A stretch of DNA of 64,000 bases from a virus (IMGVR_UViG_3300031519_004880:1-64000), one strand, 5' to 3'; shown: positions 1 to 64,000, counted from the first letter of the stretch. The notes: generated by a model not told the origin, from the sequence alone. Program-made: numbers and translations.

Positions 1-2
1 TA

Positions 3-167
3 AGAGTTAAAGGTATCGTCAATAAGGGCGAAGCAATTTATGCAGACATGGACGGCATTGGTCAAACGATTAGACCAGAAGGCCATTTCTTAGTAGGTAT
101 TAGCTTAGAAACATGGGAACCAGAAGACGACGAAGAAGGCTTAGTAGAAGCCGTATTAAAGGTATAA
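3..167 (+). CDS. 3' end of a fibre/structural protein (5'-truncated by window); resembles the C-terminal tail of phage fibre proteins
   Basis: Open frame from position 3: RVKGIVNKGEAIYADMDGIG...LVGISLETW...EGLVEAVLKV*, stop TAA 165-167, next ATG at 172. Confidence 0.5.
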   Translation, partial: RVKGIVNKGEAIYADMDGIGQTIRPEGHFLVGISLETWEPEDDEEGLVEAVLKV

Positions 168-171
168 AATT

Positions 172-1065
172 ATGGCAGTCGGCGATATAATCACAGCGGC
201 AAGGTACAATAACTTACAATCAAGAGTAGCAACGGTGATGGGAGTAGGGTCAGGAGATGACGGCTACGGACAGAACTTAAATAGTGCCCAAGTTGGAGTT
301 GCTGATACAGTACAAGCAATTGATATTAATCAGTTGTATCAAGATATGAGTGCTGGTCGTATTCACCAAACAGGTGCAGTACCGTCAGAAATTAACCTTG
401 TTACGCAAAACGTTGACGTTGTGCTTGACAGTGATACAATTAACAAAAAAGGTATTGTACAATTTGAAAATCTTGCTACAACACTTGAAAATGATAAATT
501 TGTAGCACATGGAACTCAAATAACAACAGAAGCGGCTATTGCCGGTACTAGAACAACTGCTTGGAACGGAACGTTATCACATATTATTGATGTTACGTTT
601 ACTGATGCAGACCATCAAAGACACTTTTTTAATGCAGGTGGAGAAGTCCGCTTTGCTTCCAACATTACATATGTTGGCTCTGACTCAAAAACAATTGACT
701 GGATGACTATGTTAGTTAACATGGGCACAGTTACTATGAATTATACTAACACAGTTGCGTCAGGCTCAGGTTCAGGCTCAGCAATTGGTTATCACGACCT
801 AACTGCTAGTTACCAACAACTTTTTGAAAAAACAGGCTCAGGCTTATATGCCGCAAACGACTACAAAGTTGAAGCATCAAAAGTAAGTAGTACAATTTTA
901 CGTTTCAAAGTTACGTTTAATGACGATAACACAGGTAATCCAAATACTGATGAAAACGTACAAGGTATCCTTAACAGTACAATTACCCAAACAAGACCAA
1001 CTGGAGCGGCAGTTTCATTGTTATCCCCCACATACTCCACTAACGGCAGTTCAAATCTAACTTAA
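172..1065 (+). CDS. Virion structural protein (tail/fibre-associated, G/T/N/S-rich)
   Basis: 297 aa, beta-rich G/S/T/N composition, MAVGDIITAARYNNLQSRV start typical of large-phage structural proteins; follows a fibre-like gene. Confidence 0.55.
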   Translation: MAVGDIITAARYNNLQSRVATVMGVGSGDDGYGQNLNSAQVGVADTVQAIDINQLYQDMSAGRIHQTGAVPSEINLVTQNVDVVLDSDTINKKGIVQFENLATTLENDKFVAHGTQITTEAAIAGTRTTAWNGTLSHIIDVTFTDADHQRHFFNAGGEVRFASNITYVGSDSKTIDWMTMLVNMGTVTMNYTNTVASGSGSGSAIGYHDLTASYQQLFEKTGSGLYAANDYKVEASKVSSTILRFKVTFNDDNTGNPNTDENVQGILNSTITQTRPTGAAVSLLSPTYSTNGSSNLT

Positions 1066-1068
1066 AAC

Positions 1069-1097
1069 TTGACTTTCTCCTTTAAATAGTGTATAAT
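1069..1097 (+). promoter_or_regulatory. sigma70-type promoter with embedded TAAATA late motif
   Basis: TTGACT(1069-1074)-17 nt-TATAAT(1092-1097); TAAATA at 1083-1088; SD AAGGAG before ATG 1117. Confidence 0.8.
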
Positions 1098-1116
1098 ACA
1101 CTTAAAGGAGATCCTT

Positions 1117-1470
1117 ATGGACGAACGTCTTGAAAAAGCATTAGATTTTGCTAATTACATGACTACTCTTAATAACCAAAAAAGAGTAATAAAAGAGAAG
1201 TTTTACGAAAGTGCAATTCATTATCATAACGGTGGACAATTCTCCGTAAGCAAAGACCTAATGAACTTCTGTAATATGTTAGTACAAACAGGTCAAGAGT
1301 CTGTAGTGTTAATTGACGACAATGACATACCTGTAAAGGTTGAAAACGTAGAAGACTTTCTTAGCGATGTATTAGATATCTACTTTACAGCATCAAACGA
1401 ATACCTAACTGCATACGAAAAAATTAGAAGTCAGCGTAAGGTATCTGGACTTGTAGAATATGAGGAGTAA
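1117..1470 (+). CDS. Hypothetical phage protein
   Basis: 117 aa ORF with strong SD, overlaps next gene. Confidence 0.7.
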   Translation: MDERLEKALDFANYMTTLNNQKRVIKEKFYESAIHYHNGGQFSVSKDLMNFCNMLVQTGQESVVLIDDNDIPVKVENVEDFLSDVLDIYFTASNEYLTAYEKIRSQRKVSGLVEYEE

Positions 1471-2308
1471 AGGCGCATTAATCTTTGCTAGGAACAATGC
1501 CCAAGTTGATTATATTAAACAAGCTCATTATCTAGCAAAACGTATTACTAAATATCTTGGCATTCCAACAACTATTGTTACAGATAGTATTGAGTATATG
1601 AAAGAAACGTATACTGACTATGATACTGTATTTGATCAAGTAATTGAAGTTCCATTTGCTAGAGCTCTTAGCGAAAAGAGATACTTTGATGGATCAGGTG
1701 TGTACAAACAACTTGAATTTAAAAACGACCTCCGAACACAAGCATACGAACTAAGCCCATATGATGAAACTATCTTATTAGACAGTGATTACATTATTGC
1801 AAATGATGTGTTAACACATTGTTTTGATCAAGACAGTAATTTTTTAATTTATAAAGATGCAAGTGACTTAACAGGGTTTAGAGATAATACAGAATTCCTT
1901 AAAATTAGTGAAACTAGTGTAGACTTCTATTGGGCTACTGTTGTATTTTTTAGAAAAACAAAAGACAATAAAGTGTTCTTTGATCTAACTAAACATATAC
2001 AAGAAAACTGGCAACACTACAACAGTATTTTTCAAATTAACAAACCAACGTTTCGTAATGACTGGGTGTTTAGTATTGCCATACATATTATGAATGGTTA
2101 TCAAGATGGTGATTTTGCAAATAAGTTACCAGGTAAAAAATACTACACAGCAGACAGAGATATACTATGGAAATTAGAAGATGATAATTTTCTATTCTTA
2201 GTTGAGAAAGAACAACACCTTGGAGAATATACCCCATTGCGTATTAAAGGCAGTAGTGTACATGTAATGAATAAATTTAGTTTGAATAGGGTCATTGATA
2301 ATGCTTAA
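1460..2308 (+). CDS. GT-A fold nucleotide-sugar transferase (GT8/mannosyltransferase-like)
   Basis: YELSPYDETILLDSDY with DxD motif; paralogous to the next ORF. Confidence 0.7.
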   Translation: MRSKGALIFARNNAQVDYIKQAHYLAKRITKYLGIPTTIVTDSIEYMKETYTDYDTVFDQVIEVPFARALSEKRYFDGSGVYKQLEFKNDLRTQAYELSPYDETILLDSDYIIANDVLTHCFDQDSNFLIYKDASDLTGFRDNTEFLKISETSVDFYWATVVFFRKTKDNKVFFDLTKHIQENWQHYNSIFQINKPTFRNDWVFSIAIHIMNGYQDGDFANKLPGKKYYTADRDILWKLEDDNFLFLVEKEQHLGEYTPLRIKGSSVHVMNKFSLNRVIDNA

Positions 2309-3143
2309 TGGCTCTAAAGGCATCGTTTTACTGGCACAAAACAGCACACACGACTACGTAAAGCAGGCCTGTGTGCTGGCTATGAGTATCAGGGCTACTA
2401 ATGACACTAACGTCTGCTTGTTAACCGACGATAAAGTACCATCTAGGTATTTACACCTGTTTGATTGCATCAAACCTATACCATGGAACGATGATGCAAC
2501 TGATACAGAGTGGAAAGTAAACAACCGTTGGAAGTTATACCATGCAAGTCCGTATGATGAAACTATTGTAATGGACACTGATATGCTTGTATTACAAAAT
2601 ATTGATACATGGTGGGACTTTTTAGGCAACTACGAAATGTTCTATGTTAGTAAAGTCTACACATACCGAGGTAGTGTAGTAAATGATACTTACTATCGCA
2701 AGACATTTAAAGCAAATGACCTACCCAACTTGTATGCTGGCCTTCATTACTTTAAAAAGTGTGATTTTGCAAAGGAGTTTTATACATGGTTAGAACTAGT
2801 TATGAACAACTGGCAACTATTTTATGGAAAGTATGCACCTAAGCAATACCAAAACTGGTTAAGTGTTGATACTAGTACTGCAATCGTAGCAAAGATACTA
2901 GACTGCGAAGATAAGATAACAAACAAGAAAGTTTCCTTTCCAAGTTTTACACATATGAAGCCTAAGATACAAGGTTGGTATAATCCTAGCGAAACATGGC
3001 GTAGTAGAGTAGGCAGTTACCTAACAGATGACCTTGCATTGAAAATAGGCAATCATCAACAACAAGGCATTTTTCACTATACTGAAAAAGAGTTCTTAAC
3101 AGATGACAAAATTGCAAAATATGAAAAGGGTATTGGGATATGA
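2295..3143 (+). CDS. GT-A fold nucleotide-sugar transferase (paralog of 1460-2308)
   Basis: KLYHASPYDETIVMDTDM with DxD; FTHMKP late motif. Confidence 0.7.
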   Translation: MIMLNGSKGIVLLAQNSTHDYVKQACVLAMSIRATNDTNVCLLTDDKVPSRYLHLFDCIKPIPWNDDATDTEWKVNNRWKLYHASPYDETIVMDTDMLVLQNIDTWWDFLGNYEMFYVSKVYTYRGSVVNDTYYRKTFKANDLPNLYAGLHYFKKCDFAKEFYTWLELVMNNWQLFYGKYAPKQYQNWLSVDTSTAIVAKILDCEDKITNKKVSFPSFTHMKPKIQGWYNPSETWRSRVGSYLTDDLALKIGNHQQQGIFHYTEKEFLTDDKIAKYEKGIGI

Positions 3144-3730
3144 AACTAAGTTACGCACACCCAATACACCAACGTTATGTAATATTTGATCCGTCAAATG
3201 GTGACGTTCTTTCTTTGCCGAACTACAAACCAGAAGAAGGTAGTTATATTCCTGTAGAAGAAACGCAAGTTACAGGGTTACTTTCAGGTGCCGAGCCATT
3301 AAGCTATTACTATGTACACTACATTAAAAAAACTAAGACATATGAACTTAGACTACGAACTAATACTAGTATAGACAGCTATTTTGTTGACGACTTAATA
3401 TATGAAGTTCCAATGACTTTAATAGATAGTCCTGATATACATATTATACAAAACATTAACGATACTTGTTGGAAGATTACAATAGGTGGAGATCTAAAAG
3501 CAAATATATTAGCACAACGGGTTAGCTTTAAAAATACTTTGCATTTTAGTATAACTGAAAAGTCAGACCCAAACATATTACTAAAAACAATTTCATTTAA
3601 TTTCTCAGAACTACATGATACCAAATACGTTATTGTTCCGTTTGACAGTAAATTTGAATTTGACGCAAAACCAGTTAGTGTGTATACCATTAAAAACTTT
3701 GATAGATACATGTATGAGGTACAACAATGA
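3140..3730 (+). CDS. Hypothetical protein
   Basis: 196 aa, ATGA-type overlaps with both neighbours. Confidence 0.65.
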   Translation: MKLSYAHPIHQRYVIFDPSNGDVLSLPNYKPEEGSYIPVEETQVTGLLSGAEPLSYYYVHYIKKTKTYELRLRTNTSIDSYFVDDLIYEVPMTLIDSPDIHIIQNINDTCWKITIGGDLKANILAQRVSFKNTLHFSITEKSDPNILLKTISFNFSELHDTKYVIVPFDSKFEFDAKPVSVYTIKNFDRYMYEVQQ

Positions 3731-4611
3731 AAATTAACATAGCTGAACAAGACATTATCTTCTTATCGTACGATGAACCAAATTGCGAAAAGAACTATGT
3801 TGATTTAATCAATAAAGTTCCTTGGGCCAAACGTGTACATGGTGTAGATGGCAGTGATGCCGCACACAAGGCGTGTGCAGAACTTAGTGAAACTAAACAC
3901 TTTGTTACAGTTGATGGCGATACAGTTATTGATCCAGCATTTTTAAATGTAGTATTAGACTTAGATGCACTAGGAGTTGATGATGACTACCAATTTAGTT
4001 GGTGTGGTAATATCAACGTCAACGGATTAAAGTACGGTAACGGCAGTTTGAAAATGTGGACTAAAGATTTTGTAAAAAATATGAAAACACATGAAAACAC
4101 AGATGGTGGCGCAGACACTAGTATTGAATTTTGTTACTTTGATAATTATTATCAACTAAATGACAATTACAGTACTAGTATTATTAGTGCTACTCCACAT
4201 CAAGCATGGAGAGCAGGGTTCCGTGAAGGTGTTAAGATGAGTTTGAATAGAGGAGCCAAAGTTAAAGACATTACAAGTGAAACTTGGTGGCAAAACTATC
4301 AACGTTTGTTAATATGGATGCAAGTTGGTGCTGATGTAGACAACGGTATATGGAGTGTAGCAGGAGCCAGACAGGGGTGTTACATGACAACGTGTACTGA
4401 TTGGGATCACGTACAAACAAGAGACTTTAAATACTTAAACGAGTTATGGCTTTCTACAAAAGACAAAGAGCCAATGGAACTTGCTCAGCACTATGGTAAG
4501 ACACTTAACAGCGAACAAGGCTTACCAATCTCAACTAATCCATTTGACGAAGAACAAAGTCATTTTTTTAAAGAAGTGTATGTTAACACAGACAGGGTAT
4601 TACGCAAATGA
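3727..4611 (+). CDS. Glycosyltransferase-like protein (GT-A/GT2-like)
   Basis: DIIFLSYDEP...AHKACAELS...FVTVDGD (DxD); paralog at 11565. Confidence 0.6.
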   Translation: MKINIAEQDIIFLSYDEPNCEKNYVDLINKVPWAKRVHGVDGSDAAHKACAELSETKHFVTVDGDTVIDPAFLNVVLDLDALGVDDDYQFSWCGNINVNGLKYGNGSLKMWTKDFVKNMKTHENTDGGADTSIEFCYFDNYYQLNDNYSTSIISATPHQAWRAGFREGVKMSLNRGAKVKDITSETWWQNYQRLLIWMQVGADVDNGIWSVAGARQGCYMTTCTDWDHVQTRDFKYLNELWLSTKDKEPMELAQHYGKTLNSEQGLPISTNPFDEEQSHFFKEVYVNTDRVLRK

Positions 4612-4775
4612 GTAAATTAGAAGAAACTTGCGAAAATTGTCGTATAGAAATAAGCACAGACAGTATTGCAGTAGACAGTAGTACAGGAAACTTATACTTA
4701 GAGGCAGGAATATTAGTAGCAGTGATAGCAGTATTATACATTGGCAAGAAATTAGTGGACAAGTATATTAAATGA
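4608..4775 (+). CDS. Small membrane protein with CxxC (55 aa; not in the ORF track)
   Basis: MSKLEETCENCRIEISTDSIAVDSSTGNLYLEAGILVAVIAVLYIGKKLVDKYIK*; fills the gap with ATGA overlaps at both ends. Confidence 0.65.
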   Translation: MSKLEETCENCRIEISTDSIAVDSSTGNLYLEAGILVAVIAVLYIGKKLVDKYIK

Positions 4776-6145
4776 GCGAACTAGAAAAAATTAAAACAGT
4801 AATGCCTATTGTTGAGGCTGAAACTTCGCCAACATTTTGTTTAGCAAAGTGGCATCACACAACTATCTATCTTGCAACAGGTGAAACACATAGTTGTTAT
4901 CATCCTGCTCCTCATAAAATTCCTTTAGAAGAATTAAAAGATAATCCTAGTGCATTACACAACACAAAGCAAAAGAAAGCTGAACGTAGTGCAATGATGT
5001 GCGGAGATAAACCAGACGGTTGTAGTTACTGTTGGAAAATTGAAGCAATGGGCAAAGATTTTGTTAGTGATAGACATATTAAAACTACTAGTATCTATAC
5101 TGAGGAAAGAGTAGCGGAAATAAAACAAAAAGGGGCGGATTTTAACGTAAATCCTGAGTACATTGAAATTAGTTTTAGTAACGAGTGTAATTTTAAGTGC
5201 GGATATTGTCACCCTAAAGCTTCTAGTAGGTACTATAACGAAATAAAACAGCACGGACCATACAACATGTCAAGCACACACAGGCAAGACATTGATTGGT
5301 TTGAAATACAGAAGGACGAGGATACTAATCCATATGTAAAAGCGTTCTGGGAATGGTGGCCAGAGCTTAGTAAGACATTAAATATTTTACGTATCACAGG
5401 CGGTGAGCCATTAATGCATAAAAGTTTTTGGAACTTGTTAGAAAAATTAGACAACGATCCTAAACCTCATATCCAAATTGAAGTTAACAGTAACATGGGC
5501 GTTAAGCCTAAGCTAGTTGAAAGATTAACTACAACTGTGAAGCGTCTTAAAGCAGAAGGCAAAATTAAAAGTTTTAAACTATACACTAGTATTGATACTT
5601 GGGGACCAAGAGCTGAATATGCACGTACAGGGTTAGACATTAAGTTATGGGAACAAAACTTAGATTACTATCTAACTGAAACAAATTGGCCTGTGACATT
5701 TATGATTACATTTAATATATTTGGAGTAACTAGTTTTAATCAGTTACTAGAAAAAATATTAGAATGGCGTGAAAAATATAATAGCGATGATAATGCTACA
5801 CAATGGCAACGTATTAGGTTTGACACACCTCACCTAAAAGAGCCTAGCATATATGATATGAACATATTGCCCAAGGACGAATTTATACCATACATGGAAA
5901 AACATTTACAGTACATGCATGATAATCAAGACGACCAAAGCAGATCTAAATTTACAGAACTAGAAGTAGAAAAGTTTAAACGTGTTGTTGAGTACATGCG
6001 TACAACACATTACGAGCCACGTAAGTTAGAACAAGCACGTAAAGATTTCCATAACTGGTTTAAAGAATTTGATCGTAGGCGTGATTGTAGCCTAGTAGAA
6101 ACATTTCCTGAACTAGAGGAGTTTTACAATGACTGCGGAAAGTAG
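4772..6145 (+). CDS. Radical SAM protein with N-terminal twitch/SPASM-like domain
   Basis: N-terminal FCLAKW...SCYH...CSYCW; CNFKCGYC; ITGGEP. Confidence 0.9.
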   Translation: MSELEKIKTVMPIVEAETSPTFCLAKWHHTTIYLATGETHSCYHPAPHKIPLEELKDNPSALHNTKQKKAERSAMMCGDKPDGCSYCWKIEAMGKDFVSDRHIKTTSIYTEERVAEIKQKGADFNVNPEYIEISFSNECNFKCGYCHPKASSRYYNEIKQHGPYNMSSTHRQDIDWFEIQKDEDTNPYVKAFWEWWPELSKTLNILRITGGEPLMHKSFWNLLEKLDNDPKPHIQIEVNSNMGVKPKLVERLTTTVKRLKAEGKIKSFKLYTSIDTWGPRAEYARTGLDIKLWEQNLDYYLTETNWPVTFMITFNIFGVTSFNQLLEKILEWREKYNSDDNATQWQRIRFDTPHLKEPSIYDMNILPKDEFIPYMEKHLQYMHDNQDDQSRSKFTELEVEKFKRVVEYMRTTHYEPRKLEQARKDFHNWFKEFDRRRDCSLVETFPELEEFYNDCGK

Positions 6146-7322
6146 CACTTTTTGTATTCTTCCGTGGATACATTTCTACGCAAATCCAGACGGCAATGTA
6201 CTCCCTTGTTGCATTGGAGATTGGCGTCAACCTCTTGGAAATACTCGTAACAACACTATTCAAGAAATTTGGAATAGTGAAGAATATAAAAAGTTACGAC
6301 TAGCATTATTAAATAACGAAAAGCCTAGTACATGTACACAATGTTGGAAGCATGAAGAAGCAGGTTTAGAAAGTAATAGGATTGCACAAAACAATCGCTT
6401 CATAAAGCATATTAATATAAAAGACGAAACCAAAATTGACGGTTCGTTGGACTTAATGAAGTTGTTATACTTTGATGTGCGTTGGAGTAACATTTGTAAC
6501 TTTAAATGTAGAACGTGTAGTAGCACATACAGTTCAAGTTGGGCATTAGAAGATAATAAGAACGGCGAAAAGAAACCTGTATATATTTTTGCAGGCGGAG
6601 ACAGTAACGAAGATTTATTTAATCAGTTCAAACCTTATCTTAAAGATATACAAGATTATTATTTTGCAGGAGGCGAGCCTCTAATTACAGATAAGCATTA
6701 TGATATTTTAGATTACTTAATTGAAAATAAGAAGACTGATGCTATACTACAATACAACAGTAATTTAAGTAACTTATTCTTTAAAAAGAAAAGCATTACA
6801 GATTATTGGAATAATTTTAAGCATGTTGAAGTACGTGCAAGTATTGACGGCTATGGAAATAGAGGCGAATACATTAGAGAAGGTACTGACTGGCCTACAA
6901 TTGAACAAAACTTAAAAATTATTAAAGAAGAAAGCCCACATGTAATTATTAGTTTTAATTGTGTAGTAAGTGCATTTAATGTATTAACACTTGTAGACTT
7001 TTTAGAATACATGACAAACAAAGGCTTTGATGTAAACAACAGTACACTTTATAATATAGTTGAACCTAATTATTATAGCTTTAATGTATTAACAGACAAT
7101 CAACGACAAACAGCTATAGACAAGCTACAAGCATATATAAACACAATAACACATACTGAGCATAAAAGACACGTACAAGGTGTTATTGATTATTTGCATA
7201 AGTCAACATTTGATCAAAGTGCAAGTGACTTGTTTAAGTCTAAGAATATGCACTTTGATAAAATACGAAATCGATCGTTTGACGAAACGTTTCCAGAACT
7301 TAGTGATGTATTAACGGATTAA
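6129..7322 (+). CDS. Radical SAM protein with N-terminal twitch domain
   Basis: FCILPWIH...PCC...CTQC...E..G.ESNR; CNFKCRTC; FAGGEP. Confidence 0.9.
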   Translation: MTAESSTFCILPWIHFYANPDGNVLPCCIGDWRQPLGNTRNNTIQEIWNSEEYKKLRLALLNNEKPSTCTQCWKHEEAGLESNRIAQNNRFIKHINIKDETKIDGSLDLMKLLYFDVRWSNICNFKCRTCSSTYSSSWALEDNKNGEKKPVYIFAGGDSNEDLFNQFKPYLKDIQDYYFAGGEPLITDKHYDILDYLIENKKTDAILQYNSNLSNLFFKKKSITDYWNNFKHVEVRASIDGYGNRGEYIREGTDWPTIEQNLKIIKEESPHVIISFNCVVSAFNVLTLVDFLEYMTNKGFDVNNSTLYNIVEPNYYSFNVLTDNQRQTAIDKLQAYINTITHTEHKRHVQGVIDYLHKSTFDQSASDLFKSKNMHFDKIRNRSFDETFPELSDVLTD

Positions 7323-8166
7323 TTTGGTCGCTTTGTCGCATAACAGTTTCATATGTTAGCATATCCAACCAACGCTTTTTCATTTCATAAAGACTAAAGC
7401 CATCAGTTTGACTGTTTACAGCAGACTTCATTAACTTAACCCATTTAGTTTGAGCTTCCCCAACTATTCTGTCAGTTTCATCTTTCCACTCATGTTTAAA
7501 TATTTGCTTTAGATAATCGTAATGTTCAATTGGTGTTGGATGCCCGTCTTGGAATCTTTTATCAACAATTTTTCTATCTTTTACAAACTTAGCTTCTAGA
7601 TTGTTAGCCCATAGTGTTTGATAAATGCTAGGAAGTATTGGATCTATACTTTCGTTGTATAACTCAATAAGAGTTTTTAATTTTAATTCTACGTTAGGTT
7701 CAAGATTCCATTGATTAGGAAATTGAAAATCTAACATTTGTATCATGTGATGTTGTGTACGATGTTTAAGTAACTGATGAGCACTTTTAATTAGTGCAAA
7801 GTCTCTAACGTATGCACCGTACTCACTAAAAAAGTTTTGAATAAAGTCTTGAGAATACTCACTCTGTGAATATATGTTACCTGGAACTAGCCACCCGTCT
7901 TTCTCTGGCAGATATCTATCTTCTCTACATACATTAGTCCATTGCACAATAACTAAATCGTTGTGATCAAAGTTATAAACATTATCGGCCTGCATAATCA
8001 TATTATGAATATACTGATTACCTGCTCCACTACGGCCAAAGTTTCTAAACTCAGCATCGGGGAACTCAGTACCTAGTATGTTTGCCCATGTACCCCATAG
8101 ATACCCAGTAAAGCTACAGCCAAATGTAAAAATCCTTTTAGGATGATTATGTATTAGTTTTTTCAT
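7300..8166 (-). CDS. SGNH/GDSL-like esterase or acyltransferase
   Basis: FTFGCSFT (block I), NFGRSGAGN (block II), DGHPT (block V). Confidence 0.6.
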   Translation of the reverse strand: MKKLIHNHPKRIFTFGCSFTGYLWGTWANILGTEFPDAEFRNFGRSGAGNQYIHNMIMQADNVYNFDHNDLVIVQWTNVCREDRYLPEKDGWLVPGNIYSQSEYSQDFIQNFFSEYGAYVRDFALIKSAHQLLKHRTQHHMIQMLDFQFPNQWNLEPNVELKLKTLIELYNESIDPILPSIYQTLWANNLEAKFVKDRKIVDKRFQDGHPTPIEHYDYLKQIFKHEWKDETDRIVGEAQTKWVKLMKSAVNSQTDGFSLYEMKKRWLDMLTYETVMRQSDQINPLIHH

Positions 8167-9430
8167 TCTTTTTCTCTTTTAAATATTTAACCAAATCAAA
8201 CATAACGTTTTTAGTATGCTTTTCTTGTATCATAGTTTTAAGGTTGTGTACAGATATATCTGCAAATCTAAACTTCCACTTGATTGCTTTTTTAGGATCT
8301 AACTGTTGTAAGTGGTTTACTTGTTTAACTATTTGTGCTTTAAGTTTAACCCAACGCTTGTATGTATCTCTTTCATCATCAAAGCTATAATCAAATATTC
8401 CATCATATAGTTTATAGCCGTAGTCTTGTAATTTTTGATTACACTGATGCTGACCAAATATAACAAATGGTTGTAAATGGTATATGCTTCTAAATGTTTT
8501 TTCGCTCCAGAACAAACTAGTACCGTTCCAGTTTTCTGCAAATGTCTCGTTTACAACTTGAAATAATGTTTGCTGATGCAAGTAGCTGTTTAGACTCAAA
8601 GCATGATTAGTTATAAAATCCTCTGTATCAACTGTAAGAGGTAGAATAGTTTTGTTCCAAGTTTTTAAATCAGACCGACTAATAGGTGAACCTACCGGTA
8701 ACTGATAACTTTCCATATGCTTGATAGTTTTTTTATTAAATCTGTTATGACTTACTAATCCGTGATCGTATAAGTTACTATGAAAAATTTCAAATGCACT
8801 TAACGTCCGATGCGGTCTGTTAACACGACTTAGGCTTAAAAATAATTTACCTGTGTAACGTTTTTTTGTTTGTGCTATTTCATGTTCTAGTCGTTCTTGC
8901 AAAATAACTTCAACAGGTTTCTTTTCAATTTGTTGTCCAATAGCATCACCAGGCTTCGTAGCACCTGCTATTCCAAATATCATACTTTCAAAATTATTAA
9001 ATGTAACAACTTTAATTGAGTGTTCAATCTTGTGTTCCATATTATAACGTATGATGTTATCGTTGTCGTACATGTTTGAACTAAAGAAAATAATCTTTTC
9101 AGGATCTATTCTTGCTTGTTTACAACTAAAATATAGTACATCAAAAAACGGAGCATCGTGTATTGTACTAAAGCCTTCGGTACTAGCATCAAAAAAGAAA
9201 AAACATTTTGGATCTTTTCTTAATTGCGACTGAGCTCGATGTTTAACAAACTGAAAAAGATTAACATCTTTTTGCCATTTAGGATAACTGATTAACGCAT
9301 GTACAATAGACACATCATCAAAACCTTCTTGACTTAGTACTAATTGATCTTTTAACTTTTCAATCGACAGCGTAGTTTTTGGCTGTTGAATAAATTCGTT
9401 AAAAATGATAGAGTCTTTAATTAACTTCAT
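8147..9430 (-). CDS. Putative glycosyltransferase-like (GT-B-like C-terminus) protein
   Basis: FLSLSRVNRPHR...VVNET...SEKTFRSIYHLQPFVIFG, a motif set I associate with phage GT-like proteins. Confidence 0.45.
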   Translation of the reverse strand: MKLIKDSIIFNEFIQQPKTTLSIEKLKDQLVLSQEGFDDVSIVHALISYPKWQKDVNLFQFVKHRAQSQLRKDPKCFFFFDASTEGFSTIHDAPFFDVLYFSCKQARIDPEKIIFFSSNMYDNDNIIRYNMEHKIEHSIKVVTFNNFESMIFGIAGATKPGDAIGQQIEKKPVEVILQERLEHEIAQTKKRYTGKLFLSLSRVNRPHRTLSAFEIFHSNLYDHGLVSHNRFNKKTIKHMESYQLPVGSPISRSDLKTWNKTILPLTVDTEDFITNHALSLNSYLHQQTLFQVVNETFAENWNGTSLFWSEKTFRSIYHLQPFVIFGQHQCNQKLQDYGYKLYDGIFDYSFDDERDTYKRWVKLKAQIVKQVNHLQQLDPKKAIKWKFRFADISVHNLKTMIQEKHTKNVMFDLVKYLKEKKNEKTNT

Positions 9431-9444
9431 AAGGTATACTTTCC

Positions 9445-9464
9445 ATAAATACTACTATATTTAT
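9445..9464. promoter_or_regulatory. Overlapping divergent late promoters
   Basis: ATAAATA on + at 9445-9451 and on - at 9464-9458, between divergent genes. Confidence 0.6.
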
Positions 9465-9491
9465 GTACGCATATAATGATTGGAGAACAGA

Positions 9492-10664
9492 GTGAAGATT
9501 GGATTTATTGGATTAGGAAAATTAGGATTACCTTGTGCAGAAGTTGTTGCAATTAAAGGACATGACGTAACAGGTTATGATATTGTTGAAACAGTTAATG
9601 ATAATGTAACAGTTTGTCCTACTATACAAGAAGCAGTCCAAAACAGAGATATTGTGTTTATTGCAGTACCCACTCCGCATCACCCTGACTATGATGGTAA
9701 AGCACCCACAGCTCATTTAGAACCTAAAGACTTTGGGTACGACATTGTAATTGATTGCATACGTGAAGCAAATGCGTGGATGAATACAGGTCAATTACTT
9801 GTATTAATTAGTACAGTATTACCAGGAACAGTACGTAGAGAATTTGCACCACTAGTAACTAATACTAGATTTGTTTACAATCCGTATTTAATTGCAATGG
9901 GTACAGTTGCATGGGATATGGTCAATCCTGAAATGATTATGATTGGCACAGACGATGGTAGCGAAACAGGTGATGCAAAACAGCTTGTTGAATTTTATAA
10001 AACTATAATGGAAAACAATCCACGTTATGAAATTGGTACATGGGACGAGTGTGAATGTATCAAAGTATTTTACAACACATTTATTAGTGCAAAAATTGGA
10101 TTAGTTAACATGATTCAAGATGTAGCAGAGAAGCAAGGACATATTAATGTTGATGTAGTAACTACTGCACTTGCTAAAAGCGATCAACGTATAATGGGTC
10201 CTAGTTATATGAAAGCAGGAATGGGAGATGGCGGTGCATGTCACCCACGTGATAATATTGCGTTACGATACATGGCTCAAAATTTAGGCTTGCAATATGA
10301 CATATTTGATGCTATAATGAATGCAAGAGAAGTGCAGGCTAAAAATATGGCAAACTATTTGGTTAAGATTGCAGAGAAGCGAAACTTACCAATTTTGTTA
10401 AACGGCATTGCATATAAACCAGGAGTACCTTATACTGACGGAAGTTATAGTTTGTTAGTAGGACATTATTGTAAAGAAGCAGGATATCATTGTATCGAAG
10501 TTGATCCAATGGCTAGTCCACAAAAAGGTCCGTTTACGGCTGTAGCACTATTAGCACACCCGGAACTTTATTGTTATCTCTCAGAAGGAAGTGTTGTAGT
10601 TGATCCTTGGAGAGACTTTAAGTCAGATAAATTTGAAGTATTCCATTATGGAAACACACGATGA
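9492..10664 (+). CDS. ugd: UDP-glucose/GDP-mannose dehydrogenase family
   Basis: GLGKLG NAD motif, FIAVPTP, ISTVLPGT, K-x2-YN, GGACHPRD catalytic Cys; likely start GTG 9492 after SD GGAG. Confidence 0.92.
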   Translation: MKIGFIGLGKLGLPCAEVVAIKGHDVTGYDIVETVNDNVTVCPTIQEAVQNRDIVFIAVPTPHHPDYDGKAPTAHLEPKDFGYDIVIDCIREANAWMNTGQLLVLISTVLPGTVRREFAPLVTNTRFVYNPYLIAMGTVAWDMVNPEMIMIGTDDGSETGDAKQLVEFYKTIMENNPRYEIGTWDECECIKVFYNTFISAKIGLVNMIQDVAEKQGHINVDVVTTALAKSDQRIMGPSYMKAGMGDGGACHPRDNIALRYMAQNLGLQYDIFDAIMNAREVQAKNMANYLVKIAEKRNLPILLNGIAYKPGVPYTDGSYSLLVGHYCKEAGYHCIEVDPMASPQKGPFTAVALLAHPELYCYLSEGSVVVDPWRDFKSDKFEVFHYGNTR

Positions 10665-11572
10665 AAAAAATATTAATTGTAGGTGATAGTAATGCACTAG
10701 GTGAATGGGGTACTATTATTCCAGGGCCTGCTTGTGCTAACCCTAAACACCCAGAACTGTTTGAGCCGTGGAACAAAGACAAATACTTAGAAGGGTCTGC
10801 ACCTAAGCCTTTTCAAGTTGTATGGCCAGGCTTTGGTTATAACTTAGATCTAATGGGCCACGCTACTGCTAACTATGCATTTGGTGGATCAGGTAACTTT
10901 GAAGCAATTTTTAAAGTAGAAGAAGCACTAGGACTTGCACCTTGTTTTACTAGTCCTGTATTTTATAAACCTAATTTAATTATATGGATGCTTACTGAAC
11001 CTTGCAGAGATTTAAAAAGAAGTTTATGGCCAGACGAAGCAGGACTGTATGACTTACAAAAGTATTATGATGCAAGTGACGCTAAAGTTAAAAATGCTAC
11101 AAGCATCAAAGAGATAAGTGACGAACTACTTACAATAGCATTAGATGGCGCTCAAGCAATTTACGAGCAAACAGGTATACCTTGGTTAGTAATTGAAGGT
11201 TGGGGCAAACTGCCTAAAGATATTAGCAAGTATACTTTTATAAAATATGTACACCGTGATTGGATGGATAAGATACTTGGAAGACCTGTACCATTAATTA
11301 GTAGTTGGGGTACAGCAGAAAATGTACGTAGACGCAGACCAGACCTAACAGAAAATGCCGCAGAAAGTTTGCGTATGTTTGCTAGGCAAAGACCAGAACT
11401 TGGTATTCCTGCCCTACCGGAAGGAAGTGAAGAAACAGAATTTAAACGTATAGTAGATGAATACGAAGACGTGATTAATATTATGACAAAAAGCGACAGG
11501 TTCCCGGATAACTGTCATGCAGATAGAACAATACAAGAGGAACTAGCTAACGAGATAGCACCGCATGTATGA
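10661..11572 (+). CDS. SGNH-like protein
   Basis: ILIVGDSN, NYAFGGSGN, DNCH. Confidence 0.55.
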   Translation: MKKILIVGDSNALGEWGTIIPGPACANPKHPELFEPWNKDKYLEGSAPKPFQVVWPGFGYNLDLMGHATANYAFGGSGNFEAIFKVEEALGLAPCFTSPVFYKPNLIIWMLTEPCRDLKRSLWPDEAGLYDLQKYYDASDAKVKNATSIKEISDELLTIALDGAQAIYEQTGIPWLVIEGWGKLPKDISKYTFIKYVHRDWMDKILGRPVPLISSWGTAENVRRRRPDLTENAAESLRMFARQRPELGIPALPEGSEETEFKRIVDEYEDVINIMTKSDRFPDNCHADRTIQEELANEIAPHV

Positions 11573-12236
11573 TATTGTTTTTATAAGTTACGGAGAAGCA
11601 AACGCTGATAGTAATTGGGATAAACTTAAACAACAGTATCCAATGGCAAAGCGTGTTAAAGATGTTAAAGGAATACATCAAGCACACATTGCAGGAGCAA
11701 AGAAATGCTTTACAAAAATGTTTTGGGTAGTTGATGGCGATGCACAAATAGTTGACGAGTTTAAATTTGATCACGAAGTTAGTAGCTACGACCTAGAGTG
11801 TGTGCATGTATGGAGAGCTAAGAACCCTGTTAACGGATTAGAATACGGATATGGCGGAGTTAAACTGTTACCACGTATGCTTACACTAAAGATGGATACA
11901 AATGTAACAGATATGACAACTAGTATTAGTGATAAATTTAAAGCAATGACAGAAGTTAGTAATGTTACGGCATTTAATACAGATCCACTTAGTACGTGGC
12001 GCGGTGCGTTTAGAGAATGTGCTAAGTTGGCAAGTAAAACAATACAAGGACAACTGGAGGAAGAAACAAATGATAGACTTAAAACTTGGACTACTTATGC
12101 TGAAGGAGTACATAGCGGAGATGCGTTACGAGGTGCTATGGCTGGCATGCGTTTTGGTAATAGCAGTAGCAGTGATCTTAACTTAATAAATAATTTTGAT
12201 TGGCTCAAGGAACAATTCGATAATGATACCATTTAA
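11565..12236 (+). CDS. Glycosyltransferase-like protein (paralog of 3727)
   Basis: DIVFISYGE...AKRVKDVKGIHQAH...FWVVDGD; WRGAFRE matches WRAGFRE of 3727. Confidence 0.6.
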   Translation: MYDIVFISYGEANADSNWDKLKQQYPMAKRVKDVKGIHQAHIAGAKKCFTKMFWVVDGDAQIVDEFKFDHEVSSYDLECVHVWRAKNPVNGLEYGYGGVKLLPRMLTLKMDTNVTDMTTSISDKFKAMTEVSNVTAFNTDPLSTWRGAFRECAKLASKTIQGQLEEETNDRLKTWTTYAEGVHSGDALRGAMAGMRFGNSSSSDLNLINNFDWLKEQFDNDTI

Positions 12237-13191
12237 AGAAATAGCATCATTTGGGCAACAAACAATGTTAGACAAACCGTTGTTTAATGTTAGTTGGATT
12301 CTTGGTCGCTTCTGTAATTACAGTTGTAGTTACTGCTGGCCGTATGCTAATTCTAATAAACCTGATCATCAAGCATTTGAACTTTATACAAATACTATTG
12401 ACGAAATAAAACGTCAAGCAAGAGCAAACGGATTTACAGAATTCCATTTTAGTTTTAGCGGCGGTGAACCAACTGCCTACAAATTGTTTAGTGAGCTAGT
12501 AGCATACTATGCTGATGATGCAGATGCTAAGTATCAAAGCGTACACATGACAACTAATCTAAGTCCAGGAAGCAAATGGTGGAACAAATGGTTAGAAACT
12601 ACAAGTAGTCTACAACGTAGAAGTATTACAGCAAGTTACCATGCAGAGTTTGCTAAAGAGCAAGAGTTTGGTGACAAGTGTTTACAATTAATGAAAGGTG
12701 GAGTATATGTTACGATCAATCAAGTTATGGTTCCTGAAATGTTTGAAGAACTTTACGAACGCTTACAACGATTTGCCGCCAGAGGCATTAATGTTACTCT
12801 CAAACCCCAATCTGATCCTACCGCCTCGTTTATCATCAATGGATATACTACCGACCAAATCGAAAAAATGCAAAAAGGGTTCCCGCAAGAATGGAACGGA
12901 GAAGAAGTCTATCAAATTAGACTAACTGATGTTAGTGGCTCTACGCATTTTATAGATCAAGCAGAGCGATTAAATGCATACGGGTTTAATAAATTTGAAG
13001 GGTGGAACTGCAATGCAGGCTATCAGAGTTGTATCATACGTGGCAATGAAGTTAAGAGAGCATATAGTTGTAGCGATGAACCACTAGGTACGCTACAAGA
13101 CGGTTTTACGCTGTTTAAGACACCATCTAAATGTGTAACTGCTACATGTGTAAGTAGTGCAGATAGTAAAATACCAAAGGTAGTAGCATGA
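12223..13191 (+). CDS. Radical SAM protein with C-terminal Cys-rich (twitch-like) domain
   Basis: CNYSCSYC, FSGGEPT; C-terminal WNCNAG...C...C....C; likely start ATG 12223. Confidence 0.9.
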   Translation: MIPFKEIASFGQQTMLDKPLFNVSWILGRFCNYSCSYCWPYANSNKPDHQAFELYTNTIDEIKRQARANGFTEFHFSFSGGEPTAYKLFSELVAYYADDADAKYQSVHMTTNLSPGSKWWNKWLETTSSLQRRSITASYHAEFAKEQEFGDKCLQLMKGGVYVTINQVMVPEMFEELYERLQRFAARGINVTLKPQSDPTASFIINGYTTDQIEKMQKGFPQEWNGEEVYQIRLTDVSGSTHFIDQAERLNAYGFNKFEGWNCNAGYQSCIIRGNEVKRAYSCSDEPLGTLQDGFTLFKTPSKCVTATCVSSADSKIPKVVA

Positions 13192-13421
13192 CTAATTTAA
13201 GCATCAAAGACCTAGCAACACTAGCAATGGAGTCTGAAAGTATTGACCCTATAGATTGGGGCGAACTTAATATTAATGAAGAACAAGCGTTTTTATTAAT
13301 GGCTAGTCACGTATTGGAAATGCATCAAAGAACACCAGAGCCTGAGATAATGATGGCAACTGTGACTAAATTATTAGTAGAAAATTTTACACTTAATTTA
13401 AAATTACAAGGAAAACGATGA
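13188..13421 (+). CDS. Hypothetical protein
   Basis: 77 aa, translationally coupled on both sides. Confidence 0.6.
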   Translation: MTNLSIKDLATLAMESESIDPIDWGELNINEEQAFLLMASHVLEMHQRTPEPEIMMATVTKLLVENFTLNLKLQGKR

Positions 13422-14020
13422 AGATTGATATTCAAGACATAAAGTTTTGGGCAGATGCTATTCGCAATAGTGCAGACAGAGATCGTACCTTAGAAAGTTT
13501 ATGGGGAGGCCAACTCCAATCAAAGACTTGGCTAATTGAAATACTTGAAAAGAGAGCTCATATTGCTAACGCTGATATAGTTATTTTTGGAGGGTGGAAT
13601 GGTGTACTTGCTAGTATGATGTTTAATAGCGACCTAGGAACTAAACATATCACTAGTATTGATATTGACCCCGCCTGTGAAAAAATTGCATCAACAGTTA
13701 ACAAGCGTCAAGAAATGGAAGGACGTTTTAACGCAGTAACAGCAGATATGTGCAAGTACGAGTACACAACTGATCCGTACTTTGTTATTAATACAAGTTG
13801 CGAACACATTACGCCTATGCAATATAAAACTTGGTTAGAGAGAGTTCCTAAAGGAACAAAAGTTATATTGCAAAGTAATAACTATTATGAGTTAGACGAA
13901 CATGTTAATTGTGTAAGCTCGTTAGAAGAATTTAAAAAAACATGTAATGTAGATATTGATGCGGCACATGAATTAGAGTTACCAAAGTATAAAAGATTTA
14001 TGATTATAGGAAATGTATAA
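13418..14020 (+). CDS. Class I SAM-dependent methyltransferase-like
   Basis: IVIFGGWNG (motif I variant), SIDID acidic motif, VTADM, VINTSCEH. Confidence 0.7.
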   Translation: MKIDIQDIKFWADAIRNSADRDRTLESLWGGQLQSKTWLIEILEKRAHIANADIVIFGGWNGVLASMMFNSDLGTKHITSIDIDPACEKIASTVNKRQEMEGRFNAVTADMCKYEYTTDPYFVINTSCEHITPMQYKTWLERVPKGTKVILQSNNYYELDEHVNCVSSLEEFKKTCNVDIDAAHELELPKYKRFMIIGNV

Positions 14021-15018
14021 TGTATAACTACGAAGACATAACGTCAATACATTTAGAAGTTACAACTAGGTGTCAAGCACGTTGTCCTATGTGTCCAAGA
14101 AGAGTCAACGGAGGCCCAGAACTTGACGGATTAGATCTTACAGAAATTAGTTACGCTACTTTTATAGAGTGGTTTCCTATAAGTTTTGTACAGCAACTAA
14201 AGTTTTTAAATATGTGTGGCAACTTAGGCGATCCTATTATGGCCAAAGATACTCTAGGCATAATGCAATACTTACGTAAGCATAATCCTGAAATGACTTT
14301 ACAAATGCACACTAACGGAAGTGCTAGAACTTCAAGTTGGTTCAAAGGACTTGCAGAAGCAGGAGTAAAGATTGTATTTGGTATTGATGGCTTAGGAGAT
14401 ACTCATTCACTATACAGAATTAGTACAGACTTTAATAAGATTCTAAAAAATGCACAAACATTTATTGATGCAGGCGGAGATGCAAGATGGGATATGCTAG
14501 TATTTGCACACAACGAACATCAAGTAGATGCATGTGAGCAACTAAGTAAAGACATGGGCTTTAAAGGATTTAGTATTAAGCACACTACTAGATTTAAAGA
14601 CGGACAGTTTGAAGTTATTGATGACAATTATAATGTAACACACATATTATTACCATCGCAAAAAAGTTTAGAAATGATAGCACCAGCAGAAAAAGCTAGG
14701 AAAGAAACATTACCAACTATTAATTGTAAGGCAGTTGAAGATAAACAAATGTATATTGCCGCTAATGGAAATGTTAGTCCATGTTGTTGGCTAGATTTAG
14801 AATGGTTACCACAACACTCCCATTCAAGAATAGATTATATGATAAAAATTAAAGAATACCCTAATTTACATAAGTATTCATTTGCAGAGATCTTTAACAA
14901 CGGCTTCTTTAACAAGATTAGTAGTTGTTGGAATTCCACTGGACTTAAAGAATGTTCGAAACAATGTGGAAGTTTTGATAAACTAAATGCACAATTTGAA
15001 AGGCACGAACATGAGTAA
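14020..15018 (+). CDS. Radical SAM protein with C-terminal twitch/SPASM domain
   Basis: CQARCPMC, CGNLGDP; C-terminal C...GNVSPCC...CSKQCG. Confidence 0.9.
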   Translation: MYNYEDITSIHLEVTTRCQARCPMCPRRVNGGPELDGLDLTEISYATFIEWFPISFVQQLKFLNMCGNLGDPIMAKDTLGIMQYLRKHNPEMTLQMHTNGSARTSSWFKGLAEAGVKIVFGIDGLGDTHSLYRISTDFNKILKNAQTFIDAGGDARWDMLVFAHNEHQVDACEQLSKDMGFKGFSIKHTTRFKDGQFEVIDDNYNVTHILLPSQKSLEMIAPAEKARKETLPTINCKAVEDKQMYIAANGNVSPCCWLDLEWLPQHSHSRIDYMIKIKEYPNLHKYSFAEIFNNGFFNKISSCWNSTGLKECSKQCGSFDKLNAQFERHEHE

Positions 15019-16312
15019 GACATTTTGCCCTTTACCGTGGATACACTTAGCAACTCGACCTAATGGTGACGTTAGAGTTTGTTGTACGGCTAATGCATCA
15101 GGTGCAGGACTTGAAGACGATAAAACAGTAGGCCTTGTTAAAAAGGACGGCATTGCTATGAACATGCGTAACCATACTATTGAAGAAGTATGGAACAGTG
15201 AACATATGCGTACTACACGATTACAAATGCTTAATGAAGAAGTTCCGGCAAGTTGTCGTAAATGCTTTGCAGAAGAAGAACGTGGCATTGTGAGTAAGCG
15301 TCAGTGGGAAACTAAAGTATGGAATAAACGGTTAGACATTGAAAGTATTGTAGCAAAAACAGATGATCAAGGTAACATACCTGTTAACATTCCTTACTTT
15401 GACCTACGACTTGGAAATCTATGTCAACTAAAGTGCGTTATGTGTAGTCCACATGATTCAAGCAGTTGGATTAAAGAATGGAAACTGCAAAAGCCCAAAT
15501 ACAGAGACAAGAATTTAATTGCAGACACAAGTTGGGACGAAGACTTTGATTATACTTGGTATAAGAAAGGTTCTTTTATAGAATCAATGAAAGGCCAATC
15601 ACAGCATATCAAAGAATTATACTTTGCTGGTGGCGAACCATTGCTAATACCAGAGCATTATGCTATACTACAGTTTATGGTTGATAATAATTATGCTAAA
15701 GATATTTGTATACGTTATAACAGTAACGGATTAGAGTTGCCTGACAAATTATTTGTACTATGGCAACACTTTAAAGAAATTACATTTAATTTTAGTATAG
15801 ATGCATATGGTGACAGGAATGATTATATACGTTATCCAAGTAAGTGGGCTGATATTCAAAAAAACTTGCATAAACTTGACTCAAGTCTAAATAATATTAT
15901 AATAAACGTTGCGGCCGCAGTACAATTATTAAATGTTGCATACATACATGAACTAGCTGAGTGGAAAATGGATCAAGGCTTTAGTAAAGTTAATGTATTA
16001 CCGTTTGGTGGCGGACTAATTAATACGCATTTAGTTTATTTTCCTAGTTACTTAAATGTTAGAACATTACCTAGAGAGCTTAAAGAGTTTGCTAAGGGTA
16101 ATATTGAAAGTTTTATTCAAAGACAGAAGTTTAATACAGATTGGAACAATCATGCAATGGGTAAACCACGCTGGGACGGAATTGTTAACTATATGATGTC
16201 AGAAGATTGGTCTGATAAGTTACCACAGCTACAAGACTACCTACGAGTATTAGACGAACGCCGCGGAACGGACTTTAGAAAAACGTTTCCGGAATTAGGA
16301 AAACATATATAA
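15011..16312 (+). CDS. Radical SAM protein with N-terminal twitch domain
   Basis: FCPLPWIH...VCC...CRKC; CQLKCVMC; FAGGEP; likely start ATG 15011. Confidence 0.9.
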   Translation: MSKTFCPLPWIHLATRPNGDVRVCCTANASGAGLEDDKTVGLVKKDGIAMNMRNHTIEEVWNSEHMRTTRLQMLNEEVPASCRKCFAEEERGIVSKRQWETKVWNKRLDIESIVAKTDDQGNIPVNIPYFDLRLGNLCQLKCVMCSPHDSSSWIKEWKLQKPKYRDKNLIADTSWDEDFDYTWYKKGSFIESMKGQSQHIKELYFAGGEPLLIPEHYAILQFMVDNNYAKDICIRYNSNGLELPDKLFVLWQHFKEITFNFSIDAYGDRNDYIRYPSKWADIQKNLHKLDSSLNNIIINVAAAVQLLNVAYIHELAEWKMDQGFSKVNVLPFGGGLINTHLVYFPSYLNVRTLPRELKEFAKGNIESFIQRQKFNTDWNNHAMGKPRWDGIVNYMMSEDWSDKLPQLQDYLRVLDERRGTDFRKTFPELGKHI

Positions 16313-16890
16313 TGGACGTAGGATATAAGGTTGTTTGCCATGATGTAGATCCTATAGAACTACATGAACAAACTGTTATTGGTACAGAAGAAAAGAATGC
16401 AAATCTTATTGTGCGTTCTACTGCTAACGAACAGTTGTTATATATTGACGGAGCCACAGGTGGCAATGAACCTATTTTTCTTGGAATAACTAAATCAAGA
16501 GGAACACAGCAGAATAAGTTACCAGTTGAACCAGGAGATAACTTAGGTGGTGTTCAAATTTATGGAAGAACTAAGCCAGGCAGTAGTTTAGGGTATTGTC
16601 ATGATGAAACACCGTTGAATGGTGCTATACAATTTTTTGTATCTAAGGATTATAATAAACAAGGTGCAGTTGCTAATGAGATGGTTATAGCATTGTCTAA
16701 TAATACAGACATGTCTATTAAATTAAAACTTGATAGTAATGGTAACTTAATTACACAAGGTAATATAACTAGTGGTAATTTAAAAATAACAGACACAGTA
16801 GTTAACGAAGTAGGACCAATAGAGAAATATGTTCAAGTTGAATTAGATGGCAACAAATATGCTATGCCATTGTACAGGATATCAACATGA
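16312..16890 (+). CDS. Fibre-like beta-module protein
   Basis: KSRGTQQNKLPVEPGDNLG shares G-x10-GD-x-LG with the fibre at 33870; LKLDSNGNL. Confidence 0.5.
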   Translation: MDVGYKVVCHDVDPIELHEQTVIGTEEKNANLIVRSTANEQLLYIDGATGGNEPIFLGITKSRGTQQNKLPVEPGDNLGGVQIYGRTKPGSSLGYCHDETPLNGAIQFFVSKDYNKQGAVANEMVIALSNNTDMSIKLKLDSNGNLITQGNITSGNLKITDTVVNEVGPIEKYVQVELDGNKYAMPLYRIST

Positions 16891-17588
16891 ACAAAATAGT
16901 TTGGAAACATATTGACTATAACAACGACAGTCTTAATAGTATAGCAAGAAATATTGCTGAGTATCATACTGCTCATGCACTAAAAGTTAAGTACTCTACA
17001 ACTAAAGGTGTACCGATTGGAACTATCTTCTTAGATGTTCCAAGAACAAAACAAAATACAGTTGAAAATATTAGTGCGTTAAATAGTATTTTAAATTATA
17101 ATGTATATTTTAAAGAGAATACTGAAGTACCGTTAAAAACAATAATTGATCCTGATTGTGTTGTTGCGTTAGCAAGTGGTGACACTCCAAGTCAGTTACT
17201 AGCCAAACATACATATGTTATTGATATTAGTCCAATGGCATTAGAAAAAACAAGAGAAAAATATAATATAGATGTAACTAAGAGCTACAATTACAACCAA
17301 GTTGATTTATTTGATATACGAGCTGTAGAACAGTTTTTAACAAAATGCCAAGGTAATGTAGGATTATTTTGTTTAAGTAATGTATTTTTATACTTTCCTA
17401 ATTGCATAATGTTTGATGCAAAGGCAAGACTTAAAAAACAAAACGAATTAATTAGTTTATTAGCACAAGATAAAATTAAATGGTATGTTGATATGATAAC
17501 AGTCAATGGAACATATATTCAAACACTAGCAAGTGAATTAGTAGACATGACGTTAGACGATAAATTTAAAGAATTGCCATGGATCTAG
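16887..17588 (+). CDS. Hypothetical protein (possibly degenerate Rossmann/methyltransferase fold)
   Basis: YVIDISP, QVDLFD, FCLSNVF pattern; coupled ORF. Confidence 0.45.
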   Translation: MNKIVWKHIDYNNDSLNSIARNIAEYHTAHALKVKYSTTKGVPIGTIFLDVPRTKQNTVENISALNSILNYNVYFKENTEVPLKTIIDPDCVVALASGDTPSQLLAKHTYVIDISPMALEKTREKYNIDVTKSYNYNQVDLFDIRAVEQFLTKCQGNVGLFCLSNVFLYFPNCIMFDAKARLKKQNELISLLAQDKIKWYVDMITVNGTYIQTLASELVDMTLDDKFKELPWI

Positions 17589-18223
17589 TAGAAAAGTTTA
17601 ACTGGATTAGACACAACAGCGGCCTTGCTACACTTCTGTTAGATATTCCAAAGCCTTCAAATGATATTAGAGATGAAATATTAAAAAGTGTTGACATTGC
17701 TGTTCCCCATAGGGATACTGATGGCAAAGGTTGGCGCAGTTTAACACTTCACGGACACAGTTCTATAATGACTGACAGTGATGATGCTTACAAAGAAAAA
17801 GGATTCACATTAGGTACTAAAGAATGGACTGATATAGCAAAGCACTTTCCGTTAACTAAACAATGGATTACTAAAAATATACCTTTTGAAAAGTATGGAA
17901 GAATTAGAATAATGATAGTTGACCCAGGCGGGTATGTTAGTCCACACAAAGACTTTTTACATGGACAATTATTAGGCGGAATCAATATTGCTATTACACA
18001 CCCCAAAGAAGTAGTGTTTAACATTGAAAATTATGGTAATGTAGAATGGCAAGAAGGTGAATCGAGACTAATTGATCTAGGAAGTATACATCAAATTACA
18101 AACAACAGTAGCAAATCTAGGATACATATAATTGTACACAGTGAACCAATTGATCAGTGGAATGAAACAATTATGCAATTAGTCTGCAACAGTTACAACA
18201 AGGAATATAATGGAACAAAATAA
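17579..18223 (+). CDS. Aspartyl/asparaginyl beta-hydroxylase-like 2OG-Fe(II) oxygenase
   Basis: RIRIMIVDPGGYVSPHKD...IHQITN...RIHIIV (HxD...H, Arg). Confidence 0.85.
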   Translation: MDLVEKFNWIRHNSGLATLLLDIPKPSNDIRDEILKSVDIAVPHRDTDGKGWRSLTLHGHSSIMTDSDDAYKEKGFTLGTKEWTDIAKHFPLTKQWITKNIPFEKYGRIRIMIVDPGGYVSPHKDFLHGQLLGGINIAITHPKEVVFNIENYGNVEWQEGESRLIDLGSIHQITNNSSKSRIHIIVHSEPIDQWNETIMQLVCNSYNKEYNGTK

Positions 18224-18866
18224 TATTGAAAGAGCCTTACTATGGAATAGCCTGTGTAACATGGGAGACATGGTTAAACTAAAGTTAAAAGTTGACGGAC
18301 ACAACCTTGTACAGGAACTAGAGCAATTTAAAGATAACTGGTGTCCTTATAACCAAAAGAAAGATGCCCATAACAATCGTTGGGGATTACCTGTTACAAG
18401 TCACACAGGTGATGTAATGGACAACTATCATTTAAACAGCTTTGGTCACATGCAACGTTATCACGATGTTGAAATGAAAGAAGAAAACTTTACAACACCA
18501 ACAGAAGTGTATAAGAATATTCCACAACTTGCTAGTTTAGTAGATACGTTTGCACCTGACATTGGTCGAGTGCATTTACTTAGAGTAGATGAAGGTGGGT
18601 TCTTTCCGCCACACAGAGACTTTCCAGGAGTAGGTCCAGAGTACTTTAGACTGTTATGCACGTTTGGCAAAGCACAACCAGAGAACTATGCACACATACT
18701 TGACAAGCAATTAATCTACCCTGATCCAGAGTATGTACACTTTATTAACTTTCAAAAAGAGCATAGTGTGTTTAGTTACACTAACGGATTACATTCATTA
18801 ATACTCACAGTTAAATTAAATCAACGCACACATGATTTAATTATTAAGCACAGCATGAGCGAATGA
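18210..18866 (+). CDS. AspH-like 2OG-Fe(II) oxygenase
   Basis: GRVHLLRVDEGGFFPPHRD...EHSV. Confidence 0.75.
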   Translation: MEQNNIERALLWNSLCNMGDMVKLKLKVDGHNLVQELEQFKDNWCPYNQKKDAHNNRWGLPVTSHTGDVMDNYHLNSFGHMQRYHDVEMKEENFTTPTEVYKNIPQLASLVDTFAPDIGRVHLLRVDEGGFFPPHRDFPGVGPEYFRLLCTFGKAQPENYAHILDKQLIYPDPEYVHFINFQKEHSVFSYTNGLHSLILTVKLNQRTHDLIIKHSMSE

Positions 18867-19768
18867 AATTAACCTACGAAGATAAAGCAAAAAATGATTG
18901 GTTCCTAGTAAGTTGGACTTTAAGTAATAAGTGTAACTACCGATGTTCGTACTGCCCAGACATATTACATAACGGAAGTACAGGACAACCTAAATGGGAA
19001 ACTGTTAAAAATTTTGTTGAGAACTTTAAAGTTCCTAAGGAAATCTGCTATCGACTAAGCGGAGGAGAACCTACGTATTGGAAACACTTTATTGATCTTG
19101 CAAAGTTAGTTAAGCAACAAGGCCACACATTTAGTTTTGTTACTAACGGTAGTCAAAAGGTTGAATACTTTAAAGAAATTGATCAGTACACAGATGGAAT
19201 GATGATAAGTTATCATCCTGAATATTCTGATGCTAAACACTTTGTTAATATTGCAAATGAAACAAACTGTGAAATCATTGTTAACTTAATGTTACCAGAG
19301 GGCGAGGAAGCATTTAAAGAACAATACGAAATAGCAAAGTTCTTATTTGAAAATACTGATAGAATGACAATATGGCCCAAAGTTATTTTAGATAAAACTA
19401 GTGGAGACTATATTACTAATACAGTGGCCCCTTATACTAAAGAACAAAAAGAAATTATTGGGTTATGGCCATTTGCTAGACCTGTTAATGACAAGCATCT
19501 TCATAGAGGAGACTTATTACTAGACTCTGAATACGTTACAGCAAACGATTTAATTGTGTCTGATATGAATAAGTTTAGCGGTTGGAAATGTTGGGCCGGA
19601 CTTGACGGAATTAATGTAGACATGTGGGGTAACATGTACAGAGCAGATTGTCAGTTTGGAGGACCAATTGGAAACCTAGAACGATATAGCTTGCCTACTG
19701 AACCTATCATGTGCGGTAAAAGTGTATGCGGGTGTTTAAGCGATATATACATTAGGAAAGAACAATAA
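18863..19768 (+). CDS. Radical SAM protein with C-terminal Cys-rich domain (paralog of 12223)
   Basis: CNYRCSYC, LSGGEPT; WKCWAG...DC...CGKSVCGC. Confidence 0.9.
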   Translation: MKLTYEDKAKNDWFLVSWTLSNKCNYRCSYCPDILHNGSTGQPKWETVKNFVENFKVPKEICYRLSGGEPTYWKHFIDLAKLVKQQGHTFSFVTNGSQKVEYFKEIDQYTDGMMISYHPEYSDAKHFVNIANETNCEIIVNLMLPEGEEAFKEQYEIAKFLFENTDRMTIWPKVILDKTSGDYITNTVAPYTKEQKEIIGLWPFARPVNDKHLHRGDLLLDSEYVTANDLIVSDMNKFSGWKCWAGLDGINVDMWGNMYRADCQFGGPIGNLERYSLPTEPIMCGKSVCGCLSDIYIRKEQ

Positions 19769-19771
19769 CAT

Positions 19772-20893
19772 TTATTTAAACAATGGACTAAGTTCTGGAC
19801 AATAGTCTAGTACGTTTTCGTTTCTAATTTTATCTAAATCTTTTGTATACTTAACAAACAAGTCTAACAAGTTACTATCGTCTTTGCTATTATAATTTAT
19901 ATTAGGAAATCTAAAATCAATTTTGTCTAATACGCTGTTAGGTAAGACTTGCGGATTTAAGTAGGCAGGTGTTGCCACAACATTTGTAAAATATATTTCC
20001 CAGTTGTCTTGTTTATTTTCTTCAAACCACTGATGTAGTTTATCTAAGTGTGCAATATTATATGCCATAACAGTTGTGGTAATAATTACTCTATCAAAAT
20101 TAAATTGTTTTAAATTTTCATTTAGTTGTGCAAACGTAAAGTTTTTACCACCTCTAATATATTCGTATAGTCCTTCAGTACCTTCAACACTTATATTCCA
20201 TTTAGTTTTTCCAAACTGTTTTGCAAGTACATGTACTTCTTCATCTACGATAGTGCCATTAGTAGTCCAGTCAAGTGTAATGTTTTTAGCAATACCTAAG
20301 TCTATAAATTTTTGTAGTATAATTTTATTAGCAGGCTCCATATAAGGTTCACCACCTAGTATACTTAGATATTGTAAGTTCATAAATGGCCTAGGATCTT
20401 CAAACAACCGTTCTATAATTTGTTCGCTTTTATTTGTATAACCAAACTCTGGATGTTTAACAGGGCGTTGATAATTGCTGTCTAAATTATGTAATTTAAT
20501 ATCATCTTTAACCCAAGCACTAGAAGCAAGACCGCTACACATACGACATTTCAAATTGCAAATATTACTCATATTAAACTCCAAAAAGTAAATATCTGTA
20601 AAGTTTTTTGAGTAGTCGTAATTGGTGTTATCCAACATTGGATTAAGTGTATCACGGAAGAATATACGCCTGCTATGACCTACAGATTCTTCTTTTAAAG
20701 TACATTGTTGACAAGCTGGCGGTAACACTCCATTACGGAAGCTATCCTTTGTGTGTGACGCTGTAAGACTGTCTAAGACGGTGTTTAACGGTGTTGTAAG
20801 CACGTTACCATAGCGTTCTTTATACACACAACAAGGTACAATGTCACCATTAAAGCGTACAGTAATACTATGCCAAGGAGCAAAACATTTCAT
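19772..20893 (-). CDS. Radical SAM protein with N-terminal twitch domain
   Basis: CFAPWH...PCC...CQQC; CNLKCRMC; LGGEP. Confidence 0.9.
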   Translation of the reverse strand: MKCFAPWHSITVRFNGDIVPCCVYKERYGNVLTTPLNTVLDSLTASHTKDSFRNGVLPPACQQCTLKEESVGHSRRIFFRDTLNPMLDNTNYDYSKNFTDIYFLEFNMSNICNLKCRMCSGLASSAWVKDDIKLHNLDSNYQRPVKHPEFGYTNKSEQIIERLFEDPRPFMNLQYLSILGGEPYMEPANKIILQKFIDLGIAKNITLDWTTNGTIVDEEVHVLAKQFGKTKWNISVEGTEGLYEYIRGGKNFTFAQLNENLKQFNFDRVIITTTVMAYNIAHLDKLHQWFEENKQDNWEIYFTNVVATPAYLNPQVLPNSVLDKIDFRFPNINYNSKDDSNLLDLFVKYTKDLDKIRNENVLDYCPELSPLFK

Positions 20894-21998
20894 AACTTAG
20901 ATCCTCCTTAAACTTGTAAATGGCTTCTTTATTGGTTGTCATATTATGCCCAATAGCATACATTTGATTGTTGTATATAATTGGTCTTCCTAGCATTGTA
21001 TTTTCAAATTGTTCGTAATGTAATATAGTTCCTTTGCTATCAATTTTAAAAATTGGACATCCAGGGGTGCCACTTGGAAAGAAGTACGCATTGCCGTTAT
21101 ATTCAATTCCGCTACGAAAACGATACTTGCCACCAAACTCTAATCCAATATCAAATTGGTAACTTTGTTTAGTTACAGTATCAAACACTAACCCCCAACG
21201 ACTATCACTTGCAAATTCATCACCATACGGTAATGCTATTATTCTATCGCCAAGCATTACACCGCAATTATATTTCTTAGCAAAGTCAACTCCGTTAATT
21301 TCATGATAGGTTACTGTATTTGTTTCTGTATCAAACTCTACAATAGTATTAAGTCCGCTAGTTTCGCCAAACGGTAAACTGTAAAGTGTATTACCTTTCA
21401 CAATAATATCTGAATATTTTCTTGTAATGTTAGCATCAACATCTAATTCGTAACTTTGATATGCGTTGCCATCAAAACTTAAAAGTGTATTATATCCTGG
21501 CTCATCACCGCGAGGCATACTCCAATATCTTCCATTGCAGTATACAGTTCCCATGTGTAACTTTTTACCTTTGGTAGGTAACTCGTGTGCTTTAATTATT
21601 CCATCAATGTACAATCCAAAGTTTGTATCTTCGTACCCTAGTGGAAAACTAAATGCAGTCTTTCCATCAGTTGCTACGCTATAAAATTGTCCTTTACCTT
21701 TGAATGGTAATGTATGATAGTAGGGTGTTGTGTCACGTAGTTCTACTACAGTATTAAACTCGTCCCAAATACCGTAAGGAATAAACCAACTGCTATTATC
21801 AATTTGTGCAACAGCATTAGTCTTACTAGTTGCCGGTAGTAATTCTAGATCAATGTAACTACCTTTGTAAAATACTTTACTATACTCTTTACATTTTTCT
21901 GTAGCAAAAGGAGGGCTTAGTAATTCATTGTTATGCTCAACTAACAATAAGTGTTTAATAGATTGTTCTTTATAAAAATCTTGGAATGCTTTATACAT
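20868..21998 (-). CDS. Beta-propeller repeat protein
   Basis: About 7 repeats ending (F/Y/W)xxPxG: FIPYG, SFPLG, SMPRG, SLPFG, ALPYG, FFPSG. Confidence 0.65.
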   Translation of the reverse strand: MYKAFQDFYKEQSIKHLLLVEHNNELLSPPFATEKCKEYSKVFYKGSYIDLELLPATSKTNAVAQIDNSSWFIPYGIWDEFNTVVELRDTTPYYHTLPFKGKGQFYSVATDGKTAFSFPLGYEDTNFGLYIDGIIKAHELPTKGKKLHMGTVYCNGRYWSMPRGDEPGYNTLLSFDGNAYQSYELDVDANITRKYSDIIVKGNTLYSLPFGETSGLNTIVEFDTETNTVTYHEINGVDFAKKYNCGVMLGDRIIALPYGDEFASDSRWGLVFDTVTKQSYQFDIGLEFGGKYRFRSGIEYNGNAYFFPSGTPGCPIFKIDSKGTILHYEQFENTMLGRPIIYNNQMYAIGHNMTTNKEAIYKFKEDLSYEMFCSLA

Positions 21999-23214
21999 TT
22001 TTTAAGTCCATAGTGTGGATTACTGTTTCTGTCTTAGTATCAAATACTAGTACAGTTTGAAACGTTTCACTTTCTCCATATGGCATTGCAAAAATTACAT
22101 CATTATATATTATACAGTTGTTATACTTTTCAATAGTAGTTGAGTCTTTAAAGTACTCTCCTACGTCTATAGTATAATGCGTATCGTCAACTGTGTCAAC
22201 CACTAATATTTCAGCAAGGTCTCCTTGACTCTTCCAAGTGTCTGCAGGCTCGCAAACACACCCGCCTCTAGGAATATAATATATTTTACCTGCACTATTT
22301 TCAACACCTGCAAAGTACTTCTTACTTTCTTTGCCTATGCCCAGTTCCTTAGTGTACCATTCGTCTGTAGCACTATTAATAATAAGCATCTTACTCCAAT
22401 CCTCATCATGCCCGGCTGGCGGAAAGTATACTTTGCCGTTACGTGCAACAGTATGACTGAAATACATTCTGCTAGTTGCAGTTAATCCTGTGTGTTCACT
22501 ATGCCATTCTTGGCCATCAAATCTTAGCAATACATCAAAGTTAGGATTTTCACTATAAGGAGGAGCATATAGTTTACGCCCTACTTTAGCCATTGTAGTA
22601 TATTTTTTATTAGTCCAATACTCTTTATCTAAATCAAACCAATGGTAACTCATATTAATAAGTTCATATGTCATGTTAACACAATCATACTCAATACAAT
22701 ATGGAAAATATTCTTTTAAGTTTTCACCACGTGGCACTCCGTAAATTATACCATCAATGATTTGTGTAGTATGCCATTTTTTACAATCGTCAGTTGTTAT
22801 ATCTATTTGCACATATTGTAGTGTATGGTCGTCTAAGTTAATATGCATAACCCAGCTAAATGGTTCATGTTCCCCATAAGGTAGTGCTACAATTTCATTA
22901 CCATGTATGTGACCTTGTATATACTTGCCCTTGCCTTTAGGAGATACTTCAATGTATTCTATTTCATCTGTTTCAGTATTAACAACTAATATTCTACTTT
23001 CGTTGTAAGGTAAAAAATATATAAAGTGTCTATACACAATACCATGTTGCCACTTCTCAACGCTATCGTCTACATCAAGTTTAATTTTTGTAACATCATA
23101 TGTAGTCGGATCTATTTTAAGCATATGATCGAGAGATTCGTTTAGACCATATGGCGGAACATAAATCATTCCATTGTTGCTTAGTGTAGCATAGCTATAG
23201 GATTGCGGGGTCAA
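21991..23214 (-). CDS. Beta-propeller repeat protein (8 repeats)
   Basis: IYVPPYG, IYFLPYN, IVALPYG, IYGVPRG, LYAPPYS, VYFPPAG, IYYIPRG, IFAMPYG; likely TTG start 23214 after GGAG. Confidence 0.7.
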   Translation of the reverse strand: MTPQSYSYATLSNNGMIYVPPYGLNESLDHMLKIDPTTYDVTKIKLDVDDSVEKWQHGIVYRHFIYFLPYNESRILVVNTETDEIEYIEVSPKGKGKYIQGHIHGNEIVALPYGEHEPFSWVMHINLDDHTLQYVQIDITTDDCKKWHTTQIIDGIIYGVPRGENLKEYFPYCIEYDCVNMTYELINMSYHWFDLDKEYWTNKKYTTMAKVGRKLYAPPYSENPNFDVLLRFDGQEWHSEHTGLTATSRMYFSHTVARNGKVYFPPAGHDEDWSKMLIINSATDEWYTKELGIGKESKKYFAGVENSAGKIYYIPRGGCVCEPADTWKSQGDLAEILVVDTVDDTHYTIDVGEYFKDSTTIEKYNNCIIYNDVIFAMPYGESETFQTVLVFDTKTETVIHTMDLKNV

Positions 23215-23650
23215 ACTTGTCTCCAAATGCACTAGTTAGGTCTGCATGTAATTTATCTATAATTTGTTTCTCGTTATATAGACCAACGTTGTCCCAGTCG
23301 ATCATATACATGTTCTCACCGTCAATTAGTATGTTACTTAGCACCCAGTCATAATGGGCGTATGGTGATGTTTCTTTAATAGTGTATAAGCAGAAGTCAT
23401 ATATCTTTTTAATAAATTGAGGAGTGTGTGCAAACTTACTTGCAGGAGTTCCAGGTACTTTATGATATTCAATAAACATACTAGTGTCGTTACTGCCCCA
23501 ATCAATAACCCAGCCTTCCATAACTTCATTTAAAATAATTATATGTTCTTCTAATCGTGCTTCTTCTACAGTAGACCATTCTTTACGGAATCGGTCTTCA
23601 AGTTCAAAAACTTTTCTACCTATTTCTTTATTTTCTTTAATTAATTCCAT
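23195..23650 (-). CDS. Minimal protein-kinase-like/APH-fold phosphotransferase
   Basis: HYDWVLSNILIDGENMYMIDWD = HxD-x4-N catalytic loop plus D metal motif; likely start ATG 23650. Confidence 0.7.
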   Translation of the reverse strand: MELIKENKEIGRKVFELEDRFRKEWSTVEEARLEEHIIILNEVMEGWVIDWGSNDTSMFIEYHKVPGTPASKFAHTPQFIKKIYDFCLYTIKETSPYAHYDWVLSNILIDGENMYMIDWDNVGLYNEKQIIDKLHADLTSAFGDKFDPAIL

Positions 23651-24710
23651 ATGCTTGTGCAACCTCCGGCAAGTAATCTTTAATGTATAACCCACGCCAC
23701 TTATCTTGTTTTGTAATTTGATTTACAAAGTGTTCAATAATTTTAGGATCTGATGGATGATTAGCCCAACCGTCAACGTCAGGATGAATACCACGGAACT
23801 GTTCCTTTAAACTATCAGGAGCATTTTTAACATGTAACCACTCTGGAAGAATCAATAAGTTATCGTAAATTTTAAAATTATTCTTAGTAGCATATTCTTT
23901 AAGCTCGTCATAGTATAACGCATTAAGAATACTAAGTGTTGGAGTTACATCAACTTTACAAAAGTCTGCATATTTTTGTGCGTTAACTTCTATCTCATTC
24001 CATTTACTTCCGCTTCTAATATAATCAATTTTATCACTTGCGGCATCTAAGCTAAGACTCATAATTACCATATTAAATCTTCTTAGTAATTTTTCAATCT
24101 TAGGGTTCCATAATGTTCCGTTAGTATTAAATCTAACTAACACGCTTGAGTCAAGTCTTTCTAGAAACTTATCTAAGTGTCTAACCATCATAGGTTCACC
24201 ACCTGTTAGATAAACTTCTCTAATAGGCAAGTCGTCAAACTTTTTCATTGTTTCTTCAGACGCCCAATTAAAGTTTGGAACTTCTAATATTCCGTGTAAT
24301 GGAATAATGCCAGCCTTCTTCATTTCAATAGCTTCTTCAGCAATACTACTACTGCTCATTTCCCAACAGCTAACACATTTAAGATTACAGCTATTGCCGA
24401 ATCTAATATCAAGATGACTTAGCCCAGGGCCATAAAAGTTTCTAACGTATCTAGAACCGTCTGGTTTTACCCTAGTACGCATACTATCAATACCTTGTTC
24501 TTCTTGTTGTTCGCAACGTGTACATGCGTCTGGCCAAATGTCATTGTCCATTTGTTCAGTTACTTTTTTATGAAATTCACTGTCATGCCATTCTTGCGGA
24601 GTATGTGTTTTAATATTTTCTTTATTAGTTTGTTCAAGGCTAACACAGCATAGTCTAAACTGACCATCTGATCTTACACATGTTTGATGATCTAAATATT
24701 TACATTTCAC
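23637..24710 (-). CDS. Radical SAM protein with N-terminal twitch domain
   Basis: CKY...LCC...CTRC; CNLKCVSC; LTGGEP. Confidence 0.9.
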   Translation of the reverse strand: MKCKYLDHQTCVRSDGQFRLCCVSLEQTNKENIKTHTPQEWHDSEFHKKVTEQMDNDIWPDACTRCEQQEEQGIDSMRTRVKPDGSRYVRNFYGPGLSHLDIRFGNSCNLKCVSCWEMSSSSIAEEAIEMKKAGIIPLHGILEVPNFNWASEETMKKFDDLPIREVYLTGGEPMMVRHLDKFLERLDSSVLVRFNTNGTLWNPKIEKLLRRFNMVIMSLSLDAASDKIDYIRSGSKWNEIEVNAQKYADFCKVDVTPTLSILNALYYDELKEYATKNNFKIYDNLLILPEWLHVKNAPDSLKEQFRGIHPDVDGWANHPSDPKIIEHFVNQITKQDKWRGLYIKDYLPEVAQAYGIN

Positions 24711-25686
24711 CGCAGGTTACCTCGCATATTTTAAATCTGTTTTCACTTGGGTACATAAGTTCTTCACCTTTAAGTATATCTTCTAATGACCTATCGTTTA
24801 TATTAGGCCATGTTATTTTGTCTTGTGAATAAGGGTTGTCAGGATTCTTAGGCCATCTCTCACTTAGTAAGTAACAACAAGATAGTACTTCGCCTGTATG
24901 ACTTATTTGTACTTTTCTTTTATTTTTCCATTTGCATGATATAGTTGTTTTACTAAAATCTTTAATGATCTTAATCCGTTCAACATTGTCGAGGTACTTG
25001 CTATCGTATTTAATCTCTCGTGCTTTGTCTTTTTTATTTGCTTTAAATTTTTCTATAGCATTATCAGCAATACTATTAATAGCACTAAACGTATATCCGC
25101 CATTAATATCAAACTTTTGAAATCCCATATCATAAGCTAGTTGTTTACATTCTTCTAATTGGTGTGCATTGTGTTCAAACACTAGCATACGCCAACGTGC
25201 TAATCCGCCTGCACCAATAAATGTTTTAGCATTAGTCATAATCTTATCCCAGATAACTCCTCTACGATATAGATGGTTAGTATCTTCTAATCCGTCAATG
25301 CTAAAAACTACATGACTTGGATACGGAAACTTAGACAATGTTTTTGCTAATCGTAGCCATTCTGTTCCTAGTCCAGCATTGGTATGAATAGTTACTACCG
25401 GAGGTGCAGTACTTGTAATTGCTAATAAATGTTCAAGTGCTGGAATTAAGTTTGGATTAAATAATGGATCACCATAGCTACCATTAAATATTACTTCTCT
25501 AACATTGTCAACTACTGACGTAGTAAACAAGTTTTTCCAAGTTTTTAAATCCATATGTCCTAAAGGCATATGTGGATTAACTTCAACTCCCCCAATATTT
25601 CTACTGCAATTTCCGCACATAGAATTGCAATGACTAGTGAAGTCTACTACAATCGTATCTAGTGCTGATGGCGTTATATATGGCAT
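24700..25686 (-). CDS. Radical SAM protein with C-terminal twitch domain (paralog of 14020)
   Basis: CNSMCGNC, NGSYGDP; C...GEVLSCC...CEVTCG. Confidence 0.9.
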   Translation of the reverse strand: MPYITPSALDTIVVDFTSHCNSMCGNCSRNIGGVEVNPHMPLGHMDLKTWKNLFTTSVVDNVREVIFNGSYGDPLFNPNLIPALEHLLAITSTAPPVVTIHTNAGLGTEWLRLAKTLSKFPYPSHVVFSIDGLEDTNHLYRRGVIWDKIMTNAKTFIGAGGLARWRMLVFEHNAHQLEECKQLAYDMGFQKFDINGGYTFSAINSIADNAIEKFKANKKDKAREIKYDSKYLDNVERIKIIKDFSKTTISCKWKNKRKVQISHTGEVLSCCYLLSERWPKNPDNPYSQDKITWPNINDRSLEDILKGEELMYPSENRFKICEVTCGEM

Positions 25687-25691
25687 AAGTA

Positions 25692-25697
25692 TATTTA
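25692..25697 (-). promoter_or_regulatory. Late promoter; probably leaderless transcript
   Basis: TAAATA-TACTT-ATG(25686), no SD. Confidence 0.5.
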
Positions 25698-25725
25698 ACA
25701 GATAGTTTAATGATAAAGAAGAAAT

Positions 25726-26427
25726 ATGACACCTGAATTACAGAAATATATACAGGATCACGACAGAGATATTACAATACAGTATCCTGAGCAGTTTGAT
25801 CCTAAATGGATTGTAACAGAAAGTGGCTGGCCTTGTTTTAGGCTAAGTGCATTAGATAACCAACCTTGGCAAGAAATGCACAAAGAAGCAGAAGCACTTG
25901 CTGACAAGTTTTATTCACATAGAGAAACTACATACGGCAACGGGTGGAAAAGTTTAACACTACATGGAGTAAACGAAGACAGCCAATCACTAAACACATA
26001 CGGAGAACGATCAGAAACTCTTAAACAGTTAGATTGGACTTGGGTAGCAGACGAATGTCCTGTCACTAAGAAGTTTTTAACTGATGTTTGGCCAGCAGAG
26101 TTTTTAAATCGTGTAAGATTTATGTTACTTGAACCAGGTGGATACATACTTCCGCATCAAGATCGCAAAGACGAAGAGAAGCGGTTAAGTGTTTGTAATA
26201 TTAGTTTGAATAATCCAGAAGGTTGTAACTTTATTTTTAAGGATCACGGCAGAGTTCCGTTTGAAGACACCGGTAGTGCTTTCTTAATGGATATATCAAA
26301 CGTACATGCAGTATATAATAACAGTGACAAGCCACGTATTCATATGATTATACATTATGAACTAGGTAGACGTGTTAGAGATTTCTTTTACGTTCTACGT
26401 CAGAGCTATTTTACGAACCAAGGATAA
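25726..26427 (+). CDS. AspH-like 2OG-Fe(II) oxygenase
   Basis: RVRFMLLEPGGYILPHQD...VHAVYN...RIHMI. Confidence 0.85.
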   Translation: MTPELQKYIQDHDRDITIQYPEQFDPKWIVTESGWPCFRLSALDNQPWQEMHKEAEALADKFYSHRETTYGNGWKSLTLHGVNEDSQSLNTYGERSETLKQLDWTWVADECPVTKKFLTDVWPAEFLNRVRFMLLEPGGYILPHQDRKDEEKRLSVCNISLNNPEGCNFIFKDHGRVPFEDTGSAFLMDISNVHAVYNNSDKPRIHMIIHYELGRRVRDFFYVLRQSYFTNQG

Positions 26428-26428
26428 T

Positions 26429-27898
26429 ATGAAAGACTGGAATAGCATAACTGTTGATAGGTACTATGAAAACCTAAGCATTGAAAACAACGTAGGTGTT
26501 GGTATACTAGACATCTCAAGAGATATTACAAATTCAACAGTACAGAAACGCACATTTGATATGACATACTTTTATATTAATCGTATGATTAAAATGGGCA
26601 TGTGTAGTTACGTTGGATTTCACAATCGTGTAGAAACAATACTTGAAGAAGCATTAAGTGCAGACAAAGAGTTTGCAATGGTAGCATGTCAAGGGTTGTT
26701 ATTACATAGAGGCCCAAGTTTACTACAACAAAGTGTAGAATATGCTGAAAACAATCCGCAGTTCTTTGTAGTTGGCCATATCATGGACAAAACAAAACAA
26801 CATTACATGACCAAAGGTGCTTATCCTGGATTACACAGGCAATATCTTTTTGTAAATTTAGCCAAGTGGGTTGAACTTGGTAAACCACCGTTTGATGAAA
26901 TAGGAGTCTTTTGGGATAGAAAGCCTGAACTACAAAATTATCAAATGAGTAAAGATTCTATTCACAGTACTTACACACCCAAGTGGGTTATTAATAACAA
27001 AGGAACAACAAAGTATGATACGACCAGTGATGGCAGTAATTGGATTGACATCGCTATGCGTAATAACATACGTATTGACAATTTAGATAATGATATGCGA
27101 GCTTGTAAGGTATTTTTATATCCATACATTGACTCGGATCTACTTGGAAAGATTTGGTACAACAAACAATCACCTTTAGTAGACGATTTAACTAACCAAA
27201 GCCAACGTGCTTGGATTAGAAAACAAGCATATCAAGAAGAAATAGAAAAGAACCGTGTGTATGCGTTTAACACAGAAACGTTAAGTAGTGAAGGTGTTAG
27301 AACTAATGGAAACCAAATTGACCATTTGTTTTCAGCATCAGCAGGATTTAAACCCCTTGCAATATTAAATGCAAACGGATTTCACAGTGGTACAACGGTA
27401 CATTACTTTGATTGGTGTGAAGCAAGTTTAAACTATAAGAAACATTTACTTGAAACGTGGGACGGCTATGACTTAGACAAGTGGTTGCTTGAACATGATT
27501 TAGATTATAACTTTAGTTCTACGTATAGGGGAACTTATAAAAAGTTCTGGGAACAAGAATTAAGAGAGTTTGGTGGATCGTTAGCATTTCAAAGGTTGTG
27601 GGATAGATACAGAAACCTAAAACATGAGTTTCATGTAATTGACCTTGTGTATGACAACACTAAACTGTTTGACATTATTAATAGCGTATATGGTACTAAA
27701 GTATTATGGACTACTAATATTTGGTCAAGTGAAATGCTTCATTGGAATGTAGAGCCTGAAGAGTTAGAACAGCAATGGTTAAAATTTGAACAGCAAATAC
27801 CTGACGATCTTGTACTATACGGACACGACTATGTTGCAGTTGACATGAATTCTAGAGTACGCAATGGCGTACAGTTGACTCACCCGAGGTACGCCTAA
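26429..27898 (+). CDS. Hypothetical protein (possible GT-like N-terminus and methyltransferase-like C-terminus)
   Basis: Likely start ATG 26429 after AAGGA; fold guess weak. Confidence 0.5.
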   Translation: MKDWNSITVDRYYENLSIENNVGVGILDISRDITNSTVQKRTFDMTYFYINRMIKMGMCSYVGFHNRVETILEEALSADKEFAMVACQGLLLHRGPSLLQQSVEYAENNPQFFVVGHIMDKTKQHYMTKGAYPGLHRQYLFVNLAKWVELGKPPFDEIGVFWDRKPELQNYQMSKDSIHSTYTPKWVINNKGTTKYDTTSDGSNWIDIAMRNNIRIDNLDNDMRACKVFLYPYIDSDLLGKIWYNKQSPLVDDLTNQSQRAWIRKQAYQEEIEKNRVYAFNTETLSSEGVRTNGNQIDHLFSASAGFKPLAILNANGFHSGTTVHYFDWCEASLNYKKHLLETWDGYDLDKWLLEHDLDYNFSSTYRGTYKKFWEQELREFGGSLAFQRLWDRYRNLKHEFHVIDLVYDNTKLFDIINSVYGTKVLWTTNIWSSEMLHWNVEPEELEQQWLKFEQQIPDDLVLYGHDYVAVDMNSRVRNGVQLTHPRYA

Positions 27899-28545
27899 TG
27901 GAAATGAAGCGTTATATAGAAAAGCATGACGAAGCTAACTTAGGTTGGGCAGTTAAAAAACTATTCAAAGTTGACATTGATAAATTACGTACTTGGTATG
28001 ATAATTTAGAAAACAACTATAGTGATTGGAAGTTTGTTATAGGCGAACAACACCACATATGGCAATTTCCTATTAGCGATCCTGAAGCAAAGACAGGACA
28101 TCGTCTAATGGACGACACAGCATACTATACACTATGTTGGAACAGCGATGAAACAGGACCTAAGCCATTTGAACAAGGGTGTGCAAAGCCAGAGTATCGA
28201 GATGATGACAACGATCAACTTAACCCTAGACAATGTTTTAGTGGCTATGCACTAGACGTTGTAAACAGTTTACCTATGCGTAGTAAAAAATGGTTAGTAA
28301 CAATTCATACACCAGGCACTAAACTAATTACACACCAAGACGCTCCAGATAAACTTCGTGTACATATTCCTATACACACTAATGCAGATAGTAATTGGAT
28401 TATTGCAGGAGAAGAATATCATATGGAACCAGGCTGGGCATATGTTGTTAACACAACTATTCCACACAGCGTAGAAAACAAAGGTACAACAGACAGGATA
28501 CATTTATATGGAAAGATTTGGACAGATGATTGCCGTAAGTTATAG
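27898..28545 (+). CDS. AspH-like 2OG-Fe(II) oxygenase
   Basis: PGTKLITHQD...RVHIPI...PHSVEN...RIHL. Confidence 0.85.
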   Translation: MEMKRYIEKHDEANLGWAVKKLFKVDIDKLRTWYDNLENNYSDWKFVIGEQHHIWQFPISDPEAKTGHRLMDDTAYYTLCWNSDETGPKPFEQGCAKPEYRDDDNDQLNPRQCFSGYALDVVNSLPMRSKKWLVTIHTPGTKLITHQDAPDKLRVHIPIHTNADSNWIIAGEEYHMEPGWAYVVNTTIPHSVENKGTTDRIHLYGKIWTDDCRKL

Positions 28546-28954
28546 TAAAAAAGACTTTGTATCTAAAATGCAAAGCGAAAACATCACCGATACAACAGTT
28601 GAAGATACTAATGACTATTACATATGTATTGATTCAACTGGCGGCCCAGACAGCGAACCATACTTTACTCAATTTCATCCTAACGTATTAAGTTTATGTT
28701 TTGATGATGTTAGTGAAGATCAAACTAACTGGGGTGAAGATATAAAAGCATACTACACAGCCGTTGCACCAACACTAACACAAATTCGACATATTTCATA
28801 TTTCCTTAAAGAAGCAGTTGGGACAATACATGTACATTGTATGAAAGGCGAGTCACGTAGTAAAGCCGTTGCAGATTATGTAAATAACACTAGAATTAAA
28901 CACGATGGAAAGTTTGCGTACAACATCATAAGGGATATACTAGATGAGCTTTAA
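28508..28954 (+). CDS. Cys-based (PTP/dual-specificity) phosphatase-like
   Basis: IHVHCMKGESRS = HCX5R; FDD acid loop; start may be ATG 28526. Confidence 0.8.
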   Translation: MERFGQMIAVSYSKKDFVSKMQSENITDTTVEDTNDYYICIDSTGGPDSEPYFTQFHPNVLSLCFDDVSEDQTNWGEDIKAYYTAVAPTLTQIRHISYFLKEAVGTIHVHCMKGESRSKAVADYVNNTRIKHDGKFAYNIIRDILDEL

Positions 28955-29495
28955 TGTAAAAGAAATAACAATCCCTATAGAGTATACTGACTTTAGAAGT
29001 TATTATATAAATGTATGCACTAACTATCCCCACCTTAAGTTTACTAATGTACAAGATACTGTTGACTCAGAAAAGCACATCATCGACGGCGTGTATGGTT
29101 GGGGAATACAAAGTAATTTAGAAGATCTCACTGTACCTTGTCCGCCTTGGAACGTACACAAAGCAAGAAGCGACAATTATAGAGATACTGAATTATCATT
29201 TGGAATTATTAAAAAGTTAAAAGCGTTATTTCCTGAAGCAAGGCAGTTTAGTTTAAGCGGACATCCACCAGGCACAATTATTCAACAACACACTGATACT
29301 GATAGATATCTTAAAGTACATATTCCAATCATAGCAAATGCAGAATCGTTCTTTGAGTTTGGTACTAAAAGGTATTGCTTAAAAGTAGGAAAAGCATATC
29401 TAATAAATACTACTAGGTTACACGGAACTAATAATAAAGGTTCTACAGATAGAGTACATTTATTTTTTAAAGTACCGGCAAAGAATTATATATGA
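28944..29495 (+). CDS. AspH-like 2OG-Fe(II) oxygenase
   Basis: PPGTIIQQHTD...KVHIPI...LHGTNN...RVHL. Confidence 0.85.
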   Translation: MSFNVKEITIPIEYTDFRSYYINVCTNYPHLKFTNVQDTVDSEKHIIDGVYGWGIQSNLEDLTVPCPPWNVHKARSDNYRDTELSFGIIKKLKALFPEARQFSLSGHPPGTIIQQHTDTDRYLKVHIPIIANAESFFEFGTKRYCLKVGKAYLINTTRLHGTNNKGSTDRVHLFFKVPAKNYI

Positions 29496-30220
29496 GACAC
29501 TTACAAGCTAAACATATAACAGATGTCGATACGTTGTTTGATAGTCTCGAATGGGATATAATCGAGCTAGACTTTTCTATTGATTCAGATAGTCTACAAC
29601 ACTACTATACACAACTCAAAGAACAACTATCTCATTTGCAGTTTAGCTTTACTTCTAAAGAATATCTTAGACCAGACATATACGAAACATTTAAAAAAGA
29701 TAATCGTGTAGGTAATTATCTTGGAAACATTCAAGGATGGAGTGTTAGCTGGCCTATAGAACGAGATGTACCTTGTCCGAGTAAATCACAAGCTAATATT
29801 GACATGTATCCTGAGTTACAAGATTTAGATGAAGCAAAGTTCTATTACGATTGTGTACCAATGAAAGTTTATAAGTTTGGTATTTTAAACAGCATGATAG
29901 AAACGCTAACCTTACCAGCTCTAAGACAAATGCTAATAGCATTGCACCCACCAGGATTAAAAGTTGATACACATACTGACGGAAAGACGAGGAAACTACA
30001 TGTACCATTTTATACTAATAAAGATGCAGTCTTTACATTTGGTGAAAACAGAGAACGCAAATACCATATGGAATTGGGCAAAGGATATATAATTAATACT
30101 CTAGTTCCGCATGGAACAGAAAATAACGGAAATACTGAAAGAGTACACTTATTGTCTAGAGTTGACGATTCGTTTATGCATTCACTATTATCCTTAAACT
30201 GCAATATAGCAGATAAATAA
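29492..30220 (+). CDS. AspH-like 2OG-Fe(II) oxygenase
   Basis: PPGLKVDTHTD...KLHVP...PHGTEN...RVHL. Confidence 0.85.
   Translation: MRHLQAKHITDVDTLFDSLEWDIIELDFSIDSDSLQHYYTQLKEQLSHLQFSFTSKEYLRPDIYETFKKDNRVGNYLGNIQGWSVSWPIERDVPCPSKSQANIDMYPELQDLDEAKFYYDCVPMKVYKFGILNSMIETLTLPALRQMLIALHPPGLKVDTHTDGKTRKLHVPFYTNKDAVFTFGENRERKYHMELGKGYIINTLVPHGTENNGNTERVHLLSRVDDSFMHSLLSLNCNIADK
30213..30219 (+). promoter_or_regulatory. Late promoter
   Basis: ATAAATA followed by SD AGGAG and ATG 30239. Confidence 0.6.
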
Positions 30221-30238
30221 CAGTAACAGGAGATAATA

Positions 30239-31483
30239 ATGAGCAACACATATTTTACACAGGTATTAGACGAACCATATCACTTAGGAAATGGCGAATT
30301 TTTGTCAGTAATTACTAATGGTAAGGCACGTCACGAAGGCGAAGAAACAAGAGATTTTAACAAAGACGCAGGAGCAAGAGCAGGATTACTTAGAATAAAC
30401 GCTGATAAAACTACGTTTGTAGACTTTTTTGATAAAAGCGATAACGGTGATAGATATCGTGGTGTTGCAGTAGTAGGTAATACAGCATATGTAATGCGTA
30501 CACAAAAAGACAAAGTAGATAGCATCATTAGAGTTGCGGCAGTAGATTTAACAACTAATGAAGTTACAATGATTGAAGAAAAAGGTGTAAACGTACACGG
30601 CTCAGAAACTCCTAAAACATTCTGTGGACACTTTAACTTTGGTCGACCAATTACAGTTGGTACTAAAATTATTTACCCACCGGTTATGAGTGGAATGATT
30701 ATTGTGTTTGATACTGTTGCTAATACATTTACTGTACATGAAACCGGAGAGAAGTTTGCTTCTATCCATAGTGTGTATGTGGAATCATTAAATGAAGTTG
30801 TGTTTTTTCCATATGGTAAAACAACTGATATGTTGATAACATTAGATCTTGAAACAAACAAAATTACACCACACACAGCACCAACTAAAGGTGCATTTTA
30901 TCATGTCAACACTAACGGCAACAAAGCAGTTGGTGCTCCATTAATTATGGATGAAACTACAGAGTTTAACTTCTGGGTATACGATGGTGATACTGTTAAG
31001 TCAGTTGCTTATGATTCGTCTAGTACAGATGACATGGGCGGACAGATGGGTTTCAAATACGGAACTATGAATGGTAACACACTATTAACACATACTTGTT
31101 GGGAAGGCTGTAAAGAGTTTGTATCATTAAACTTAGATACACTTGCTATTGATAGCTTTGAAACTAATGAGTCACTAGGTAGTAAGCCAGTTATTAATGC
31201 TGGAGACGTTTACTTGTTTCCGTCAATACAAAACCCAAGCATGGTAAATCCAACAACTAAAGTTTTTAAAGTTGAAGGCAATGCAATTAATGAAGTTATG
31301 GACTTAGGTACTGCAAACATTACTTCAGGATCAATTAACGATACTGATAGTGTTACAATGTTAGCACCTTACAAGTTTGATCTTAGTGATGCTGGCCTTG
31401 CTGGTGATATGTCTATTGTAGACCTTGATGCTAAAACTTCCAAACTTGTTCCTGTTAGTCTAAGTTTAGAAACTTATAATTAA
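30239..31483 (+). CDS. Divergent beta-propeller/beta-rich protein
   Basis: Repeats GTKIIYPP, NEVVFFPYG, GDVYLFPS resembling 20868 and 21991. Confidence 0.5.
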   Translation: MSNTYFTQVLDEPYHLGNGEFLSVITNGKARHEGEETRDFNKDAGARAGLLRINADKTTFVDFFDKSDNGDRYRGVAVVGNTAYVMRTQKDKVDSIIRVAAVDLTTNEVTMIEEKGVNVHGSETPKTFCGHFNFGRPITVGTKIIYPPVMSGMIIVFDTVANTFTVHETGEKFASIHSVYVESLNEVVFFPYGKTTDMLITLDLETNKITPHTAPTKGAFYHVNTNGNKAVGAPLIMDETTEFNFWVYDGDTVKSVAYDSSSTDDMGGQMGFKYGTMNGNTLLTHTCWEGCKEFVSLNLDTLAIDSFETNESLGSKPVINAGDVYLFPSIQNPSMVNPTTKVFKVEGNAINEVMDLGTANITSGSINDTDSVTMLAPYKFDLSDAGLAGDMSIVDLDAKTSKLVPVSLSLETYN

Positions 31484-31495
31484 TAGGGTTAGCCT

Positions 31496-32680
31496 ATGAA
31501 AATTAATATTGTAGGTGGTGGAAGTGCAGGATGGCTAACTGCCGCATATCTTGCAACAAAAACTGATCACAACGTGACAGTAATAGAAAGTCCTAATATT
31601 CCTATTGTTGGAGTAGGGGAAAGCACTATTCCTAGTATTTCAACCTTCTTAGATGAAATCGGTGTTACTGAACAAGATCTATTTGAAGGATGCGGAGCAG
31701 TTCGTAAATATACAATCCAACACAATAACTGGAATGGTGAAAACGAATCATGGTATCACCATTTTTGTTTTGATGAAACAGAACACGACGAACAGTTAAA
31801 ATGGATGAAGGATTATATTAAGCCTGATAAAGAATGGCGTTGGGCATACCACTTAGATGCAACTCGCTTAGGTAATGTTATTCGTGATAAATCTGCTATT
31901 CCTAACGGTGTTAAACATATAAGCGATACAGTTGTATCTGTTGACACTGATGATAACGGTATTACAGGTATAAAATGCGAAAACGGATATTATACGGCAG
32001 ATCTATATATTGATTGTACAGGATTTAAAAGTTTACTTAGAGGTAAACTAGGTGTTGAATATAAAAAACATAAAGCATTAATCAATGATTATGCAGTATG
32101 TGGACCAGGAGCATATTTAGAAGGCGAACAACCATTACCATATACACAAACTTTTAGTATGGACTACGGTTGGCGTTGGCGTGTAAGCATACAAGAACGC
32201 ACAGGTAACGGATATGCATTTAATTCTAAGATGATTAATGTTGAAGATGCTAAAAAAGAATTTATTGCAAAAACACCTGGTATTAAAAAAGATAAAGTTT
32301 TTGTAGTTCCTATTAAAAACAGTTATAATCCAGAACCTTGGAAAAAGAATGTATTAAGTTTAGGACTAAGTTGCGGATTTTTAGAACCTCTTGAAGCAAC
32401 AGGTTTGTTTTTAGTACACGGTCCTGTAATGATGTTAGAAAAACTTTTAGATGATCCTAAAGGAAGCAAAAAGTTTAATCGAGTATGGACTGCACTATAC
32501 GAACACTTAGCAGATTTCTTATCAATGCATTATAAGACTAGCAAATTAGATCATACAGAGTACTGGAAAAGTTTTGATAAAGTTAACAATGTTAAATTGC
32601 CTGCAACAAAACAGGTGTTATTTTGCAAATATAGTTTTAGAACTTTAGCGAATGCTCGCGAGCTTCCGTATACTTCATAA
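31496..32680 (+). CDS. Flavin-dependent (tryptophan-halogenase family) halogenase, short form
   Basis: IVGGGSAG, GVGESTIP, AVRKYTI (position of catalytic Lys), LYIDCTGF, WRWRVS (WxWxIP variant), GFLEPLEATG. Confidence 0.9.
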   Translation: MKINIVGGGSAGWLTAAYLATKTDHNVTVIESPNIPIVGVGESTIPSISTFLDEIGVTEQDLFEGCGAVRKYTIQHNNWNGENESWYHHFCFDETEHDEQLKWMKDYIKPDKEWRWAYHLDATRLGNVIRDKSAIPNGVKHISDTVVSVDTDDNGITGIKCENGYYTADLYIDCTGFKSLLRGKLGVEYKKHKALINDYAVCGPGAYLEGEQPLPYTQTFSMDYGWRWRVSIQERTGNGYAFNSKMINVEDAKKEFIAKTPGIKKDKVFVVPIKNSYNPEPWKKNVLSLGLSCGFLEPLEATGLFLVHGPVMMLEKLLDDPKGSKKFNRVWTALYEHLADFLSMHYKTSKLDHTEYWKSFDKVNNVKLPATKQVLFCKYSFRTLANARELPYTS

Positions 32681-33167
32681 CATCAATACGCCACAAATTC
32701 TGTGGAACATTATACAACATTATCTCTTTTTCAAGAGTCCATATACCACGTTTTGCTAATAGTGGCATCATAACATCGTTCATGCGTTTACTTTTGCCGC
32801 CATCGTCATTTATATTAGTACTAATGTAAAGTTCGGCATTAGGGTTTTGTTCTAACGCCCATTTAATTTGTAAATATAATAACTGGCTTAATTGTATTCC
32901 TGTTTTAAAAATATCTCTACCTGTGCCTAGTGTATACCCAGGAAGTTGAGCTCCGCGGAATAAACATCTATATGCATCTGGACTAACTTCAGGAAGTTCG
33001 TGTGTACCAGCAATACTAACAATTTTATTATCAACTAGAGCCGCAGTCCATAACGGACAGCTATTCCATTTCATTTTTTCAAGTGAGGTGTTATTACTGT
33101 ACTGTTGTGAGTTGCAAAATTCTTGAACAAGAGGTGTGTCGTCTTTGGTTAGTAATCTAAAACGCAT
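32637..33167 (-). CDS. GNAT-like acyltransferase (putative)
   Basis: WTAALVDNKIVSIAG...YRCLFRGAQLPGY pattern typical of the GNAT beta3-beta4 region. Confidence 0.5.
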   Translation of the reverse strand: MRFRLLTKDDTPLVQEFCNSQQYSNNTSLEKMKWNSCPLWTAALVDNKIVSIAGTHELPEVSPDAYRCLFRGAQLPGYTLGTGRDIFKTGIQLSQLLYLQIKWALEQNPNAELYISTNINDDGGKSKRMNDVMMPLLAKRGIWTLEKEIMLYNVPQNLWRIDVMKYTEAREHSLKF

Positions 33168-33825
33168 TTTTCCAAGTACGTCCTTTTGCTGTCTTTACTC
33201 TATGTGAAAATGTTTTAGTTTCCATATCAAATATATCACCTGTAGAGCGACCGTTAATAATACATTCGCCTAACTTAGAAGTAGCAGTTAACGGATTAAA
33301 CATTACATGCGTATCCATTGTGTTAATAGTATTAAAGTCAAAATTAGGACTATCATACCCAATCATTACCGGCGGTGGAAATTCAGTCATGCCATACCAA
33401 TTAGCTACAACTTGTACACCACGTTCTTTAAACGCATCAATAAAACTTTGTTCTACTTTATTTGAACCTGTAGCCATGTAACGTACACAACTCATATCTA
33501 AGTCTTTAAATCCCTTTGTGTGTTGTAGTAGTTCTAAGTGACGCGGTATTAACGCTATAAACGTCGGTTTAACGCTATTAAAAAGCTCAGGGTAGGTGTG
33601 AGCATTAAATGCTGTACAAACGTACTGTGCGCCGCTTATATAAGCTGGCAGAGCGGTTATAGTGTAGTGTGCTATAGTGTTTGCAGGAAACACATCAAGT
33701 ACTATATCGTCTTTAGTTAGACCAATTTCGTCAACACTTTTTTGGGCACAACGATTAATGTACGACCATTTGTGCGATACAATCTTAGGTTCGTCTGTAC
33801 TTCCAGATGTGAATAGCGTAAGCAT
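33157..33825 (-). CDS. Minimal adenylate-forming (AMP-binding/ANL) enzyme
   Basis: FTSGSTDEPK (A3), YGMTE (A5), STGDIF (A7); only 222 aa. Confidence 0.85.
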   Translation of the reverse strand: MLTLFTSGSTDEPKIVSHKWSYINRCAQKSVDEIGLTKDDIVLDVFPANTIAHYTITALPAYISGAQYVCTAFNAHTYPELFNSVKPTFIALIPRHLELLQHTKGFKDLDMSCVRYMATGSNKVEQSFIDAFKERGVQVVANWYGMTEFPPPVMIGYDSPNFDFNTINTMDTHVMFNPLTATSKLGECIINGRSTGDIFDMETKTFSHRVKTAKGRTWKNAF

Positions 33826-33830
33826 ATACT

Positions 33831-33836
33831 TACTTA
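33831..33836 (-). promoter_or_regulatory. Late promoter variant; probably leaderless
   Basis: TAAGTA-AGTAT-ATG(33825). Confidence 0.35.
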
Positions 33837-33869
33837 TTTGATAATTGTTGTTATGATTCTAGTTGTGAA

Positions 33870-35243
33870 TTAAGCTATTAACTTGACCCAAGCCGCACCG
33901 TCATAGAACACAGGATAAGGGTTACCTGAGCCTACACTAACTGGATCCCATGTTGCTCTGTCAGCAACTGCAATCATACCTAGTGTTGGTGTGTTTGGTT
34001 CTGTGGCTAGTGATTTTAATTTTGCAAAACCATTAACGTCTAATGTAGCTAGAGGCACATATGAAATAGTATTAGCAATAGCCATACTACCATTTGCTGA
34101 AATACTTGTTGCAACTAAGTCTGGTGCTGATCCTGTACCGTTGTTATTGATAAGCATTATCTTACCTTTGGCAGTATCGTTTGCCGCTGTTGTATTTGGA
34201 TCAATTTGGAAAGTAATAACACTTGCTGGAACCTGTGCATCTGTTGCCGCATCATAACTCTGAGCACTAAACGCACCTAAGTAGTCGCCTGCTGTACCCT
34301 GTACCGGAGTTTGTATATCACCATGTCTAGCAGTGAATGTAAATTTACTTACACCACCAAAGCTACTTTGTCCTAGAGTAACTAGATCAACTGGAGGACT
34401 ACCGTCTACTGTAGTAATTTGTAAGCCTGTACTATTTGAATCAGTAACGTCACCTACTTTAATATTAAGTCCGTTTCTAATTCTTAATGTATCACCCGTG
34501 GCATAAATTGAACCGTTATCAAGTAATACAGTTCCGCCAACACCGTCAATTAGTGCAGTACTATCGTCAGCATATACTGAGCCTGTCATGTCACCGTCAA
34601 GTATACCTTGGAACATTGGAGCAATAACAGTACCTGTAAATGTACCTGTTCCTGCGTTAACTGATTTTAGTGCTGGGTTGTAAAAAGTTGTAGCATCGTT
34701 TGCTTTAACTGTACCTGTTAGCTCTCCTGACACTTGGACAGCGCCGGTAGCAACATTTAATAATACAGTAGAGTCATTACCAATAACGTTAGCATTAATA
34801 CTAAGTGCATCAATTTGATCAGTTACAGTAAGTGTATTAAGGTGTGCGCCTGCAAACCTTTGTGTTGGAGCACCTAAACTTCTAGCACCATCAACATCTG
34901 GTATAATATCTGATTCAATTTTAGCTGATAAATTTATAGTATCAGCAGATGAATCACCAATAGTAATATTGCCGCCAATAGTTAAATTGCCGTCTGTAGT
35001 AATATTACCAGTAGCAGTAATGTTTCCTGCTATGTTTACATTACCTGTACCGTTTAAATTATAATTATTTAGATCTAAGTCAGCACCAAGAAACGTACCA
35101 GCTGTATCAACTGCTAATCCGCCTGCTGTGGTTCCATCACCTACATACAGCTTTTTAGTATCTGTTGTATAGATCAACTCACCATCTAAGGGAGTTATAA
35201 GGCCCCTCTGGGCGTTCGTTCCTCGTCTTAATCTTAAAGCCAT
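33870..35243 (-). CDS. Tail/virion fibre protein (Mtd/hyaluronidase-type N-terminal anchor)
   Basis: MALRLRRGT...GELIYTTDTKKLYVGDG; NGTGNVNIAGNITATGNI repeats. Confidence 0.8.
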   Translation of the reverse strand: MALRLRRGTNAQRGLITPLDGELIYTTDTKKLYVGDGTTAGGLAVDTAGTFLGADLDLNNYNLNGTGNVNIAGNITATGNITTDGNLTIGGNITIGDSSADTINLSAKIESDIIPDVDGARSLGAPTQRFAGAHLNTLTVTDQIDALSINANVIGNDSTVLLNVATGAVQVSGELTGTVKANDATTFYNPALKSVNAGTGTFTGTVIAPMFQGILDGDMTGSVYADDSTALIDGVGGTVLLDNGSIYATGDTLRIRNGLNIKVGDVTDSNSTGLQITTVDGSPPVDLVTLGQSSFGGVSKFTFTARHGDIQTPVQGTAGDYLGAFSAQSYDAATDAQVPASVITFQIDPNTTAANDTAKGKIMLINNNGTGSAPDLVATSISANGSMAIANTISYVPLATLDVNGFAKLKSLATEPNTPTLGMIAVADRATWDPVSVGSGNPYPVFYDGAAWVKLIA

Positions 35244-35271
35244 TTATAGCACTCCTAGTATCTTATGTATG

Positions 35272-35278
35272 TATTTAT
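35272..35278 (-). promoter_or_regulatory. Late promoter of the fibre gene
   Basis: ATAAATA ... AGGAG ... ATG 35243. Confidence 0.65.
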
Positions 35279-35292
35279 GCCATTAAGCTAAT

Positions 35293-35610
35293 TTACTTCC
35301 GCTTCTTCAAAAACTGTTTAGTACGCTTCTGCACGTCATTCTTAACACGTTCTGAATCTACTCGGAAATCAACGTTCTTGATAGCAGTACTGTATGTATC
35401 AAACAGTTCGTTAAGCGATCTTTCAACCTCTTTTAAAGGGTCTACTAAAGACTTATCTCGTATCTGAATCTCCCATTTTTTACCGTTATGGAAGTGTACA
35501 GTAATGCTTTCTACATATTCTAGCGGAATGGCATCGATATCAATATCTTTAAATACTTCAGGCCATTTAGCTATTACGTCTTGTGGAAGCCGCTTCTTAC
35601 GACTTGCCAC
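35293..35610 (-). CDS. Hypothetical protein
   Basis: Likely GTG start 35610 (MASRKKRLPQDVIAKW) overlapping the upstream stop. Confidence 0.55.
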   Translation of the reverse strand: MASRKKRLPQDVIAKWPEVFKDIDIDAIPLEYVESITVHFHNGKKWEIQIRDKSLVDPLKEVERSLNELFDTYSTAIKNVDFRVDSERVKNDVQKRTKQFLKKRK

Positions 35611-36196
35611 GGCCGGTCGCCTTTTTAACAGGTGCCAGTTCGTCCGCTTGTTTACGTAGATCTGTTGCTTCTTTAAATAGTCGATCAGCATCAGCTCTAT
35701 ATTGCTTTGCAAGATCATCGTCTGTCAACGGTGCATCTTTTGCCGCAACTGCTTCAGCTTGTGCCGCTGGAGTTGTTGGAGCACTTGCACTACCTACTTC
35801 TTTAACAGAGCTTCCGCCTACTGCTAAATCAGAGATAGTAACGCCTTTTTGATCAGCAATTACTTTATTAAGTTCACTTAATACAATAGTTGCAGTATTA
35901 TCAGGTGTCATTGTAATATCAGTAGTTGGTATTTTTGTTAACTTTCCTTTTGAGTGAAAAGCTGGTAACATAGTACTACCATCTGATAATTGAGTCCTTT
36001 GCATTGCATCTGCTAGTTCTTCAGCAGTTTGTCCTGCGTTACTCTCGATTAGATTCATTAGTGTATCATGATCTTGATCTGATAAGTTTTCTGTTTGTAC
36101 TACTAAACAATGTTCTGGATCGTCTGGTAGTGTTCTAAATGCGACAGCAACTTTACGTCCTGTCTTAGTTAGTCTTCCAATGTGCTTTAAAGCCAT
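35597..36196 (-). CDS. Hypothetical phage protein
   Basis: 199 aa, SD GGAG, C-terminal coiled coil. Confidence 0.7.
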   Translation of the reverse strand: MALKHIGRLTKTGRKVAVAFRTLPDDPEHCLVVQTENLSDQDHDTLMNLIESNAGQTAEELADAMQRTQLSDGSTMLPAFHSKGKLTKIPTTDITMTPDNTATIVLSELNKVIADQKGVTISDLAVGGSSVKEVGSASAPTTPAAQAEAVAAKDAPLTDDDLAKQYRADADRLFKEATDLRKQADELAPVKKATGRGKS

Positions 36197-36210
36197 TTTA
36201 TTTTCTCCTG

Positions 36211-36552
36211 TTAAGCGCCTAATACAGCTGATGCGTCTGCACTAGATACTTCACCTGGTGCTTTTGCCGGTTGTGCCGGTGCGTTAGCTGATTCGCCTAC
36301 TTGTTGATTTTGTACCGTTGTTAGAAATGTGTCTAATTTATTAAACGTTTTTCCAACTGCTTCAAGTTCAGTAGCTTTAAATGCTCCACGACTCTGTGCA
36401 ACTTCGATAATAGTTTTCAAAACACCTAGGTCTTGTACAGTTAGTTCTGCACCGGCCTGTGTTGCTGGAGCACCACCCGGCATAGGAGCCTGGCCTGCGC
36501 CATCTTTTCCTACTGCTGGTGTTGATGCAACCTTTGTTGTATCTTCTGACAT
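36211..36552 (-). CDS. Hypothetical protein (A/P/Q-rich ends, helical core)
   Basis: SD AAGGAG; TAAATA at 36611-36606. Confidence 0.7.
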   Translation of the reverse strand: MSEDTTKVASTPAVGKDGAGQAPMPGGAPATQAGAELTVQDLGVLKTIIEVAQSRGAFKATELEAVGKTFNKLDTFLTTVQNQQVGESANAPAQPAKAPGEVSSADASAVLGA

Positions 36553-36621
36553 TATATTCTCCTTGTTTTGATCATAACAAACATACTTCAGTTATATGCT
36601 AGTATTATTTACTCTTTGTAT

Positions 36622-36912
36622 TTAATTGTATTTTAAATGTGGACAAGCTAACATGAAATAACTAAGCTCTCGATGTTGTTCAAATCCAATTCTAAGTGTT
36701 GGTGTATACGCAGTTGGCCCGTTTTCTACTATTGATAATGTTCTACCAATATAATACCTACCCTTCAAATTATGGGCAATCCATTTGCGTATAGAATCTT
36801 CCATGTTATAACGAGGTGCAATATTGCAGAACTCGTAGTGTTTGGGAGCAGTTTTTGACTCTCTTATATCAAAAAAATCAAATGCATTAGGCGTCTTATT
36901 TTTATTCAGCAC
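36622..36912 (-). CDS. Hypothetical protein
   Basis: 96 aa, GTG start coupled to the VWA gene. Confidence 0.6.
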   Translation of the reverse strand: MLNKNKTPNAFDFFDIRESKTAPKHYEFCNIAPRYNMEDSIRKWIAHNLKGRYYIGRTLSIVENGPTAYTPTLRIGFEQHRELSYFMLACPHLKYN

Positions 36913-38183
36913 TAATTTCCTTCTTCATAATGTGCAGTAACCCCAAAAGGTGCCTGCAAGTTTTTATCGTGGTGTCCGTGAATAACAAAAATTGTTTCAC
37001 AATAATCTTCATCACCCCAGCTATCCCAAGGATAACCATCTGTAAACATAATAAACTTCTTAGGAAGAATATCATTTTCTTTCATGTACTCCCAGTTAGC
37101 AGTAAAATCTGTACCACCACCGCCCATAAGCTGGTAGTCGTTTATATCACTTGCTTGGTCTGCACTAAAGTCTTGTTCGTTATATACCTTAGTGTCAAAA
37201 CACCAAATCTTAATATTGTAGTCTGCATATTCTGACATAATACCTTGTACTTCACTTAGGAAGTCTTTACCTTGTACAGAACCAATTGAACCCGACATGT
37301 CTATAGCAATACAAATATCAATAGTTTCTTGGAAGTTCATACCTGGTAATATTGCACCAATGTGCCAACCCTTACGTGAAGGACGACTAAATGTAAAATC
37401 ATTACGTATAGTAGTTTGTATCTGCATACGTAGTAACTCACGCCAAGTCATCTTAGGCTCTGTAAGTTCTTTAATCATACGTTCAACTTCACCAGGAACA
37501 TTACCTGCACCAGCCGCCTGTGCCGCTGACAACATGTTCTCTTTAATCTCGTCACGTATCTTTTTAAGTTCTTCTTTTGAATATGAAGGCTTAGGATTAT
37601 TACCTTTACTGCCTCCGCTCTTTGGACTAGGTTGACCGGAATCACTATCTTTATCCCAATCAATATGTTCGTCTAGTAATTCACCAAGTTGTTTTAATTC
37701 TTCTTCGTCATACTTTTCAAAGATATCATCGTATACTGCTTCACTGGTCCATTTTTCGTATTTAAAGTCTTGGAATATTTTAATATCTTTAGGCTTTTCT
37801 CCAATACGATCACGTACTAGTGTATTGTTTACAATATAGTCTGCCGCAATATTATGTATCTGTGGATCTCTATCTTCACGTCTTGTCATATGATCAAATA
37901 CACAATGTAAAATTTCATGTGCAATTACGAACTCAATCTCTTTGTTAGACATCTTAGCAAAGAAAGGAACACTATAAAACAAATGACGACCATCTGTTGC
38001 CGCAGTAGGACACCAATCACTTGCTTCTTTAATAATAAGACGTGTTGCCATATTACCAAAAAATGGATGACGTAGTAGTAACCCAACTCTTGCTACAATG
38101 ATCCTATCCAATACTTCTTCACGAAGTTCTTGAGTAATTTCTATTTCTGTAGTTTGTGGTTCTAAAGTAATTGCTGATGTCAT
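36912..38183 (-). CDS. Metallopeptidase-like (HExxH) plus VWA domain protein (DUF2201-like)
   Basis: TAATDG, AHEILH, AIDMSGSI (MIDAS), GGGGTDF, FTDG. Confidence 0.85.
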   Translation of the reverse strand: MTSAITLEPQTTEIEITQELREEVLDRIIVARVGLLLRHPFFGNMATRLIIKEASDWCPTAATDGRHLFYSVPFFAKMSNKEIEFVIAHEILHCVFDHMTRREDRDPQIHNIAADYIVNNTLVRDRIGEKPKDIKIFQDFKYEKWTSEAVYDDIFEKYDEEELKQLGELLDEHIDWDKDSDSGQPSPKSGGSKGNNPKPSYSKEELKKIRDEIKENMLSAAQAAGAGNVPGEVERMIKELTEPKMTWRELLRMQIQTTIRNDFTFSRPSRKGWHIGAILPGMNFQETIDICIAIDMSGSIGSVQGKDFLSEVQGIMSEYADYNIKIWCFDTKVYNEQDFSADQASDINDYQLMGGGGTDFTANWEYMKENDILPKKFIMFTDGYPWDSWGDEDYCETIFVIHGHHDKNLQAPFGVTAHYEEGN

Positions 38184-38214
38184 GTGCCTGTTCCCTTTCC
38201 CTTATTGTTCTTAT

Positions 38215-38243
38215 AGTATACTACTATTTAAGACGTTTGTCAA
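38215..38243 (-). promoter_or_regulatory. sigma70 promoter with embedded TAAATA
   Basis: TTGACA-AACGTCTTAAATAGTAG-TATACT. Confidence 0.75.
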
Positions 38244-38251
38244 CCAAAGAA

Positions 38252-38286
38252 TTATGGGTAGAGCACCGAAAATACTCTACCCATAA
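38252..38286 (-). terminator. Rho-independent terminator after the AAA ATPase
   Basis: 12-bp perfect stem TTATGGGTAGAG/CTCTACCCATAA followed by TTCTTT on the minus strand. Confidence 0.8.
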
Positions 38287-38292
38287 ACCTAG

Positions 38293-39378
38293 TTAGCTTG
38301 CCTGTGCGGCAGTAATATACTTACCGTACTTTTCATGGAACTCATCAAAACATTCAACTTCGTCTGGATCGATTGGAAGTTGATATTGTGTAAGGCCTAG
38401 TTTGATACCCATTACTACTAATTCAGTATCAAAGTTATCCATTGAGAACCTTAAGAAGTTATTAACCATATCGTCAAACTTCTTATTGCCTTTATCGTTT
38501 GCTTCTTTAAGCTCGTAGCATAAAGACACAGTCAAGGAATACATGGCACTGATTTCTCGTGTGTCTAAAGTCTTAACCTTACCGTTCAAAATATCTGTTG
38601 GGTTAGGTAGCTTAGAAGCAATTTTACGATGGGCCATGAACTTTACAGCAAGTCCTTCGCCAACTGTACCACTAACTAAATCAGTAGTGGTATTCTCGTC
38701 ATCATCATCCTCTAGTAGTTCGGATACAAATGACCAAGAACGCGGTGTAGCAAATGAACGACTTGGACTTTTTGGATCAAAGTCATATAAGTCTTTCTTT
38801 GCAAATGTTAAGTAACCAACAACATCGTTATGTATGTTGTTTAAAACAGCCCACTGGAACCAATCGTCAAAATCAACTTTAAGTTCTAAGTGAACAAATC
38901 TGTTTGCTAACGGAGCAGGCATTCTATAAGTAACACCTTTGTCTGCATCTCTGTTACCAGCCGCTACAATAAGAACGTTATCAGGTAATTCATAAGTACC
39001 AACCTTACGGTTAAGAATTAATTGATAAGCCGCCGCTTGTACTGCCGGTGCCGCAGAGTTCATTTCGTCTAAGAATAACACAATGAACTTATGTTTTTTA
39101 GCAAATGCTTTTGATGGAAGTTCAGCTGGTGCCGCCCACTCCATAGTATTTGATGTTGAATTATAAAACGGAATACCTTTAATATCTGTAGGATCCCATA
39201 ATGATAAACGAATGTCAATCATGTAAGCATCAATTTCGGTTGATATTTGACTTACAATGTCTGACTTACCAATACCTGGTGCTCCCCAAATAAAGATAGG
39301 ACGCTTCTTTTTAAAAGCCCGAACAATGCTCTTCTTTGCAGAGTTTGGACTTACTGTTCTAACTGCTATATTTTCCAT
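38293..39378 (-). CDS. MoxR-like AAA+ ATPase
   Basis: WGAPGIGKS (Walker A), LFLDEMN (Walker B), AAGNR, LANRF; likely start ATG 39378 after GAGG. Confidence 0.9.
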   Translation of the reverse strand: MENIAVRTVSPNSAKKSIVRAFKKKRPIFIWGAPGIGKSDIVSQISTEIDAYMIDIRLSLWDPTDIKGIPFYNSTSNTMEWAAPAELPSKAFAKKHKFIVLFLDEMNSAAPAVQAAAYQLILNRKVGTYELPDNVLIVAAGNRDADKGVTYRMPAPLANRFVHLELKVDFDDWFQWAVLNNIHNDVVGYLTFAKKDLYDFDPKSPSRSFATPRSWSFVSELLEDDDDENTTTDLVSGTVGEGLAVKFMAHRKIASKLPNPTDILNGKVKTLDTREISAMYSLTVSLCYELKEANDKGNKKFDDMVNNFLRFSMDNFDTELVVMGIKLGLTQYQLPIDPDEVECFDEFHEKYGKYITAAQAS

Positions 39379-39432
39379 GCTATATTCCTCTTCTGTTATC
39401 AGTGCCATACGTTGTTTTCTAATTATGTATAT

Positions 39433-39461
39433 ATTATAGCACCTCGTTTCCAAAAGGTCAA
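39433..39461 (-). promoter_or_regulatory. sigma70 promoter (extended -10)
   Basis: TTGACC-17 nt-TATAAT with TGn. Confidence 0.75.
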
Positions 39462-39502
39462 CCAGAAAATGCAATTATTTTAAGAAAAAGAATGTAGTAA
39501 TA

Positions 39503-39898
39503 TCAAGGGTTTAGTTCTTCATCTGTCCGTTTTAGAGCTTTTGCTAGTCCATACTTGCGTACATCTCCGCTAAAAAGGTGCAATTCCATGCTCTTTTTTT
39601 CGCTTGTAACGGTAATATGCTTGTTAGTTATGTAGTAAGGACAGTCGATAAACTTATCTAAGAACAGTATAACTTGGGTAGTTATCTTAAAGTCAGGCGG
39701 AAATGGAATTTCGTATACTGCTAATTCCAATTTATCTGAAAGAAACATCATGCCTTCGTCAGTTAAGCGAAGACCGCCAGATGAACGTTCTCTTGTATTC
39801 TGCCACCAAAGAGGCATGTATTCTTTTAACGTGCTTTCACCAATGCTAATACCCGCCTGTTTTAAGAATACCTTAGTATAGGTTTCTTTCCAGTTCAT
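39503..39898 (-). CDS. Hypothetical phage protein
   Basis: 131 aa ORF in a co-directional run. Confidence 0.7.
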   Translation of the reverse strand: MNWKETYTKVFLKQAGISIGESTLKEYMPLWWQNTRERSSGGLRLTDEGMMFLSDKLELAVYEIPFPPDFKITTQVILFLDKFIDCPYYITNKHITVTSEKKSMELHLFSGDVRKYGLAKALKRTDEELNP

Positions 39899-39899
39899 C

Positions 39900-40190
39900 T
39901 TAGTCTTCTTTTACTATTGTGCCGGATATCAATTTTACGACTGTAAAATCTTCTGTGGTGAAGAGCTCATTAAGTTTACTTGCTAAATTGTGTGCATGTC
40001 CTGGATTTGAAAAACTAACTTTTTTATATTTAGGCCCTGGATAGTTAGTTAACACATTCGAGGATTTTAAATTAAAAGGTTTGTCTTTGTAAAATACAGC
40101 CCAAATAGCTTCTGCCTCTAGAACTTGTTCGCTCTTATAAGACTTTTTATTTACATGCTCTAGCAATACGTTAGGTTTAGGTCTACTCAT
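39900..40190 (-). CDS. Hypothetical phage protein
   Basis: ATAAATA (40217-40211) and SD GGAG upstream. Confidence 0.7.
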   Translation of the reverse strand: MSRPKPNVLLEHVNKKSYKSEQVLEAEAIWAVFYKDKPFNLKSSNVLTNYPGPKYKKVSFSNPGHAHNLASKLNELFTTEDFTVVKLISGTIVKED

Positions 40191-40251
40191 ATATATTCTC
40201 TCTCCATTAGTATTTATCTAATTGAGCGAGTTATATGCGTAGTTTATTTGA

Positions 40252-40497
40252 TTACTTCCAGCCTTGTCCGCCGCCATCAACAGTTACGTTAATGACTTCT
40301 TCAGCGTTCTTTTCCTGGTGTACTAGAGCTTCTAATTCGCCGTGTAAGCGACTCATTACACTACCTAGGGTTAGTGCTAAGTTCTTTGCATCTCGTATAT
40401 TAAGAGTGATTTGTTTCTCTTGTGTGTTGTCAGCAGTCTTAACTTTGTCAATAAACTGCTGTAACGGAATTGTATTTAAAGGGTTAACGGTTGGCAC
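40252..40497 (-). CDS. Hypothetical protein
   Basis: 81 aa, coupled to the upstream ORF. Confidence 0.6.
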   Translation of the reverse strand: MPTVNPLNTIPLQQFIDKVKTADNTQEKQITLNIRDAKNLALTLGSVMSRLHGELEALVHQEKNAEEVINVTVDGGGQGWK

Positions 40498-40966
40498 GTG
40501 ATAACTCCTGTCGCATTTCTAATTCTGTTTTAAACGGACCTCTATATTCATATGACTCTAAGGTTACCATTTTAGGGCAAAAACTCTTGACCCAACCTTT
40601 GTCAAAGTGAATACAAAAATAACCTGCCGCATACAAGCTCTTTGATTTTTTACTCTTTGTAAATAATCCAAACTTTCTTTTAACATCAAACATTGAATTA
40701 AACGGACTAGCACTTGTAGGCAATCCGTAAATTAGTTTGTCGTCAGCTTTCTCAGAATTGCTAACAGTTGCTTTATTCCACACTAGTGTTCCAAGGTTCT
40801 TTTCTACAACACTTTTGTTGTCATACATGTATGTTCCTGTTTCACAACTATACATATATTTGTTATCAGCATCTTTTGATAAGGTGCCTTTCTTTTCATT
40901 TGAATCTGTATCTTCAATAATCCAAAATTTATTCTTTAATATTTCGTTTGCTTTAAGTCGTGTCAT
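40484..40966 (-). CDS. Hypothetical phage protein
   Basis: 160 aa, coupled. Confidence 0.65.
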   Translation of the reverse strand: MTRLKANEILKNKFWIIEDTDSNEKKGTLSKDADNKYMYSCETGTYMYDNKSVVEKNLGTLVWNKATVSNSEKADDKLIYGLPTSASPFNSMFDVKRKFGLFTKSKKSKSLYAAGYFCIHFDKGWVKSFCPKMVTLESYEYRGPFKTELEMRQELSRANR

Positions 40967-41952
40967 AGTACTGGATACCTCGCTTGTAATGGTTTAGCAT
41001 AAGATTGTGCATTGTCGCTAATTCGTTGCATGTCATATAATGCACAGAACTTCATTAGTCGTAGCCCAACTTGTGATATATTCTTAGGTTGTGCATTTTC
41101 GATAATAGTGTTATCAATCTTTTCTCTAACGTTCTGCGGTTGTGCAGTTAAGTCACAAAGGATAACATTACGATTGTAATCATCTAGTACACGATGTTCT
41201 GTACCGTTATGATCTACCCAACGTTGTAGCATCATGTTGTTCCAATTGTAGCCTTTAGTATCTTTATCTGCATATGCTTCTTGTAGACCTACTTTGTTCT
41301 TAGTGCCTTTTTTACGTACACCTGGATAAGCACTAAACACATTGTCACTAGTGTCGCCTCGCATACACTTTTCAAATAGCATGTAGTCGGGATTAGGTGC
41401 AGGCTTTTCTAAACCTGTCTTTTTATCTATTACAGGCTTCTTCTTCTTATCGTCAAAGTAACCTTCGTTAGTAATGATAGTATTACTTACACCATTGTAT
41501 TGTGTTACAGTAGGGCTAATAAGTTGTGCAAAGTCACCATCTGTACTAATAATAACATGTTCATCATTAGGATGATGTTGTACCCAACCTGCAATTAAGT
41601 CATCTGCTTCTAGCTCAGGATGTTGCATAACAGTACAGTTAGTTTTAGTAGTTACAAAGTCTTTAAATGCATCAAACGTTTCCCAGAAGATCTTTTCTTC
41701 TTGTGCTTGTGCAGGATTCATTGCATCTCTAGTTTCTTTACGATTTGCTTTGTAAGGAGCATAATGATCCTTACGCCAACTGCGTCCTTCTAAACAAAAT
41801 ACAATATGATCAGCACCAAAGTCTTCCCATGCTTTCTTAATACTGTTTAATGTAATGTGAAAAGCCATACCAACTTTAGTATCCAAGTCGCCACGTACAA
41901 CGTGCCTTGCTCTAAAAAAAGTATTTGCTGTATCTACTAGTACGTATTTCAT
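40963..41952 (-). CDS. rnh: T4 RNase H-like 5'-3' exonuclease (FEN family)
   Basis: LVDTAN, LEADDLI, ISTDGDF, RGDTSDNV; likely start ATG 41952. Confidence 0.9.
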   Translation of the reverse strand: MKYVLVDTANTFFRARHVVRGDLDTKVGMAFHITLNSIKKAWEDFGADHIVFCLEGRSWRKDHYAPYKANRKETRDAMNPAQAQEEKIFWETFDAFKDFVTTKTNCTVMQHPELEADDLIAGWVQHHPNDEHVIISTDGDFAQLISPTVTQYNGVSNTIITNEGYFDDKKKKPVIDKKTGLEKPAPNPDYMLFEKCMRGDTSDNVFSAYPGVRKKGTKNKVGLQEAYADKDTKGYNWNNMMLQRWVDHNGTEHRVLDDYNRNVILCDLTAQPQNVREKIDNTIIENAQPKNISQVGLRLMKFCALYDMQRISDNAQSYAKPLQARYPVL

Positions 41953-42890
41953 ATTGTTGTCCACTCCGTTTTGCCTAATAAGTAAGTTGCCCATAGCATA
42001 TGAAATTCTTCTTTAGGATGAAATCCATTAATGCTACTGTTGCCTAGTAGTGTATTACTACTTTCTAAATTATCTAGTTGCTTCATTATATAGTTACTAT
42101 CACTCTCTACATTCTCATACTTGCGATAATGCTCTTGCCACCAACCTGCTTCGTTAATAACAGGCAATTCAAAAACACTACCATGCATCTGTGCAGTTAA
42201 TCTAACCCACGGACATACTACTATTGTACACGAATCTGTAGCAAAGTCAACCATAAATGGATTGAAATTCTTCCAAACTAGACCTTCTACATTTGTATGT
42301 GATGTAATGATACGATTGAATTCTTTTAACATCATTGTGTCGTACAGTTTAAACCATTCAACATCAGACATTTTTTTATCTAGTGTTTGTGTTTCAGAGT
42401 ATAATGTATTGTAATGTTCTAACGTTTGATACCAATCTTCAATTTTAGATTGATCTCTGCCCGGGCTAGTTAATTGTAATATTACTTTAATTTCTTCGTA
42501 GTGTATAGCATATTCTTCTAACAGTCTATCTAAGTCGTGTATCATGTTTTGGTTACAGTTACCAGGAACTGCTGATAACAATAAATCACTATCTAATGCT
42601 TTTGCACAATGTCCTGCAAACGAATTATTAATTCGATGTGCTAGACTGTCGTTACCAAGACCGCTTTCTACTCCGGTAAAGTTTTCACCGTACGACCAGC
42701 TTTCACCTACAACAATAAGAAGACTGTTCTTTTTGTTCTTAACAATGGTTTCTGTATTAATTGCACTAATCCAATCAGGCTTACTACTAGACTCTCGGGT
42801 ATGCAACGTTGTCTTTTCAGTAATAACGTTTAACGATCGGGAGTCTAACCCTTGGATAGGATTAATATATTTCCATTTAAAATGCTTCAC
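41949..42890 (-). CDS. SGNH-like protein
   Basis: IVVGESWSYG, AVPGNCN, GFHP. Confidence 0.55.
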   Translation of the reverse strand: MKHFKWKYINPIQGLDSRSLNVITEKTTLHTRESSSKPDWISAINTETIVKNKKNSLLIVVGESWSYGENFTGVESGLGNDSLAHRINNSFAGHCAKALDSDLLLSAVPGNCNQNMIHDLDRLLEEYAIHYEEIKVILQLTSPGRDQSKIEDWYQTLEHYNTLYSETQTLDKKMSDVEWFKLYDTMMLKEFNRIITSHTNVEGLVWKNFNPFMVDFATDSCTIVVCPWVRLTAQMHGSVFELPVINEAGWWQEHYRKYENVESDSNYIMKQLDNLESSNTLLGNSSINGFHPKEEFHMLWATYLLGKTEWTTI

Positions 42891-43245
42891 TTTTGCCGTC
42901 AGCCCTTTTCTCTATCTTAATATGGCCTGCTTCTCTTTTAGGATTATGACCTTCTTCTGTTAAAATAGTTCTAGCAACGTCTTTAAACCAACCATCTACA
43001 ATTTCTTCGTTAGTTTCGCCTTTGTATCCAGCATCAAGTAGTTGCTCAATAAACTCGTTATTCCAATCAAGTTCAAAGAATCCGTTCTTAATATCTGTAG
43101 GGTTAACTTGTGTATCAAGTACACCAACCCAAGGCTTCTTAGCTTTAGTAGCCGCCGCCTTTTCTTTTTCTAGTACTGCTCTCGAATCAGGTTCACCTGT
43201 AACAGGTTCCGTTTTCTTAAACATATTTTTAAGTTTATCAATCAT
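42877..43245 (-). CDS. Hypothetical phage protein
   Basis: 122 aa; FELDWN. Confidence 0.7.
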   Translation of the reverse strand: MIDKLKNMFKKTEPVTGEPDSRAVLEKEKAAATKAKKPWVGVLDTQVNPTDIKNGFFELDWNNEFIEQLLDAGYKGETNEEIVDGWFKDVARTILTEEGHNPKREAGHIKIEKRADGKSEAF

Positions 43246-43255
43246 ATTGTATCCT

Positions 43256-43363
43256 TTATATTAGTCCTTTTTCTCTTAACTCTTCATCAAGAGGTTTGTT
43301 AATTGTAGCCTTCATAGCTTTTTTATGTTGCTCACTTTTGTATGCATCAAGTTCCCCATGCAT
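43256..43363 (-). CDS. Possible 35-aa ORF overlapping the queE 3' end
   Basis: MHGELDAYKSEQHKKAMKATINKPLDEELREKGLI*; fills an otherwise empty 100-nt gap. Confidence 0.35.
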   Translation of the reverse strand: MHGELDAYKSEQHKKAMKATINKPLDEELREKGLI

Positions 43364-44240
43364 TTCCGAATAAGGATATGTGGAGTCTTGGGGTGAATCG
43401 CCATCCTTTTGCCATACACGCTTCTGCAACTTCTTTAACATTGAGGACATATTCTTCCGAACGTCCACCCAACGGCATAAGATACACAGGACATTGAACC
43501 CCTGCATTGCGATACTCTTCGACAGCTCTTTCAACTTCTTCAAAGTCAGCTTGAGTAGCGACAACAAACTTGAGATAAAGGTCACCACAGTCAAGCAAGT
43601 TATACTCAAAAGCAACATTAGGTTTAATAGCATCTTCCCAAGATTCTCCTGAAACGCTAAGTTTAGGGGAACAAGACCATGTAATAGAAATTCTCTCTTG
43701 ATCGTTAAGATAGTTGAAGAAATCTTCGTGTAAGTGTTGTGTAGTATTTGTTTCAAATGTAACATTTTTTAAATCCGCCATACGTGGGTGTTCAAATAGT
43801 TCTACGTATAATCGTTGCCACGCTAACAACGGCTCGCCGCCGGTCATAATCAAATGTACATCTTGACCATTATCCTGTACCCACTTACCATTTGGTGTGA
43901 GCGAAAGCAAATGTTCAACTACTTCGTCAACATCTGCTTGTTTGTTAAAGTGCTTAAATTCTGGATAGATACTTGCATACGTATCACAACCTGTGTGTAT
44001 AATAGGCAAGTCTGTAAACTTTTCAGTCTTTGCAATAATACCATCATTTAACAAATCTTTTACTTCTTGATTATGAATAACACCTTGCTTTTGCTTTTCA
44101 GCACGACTAGGTTCGTTATTCAGTCCAAAGTTCATACAACGAAAGTTACAACCAAAGGTACGTAAGAATACACTAGGTACTCCTACAAATTTGCCTTCTC
44201 CTTGTACACTATAAAATGCTTCTGAATATCTTAGCTTCAT
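43347..44240 (-). CDS. queE: 7-carboxy-7-deazaguanine synthase (radical SAM), insertion variant
   Basis: EAFYSVQGEG...VFLRTFGCNFRC-x49-CDT, MTGGEP, FETN, CSPKL, PRLH. Confidence 0.92.
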   Translation of the reverse strand: MKLRYSEAFYSVQGEGKFVGVPSVFLRTFGCNFRCMNFGLNNEPSRAEKQKQGVIHNQEVKDLLNDGIIAKTEKFTDLPIIHTGCDTYASIYPEFKHFNKQADVDEVVEHLLSLTPNGKWVQDNGQDVHLIMTGGEPLLAWQRLYVELFEHPRMADLKNVTFETNTTQHLHEDFFNYLNDQERISITWSCSPKLSVSGESWEDAIKPNVAFEYNLLDCGDLYLKFVVATQADFEEVERAVEEYRNAGVQCPVYLMPLGGRSEEYVLNVKEVAEACMAKGWRFTPRLHISLFGNAWGT

Positions 44241-44437
44241 TATACCATCTCCTCAACAATGCCAAGCACTTCTGCACCAATAATTAATGCACCTGCAACT
44301 ACAAAATTACCTGTAATTAAAAAGTAACCTGCTACAATTCGAATTGCACTTTTTACCAAGCTAACATAAAAGTGTCCTTTACCCGGGTCTTTTGCCGCAG
44401 GCATAATTACTCTTTCTGGAATTGGCATATTATACAA
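44240..44437 (-). CDS. Small membrane protein
   Basis: 65 aa, hydrophobic C-terminal half. Confidence 0.6.
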   Translation of the reverse strand: MYNMPIPERVIMPAAKDPGKGHFYVSLVKSAIRIVAGYFLITGNFVVAGALIIGAEVLGIVEEMV

Positions 44438-44624
44438 CCTTCATTAATGGTTCAGTAGTTGAAGCGTCATGATAGTCATCACCAAAGTATCTACGTTTAA
44501 CTGTTTCTTTAACTAGCATACCATCTCTAACACGGTATGTAATAAATTCTTGTTTAACAACCCCTTCAAGGTTACCAATGTTTAGTCCCGATTCTGTTGC
44601 GTGTTTTAAAGGTCCGTCCGTCAT
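44430..44624 (-). CDS. Hypothetical protein
   Basis: 64 aa, coupled to folE. Confidence 0.6.
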   Translation of the reverse strand: MTDGPLKHATESGLNIGNLEGVVKQEFITYRVRDGMLVKETVKRRYFGDDYHDASTTEPLMKVV

Positions 44625-45304
44625 TTCGCATACTCCTGTTGTAATTTAATGTTGTCAAAGAACTCTTTCTTTGTACCCGAGTCATCTTTAAAACTACCTT
44701 TGAGTACTGTTGTTTGTGTAAGACTACTAGTTGCCATGATACCTCTGTTCTCACAACAGCCGTGTGTTGCTTGAATGTATACACCTAAGTGTTCTGCATC
44801 AGTTGCCTTTTGTATTTCACGAGTAATATCGTTTGCAAGTTCTTCTTGTAGTGTTCCACGTCTAGCACACCATTGAGCAATACGTGTATACTTAGATAGT
44901 CCAATAAGTTTATCCGCGGCAATGATGCCAATGTATGCTACACCTTGAACTGGCTGGTGATGATGCGAACATACACTTTTAAGTTCTGAACGTACAACTA
45001 GCATACCTTCATATCGATTATCGCTATCATTTGGAAATGCTGTTGCACTTGGAGGTACATCATAACGTCCTACCATTAGCTCATTGTAGTACATTTTAGC
45101 AAGGCGTCTTGCTGTGCCTTTACTATTAGGATCGTTATAACGATCAATTACAAGTGCATCTAGTACACTTTCAAATGCTACAGATGCTTCGTCAATAAGA
45201 GCTTCTTTATCGCCTTCATGCAATACTTTACTAATATTGTCACCCGCCCAGTAACGCATGTCTGCTTGTACTAGGCGAGCTTTAATTTCTTCTACTTTAC
45301 TCAT
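44621..45304 (-). CDS. folE: GTP cyclohydrolase I
   Basis: TARRLAK, SVCSHH, IGLSK, RGTLQEE, HGCCENRG. Confidence 0.95.
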   Translation of the reverse strand: MSKVEEIKARLVQADMRYWAGDNISKVLHEGDKEALIDEASVAFESVLDALVIDRYNDPNSKGTARRLAKMYYNELMVGRYDVPPSATAFPNDSDNRYEGMLVVRSELKSVCSHHHQPVQGVAYIGIIAADKLIGLSKYTRIAQWCARRGTLQEELANDITREIQKATDAEHLGVYIQATHGCCENRGIMATSSLTQTTVLKGSFKDDSGTKKEFFDNIKLQQEYAK

Positions 45305-45310
45305 TTACTT

Positions 45311-45337
45311 CTCCGATGTTTAGGCAGTGGATTGCCT
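45311..45337 (-). promoter_or_regulatory. folE 5'-UTR hairpin; possible mini-pseudoknot with the SD
   Basis: AGGCA-ATCCAC-TGCCT-AAACATC-GGAG; loop UCC is complementary to SD GGA. Confidence 0.5.
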
Positions 45338-45351
45338 TCAATGTTATATAT

Positions 45352-45380
45352 ATTATAACAAGTATTTAGGTTTTTGTCAA
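45352..45380 (-). promoter_or_regulatory. Consensus sigma70 promoter with embedded TAAATA (folE-queE operon)
   Basis: TTGACA-AAAACCTAAATACTTGT-TATAAT. Confidence 0.85.
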
Positions 45381-45393
45381 GTATAAAATACAC

Positions 45394-45591
45394 TTAAAAA
45401 TACTTTTTGAGCATTTCAAGTCTATCGTCAGCACCAGCTAACAAATCCAATTCTTTTTGAATTGTTTCAACGATGTCACTATGTTCACCGATACCTGCAG
45501 GATTACTCAAATACACTTCAATGTTTGTTTTGTGTACTGCAATTTGTCCTTCTGCATGTTTCTTTGCCGCTTCTAATAGGTTTACTCTCAT
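45394..45591 (-). CDS. Small T4-like phage protein
   Basis: NIEVYLSNPAGIGEHSDIVE, a pattern I associate with marine T4-like phages. Confidence 0.7.
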   Translation of the reverse strand: MRVNLLEAAKKHAEGQIAVHKTNIEVYLSNPAGIGEHSDIVETIQKELDLLAGADDRLEMLKKYF

Positions 45592-46454
45592 TTATCTTCC
45601 TTTCTAAATTGGGATGGTATATACTCTAGTGCAATCATCTTGTGTATTTCCTTATCAAAATGTTCACCGTCGAGTGTATGCGTACCCACGTTGATGTCTT
45701 TTTTCTGTAGAAACCAATCTTCTACAGTATCTTCTGCAACTTGAATATAGTTAAAATCAAAGTACTTGTTCATTTCTTTTAACTTAGGTATCCAAGTCCA
45801 ACTGTTCAGACCAAACAGTTTTAGACTTGCGCCTTTCTGACGACACATCTCTTGTAAAATATATATCTCCTTAAACCATTCACGTTGTGCTTTCAGGCTC
45901 ATAATTTCCATATGTGTCTTTACAGTCATGTAAGGTATTGATCTAAGGTCAGGTTCGTCTATTTTAAATTCAGGATCGTATCTAACTACAAACGGTAACT
46001 CTGTTTGAAAGTCTTCTTTAAAAGCCTGCATTGGAATATCCCATACACTATTATCTTCAGTTCCATTCTTTGGAAACCAACAATCAATTTTTCCTTTAGT
46101 AGTGTCTTTGGTATATAATATATCAAGAGGAATAAGATTTTCGTAGTGCATTGGATATTGTACTGCTAGTCTAAAACGATTCCAATATGTCATTTGTACA
46201 ACAACTTCACTAATGTCATCATATGTTTGAAACAAATGGCTTAACCATTCTGAGTATGACCACCACCCGTGTTGAGGATTAGCAAAGATAACTCCGTCAT
46301 TGCCTTTGTCGTTAATGTAGTATTCTGCCCAGTTGTTATCATGCCACTTGCCACTAAATGGCCAGTTCTCCATTGTTGGATGTTTTGGTATATCAGCAAC
46401 GTGATATCCTGATGTATGACTACAACCTATTGCGGCAGTTCTCATTACACGCAA
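45588..46454 (-). CDS. SGNH-like protein
   Basis: AAIGCSHTSG, DGEHF. Confidence 0.5.
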   Translation of the reverse strand: MRVMRTAAIGCSHTSGYHVADIPKHPTMENWPFSGKWHDNNWAEYYINDKGNDGVIFANPQHGWWSYSEWLSHLFQTYDDISEVVVQMTYWNRFRLAVQYPMHYENLIPLDILYTKDTTKGKIDCWFPKNGTEDNSVWDIPMQAFKEDFQTELPFVVRYDPEFKIDEPDLRSIPYMTVKTHMEIMSLKAQREWFKEIYILQEMCRQKGASLKLFGLNSWTWIPKLKEMNKYFDFNYIQVAEDTVEDWFLQKKDINVGTHTLDGEHFDKEIHKMIALEYIPSQFRKEDK

Positions 46455-46861
46455 TCTCCTTCTAGGTAAGCCATTGGACGAGTTGTATTATACTTTTGTT
46501 TATTTGGAATAACGCCACGTACTCCGCCTTTGGGATCTTCTGTGTCGCCATCACGTCTAAAAATAAGATGTACATGCGGATACATGCAAGTTTGTCCTGC
46601 ACTCTCTCCCATATTAATTCCCATGTTATAACCTGTAATATTTGTTTTATCACTTGCTACGTTATCGTAACCCATAGTAATACCAAAGTTAAAACATTTC
46701 ATAATACTTTCGCCATCAGCTATGCGAGGTACAATAAGAATATGTCCTTCAGTTACAGGGTAAGCATCTTTGTACACAATAAATTCACGAGTGCTAATTT
46801 CAACATTATCCCACGGTGCTCTGCCTTCTGACTGTGCTACTTCAAGTGTATCTGCTCTCAT
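46445..46861 (-). CDS. HIT-family nucleotide hydrolase
   Basis: DAYPVTEGHILIVP, NMGESAGQT, YPHVHLIFR. Confidence 0.85.
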   Translation of the reverse strand: MRADTLEVAQSEGRAPWDNVEISTREFIVYKDAYPVTEGHILIVPRIADGESIMKCFNFGITMGYDNVASDKTNITGYNMGINMGESAGQTCMYPHVHLIFRRDGDTEDPKGGVRGVIPNKQKYNTTRPMAYLEGDCV

Positions 46862-47562
46862 ATCCTTGGTTCCTTTTTAATTAATTTTTTTGGACGCAAC
46901 TTTAATGCTCTACTCATTAAGTTAATTATACCACCTTTTTTAAAGTTTGTCAAGAATCTTTTACGATCAAGTTCTCTTTTTAACTCATCAGTAAGTATAC
47001 ACTCGTCTAAACTGACCTTATTTGTCAAGTTAGGCGTAGTGAACTTAATGTAGCACAACGGGTCGCCACGCTTAATGCTTAGTTTAGTACGTGTACTGTT
47101 GAATACAAAGCCCCAACTAATAGTTCTTATCCAACTATGAATGTTAAAACTTCCACCAACAACTTCACCTGGAAACTTATCGTCATGCATAAATGGCGGA
47201 AGTATTTCCATTAAACACGGCTCGTCTGCAACAAACAAATAGTTTAAGTTAAGTTGAAACATTGGCTTTTTAGTGTCGTACATTTCTTCCGGACGGTGTA
47301 CAACAAACAAACTATGTAGTTCTTGCTCATCAACTTCTTTAGAAGTAATGCGAACAGTTCCGTCTTGAGGTTCAACGTCAAATGCAATAGGCGACTTTAG
47401 TACAAACATGTTACTATAAAATCCTTGGTAAGAAGGACAATCAATAATTCCACGTTTGTTATATTCTTTATTAACTATTTTTGGTGTCTTAATGCGTTCA
47501 GGTTCTAATACCAATAGCTCAGGTAAACCACCTGCCCAACACCAACCTATATTAGTTGCCAT
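46858..47562 (-). CDS. Hypothetical protein, possible dUTPase-like beta-clip fold
   Basis: CP...F.LKSP, GSFNIHSWIR, IKRGDPLCYI; fold guess only. Confidence 0.4.
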   Translation of the reverse strand: MATNIGWCWAGGLPELLVLEPERIKTPKIVNKEYNKRGIIDCPSYQGFYSNMFVLKSPIAFDVEPQDGTVRITSKEVDEQELHSLFVVHRPEEMYDTKKPMFQLNLNYLFVADEPCLMEILPPFMHDDKFPGEVVGGSFNIHSWIRTISWGFVFNSTRTKLSIKRGDPLCYIKFTTPNLTNKVSLDECILTDELKRELDRKRFLTNFKKGGIINLMSRALKLRPKKLIKKEPRI

Positions 47563-48094
47563 ACTCGCCTACATTTTCCCAAGGATAAACTAACCACACA
47601 TCTTCTTCTGCTTTGTTAAGTTCGTGACATGTATAACTTACATCACTACAATCACTTGCTAAATTTTCAGTTAGTGTAGCAAAGCGAACGTTGTTACCAA
47701 ATATATTATTCCACTTAGGATCCATTGGCATACAACCTGAAGCCCAGTCTTCTTTAATCCAATTAAATGTAGCACCAGTATCGTTGATATCATCTACAAT
47801 AAGTATGTTCTTATGTAACGGACCACCGGTAATTACTGTACCGTCATTATGTCCAAATGCATCTTCTGCCATCCAACAGTTACTTTCACTGTCGCGGTTG
47901 TCGTCACGTAGACTAACTTTAAGTGCTTCGCAAGGTATACCAGTCATGTTACTAATAATAGTAGCAGGTACATTGCCACCTCTAGTAATACCTACAATGT
48001 AATCAGGTCGCCAGTTATCTTTGTACATTTGATTAACAATGCTTACACACATTTTTTCAACGTCTTGCCAACTATAATAATGTTTCTTAATCAT
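47552..48094 (-). CDS. Type I (purine-type) phosphoribosyltransferase
   Basis: VGITRGG, ILIVDDINDTGAT PRPP loop, WLVYPWE. Confidence 0.88.
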   Translation of the reverse strand: MIKKHYYSWQDVEKMCVSIVNQMYKDNWRPDYIVGITRGGNVPATIISNMTGIPCEALKVSLRDDNRDSESNCWMAEDAFGHNDGTVITGGPLHKNILIVDDINDTGATFNWIKEDWASGCMPMDPKWNNIFGNNVRFATLTENLASDCSDVSYTCHELNKAEEDVWLVYPWENVGEYGN

Positions 48095-48726
48095 AAGTTT
48101 CTCCAGGGATAGGTTTCTTTCATATTCAGTCTTATAGGACCTTCTTTATGTATTTCAGGATCATAAGGTACAAATTTAATTGTAGGTGTAAATCTAGGTA
48201 AATCTTTAAAAGGTGTAGCTGTATGTAGTATGTTACTTTTAAAGATAATCATACGTCCTGGAATTGGGGGTATGGCAATAATATGCGGAAACACTTCCTT
48301 GCCTTGTTTATTAAATTCTTCTTTAAGATTAGTAATAAACTTAGTTTCGCCACCTTGGTTGATCTCCCAATTATTGTTTGCATAAAACATAAATGTCCAA
48401 GCATTATCACCTTCATCATCAACATGATAGTTTGCTAGTTCACGGGGTGCAAAAAAGTTTGCATGTGTTCTTTTTACTACTGATCCACTTACGCATGGAA
48501 CATGTTCTTCTAAGAACGCCCACAACGTATGAAATGTTTTTGTATTATCATATTCGCCAGTACTTAATCCTGTAGGCGGATGATCAATGTCGTCTACTTC
48601 ACCATACAAGTACGACCACGATTGAACGTCACGTACAAGTTCATCTAGCATAGGTGGTGAAAAAACATTGTCGTAAACTTTAATGTCACCATTTAGATAT
48701 TCTGAAATGTGAGGTTCATTAAGCAT
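48091..48726 (-). CDS. Prolyl-hydroxylase-like 2OG-Fe(II) oxygenase
   Basis: YHVD...TFMFY...W...GGET...PGRMIIF...LH...RFT. Confidence 0.85.
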   Translation of the reverse strand: MLNEPHISEYLNGDIKVYDNVFSPPMLDELVRDVQSWSYLYGEVDDIDHPPTGLSTGEYDNTKTFHTLWAFLEEHVPCVSGSVVKRTHANFFAPRELANYHVDDEGDNAWTFMFYANNNWEINQGGETKFITNLKEEFNKQGKEVFPHIIAIPPIPGRMIIFKSNILHTATPFKDLPRFTPTIKFVPYDPEIHKEGPIRLNMKETYPWRNL

Positions 48727-49147
48727 CTTTTAAATAATCCTTATTATCAATCCACTTGCCGTTTTTTAAAAAGCCCCAGCTTTGTGCTTTCTTGCCCATG
48801 TAAAAAAGACTCCAACATGCAATCTCATTGCCATCTTTATCTTTAGCAAGTTCTAACCAATGTAAATTTTTAGCAGTACGAAAACGAATACTTCCTGGAC
48901 CACGCCAAAACTTACCTTCTGGTGTATGTTCGTAGTATCCACCTTTAACAATTAATGCACCCCAACTCCATGGATGGTCGTGTAGTACAGGATTGTCACT
49001 AACAAGTACTTTGTGTAGTGTAATATTAAAAGGAAAGTTTTTACGGTCTTTTAAGAAAAGGTAGTAACGAATAAGGTAAGGAACTTTTCCTGCCCTATCT
49101 GTAATTACACGTCTACGTCCTAATAGATCCATTAACTTACTAATCAT
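48719..49147 (-). CDS. Cupin-fold metal-binding protein
   Basis: LHDHPW...GGYYE...LHWLEL...WSLFYMG. Confidence 0.7.
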   Translation of the reverse strand: MISKLMDLLGRRRVITDRAGKVPYLIRYYLFLKDRKNFPFNITLHKVLVSDNPVLHDHPWSWGALIVKGGYYEHTPEGKFWRGPGSIRFRTAKNLHWLELAKDKDGNEIACWSLFYMGKKAQSWGFLKNGKWIDNKDYLKDA

Positions 49148-49481
49148 TGTGGTTCGCTTTCCAATCGTCCTTAACTAAATCGAACAATTCTTTAAATCTT
49201 TCATACTGCAATTTAAGAGCCGGGTAGTGTTCAATCATACTTTTAATTTGATATTCACTAGGCCAGTTATTTTTATTATCGTAGATGTTATCGTATTCTA
49301 TACCATTTATTGTATGAGTACTTGTAATAGTTCCTGTGTCTATTGTCTGCGATGTGTCATACGTAAAAGTTGGAGAAAGATGACTACTTGCAATAGTTCC
49401 TGTACTTCCACCTATAGTTACTGTCATAGGTCCAAGCTCTGTGTTCTCTCCACTATTAAGTGTAATTGTATCACTACTCAC
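49140..49481 (-). CDS. Hypothetical protein
   Basis: T/S-rich N-terminus, helical C-terminus. Confidence 0.6.
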   Translation of the reverse strand: MSSDTITLNSGENTELGPMTVTIGGSTGTIASSHLSPTFTYDTSQTIDTGTITSTHTINGIEYDNIYDNKNNWPSEYQIKSMIEHYPALKLQYERFKELFDLVKDDWKANHND

Positions 49482-50535
49482 CTTTTACTCCTTTGTATAA
49501 AGCTGAACCATCAAAAAACTCTGTTTTTAATTTTTGTGTTTGCTTCATTAATGCCGGTAAGTATGTAGTATAGTTTTCCATGTAGTCAATTACTTTTGCA
49601 ACAACCATGTCTTTATGAGCATTGTAAGATTCCATTGACTCAGTCCACACACCCGGATATTTAAATTCTGGTGTTGACATTTCACTGTAGCTTAGTCTAT
49701 CTGGCACCATAGGCAATGCTCCTACAAGAGCACCTTCATACCAACTAATGCCAAGTGTTTCTTGCAGGTTAGCACTAAACACCATTTTAGCACGACCTAG
49801 TAAATTATGATATTCATTCTTTGTAAGTTCTTGTTCTTGACAAACAATAAACTCGTATTGCGGAAGTGCTTCTTTAAGATCTCTAAAAATCTCAACTTGC
49901 TTTTCAGGTGCAACACGATGCGGAAAGAGTATAATATCTTCCTTCGGCATACCTTTGTAACTGTCTAAACTGTTAGCAAGATACTCCATAGGCCAACCAA
50001 CTCGTTTCATTGATCTACGATCAAGTACTCCGACATCTTTAGCAAACGCATCTGCAAACATATCTATATGAAACTTTGTTGCAAAGTAATTATCATTGTA
50101 ACAGTTGTACATTGATAACTCTGCATGTCTTACCCACGGCTTATCGCCAATTAGCCTACCAAGGAAGTCATGAGGATCATAACTACCAGCATGCCAAAGA
50201 CCACCGACTCGGATGTCAATCCCAAGTAACTCAGCCATGTAACGAAGCTGGATAACAGTTGGGTTCCACGCATCCGTATATAGGAAATAATCTCCATCTT
50301 TAATTTCTCCATTAGCAAACAGTCTACTAATCTCCAACATTTGTTGCGACTTGTAGTTGTTAGTGCCTGCAAAGTTTAAAAATGCCCCAGGCGTTGTAGC
50401 CTGAGGCACCTCTCCTCCACTAATGACAGTAACATTGGCACCAGTTGCACGTTGCATTTGCTTTGGAAGATACTCTTTCCACTGCTTTGTATAACGTGTA
50501 TCTACTGCTTCAATGTCTACTATATATGCTGTCAT
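49474..50535 (-). CDS. GT-B (GT4-like) glycosyltransferase
   Basis: WHAGS, FPHRVAPEK, ETLGISWYE = E-x7-E signature. Confidence 0.8.
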   Translation of the reverse strand: MTAYIVDIEAVDTRYTKQWKEYLPKQMQRATGANVTVISGGEVPQATTPGAFLNFAGTNNYKSQQMLEISRLFANGEIKDGDYFLYTDAWNPTVIQLRYMAELLGIDIRVGGLWHAGSYDPHDFLGRLIGDKPWVRHAELSMYNCYNDNYFATKFHIDMFADAFAKDVGVLDRRSMKRVGWPMEYLANSLDSYKGMPKEDIILFPHRVAPEKQVEIFRDLKEALPQYEFIVCQEQELTKNEYHNLLGRAKMVFSANLQETLGISWYEGALVGALPMVPDRLSYSEMSTPEFKYPGVWTESMESYNAHKDMVVAKVIDYMENYTTYLPALMKQTQKLKTEFFDGSALYKGVKGE

Positions 50536-50753
50536 TAGTTACTCTTCCGTCCTCGGGTAAACGTCTTACCCTTTTTATTATTTTTACGATCCTTCAACTT
50601 GGAAGGGTCTTGAAAGAACTGCCACGTACGACTGTTCTTGTTATATAAATCTTTTTCATCAAACTTAAAACCGTAGTTACGACAAAAAACACGATACTTG
50701 TCCAGATCCTCAAAAATATTAACGATCTCGGGTTTTGACTCCCAGTACGACAT
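50535..50753 (-). CDS. Hypothetical protein
   Basis: 72 aa, coupled to the GT. Confidence 0.6.
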   Translation of the reverse strand: MSYWESKPEIVNIFEDLDKYRVFCRNYGFKFDEKDLYNKNSRTWQFFQDPSKLKDRKNNKKGKTFTRGRKSN

Positions 50754-50764
50754 TGCTTACTCCT

Positions 50765-51229
50765 CTAGCTTTTCGCATACTCAATGTGGGCACCGTTCTC
50801 TCCATCTTCGGAGACATCGATGTGGACTTCACGTCCAGGGTATTTGGCATTAATTTGTGTGTACAAATCATCAGCCATCATTTCACAACTTTTGTAATCT
50901 ACATTTAATTCGCCTTCATAAAGTTTTACAAGCCATCGTTTAAACTGAATAAATTCGATATCTCTGTCGTTGTGTGTTACAGTGATAGCGACCTTAAAAT
51001 GAAATATGTGTCTATGGGGATATCCCAAAAAACTAACATCATATTCATCACCTGTTGCAAGACTAGGATCCTCTAGTGCCGCAGGATATTTATGGATACC
51101 TTCTTTTGTAAAGTTTACCCAAATCATTCTCTTTGCATTGTTCATAAGCGTTACCTTGCTTTCTTCTTTTAATCGTCGAGCCATATAATTATGATGTGAC
51201 TCTCTTTGGTTAGTTGTACTTGTACTCAT
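50765..51229 (-). CDS. dpdL: T-fold QueD paralog; likely DpdL (predicted CDG decarboxylase)
   Basis: LGYPHRHIF fits LxxxHRHxF (DpdL signature as I recall it), DRDIEF, KSCE, SEDGENG; true start may be a downstream Met. Confidence 0.7.
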   Translation of the reverse strand: MSTSTTNQRESHHNYMARRLKEESKVTLMNNAKRMIWVNFTKEGIHKYPAALEDPSLATGDEYDVSFLGYPHRHIFHFKVAITVTHNDRDIEFIQFKRWLVKLYEGELNVDYKSCEMMADDLYTQINAKYPGREVHIDVSEDGENGAHIEYAKS

Positions 51230-51258
51230 ATTATAACATCTTTCTTACTCACTGTCAA
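51230..51258 (-). promoter_or_regulatory. Consensus sigma70 promoter for the dpdL-GT operon
   Basis: TTGACA-GTGAGTAAGAAAGATGT-TATAAT. Confidence 0.8.
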
Positions 51259-51754
51259 CCGGATTATCGTTACCGTAAGCTCTCCAATCCGTAAACTTAT
51301 CTCTTTGTAGCAGTGGATGTATATTGTGTACCCACACACCCGGATTAGAATGATCAAAGTCTGCATCATCAATCTTAATACAAGCATTGTAGTTAAGTTG
51401 ATTTACGTATGGCAGTTTAACACTAATCATACTAATAAAGTTATGATCCTCATTATACCCACTTTCAAGTATCCATTCATGATACTTTGCATCATAGTCT
51501 AATGTAACCAAAAATTTCTTATTAAGTAGTCCTTGTACAAGATCGTCCCAACTTTCTTTAGGAACAAAACTGTGGTTAGCACCTAAGTAAATGTGTTCAA
51601 CTGAGTGTTCTTTTGCTTTTGCAAGAACATCTTCTAATGGCTGACATCCTGTTACGAATAATGTATGCTCGCCTTCAGCAGGTGTTTTTTCTACTTCATA
51701 ACCTGTAAAGTATATAACATCATCTTTTACGCCGTCTGTATAATCTCTTTTCAT
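51245..51754 (-). CDS. Hypothetical protein in the deazaguanine locus
   Basis: 169 aa; GYEVEKTP...TLFV...HIYLGANHSF. Confidence 0.7.
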   Translation of the reverse strand: MKRDYTDGVKDDVIYFTGYEVEKTPAEGEHTLFVTGCQPLEDVLAKAKEHSVEHIYLGANHSFVPKESWDDLVQGLLNKKFLVTLDYDAKYHEWILESGYNEDHNFISMISVKLPYVNQLNYNACIKIDDADFDHSNPGVWVHNIHPLLQRDKFTDWRAYGNDNPVDSE

Positions 51755-51760
51755 ATTACT

Positions 51761-51789
51761 ATAATAGCACTAAAGTGACTTGTCGTCAA
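51761..51789 (-). promoter_or_regulatory. sigma70 extended -10 promoter; leaderless transcript likely
   Basis: TTGACG-17 nt-TATTAT with TGn, then 6 nt to ATG 51754. Confidence 0.6.
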
Positions 51790-52375
51790 GTGCTTTTCCT
51801 CCTAAATTGCCATTAAATGCGATTGATATACGTGTTTGGTTGCTCAAATTCTCTGTAACACAATGATTGATCCAACCCGGAAACGATACTAAGTCTCCAG
51901 CACTTGGCATTACTGTATATCGTGTTCCATTAAACGGTGTAGGGTTTGTAACTAATTTATAAGGTAATGCATAGTCCATTAATCCGTGTGGACTAATTAG
52001 AACAAGGTTTCCTGAATCTTTTGGTGCTTGAACATAATATACTGCTGACATAATATGTCCGGGGTGCATATGTACTTCGTGTGTATTAGATCTATTACTA
52101 GATGTATTATTAACGTTAATCCAGGCTTGTGTTACGTCAATAGTACAGTTGTCAGCAATACCTAATAGGTTAGCTTGTTTGTTAAACATGTTCTGTACTT
52201 GTAACAAAAGGGGTTGTAGTATAACGTTGTTAAGATCAAGATGATCACTTTGCCAGTTCTTTTTATCAGAATCTGGCATATAGAGGCCATTGCAGAAAGC
52301 AGTTAACGTGACATTGTCAACTTTGTCCGCATGTTCATACAAGAATGGCGTTGCAAAAAGCGACTCTGTATGCAT
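51770..52375 (-). CDS. 2OG-Fe(II) oxygenase (TIGR02466-like)
   Basis: AWIN...HMHP...SAVYYV...GDLVSFPGWINHCV...RISIAFN. Confidence 0.85.
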   Translation of the reverse strand: MHTESLFATPFLYEHADKVDNVTLTAFCNGLYMPDSDKKNWQSDHLDLNNVILQPLLLQVQNMFNKQANLLGIADNCTIDVTQAWINVNNTSSNRSNTHEVHMHPGHIMSAVYYVQAPKDSGNLVLISPHGLMDYALPYKLVTNPTPFNGTRYTVMPSAGDLVSFPGWINHCVTENLSNQTRISIAFNGNLGGKALDDKSL

Positions 52376-52385
52376 AGCTGTCTCC

Positions 52386-53915
52386 TTATAAAGTTTCTTC
52401 TAAAGCGTCTAGTTTATCTTCAGACATCTCTGGCTCTTCGTCAATTACATCAGAGTCACCAATGTCAAATAAGTTACCAAAGTGTGTACTTGCATTTACA
52501 GTTTTCTTACCTGTTGCACCACGTGTACCGATAATGGTCATAAACATCTTTGAATGATCTTCTATGATTTGTTCGGCTTTTTCTCTACTGTCAGTTGCGA
52601 ATATTGCGTCCACAACATCTTTAAAAAATACCCTGTCAAAACGCTCTTCGACAAGCATCTTTGGTACAACTCCATTGTCGTATTGTCTATTTGCTTCTTG
52701 TACTGCATTAATGTGACTCCATACATTATGACCCATTTGGATCGCATAGGAAAAACTATCCCAACTAGTCTTGCCTTCTTTACCTATCTTATTTAAGTCA
52801 CCTGGACCGTATATACAAACATCTTTGGTTTGCAGTTCAGTAGTAAGAGGACTGTCTTTAAAGCTCTTATGCTTGCCAGCACTAACAAAAGAAGTACTCC
52901 ACGGTGTTGTATCTTGTGAAAGTCCTTTGTCATCTAAACTAGGAACCATTCGATACACCCACTTTGATCTATCACCTGTTTCTAATTCACAATACACTTG
53001 TCCGTTTGCTGTTGCTAAAAATGGAGAAGCACAGTCAAATGTAATCATAAAGTTTTTGTTGTGATACTTACGAACTGCTCTTTGTACATCAGTTAGTAGT
53101 GTAGCCCATTCTAGTTTACTTGTACCTAAGAAGTGCATTACATCATGTAATCCTTCTTCAAGTAATCCGTCAAACCTTAATGCAATAAGTCTTTTCAATA
53201 CTAGATGAATATCACACATGTTCTGTCCACCCATTGACCACCCATTAAAATGATTGTCTGGATATACAGTTGGATCACAGTAATCTTTCATCTGTTGATA
53301 CCAATCTTCTGCATCAGCATGATTCTCTCCTTGTAACACATTAAGGAACTTACATGCTCCTGAACGATGTTTCATAAAGTAATCATTATTAATACGTGTA
53401 GCATCAACTGCTTCTTGATATGAACTAACACCTGTAGCTTTAACTCCTGCTGGGCTACGTGCTACCCAAGCTGGAATATCAAGTATCATACCATAGTCCA
53501 TGTATGCGTCCATCCATGCAAGAACTTGTGTACGTTTCTTCATTGCCTTAGGACAGTTAGGATCTTTCCAGTCACCTTCCCACACACCCTTACCAATTTG
53601 GAAACCACCTGAGTCACCAAGCATCCAACTTGTAGTACGATCTCTTTTTCGTACCATATCTTCTTTAGGTGCGTCTTTATTAATATCAAGTTCAGCATGA
53701 CCTGCGGAGTATAAACTCCAATGATATTGAAACTGACCATCTTTACGATTTAACCAGTTAAGACTTTCTACACCGTTTTTAAAGTTTGACGGAACACGCT
53801 TGTAGTCTACGTATTCGCCTCGTTGTTGTTTACCTACAAATGTAGCATAGAAGCCACTAAGTGCTGGTAAAAACGTTGCAAAGTCTTTCTGTTCTGCGGT
53901 TAAATCGATGTTCAT
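52386..53915 (-). CDS. dpdA: TGT-fold guanine transglycosylase (DpdA-like, DNA deazaguanine insertion)
   Basis: GDSGGFQ, MILDIP, NVLQG, WSMGG, HFLGTS, TFDCASP; lies between the clamp and dpdL. Confidence 0.85.
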   Translation of the reverse strand: MNIDLTAEQKDFATFLPALSGFYATFVGKQQRGEYVDYKRVPSNFKNGVESLNWLNRKDGQFQYHWSLYSAGHAELDINKDAPKEDMVRKRDRTTSWMLGDSGGFQIGKGVWEGDWKDPNCPKAMKKRTQVLAWMDAYMDYGMILDIPAWVARSPAGVKATGVSSYQEAVDATRINNDYFMKHRSGACKFLNVLQGENHADAEDWYQQMKDYCDPTVYPDNHFNGWSMGGQNMCDIHLVLKRLIALRFDGLLEEGLHDVMHFLGTSKLEWATLLTDVQRAVRKYHNKNFMITFDCASPFLATANGQVYCELETGDRSKWVYRMVPSLDDKGLSQDTTPWSTSFVSAGKHKSFKDSPLTTELQTKDVCIYGPGDLNKIGKEGKTSWDSFSYAIQMGHNVWSHINAVQEANRQYDNGVVPKMLVEERFDRVFFKDVVDAIFATDSREKAEQIIEDHSKMFMTIIGTRGATGKKTVNASTHFGNLFDIGDSDVIDEEPEMSEDKLDALEETL

Positions 53916-53924
53916 GTATATGTC

Positions 53925-54656
53925 CTATTTTGTTTGTGCTGGTAGAATATAATCGTATTGACCCATTCCACTATCAACACTCAATGCCATAGCACCTTGA
54001 TCGCTGATCTTCATAGTTACTTTACCATCAAGATTTAAAATAGCTTGTACTTGTGCTACAGGCCAACTCCACGCATGTTTTAGTTCACTACCAACATCAT
54101 GTTGGAATACAAATGAACCAGCATGTTGCGAAGCATCACCAAATGCAAATACTAAGTTACCGTCTTGTGTCTTAACTGTAAACGTAGTTTCCTCTGAATG
54201 TGCCGCACTCTGCAACTTCATTCTAGTAATACTTGCCATACTTGGATCAATAGTTACGTCCCAAGATGCACCTTTAAACTTTACAGTTTTAAGTTTCTCG
54301 TCGATAATTGCTTTGTTCATAAAGCGATAATCGTTTTCAAAGTCACCACTTGCATTTTCAAAGTGGATGTGTGTAGGAATAGTTTCACCATTACGTTCTG
54401 CTAGTTCAACACTAATCTTTGCTTCTTTCTGATATTCAGGATTCTTTAAGTGTAATGCTAACTTATCTAAGTTAGGCATACCAAAGGTTCCTTTAAATTC
54501 ATTTACTGATGCTTTGGTTGTAGCAGTAAGAATAACACTTCTGTCTTCAGCCATTGATTCGATTGTAGTTGCCGCATCTTCGCCAGTGACTTTAACAAGG
54601 GTTAAGAACCCTAACGAATGTGTATGTGCAACAACGTCTTGTAAGATATCTTTCAT
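53925..54656 (-). CDS. gp45: Sliding clamp (gp45/PCNA-like)
   Basis: About 243 aa two-domain beta/alpha pattern ending YDYILPAQ; near the polymerase; likely start ATG 54656. Confidence 0.7.
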   Translation of the reverse strand: MKDILQDVVAHTHSLGFLTLVKVTGEDAATTIESMAEDRSVILTATTKASVNEFKGTFGMPNLDKLALHLKNPEYQKEAKISVELAERNGETIPTHIHFENASGDFENDYRFMNKAIIDEKLKTVKFKGASWDVTIDPSMASITRMKLQSAAHSEETTFTVKTQDGNLVFAFGDASQHAGSFVFQHDVGSELKHAWSWPVAQVQAILNLDGKVTMKISDQGAMALSVDSGMGQYDYILPAQTK

Positions 54657-54678
54657 TTTAACATTTCTCCATTGATTG

Positions 54679-55449
54679 TTATATACTATTATATTTAGGT
54701 TCTTCTGAAAAGTCAAGCTCTTTCTTGTCTTTTAAGAATTTCATTAGCTCAATTACAGGGCTCCAACCTAAATCTCTTAATACTGATATGTCAGCAACAT
54801 TATCAGTCCGTTCATGTGGGGTATCCATTTTAACTTTGGGTGATACTCCAAATTCTTTAGTAATACTTTTGAGTGAGTTTGATTGACCAGTTCCGATGTC
54901 AATAATACCCTTTACATCTTCGTTTTTAATTAATGTAAGTATTGCACTTACAATATCGTCTACATGAATAAAGTCTCTTTTATGATTTGTTACGTGTGGG
55001 ATGTCGTTTCGTATTAATCGAGGTATAAACATGTTCGGCCTAAGTTTGCTGTTGTTACTATATATAGTCGTAAAACGCATGCCTAGACTTAATTGTGGTG
55101 CAATCCTTTCCATTGTATGTTTGGTTAATGCATAAGGATTTCTGTGAGGTTCTTTTGCAGTACTTGAACTAGCATATAAAATTCTAGTATTCTTAAAATG
55201 AGTAAACAATCTTTTAGATGCTAACACATTATTTTGAAAATACAAATCTGGTTCCTCAATACTCTTTAGTATTCCGCTTTGACCTGCAAGATGAATTACT
55301 AAATCAACATCATAATCTAATGAACAGTCTAGCAAGTTATTACCATCTTTTAAGTCAATACCAATAACTCTGTGTTCACCTGATTTAGTTAATGCAGGAT
55401 ATAGTGATGTACCGACTAACCCTTTATGTCCTGTTAGTAATATCTTCAT
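54679..55449 (-). CDS. NAD-dependent nucleotide-sugar epimerase/dehydratase (extended SDR)
   Basis: TGHKGLVG, HLAG, YASSS, YALTK (YxxxK), RDFIHVDD. Confidence 0.9.
   Translation of the reverse strand: MKILLTGHKGLVGTSLYPALTKSGEHRVIGIDLKDGNNLLDCSLDYDVDLVIHLAGQSGILKSIEEPDLYFQNNVLASKRLFTHFKNTRILYASSSTAKEPHRNPYALTKHTMERIAPQLSLGMRFTTIYSNNSKLRPNMFIPRLIRNDIPHVTNHKRDFIHVDDIVSAILTLIKNEDVKGIIDIGTGQSNSLKSITKEFGVSPKVKMDTPHERTDNVADISVLRDLGWSPVIELMKFLKDKKELDFSEEPKYNSI
54688..54716 (-). promoter_or_regulatory. sigma70 promoter with TAAATA fused to -10
   Basis: TTGACT-TTTCAGAAGAACCTAAA-TATAAT. Confidence 0.75.
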
Positions 55450-55991
55450 CGCGATTTTACTCCAAAATGTTTATAGGTTGATTGTACACACTTAGCTTGA
55501 TAGTAACAGTCAGCTAATGCGTTGTGTAGTTCTTCTTGTATTGCTTTACGTGGATCACTTGGCATCATAGCAAACAATGTTCTACTGTCTCTAATCTGCC
55601 AAAAGTTCCATGGACACGGTTTACCAACGCCTTTGTATAAGTTTTGTAAGATAGCATAATCAAACAATGGTCCTTGACACCAAAGTTGATCTACTCCTAC
55701 ACAAAATTTATTAATGGCCTTTGTAAGTTGCTCCATGTTTACACGATCTTCGTGTTCACCAAATGCTTCATCTCGTATTTCCGGCTTTTGTTTACCCCAC
55801 CATTCAAGTGTATTCTCATCAATAGTACGATGATACTTTTCACTTTGTTCTTCGATGTCGCAACGTAGATACAATCCTGAGTGTGGATCTTCATCTGTAT
55901 ACGGATCGAATTTAATAGCACCAAGTGTTATAATAACACTATCTGGCTCAACGCCAAGTGTTTCTAAATCTATCATTCCGTGTACAGCCAT
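55446..55991 (-). CDS. DEDDh 3'-5' exonuclease (DexA-like)
   Basis: MIDLET, FDY, HNALADC. Confidence 0.88.
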   Translation of the reverse strand: MAVHGMIDLETLGVEPDSVIITLGAIKFDPYTDEDPHSGLYLRCDIEEQSEKYHRTIDENTLEWWGKQKPEIRDEAFGEHEDRVNMEQLTKAINKFCVGVDQLWCQGPLFDYAILQNLYKGVGKPCPWNFWQIRDSRTLFAMMPSDPRKAIQEELHNALADCYYQAKCVQSTYKHFGVKSR

Positions 55992-55993
55992 TA

Positions 55994-58666
55994 CTATTCT
56001 CCTCCAAAGTCAAACAACGTATTAAATGTATTGTTTTGCAATGTACTTGCAAGATCGTAATTCAACACACCAATTAAGTTATCTAGTTTGTTATCAATAA
56101 TAGTAGACTCCATTGTGTCACCATCGAACGGCAAGTCTTTAAACCATTGTGGTATATGCATTTCATCTACAGGGTATGCAACACTTGTGTATCCTAATGG
56201 ATTACCTTTTAGTTTACAAACAATAACCTTCATACCATCAACAATCTCTTGTGAGTACTTGTCACCATTCATACGTTTAAGTGTATTCCAATTGATACTT
56301 GCTCGAACGTGTCCGGGCATTGTTGCTTTGCCTTGCTTTGCTTCTTTACGTTGATACTCGCCGATCTTGTTTGCACGTTTGGGCGAACCTTTTTCGTATC
56401 CAGGTCTAAGTTTAAATGCAGTTCTAAACTCTGTAATTGCATCAAGTATATCTTGCTGAACATTATCAGTAAGCACCATAAGTAATAGCTTACTTAAAAA
56501 CTCTTGCATAAACACAGGTGTATCACTACGTTTAAGATCAAGACCCATTGCTTTTACTTTACCTTGTTTACCGTCTTTGTCCATACGTTCTCCTTCGAGA
56601 TCGTAGATAAGTGCCGCATAACGTTTCTTAGTAATAAACAATCCGCTCTCTGCAACAATCTCTCTAGCCGCCGCAATAACGTCCGACCTGCTCTTTGGAC
56701 AATGAAATGCTTCTTGCATAAACTTTGGAAAGGTAGTATTAGCCGCTTCACAAACTTGATCATAAAGTTTAATTACATTATCTTTATCCCACGGAATCTT
56801 ACCTGCGTCAATATCTTTTTGTAAGATAGGCCAAGCACTAAAGTAACAAGAGTCAGTATCACCGTAAATCATTGCATCACCTGTGTGATCATATGTGCCT
56901 GTAATAGTCTTGTTAACTTCTGCACTCATATGCTTAACAATAGCTCTGCCACTTAGTGTTGTACTTTGTCCAATACGTTTGTCAAAGAATCTACAACCTG
57001 GATTAAGAATAGCACCATACAAACTGTTCAAGTTAATCTTTTTAACTAGCTGTCGTTTATCCCAGAATTCAATTTCAACTTTGTTACCAGCATCAAGAGC
57101 TTTGCCTTTCATTTTTTGTAATTCTTTACGTTCACTATACCAACGTTTAAGTAGTCCAGGAATAACTCCGTCAAACTCGTTAGTTATAATAGTACCGTTA
57201 GCAGTTAGCATCCAAGGCTTGTGTGAATCAAATATTAACTTGTGCATCTCAGCACCACTCATTATAACTGTTTCACCAGTTTCAAAGTCAACATTAAGAC
57301 TAATGTCTTTACGCTTTTCCATAACTGCTTCATACTCTATTGTAGCAAAGCGGCCTTCCCATGCACCAGCAAATGATTTCTTTTGAAGTGTCATTGCATC
57401 TTCTACCATTGCATTAGTTAAATCAGGACGTAGTTGTCCTATAACTGTTGCTGGATCCATGTTCAATGCACGAATAACTGATGGATACAATGAGTTCAAA
57501 TCCATTGAACCAATCCACTTGTGCAATCCTTTCTTAGGAAATGCTACATAAGCACCTGCCGCAGGTTCACTGCCTGGCTCACGTTTAATTCTATTAGGAA
57601 CTTGTAATCCTCTATGATGTGCTTCGTTAATAATTGCTTGTTCTGTAACTGCAACGGCACCCATTGTAGTTTGTAGTAACACCGTGTTACTATGTGCAAG
57701 TTCGTTACTAAGATCAATAAACTTTAGTTTCTTATCTAGCTTGTCTAGTAGTGCAGTATCTTGTCTGTTGTACTCAATAAATGTTCGAAAGTCATTGTTG
57801 TAAAGTTGATCAAGTGTACCTTCGTAAACAGTCTTGTTCTCACCAATCTCTAGTTCACCAATAGCGTCAAGTCTATATGTGTGTCGTTCTTCATAGGTAT
57901 ATTTACGATACAATTCTAAACTATCTAAATGCACTCTGCCTATTAGGTCATAAGTAACAGCTTGTTTTCCATACTTTTCGTATTCACGTTTCTTAGGAAG
58001 TTGTTTCCACAAACAAAAACGTCTTGTGTCATCTTTGCTTAGTACACGAGCAACACGATTCACAGTATAAGGAATATCATATCCTTCACTATTCCAACCT
58101 GTTAGTATATCGCTATCTTGTATAATGTCAAGAAATGCTTCTAGCATATCAGACTCTTTTTCATACAAGTAAGTATTAGGAAATTCTTCGCACTCTTTTT
58201 CTGCGTCTGCCATGCTTAACCCCTTAGGAGGTATTGCAAATGTAACTAGAGTATCTAACCATTGTAGGTGTACACTAATAGCAGTAATAGGCATAAACGG
58301 ATCACTAGGATCAGCAAATCCACGTTCAGGATCAAAGTCAGTCTCAATATCAAAGAACGCAACGTTTAGTTTAGGTGACTCTACATTTAAATAGTTTTCA
58401 CTTAGGCATTGAAAGATTGGGTTGATATCACTTTCGAATAATTCTTTGTTTGCATTGATTGCAAGTTCCTTACGGAACTGTTTTGTATTTTTACAAATAA
58501 TTCTACTTAGGGGATCGCTGTAGATACTGTTGTACTTGCCCTTAGGATCTTTATAATAAAAGGTGTACTTAATTGGATATTCTGTGTAAGATCGTTTGCC
58601 GTCTTTACGTTCCACAACTCTGATAACGTCTTGATCGCGATCGAATTGTGCGTCTACATAACTCAT
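55994..58666 (-). CDS. gp43: Family B DNA polymerase (T4 gp43-like)
   Basis: FDIETD (ExoI), YNRQD, DLNSLYPS, KINLNSLYG, YGDTDS, KKRY; 890 aa. Confidence 0.97.
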   Translation of the reverse strand: MSYVDAQFDRDQDVIRVVERKDGKRSYTEYPIKYTFYYKDPKGKYNSIYSDPLSRIICKNTKQFRKELAINANKELFESDINPIFQCLSENYLNVESPKLNVAFFDIETDFDPERGFADPSDPFMPITAISVHLQWLDTLVTFAIPPKGLSMADAEKECEEFPNTYLYEKESDMLEAFLDIIQDSDILTGWNSEGYDIPYTVNRVARVLSKDDTRRFCLWKQLPKKREYEKYGKQAVTYDLIGRVHLDSLELYRKYTYEERHTYRLDAIGELEIGENKTVYEGTLDQLYNNDFRTFIEYNRQDTALLDKLDKKLKFIDLSNELAHSNTVLLQTTMGAVAVTEQAIINEAHHRGLQVPNRIKREPGSEPAAGAYVAFPKKGLHKWIGSMDLNSLYPSVIRALNMDPATVIGQLRPDLTNAMVEDAMTLQKKSFAGAWEGRFATIEYEAVMEKRKDISLNVDFETGETVIMSGAEMHKLIFDSHKPWMLTANGTIITNEFDGVIPGLLKRWYSERKELQKMKGKALDAGNKVEIEFWDKRQLVKKINLNSLYGAILNPGCRFFDKRIGQSTTLSGRAIVKHMSAEVNKTITGTYDHTGDAMIYGDTDSCYFSAWPILQKDIDAGKIPWDKDNVIKLYDQVCEAANTTFPKFMQEAFHCPKSRSDVIAAAREIVAESGLFITKKRYAALIYDLEGERMDKDGKQGKVKAMGLDLKRSDTPVFMQEFLSKLLLMVLTDNVQQDILDAITEFRTAFKLRPGYEKGSPKRANKIGEYQRKEAKQGKATMPGHVRASINWNTLKRMNGDKYSQEIVDGMKVIVCKLKGNPLGYTSVAYPVDEMHIPQWFKDLPFDGDTMESTIIDNKLDNLIGVLNYDLASTLQNNTFNTLFDFGGE

Positions 58667-58682
58667 ATATATTCTCCTTGCA

Positions 58683-58700
58683 TGTCATTTGGGGCTGACA
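58683..58700 (-). promoter_or_regulatory. Putative autogenous translational operator hairpin of the polymerase gene
   Basis: TGTCA-GCCCCAAA-TGACA (5-bp stem, 8-nt loop) 3 nt before SD AAGGAG. Confidence 0.5.
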
Positions 58701-58717
58701 AATACCAATAGTGTCGC

Positions 58718-59032
58718 TTATGGCCGACGATTACCTTCTTCTTTAAAATATTCTTTTGCCTCTCGTGCCTTATCGTCAATCCAAATGTCATAATGCGGCT
58801 TTCTAAAACTTAATGTTGTGTACAATACACCCCATTCTGCAAATTGGTCTTTAGTAAGCTCGCTCCAATCTTTGCCTGTTGTACCGCCTCTAGCAGTCCA
58901 ATAATGTATCTCATTGCCTTCATTATACAACCTATTAAAATGTTGTATACGTTGTACGTCAGGTTCACTTAATACATACTCACTGTTACTATTATAACAG
59001 ATTGTTCCGTCTATGTCAACCATATATTTCAT
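58718..59032 (-). CDS. HAD-superfamily phosphatase (capsule-biosynthesis type)
   Basis: VDIDGTI, WTARG, KP, IDDK; likely start ATG 59032. Confidence 0.85.
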   Translation of the reverse strand: MKYMVDIDGTICYNSNSEYVLSEPDVQRIQHFNRLYNEGNEIHYWTARGGTTGKDWSELTKDQFAEWGVLYTTLSFRKPHYDIWIDDKAREAKEYFKEEGNRRP

Positions 59033-59307
59033 AATATAAACAACTGTACTAATGCCCATGCGTTCATTGCGGTGAACCAACTGCATAGGATAATTACAAA
59101 TGCCGCTTGCCTAATAACTGCACTAACAATACCCAAAATACTTCCAATTAAGTATAATGGTACAAATATTGTTGTTGCAGGATCTAATATAGTAAAGCTC
59201 AAAATTGCACTCGCTGAGATTAAGAACAACGCCTCAACCATTTCGCAATAGAATGCAACCGGACTTAGTTTATAGCTATTTTTAAAGAATTTGATTACGT
59301 TATTCAA
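59029..59307 (-). CDS. Small membrane protein
   Basis: Three hydrophobic segments. Confidence 0.65.
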   Translation of the reverse strand: MNNVIKFFKNSYKLSPVAFYCEMVEALFLISASAILSFTILDPATTIFVPLYLIGSILGIVSAVIRQAAFVIILCSWFTAMNAWALVQLFIL

Positions 59308-59309
59308 AC

Positions 59310-59570
59310 CTATTTGTCCTTGCCGACTGTTGCGACAAGAGTCTCTAAATCATCAAATTCATCAGCAACTTTATGCCAATCACCTTTGAATGCTACTTTA
59401 ATTGCTTTGTTAATAAGACTTGGCTTCATGTCAAGTTCTTCTGCTACTGCTTTAACAGTATCTTTAAGACCTGCACTTAAATCGTCAATCTCTTGCATAA
59501 CGTTAGCACCTTCATTAACCAAACGCTCTAGTTTAGCTTTCTCTTCAACACCGTATGTTCTATCACTCAC
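59310..59570 (-). CDS. dsbA: DsbA/GapR-like dsDNA-binding protein
   Basis: KLERLVNEG...LKDTVKAVAEELDMKPSLINKAIKV; SD AAGGAG. Confidence 0.65.
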   Translation of the reverse strand: MSDRTYGVEEKAKLERLVNEGANVMQEIDDLSAGLKDTVKAVAEELDMKPSLINKAIKVAFKGDWHKVADEFDDLETLVATVGKDK

Positions 59571-59596
59571 TTGTATTCTCCTTAATTGTTATATAC

Positions 59597-59625
59597 ATTA
59601 TACACGAACTAAATCTGTTTGTCAA
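59597..59625 (-). promoter_or_regulatory. Consensus sigma70 promoter for the replication operon
   Basis: TTGACA-17 nt-TATAAT. Confidence 0.85.
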
Positions 59626-59629
59626 CAAC

Positions 59630-60166
59630 TTATTCGGCCTGTGGTCGCTCAATAGTTAAATTGCCCGCTACGACTATTCTTTCTCGATCGTTCTTTTGTT
59701 CTGGTACGCTATGTGTTACCCACCCTGGAAATACAACCATAAGTCCTGAATTTAGATATATTGCATTTCCGCTTGTTGGAAACACTAACGGACTATCTTC
59801 AGGTGTCGCATCTACATAATATGTAAAACTCCAAATTGCAGGGTGATGTGCATGGGCATTACAACTATCGCCCTTTTTATATAATGCACCCCAGCAATCA
59901 GTAACAACATACTTTCCTAAATTTGGTAAGTCGAGACCAGCTTCGACAACGTCAATTGCAAAATTAATTATCTTTTCAAAATCGGGATCTTTAAACATTG
60001 TCCATTTAGTCATGTCAGCTTGAACGTTTGTTTTTCTATATTGAAGGTCACCCTGGGCTCGAATCTTCTCTGCGAGTATTGGGTTAATTGTTTCAGCTTC
60101 GGGATACACCATTGTAAATACATCGGCTGTTTCGCTGAAGGTTAAGTTTTGCACGTTTGGTATCAT
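59630..60166 (-). CDS. 2OG-Fe(II) oxygenase (TIGR02466-like)
   Basis: CWG...HAHHP...SFTYYV...VFPGWVTHSV...RIVVAGN. Confidence 0.85.
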   Translation of the reverse strand: MIPNVQNLTFSETADVFTMVYPEAETINPILAEKIRAQGDLQYRKTNVQADMTKWTMFKDPDFEKIINFAIDVVEAGLDLPNLGKYVVTDCWGALYKKGDSCNAHAHHPAIWSFTYYVDATPEDSPLVFPTSGNAIYLNSGLMVVFPGWVTHSVPEQKNDRERIVVAGNLTIERPQAE

Positions 60167-60171
60167 GCAAA

Positions 60172-60179
60172 TATTTATA
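60172..60179 (-). promoter_or_regulatory. T4 consensus late promoter; leaderless
   Basis: TATAAATA-TTTGC-ATG(60166). Confidence 0.65.
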
Positions 60180-60209
60180 TAGGGGGGGTTTAAATAGTCT
60201 TAGAGCTGG

Positions 60210-60473
60210 TTAAGCAGTCCAAGGACGACCTGTTACAAGTCCGCCTGAGTTAGCATTATTGTCTAATGTATTGTCTGTTTTATATCTTGTGGGTAGTTGT
60301 GTAGCATCAAGTGTATTTCTTGCTCTGTAAGAAACAGCATCTGTATCTGTTGATCCACTAATAGTACCATTTGCGGCAACTGTTTTGCCTTCACGCTTTG
60401 CAAGTGCCTTAGCAAGTTTAGTATCTTGTCTTAGCTTTTTGTTTGCTAGTGTTGATATTCCGTTAGCGGCCAT
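60210..60473 (-). CDS. Small virion-associated protein (putative)
   Basis: MAANGISTL...GGLVTGRPW. Confidence 0.55.
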   Translation of the reverse strand: MAANGISTLANKKLRQDTKLAKALAKREGKTVAANGTISGSTDTDAVSYRARNTLDATQLPTRYKTDNTLDNNANSGGLVTGRPWTA

Positions 60474-61342
60474 TACTTTTGCTCAGGTTCAGCTTGTTGC
60501 TGTCCAGCTTCAGCTTGTTTCATAAGTGCTTTGAACTTACCAAACAGTTGAGGATTTGACATCATGCTCTGTATAGCAGTTGCATATGGTGCAATAGCTT
60601 TAATAATATTTGGAGGTAATGTTTCGCCTGAGGATATTTTATCTAATCCTTTTGCAACTTGAGCACCACTTGCCTTACCACCAATAACACCTTTAAGTGC
60701 AGTTGCTTTCTGTGCAACCTGTTGTGCTAGTTTTGGATCAGGTGCTACGTCTGGTGCACCGGGTGCTTCAGGAACGCATTTGTTTACACGCTTACCTTTG
60801 TTCTTTCCAGTACCTTTTTGTGTACCGGCTTTTTTATAACCATCCCAGCACTTGTCTGGTCCTGCTACTTCTTTTACAAATTTGTTTTTAGCTTTTTTAA
60901 ATTGTTTAAATCCTGTTTCAGGATCTAATTTAACTGCGCCGTCGGACCAATCTGTTCCGGTCCATGTCCAAGTTGCTGTGCCATCGTTATAAGCACTACC
61001 TGGTTTTAGGTCGCTTACTTTCTTTGGTTCTTTAGCTTTTGGTGCTGTATCTTTAGCTTTATCTTTAGGCTTATCGTCTTTTGTAGAAGTGTCACCTTTG
61101 TTAATCCAATCATCAGTTTCTTTATCGTCAATACCGCCTTTTGGATCTATAGGCTTTTTATTACCATGTGCGCCACCATACTTAGTTGACGCTTTAGTTG
61201 CAACAGCATCTAAGCCTCTAGCAATTCTAGTGTTCTGTACATAGTTGTCAATCTTGCCAAGTGATGCTTTAGTGTTTAACCAACCACCGGGTGGAGCTTC
61301 GTTGATGTTATCGAACTCATTTGATAAATCAGTTAACTTCAT
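60473..61342 (-). CDS. Putative internal head protein, modular
   Basis: MKLTDLSNEFDNINE leader; K/D/P-rich linker; CWDGYKKAG...NKCVP module. Confidence 0.55.
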   Translation of the reverse strand: MKLTDLSNEFDNINEAPPGGWLNTKASLGKIDNYVQNTRIARGLDAVATKASTKYGGAHGNKKPIDPKGGIDDKETDDWINKGDTSTKDDKPKDKAKDTAPKAKEPKKVSDLKPGSAYNDGTATWTWTGTDWSDGAVKLDPETGFKQFKKAKNKFVKEVAGPDKCWDGYKKAGTQKGTGKNKGKRVNKCVPEAPGAPDVAPDPKLAQQVAQKATALKGVIGGKASGAQVAKGLDKISSGETLPPNIIKAIAPYATAIQSMMSNPQLFGKFKALMKQAEAGQQQAEPEQK

Positions 61343-61533
61343 TACTTGTCAAGCCAAATCTTTGAAAGTTTATCACCCATTGCTCTAATCTTTTCTGCTT
61401 CAGATGCATTGCCATTCTGAGTAACATTTGTTTGTACTGCTGTTACTACAGGTGGTGGACCTTTTACAACTGGTGCTGTATTTTGTGCATTAACTCTATT
61501 AAAGACTGCGTCTGTGTCGACTGGTTTAAACAT
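61342..61533 (-). CDS. Hypothetical protein
   Basis: 63 aa, SD AGGAG. Confidence 0.6.
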   Translation of the reverse strand: MFKPVDTDAVFNRVNAQNTAPVVKGPPPVVTAVQTNVTQNGNASEAEKIRAMGDKLSKIWLDK

Positions 61534-61534
61534 A

Positions 61535-62104
61535 TTATTCTCCTAATGATGCTGATAATTTATTCATCAATGATGTTTTATAATCTGTTGATTCATTTTT
61601 CATTGCGGCAAATTTATCTGCTTGTTTTTTTCTAGCGGCTTTATCTTCAGCATCCATCTTTGCGACATTCTTATTTCTAAGAGCATCTAACTCTTTACCT
61701 TTAAGTTGATCTTTTGTAGGTGCTAAATCTTCTGCAACCGCATTACAGTTACAATGTTTACAAGTTGGAGCACATTTACAATCTTCTGCTTTAACGTCTG
61801 CACCACAACACTTGTCTGAACAATGTGTGTCTTTTGATTCTGCAACTTCGTCAAACTTAACTTGATAGTCCATGTGATGATAAACACTACCTAAGTAGTC
61901 TGCTGATTTAGTAATTTTTGATTGTACCCAACCCTCTAAGCCTTCTTGCTCAGATACGTTTTTTAGCATTTCGTGTAGTTTGATACTGTACTTTGCAATC
62001 TTGTATAGTTCAGCACGAGCCATTTGTACTTCATGGTCAGATTCAGCTCTGTAAGCCATATCTGCTAAACCTTCTTTTAATTGTTTCTTATTCATATTCA
62101 TCAC
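61535..62104 (-). CDS. Putative internal head protein with Cys-rich module
   Basis: QLKE leader; LEGWVQSKITKSADYL; CSDKCC...CKC...CKHCNC; late promoter 62125-62119. Confidence 0.55.
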   Translation of the reverse strand: MMNMNKKQLKEGLADMAYRAESDHEVQMARAELYKIAKYSIKLHEMLKNVSEQEGLEGWVQSKITKSADYLGSVYHHMDYQVKFDEVAESKDTHCSDKCCGADVKAEDCKCAPTCKHCNCNAVAEDLAPTKDQLKGKELDALRNKNVAKMDAEDKAARKKQADKFAAMKNESTDYKTSLMNKLSASLGE

Positions 62105-62121
62105 CTTTTGCTTACTACTAT

Positions 62122-62352
62122 TTATCGTTTAGCTATCTTGGCCCCAAAGAAACTGTCTGATGCATCTAGTGCATTAACTACAGTTCCGTCTTTGTTCTTT
62201 TTAGCTTTCTTCTTAGGAACACCATTCTTGTCACGTGGAATTTGACCCTGTGCATGTACTGGATTAGCTACAGTTGCAATAGCACCTGCACTTGTACCGC
62301 CTGCTGTGGCAGTTTCACCGAGATCCTTTTGAAATAGTTCACGTATTAACAT
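62122..62352 (-). CDS. Putative internal head protein
   Basis: MLIRELFQKDLGE leader; ATAAATA-ACAGT-ATG. Confidence 0.55.
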   Translation of the reverse strand: MLIRELFQKDLGETATAGGTSAGAIATVANPVHAQGQIPRDKNGVPKKKAKKNKDGTVVNALDASDSFFGAKIAKR

Positions 62353-62360
62353 ACTGTTAT

Positions 62361-63119
62361 TTATCCTTCTTTAGCGGGCTTAGTAAAATAATCTTTCAAT
62401 AGTCCAGCAGTACGTTCAAACTTGTGATCTTTATGTTTGAAACCTACGCCACCTTTTGATTCCCAATTTCTAATATTAGACCCAAAGTCGTCAATTAGTA
62501 TGTTAGGTGTACCGTCTGCTTGTTTTGCCCACTTATACTTGTCAGCGGAAACAATAACTTCTTTAGGCGGAAAAAACGCTAAGTTCTTTTTAACCCATTC
62601 ACGCTTGTGTGGTTCTGCTCTAGGATCGTTTGCTAATGGCGCACTTAGTATTGTATACTCGCCTTTAAGATCCTTAATAATGTTTAGTAAGTTTTGTGCA
62701 TTTGCTGTTAACGGTAAGTTTAACCAAAAGTCATCTTTATCTCTAATCTTTTGTAATGCATCTTCAATATCTGTAATTTGTCGCCAATCTTTTCCTACAA
62801 GTTTCTTCCACGCTGGAAAGAAGTCTGCAAGTACACCGTCCATGTCTACATAGATTTCACTAACAGCTGATAGTTCTTTAGTTTGTAATTCTTTTATCTG
62901 CGACTCGGTCATCCCTAAATTATATAAAGTATTTGCTTTTGTATTCTTACTTGCTTTCTTATGCATAGTATACTTGGGTTTACCGGCTTTGTCAACCGAA
63001 AAACCAAGTTTCTTTGCTTCAATACTAGTTTGGTTAGGACCTACATCGGGAGTAGTGTTAACACCAGGTACAATAAGACCGACGCCTTCTGATAGCTTAG
63101 ATATCTCATGCCACCTCAT
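62361..63119 (-). CDS. 5'(3')-deoxyribonucleotidase (NT5C/HAD) with N-terminal head-protein-like leader
   Basis: YVDMDGVLADF, ILSAP, ILIDD; N-terminus MRWHEISKLSE. Confidence 0.85.
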   Translation of the reverse strand: MRWHEISKLSEGVGLIVPGVNTTPDVGPNQTSIEAKKLGFSVDKAGKPKYTMHKKASKNTKANTLYNLGMTESQIKELQTKELSAVSEIYVDMDGVLADFFPAWKKLVGKDWRQITDIEDALQKIRDKDDFWLNLPLTANAQNLLNIIKDLKGEYTILSAPLANDPRAEPHKREWVKKNLAFFPPKEVIVSADKYKWAKQADGTPNILIDDFGSNIRNWESKGGVGFKHKDHKFERTAGLLKDYFTKPAKEG

Positions 63120-63346
63120 TTCTTTTTACGTCCTCTAAAGCCTTGTGGCATATTTTGGTTAGTCATGTAAGGTCTATTAAACCAAAGTTTAAACCAATCT
63201 TGATCACCAGGTTTTAAACCTAATTTTTTTTCTTTTTGTTTTAGAGCGGTTGCAGTGATACTAGGGTTTTCGTCAATCTTATATTCGGAGTAACCTTTAT
63301 ATTCGTTTACACCTGCAAGTTGAATTATACGTTCTAGTTCATCCAT
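63116..63346 (-). CDS. Hypothetical protein
   Basis: MDELERIIQLAG; coupled. Confidence 0.6.
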   Translation of the reverse strand: MDELERIIQLAGVNEYKGYSEYKIDENPSITATALKQKEKKLGLKPGDQDWFKLWFNRPYMTNQNMPQGFRGRKKK

Positions 63347-64000
63347 TACTTTGCTTTGGCCTTACCAGCTTTCATATTAGCCATCCAATGTGCCATACGT
63401 TGCTTTTCGCCACTGCTACCTTTTGCAGTTTTTCTTAAACTACTTACACTTGCTTTAGTATCAACTCCACTACGTTTGGCTAATCCTTTACGTCCGGGCT
63501 TCTTGCCGTCTGCAAAGTTTTCATCGTAGTGTGCATCTTTGTTTCCACCTGCGTCTTGTGTCTTATAGCCCATCTTCTTTAGAGCTACTTTAATAATTTC
63601 ATCTTCTTCAGGACTAAACGGAACAATCATTACATCTGGCTCAGATGGATTAATATCGTCTGGGTCCATAGTATCTGTGTTTGCAAGGTGTGTACCTAGC
63701 TTAATAAAATCATATGCTGTGTCTGACTTTGCTAACGTACTACTTTTAGGATTAGGAATTAGATCACCTTCATTTTTCATAGAGGCAACATTACTAATCA
63801 TTTTATAGATATCACCGCCTGCTTTTTTAAATGCTTGTGAAACTTCTTTCTCTGTAAACTTTAAATAATCAACCATGTACATTGCAAGGCCAGCTTCGCC
63901 ATCGCCTTTGTACATATCAATTAAGTCTTGTTCTAAATTACTACTACTTTCGTTAGCATGTATTGCGGCTTGTTGTTTCTTACGCATAGGATGTCCTTTA
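63346..64000 (-). CDS. Putative internal head protein (probably 5'-truncated by the window)
   Basis: Frame open to the window edge (KGHP before MRKKQQ); basic C-terminal module. Confidence 0.55.
   Translation of the reverse strand, partial: KGHPMRKKQQAAIHANESSSNLEQDLIDMYKGDGEAGLAMYMVDYLKFTEKEVSQAFKKAGGDIYKMISNVASMKNEGDLIPNPKSSTLAKSDTAYDFIKLGTHLANTDTMDPDDINPSEPDVMIVPFSPEEDEIIKVALKKMGYKTQDAGGNKDAHYDENFADGKKPGRKGLAKRSGVDTKASVSSLRKTAKGSSGEKQRMAHWMANMKAGKAKAK

Follow-up and report, generated by a model that had tools for sequence, protein, structure and literature searches.

A tail-fibre-linked island of radical SAM, glycosyltransferase and hydroxylase genes in a giant marine phage, possibly for glycan tailoring

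Gene content and organisation of the island

We analysed a window of 64,000 nucleotides from an uncultured marine giant phage (IMGVR_UViG_3300031519_004880:1-64000), in which about 38 co-regulated genes for soluble enzymes lie directly behind the tail-fibre genes (1117-33825). An earlier note on this DNA had described a tailoring-enzyme island at this place, and most of the families it listed could be verified, or at least supported, by domain, motif or model. The island encodes nine intact radical SAM (rSAM) enzymes (five N-terminal-twitch proteins of the NF033640 family, two rSAM-SPASM and two short ones), six AspH-like oxygenases, four GT-A and one possible GT-B glycosyltransferases (GT), an NDP-sugar dehydrogenase, two SGNH-like proteins, a methyltransferase, a mini-kinase, a CX5R protein, a halogenase and a core-only adenylating enzyme. 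Most genes appear translationally coupled, as had been proposed, with overlaps at 29 of the 34 same-strand junctions. Domain searches of the island found no PKS/NRPS backbone, in agreement with the earlier note, and membrane machinery is absent as well: the island encodes no flippase, polymerase, Und-P transferase or lipid carrier, and none of its proteins has a hydrophobic segment typical of a membrane helix. Searches of Pfam and PHROGs gave no match behind the GT8-like, GT-B, SGNH, kinase and phosphatase calls, for which we relied on motifs, on leads from the atlas or on a weak model.

Since the window begins at the end of the contig, the left flank beyond it was read from the relative G001 (85-92% identical), where the island comes after a 4723-aa virion protein and three fibres. 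The window itself opens with the 3' end of a tail-fibre gene (1..167, plus strand), the orthologue of a 496-aa fibre of G001, whose stop codon lies 4 nt before g172 (172..1065, plus strand). We assign g172 to the virion structural (baseplate/fibre-module) proteins by homology to PA5oct EST35_0123 (25% identity over 97% of the g172 length), marked 'ESI-MS/MS' in its GenBank record, and regard it as a candidate glycan acceptor. Its C-terminal part matches ORF355 of phage RsoM2USA. Related phages have one to three tandem copies of g172, always upstream of the GT genes, and between the two always lies g1117 (1117..1470, plus strand), an acidic 117-aa protein with no assigned role and a conserved TAAATAGT box upstream at 1083. 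At the other end, the island finishes in every relative with a gene for a fibre-like protein with an Mtd_N domain (33870..35243, minus strand), which here has a CATAAATAC box in front of it at 35272.

The first enzymes are g1460 and g2295 (1460..3143, plus strand), two paralogous GT8-like or nucleotide-diphospho-sugar transferases that have no Pfam match and were recognised by an atlas lead and a conserved SPYDETIxxDxD motif. They are followed by g3140 (3140..3730, plus strand), a conserved member of the ancestral core with no assigned function, and by the GT-A-like glycosyltransferase g3727 (3727..4611, plus strand), which has a Bdellovibrionota homologue 34-35% identical. The latter is a paralog of g11565, with which it shares 30% identity (A6) and an invariant DxD, and its GT-A assignment follows from the model of g11565. 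For g11565 this fold is predicted by AF2 (pLDDT 88.7), with VIA matches at Z 11.4 (rmsd 2.8, 135 residues), 10.3 and 10.0, Foldseek matches to RmlT, WrtF and SunS (E ~1e-4), and structural matches that include PBCV-1 A64R (Z 8.5) and Mimivirus R655 (Z 8.2). These four proteins, together with g8147, for which a weak model suggests a possible GT-B glycosyltransferase, account for the four to five GT-like proteins counted before. The Ugd-family NDP-sugar 6-dehydrogenase (9480..10664, plus strand) also stands, with its three family domains and the catalytic-Cys motif GGACHPRD.

All nine rSAM genes of the earlier count (4772, 6129, 12196, 14020, 14987 and 18863 on the plus strand; 19772, 23637 and 24700 on the minus strand) were verified, each with CxxxCxxC. 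The five N-twitch proteins, which also carry the four-Cys N-terminal auxiliary-cluster motif, score 221-419 bits on NF033640 (N_Twi_rSAM; cut-off 170), with 328 and 385 bits for g4772 and g6129 (4772..7322, plus strand). They share the twitch architecture of this catalogued family, which has no characterised member; a literature search on the accession found nothing. Their similarity to the nearest solved structures is confined to the generic rSAM core, no characterised close relative was found for any island rSAM, and hence the sugar chemistry of these enzymes is a guess. None of them reached an NCBIfam peptide-maturase model, all scores being far below cut-off. The ancestral N-twitch copy is g4772, with orthologues in RsoM2USA (ORF349) and a bacterium. 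In our tree g4772 groups with one bacterial orthologue (support 100/100) and g14987 with another (96/97), which argues that the N-twitch paralogs are old, distinct enzymes.

Several rSAM genes belong to recognisable sub-modules, and N-twitch and rSAM-SPASM genes occur as conserved pairs. A five-gene unit with an additional small ORF (11565..16312, plus strand) consists of the GT-A 11565, short rSAM 12196, ORF 13188, methyltransferase 13418, rSAM-SPASM 14020 and N-twitch 14987. A minus-strand operon (19772..25686) holds rSAM-SPASM 24700, N-twitch 23637, mini-kinase 23195, the repeat proteins 21991 and 20868, and N-twitch 19772. Between them lie a variable cassette (16312..18223, plus strand), found only in some relatives and made of g16312 (no assigned function), g16887 (weak methyltransferase-like match) and the AspH-like 17579, and then g18210, a distant AspH-like cupin, with g18863, a short rSAM paralogous to 12196 (18210..19768, plus strand). 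The AspH-like oxygenase 25726 is followed by g26372 (25726..27898, plus strand), a 489-aa clade-specific orphan whose real start is probably 26429. The variable right arm (27898..33825, both strands) comprises AspH-like 27898, 28944 and 29492, the CX5R protein 28508, repeat protein 30239, halogenase 31496, g32637 (minus strand) and the adenylating enzyme 33157 (minus strand).

The tailoring families are recognised with varying strength. HxD...H is present in all six AspH-like hydroxylases reported before, five of which exceed the PF05118 cut-off (17579, 25726, 27898, 28944, 29492), the sixth, 18210, being found by profile-profile comparison only (hhalign probability 76%, E 2e-5). The halogenase 31496 (299 bits on PF04820, flavin-dependent) and the adenylating enzyme 33157 (68 bits on AMP-binding, a 222-aa core fragment) were likewise recovered. 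The two SGNH proteins are backed by motifs: g10661 (10661..11572, plus strand), of esterase/acyltransferase type, has invariant GDSN, GxN and DxxH blocks and no match in Pfam or PDB, and g7300, which precedes g8147 (7300..9430, minus strand), has GCS..GxN..DGH. Weak matches underlie the methyltransferase 13418 (E 0.007), the kinase 23195 (invariant HxDxxxxN and DWD; APH, RIO and LanKC at E 0.02-0.2, the best PDB match of its profile being a LanKC-type kinase domain at E 0.016) and, beside its motif, the proposed CX5R phosphatase 28508 (DSPc, E 0.012). The GNAT proposed at 32637 was not confirmed, with no match in Pfam or PDB. Nor was the fold of the three supposed beta-propellers (20868, 21991, 30239) verified, as these proteins show only a ~48-aa repeat and weak mutual similarity.

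Promoter motif and conservation

The 90-kb contig has 19 ATAAATA sites, 16 of them in sense orientation at most 60 nt upstream of genes, which include the fibre, the baseplate protein and island operons. The motif is kept at orthologous intergenic sites in the relatives G001, G003 and G004, which share in particular the divergent promoter region at 9431..9479, with ATAAATA on both strands (9446 plus, 9458 minus). The TAAATA promoters previously proposed hold at 9446/9458, at 25692 (TTAAATA) and for repeat protein 30239, which has its own ATAAATA box; the box at 33831 is absent. Given the motif in common with structural genes, the island would be expressed late.

Gene order is kept across many IMG/VR contigs at 45-92% identity. 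The 80 loci found with g14987 have the same order down to ~50% identity, a level to which about 25 island genes conserve both order and content. The GT8-like profile found at least 508 IMG/VR stretches; the best 80 of these all show, where the stretch reaches, fibres, g172, g1117, two GT8-like genes, g3140 and GT-A, and the N-twitch rSAM is nearly always next after the core GT-A. Hence, synteny across related contigs reveals a conserved module beside fibres, not a random assortment. A collinear nine-gene version (ORF355-347, identities 32-44%) exists in the cultured Ralstonia jumbo phage RsoM2USA, adjoining ORF356/359/361, which were assigned to virion bands using MS (PMC8504454). Together with the common promoter motif, the synteny in many contigs and in a cultured phage upholds the earlier view of one coordinated, fibre-linked system over independent auxiliary genes. 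The ancestral core is four GT-A enzymes, an N-twitch rSAM and a methyltransferase, and its gene content suggests that the conserved chemistry centres on a glycan.

Other parts are less stable. G003 has no right arm (27898-33825) and G004 has other genes in its place; both lack 21991 and 20868. The halogenase allele is 46% identical in G001, against 82-92% for its neighbours, and the gene is absent in G003. Only the closest relatives keep ORF 13188, replaced in G001 by an unrelated ORF, and a 4608 ORF is found only in near-identical contigs.

The five enzymes of the 11565..16312 unit all have clustered homologues in marine Bdellovibrionota (35-51% identity). The cluster, found in Halobacteriovoraceae and Bacteriovoracaceae MAGs with 11-12 NF033640 copies each, shares with the island a GT-A, a methyltransferase, the three rSAM types and an adjacent rSAM-SPASM/N-twitch gene pair (g12196 49-51%, g14987 42-43%, g14020 36-38%, g3727 34-35%, g13418 35-36%, g4772 37%). 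It differs in having three extra GT2 genes and multi-TM proteins, among which the homologues sit; queries with g172, the GT8-like genes, g8147, the kinase and g26372 found nothing there. The clustering with GT2 genes indicates a glycan substrate, and the membrane proteins suggest that the bacterial counterpart makes a cell-surface polymer and not a protein glycan.

Comparison with known systems

Among the closest described systems are the 'host recognition clusters' (HRC) reported for pelagimyophages and cyanomyophages (Zaragoza-Solas et al. 2020, PMC7029224). These are likewise large islands among the structural genes, placed behind tail fibres and a giant VrlC-like virion protein, and they carry GT8 glycosyltransferases, UDP-glucose dehydrogenase (Ugd), AspH and radical SAM cassettes (PMC7029224). 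However, HRCs are non-syntenic and hypervariable, occur in ~150-kb T4-like phages and have been read as modifying the host O-chain (PMC7029224), whereas the present island has a strongly syntenic core of ~25 genes and nine rSAM genes, in ~350-kb jumbo phages with a PolB nearest to those of Phosso and Atu_ph07. Deposited cyanophage and pelagiphage genomes yielded no orthologue of the N-twitch rSAM. The carrier phages are a clade of ~350-kb marine myoviruses.

Viruses also glycosylate their own virions, as in the mycobacteriophage capsid and tail (Freeman 2023, cited in PMC12619734) and in chlorovirus and mimivirus capsids and fibrils. These systems resemble the island in their soluble, cytoplasmic GT-As beside structural genes, without lipid carriers, but consist of few GTs and sugar-nucleotide enzymes, and lack the radical SAM enzymes, multiple 2OG oxygenases, kinase and halogenase of the island. 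The earlier statement that no comparable pathway is known was thus too strong in view of the HRCs (PMC7029224) and of phage virion glycosylation (Freeman 2023, cited in PMC12619734), while the rSAM/2OG load seen here is indeed uncharacterised.

Halogenases of marine myophages ('tryptophan halogenase' in cyanophages and HTVC008M) are ~32% identical to g31496, present in 77 phage records and also located in structural regions; here, by contrast, the gene is one part of a larger island, in which it is accessory and can be exchanged. VirX1 is a viral flavin-dependent halogenase of marine myophages. We know of no characterised pathway with a comparable rSAM/2OG load.

Proposed pathway and alternatives

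We give about an even chance to a late, wholly cytoplasmic pathway of glycan synthesis and heavy glycan tailoring that is tied to the tail-fibre module and probably decorates a fibre protein. From the directly observed gene content, intact catalytic motifs, conservation, fibre-gene link, common promoter motif and bacterial glycan-cluster counterpart, we infer the substrate class and the order of steps, the acceptor being the least certain part. Host UDP-sugars would be taken up and converted by the Ugd-like enzyme into a uronic acid donor. Four GT-A enzymes (two GT8-like, two of GT2-like fold), and possibly one GT-B, would add sugars directly to a soluble acceptor, most likely virion protein g172 or the fibres encoded next to it, as gene linkage suggests. 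The sugars may then be edited by the N-twitch, rSAM-SPASM and short rSAM types, and further by the SAM methyltransferase, AspH-like 2OG oxygenases, SGNH acyl-handling enzymes and small kinase. Lastly, the variable right arm, with extra oxygenases, halogenase, phosphatase-like protein and mini-adenylase, would supply lineage-specific decorations. Of the virion hyper-modification read from this locus before, the coordinated fibre-linked system stands, and the protein cross-linking, halogenation and acylation part rests mainly on the variable right arm (27898-33825).

The soluble GTs, kinase, AspH/LpxO-like enzymes, Ugd and SGNH proteins might instead act at the inner membrane face on LPS core, lipid A or another surface glycan, blocking superinfection or keeping progeny from sticking to debris, which we consider unlikely. 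Modification of LPS core and lipid A likewise typically involves GT8, AspH/LpxO-like, WaaP-like-kinase and Ugd families. Such envelope remodelling would fit the match of GT8, Ugd and PF05118 to LPS-core toolkits, the reading of pelagimyophage HRCs as host O-chain modifiers (PMC7029224) and the homologous bacterial cluster, which with its GT2 and multi-TM proteins looks like a locus for surface polysaccharide. Yet it would have to work without any membrane protein, flippase, polymerase or Und-P transferase, from genes that share a promoter motif with fibre and baseplate genes and whose left arm follows a fibre gene after a 4-nt gap. Moreover, the same GT core stands beside g172 in phages of unrelated hosts, although LPS acceptors vary by host; since this set is kept across marine and Ralstonia phages, a phage-encoded acceptor fits better than host-specific LPS.

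It strikes us as rather improbable that the enzymes make a free natural product, a soluble and highly tailored small molecule derived from sugar (aminoglycoside- or nucleoside-like) that serves during infection or is packaged. Free metabolites of sugar origin are frequent substrates of the twitch-type rSAMs characterised so far, the weak PDB matches include BtrN and the cytosylglucuronate decarboxylase BlsE, and the set of Ugd, kinase, methyltransferase, halogenase and mini-adenylase is reminiscent of secondary metabolism; but four to five glycosyltransferases come without aglycone-forming enzyme, exporter or resistance gene, and the strict g172/fibre linkage would be left unexplained. We hold it very improbable that SPASM/twitch rSAMs, AspH, kinase and phosphatase modify peptide or protein side chains in a RiPP-like manner, with the GTs secondary. 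Peptides are common substrates of SPASM enzymes and AspH, and the kinase has the LanKC-type match; against this, there is no conserved precursor-like small ORF (ORF 13188 and the 4608 ORF being restricted as above), no peptide-maturase model was reached, GTs dominate the ancestral core and the bacterial homologues sit among GT2 genes. A loose set of independently acting auxiliary genes gathered in a plastic region, as the differing right arm, some cassettes and the divergent halogenase allele of G001 could suggest, is scarcely credible and already disfavoured by synteny: ~25 genes keep order and content, same-strand junctions overlap, promoters are in common and RsoM2USA has a collinear version. 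Through chemistry with no known characterised precedent, the island most likely produces a sugar decoration of unusual complexity, which a fibre protein of the virion probably carries.

Genomic setting and conservation of the island

The island of tailoring-enzyme genes (1117-33825) lies at one end of a linear IMG/VR contig; this contig is 90 kb long, and its first 64 kb form the window. CheckV gives it a completeness of 25%, which puts the whole genome at roughly 350 kb. The DNA polymerase of the phage is nearest to that of Sinorhizobium phage Phosso (50%), followed by Atu_ph07 (45%) and Rak2-like jumbo myoviruses (42%), and when 44 kb of the window were compared with deposited phages by megablast, there was no match at the DNA level. 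Genes are named here by the window coordinate at which they begin. On the left, positions 1-167 are the 3' end of the last fibre gene, separated by 4 nt from g172 (172-1065), which encodes a structural protein of the fibre module. In the related contig G001, a virion structural protein of 4723 aa and three paralogous tail fibres (676, 603, and 496 aa) precede the island. On the right, it is closed by the fibre-like protein g33870 (33870-35243, minus strand), which has an Mtd_N domain (43 bits) at its N-terminus, and the replication genes lie beyond it. Mtd_N is the N-terminal domain of the tropism determinant of Bordetella phage BPP-1.

The earlier note regarded these genes as one linked system, largely coupled in translation. 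Both points stand. Adjacent genes overlap at 29 of the 34 same-strand junctions, and searches by tblastn and blastp showed that gene order is preserved over the whole island in three related contigs, G001 (267.8 kb, 75% complete), G003, and G004, with protein identities of 45-92%. Around 25 genes are universal, spanning g172 through g26372 to g33870. The variable parts are three: the cassette at 16312-17579, the repeat proteins at 20868 and 21991, and the right arm (27898-33825), which G003 lacks and which has been replaced in G004. With g14987 as the query, IMG/VR yielded 80 loci at 64-100% identity. Over g16312 to g18210 (16312-18866), protein identity reaches 88-97% with G001 and 92-100% with locus L013, with flanking genes at 79-84%; the stretch seems to be a cassette that either was exchanged recently or is under unusual constraint.

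Three types of radical SAM enzymes

The nine radical SAM genes previously counted are borne out by Pfam and NCBIfam, and CxxxCxxC is present in all of them. They are of three types: five with an N-terminal twitch domain, two with a C-terminal SPASM domain (14020 and 24700), and two short ones (12196 and 18863). The five N-twitch paralogs belong to NCBIfam NF033640 (N_Twi_rSAM), for which the curated cut-off is 170 bits on the full model: g14987 scores 419 bits, g6129 385, g4772 328, g19772 245, and g23637 about 221-223. In all five, an N-terminal auxiliary-cluster cysteine motif precedes the CxxxCxxC core, and the invariant cysteines of their alignment are at positions 14, 32, 90, 93, 146, 150, and 153. 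The two SPASM enzymes exceed the gathering scores of both PF04055 and the C-terminal PF13186 (32.9 and 27.5 bits for g14020; 31.3 and 25.7 bits for g24700). All three types are very common in marine metagenomes; for g14987, the homologues number 4047 (E<=1e-10).

A SPASM enzyme followed by an N-twitch enzyme occurs twice in the window, in opposite orientations: 14020 then 14987 (14020-16312, plus strand) and 24700 then 23637 (23637-25686, minus strand). The same adjacent pair is kept in gene clusters of Bdellovibrionota (L210:19-2639 and L211:17562-19918). Since the pair is doubled here and kept there, the arrangement suggests a two-enzyme unit. The left arm has a single long gap, filled by a 55-aa open reading frame (4608-4775, plus strand) that encodes a CxxC motif and, at the C-terminus, a hydrophobic helix; this frame is confined to the near-identical contigs L091 and L092, and g3727 directly abuts g4772 in G001, G003, and G004.

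Glycosyltransferases and other tailoring enzymes

The best-modelled glycosyltransferase candidate is g11565, whose AlphaFold model (pLDDT 88.7) is a GT-A domain. Comparison by VIA gave Z 11.4 to B4GALNT1 (rmsd 2.8, 135 aligned), 10.3 to WrtF, and a further match at 10.0, and Foldseek gave E of about 1e-4 to RmlT, WrtF, and SunS. It combines the Rossmann-like fold with an invariant DxD (D57xD59), which is common to its 30%-identical paralog g3727 (alignment A6). As nucleotidyltransferases have the same fold (Z 9-10.6), we only infer from this model that g11565 is a transferase. The proteins of g1460 and g2295 have no Pfam match even at E 10, including to GT8 (PF01501). They have a DxD motif and a database lead of 0.95-0.96 to Glyco_transf_8 and Nucleotid_trans clusters; they probably function like GT8 enzymes, and we do not file them as members of that family. 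For g8147, the model has a pLDDT of just 57 and weak GT-B matches (Foldseek E about 1e-3, VIA Z <=7.8), so that it may tentatively be called GT-B-like. PDB profile searches returned nothing significant for g8147 or g11565.

The Ugd-like enzyme, the halogenase, and the adenylating enzyme proposed in the earlier note are all clear by Pfam. The N-terminal, central, and C-terminal UDP-glucose/GDP-mannose dehydrogenase domains of g9480 score 64.4, 65, and 30.7 bits, none of them below its cut-off, and the catalytic-cysteine motif GGACHPRD is present. The halogenase (31496-32680) matches PF04820 at 299 bits and has GGGSAG, with a variant W-R-W-R-V-S at the WxWxIP position. Its G001 counterpart (L083:13142-14302) is just 46% identical, among neighbours at 82-92%, and it is the sole island gene with a distant allele in G001, which suggests allele replacement. 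Halogenases of the same family are common in cyanomyophages and HTVC008M, likewise inside structural modules; that of HTVC008M, 32% identical, lies between two terminase genes (L213:13983-15377). The AMP-binding enzyme (33157-33825, minus strand) is a core-only form of 222 aa. It has exactly this length in G001, at 82% identity, and is thus a conserved form and no truncation artefact.

Other assignments fared unevenly. Five of the six proposed AspH-like hydroxylases score 27.5-50.4 bits with PF05118 (cut-off 22.6), the sixth, g18210, being tied to the family by hhalign profile-profile comparison alone (probability 76%); the HxD...H iron-binding motif occurs in all six. The SGNH, methyltransferase, kinase, and CX5R phosphatase calls are tentative, based on conserved motifs and marginal matches. 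Among them, g10661 has SGNH blocks I (GDS), III (GxN), and V (DxxH), all invariant, and g7300 has the variant blocks GCS, GxN, and DGH, neither having an HMM or PDB match. The three presumed beta-propellers do contain a repeat of roughly 48 aa, and a propeller fold goes beyond this evidence. The GNAT call for g32637 is without support. PDB profile searches gave nothing significant for this protein, g10661, the repeat proteins, or g26372, and for around 20 island proteins Pfam (even at E 10) and PHROGs gave nothing usable. The protein g26372 is an orphan family confined to this phage clade: of its 175 homologues of near length, the 120 listed measure about 350-510 aa, and none of these 120 has a Pfam domain. 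A database lead to g26372 as an AspH fusion partner elsewhere was not borne out, there being no longer homologues.

A promoter motif shared with structural genes

The T4 late box TATAAATA is ruled out as a promoter here by its depletion, with one site in the window versus about 10 expected (about ten-fold). The motif ATAAATA has 19 sites in the 90-kb contig, 16 of them <=60 nt upstream of a gene and in sense orientation. The genes it heads include g33870, the gene of a 1186-aa baseplate protein, the divergent pair g8147/g9480, and g30239. It is kept at orthologous positions in G001, G003, and G004, and also heads the gene of the 496-aa fibre that runs into g172. A variant, TAAATAGT, is conserved before g1117. 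It is overlapped by a sigma-70-like site (1069-1097, plus strand; TTGACT-17-TATAAT, 11/12 of the consensus) that is present in G001 and absent in G003 and G004, where the TAAATAGT box is conserved instead. Sigma-70-like promoters and intrinsic terminators showed no enrichment, and the TAAATA box claimed at 33831 does not exist. We regard ATAAATA as a candidate late-promoter core of this phage clade. Because it is common to island and structural genes and conserved in relatives, the island is very probably co-regulated with the structural genes; its expression would presumably be late.

An ancestral core in a cultured phage

At least 508 related stretches came up in a scan with the profile of the GT8-like genes. 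Each of the best 80 loci, so far as its retained sequence extends, has the same left arm of fibres, g172 (1-3 copies), g1117, two GT8-like genes, g3140, and the GT-A gene, nearly always followed by an N-twitch radical SAM gene; the content further downstream varies by lineage. The cultured Ralstonia jumbo phage RsoM2USA carries a collinear nine-gene version at identities of 32-44%. Its ORF355-347 begin with a g172-like gene and continue, in order, with counterparts of g1117, g1460, g2295, g3140, g3727, g4772, g11565, and g13418; that of g3140 is a counterpart by position, as no similarity in sequence was detected. This version adjoins ORF356, 359, and 361, which were assigned to virion bands using mass spectrometry (PMC8504454). 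The g172 protein also has a homologue in PA5oct, EST35_0123 (25% identity across 97% of g172), which is the final gene of a baseplate/fibre operon and whose record is marked 'ESI-MS/MS'; no glycosyltransferase genes lie downstream of it.

A bacterial counterpart

Two marine Bdellovibrionota MAGs carry 11-12 copies of NF033640 each, and none of 14 control genomes has a match above the cut-off. The MAGs were reached through a single-protein genome scan, which gave mostly spurious SPASM matches in Lachnospiraceae; the five N-twitch paralogs diverge too far for a profile built on them to serve as the query. Their main clusters encode homologues of g12196 (49-51%), g14987 (42-43%), g14020 (36-38%), g4772 (37%), g13418 (35-36%), and g3727 (34-35%). 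Among these lie genes for three GT2 glycosyltransferases, for multi-TM proteins, and for a protein with a weak likeness to AspH. With the queries used, the two MAGs gave no homologue of g26372, g8147, g2295, or the kinase. At G006:C8:141058-152083 and G007:C9:77432-100139 (L209-L212), several NF033640 genes lie in a glycosyltransferase-rich cluster of ~25 kb that also holds a QueC-like PP-loop protein and an FAD amine-oxidase-like protein. In the tree, g4772 (with RsoM2USA ORF349) and g14987 each pair with a bacterial orthologue (support 100/100 and 96/97), which indicates that the N-twitch paralogs diverged long ago, differ in function, and travelled together. By its gene content, this cellular counterpart points to glycan chemistry.

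Possible function of the island

Taken together, a glycan pathway is the likely role of the island, and that its acceptor is a virion protein comes close to an even call. In the most economical reading, the four to five glycosyltransferases would directly glycosylate a virion protein (g172 or the fibres) in the cytoplasm, with a Ugd-derived uronic acid as one sugar donor. The radical SAM trio, the methyltransferase, the 2OG oxygenases, the SGNH enzymes, and the kinase would then tailor the glycan, and the right arm would supply lineage-specific extras. Virion glycosylation by phage glycosyltransferases has a precedent in mycobacteriophages, according to work cited in PMC12619734. The island encodes no membrane transferase, flippase, polymerase, or exporter of a Wzx/Wzy-, ABC-, or synthase-dependent polysaccharide pathway, and none of its proteins has a 19-residue window with a mean hydropathy >=1.9. 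The lack of a membrane-type segment excludes a lipid-carrier polysaccharide route and implies a soluble or peripheral acceptor.

The leading rival is remodelling of the host LPS or envelope, the published reading for similar islands (PMC7029224). The island is tied to structural genes by linkage, and its glycosyltransferase core stays beside g172 in phages of unrelated hosts, which favours a phage-encoded acceptor over host LPS. Synthesis of a free sugar-derived metabolite comes next. A RiPP-like system ranks third: every curated peptide-maturase model scores far below its cut-off for the island enzymes, and there is no conserved precursor gene nearby, the small ORFs 13188 and 4608 not being kept beyond the closest relatives. 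A set of unlinked genes comes last, being contradicted by the synteny.

Decoration of a virion protein thus remains our preferred reading. In its fullest form, a marine jumbo-phage clade of global abundance, and in reduced form the soil phage RsoM2USA, would decorate tail fibres with a glycan. Three uncharacterised radical SAM families would rewrite its sugars, aided by 2OG oxygenases and a kinase and, in some cases, by a halogenase. Such a pathway would be the first for a virion glycan to depend on radical SAM enzymes, with a new carbohydrate chemistry that the phages have in common with predatory Bdellovibrionota, and it would tune host recognition; we advance this complete scenario tentatively, as possible rather than probable.

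Comparable islands are on record: fibres, GT8, Ugd, AspH, and radical SAM cassettes occur together in the 'host recognition clusters' of pelagimyophages (PMC7029224), and a T4-like environmental genome with 12 radical SAM genes has been reported (PMC5332604). New here are the strongly syntenic core of ~25 genes, an ancestral core of nine genes that a cultured phage carries, the counterpart in a bacterial glycan cluster, and the shared promoter motif. Radical SAM and 2OG chemistry on this scale is without published characterisation, and literature searches on NF033640, and on radical SAM enzymes with O-antigen, returned nothing. For this family and two further uncharacterised radical SAM families, the island offers a concrete biological setting, with carbohydrates as the probable class of substrate. 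The system is abundant, conserved, and experimentally tractable: as RsoM2USA is cultured and carries the ancestral core, the question is open to ordinary phage genetics and mass spectrometry. If the proposed role is true, phages may devote a pathway of ~38 genes to the chemical elaboration of their own receptor-binding apparatus, and the host range of abundant ocean viruses would then also be determined at a non-genetic level.
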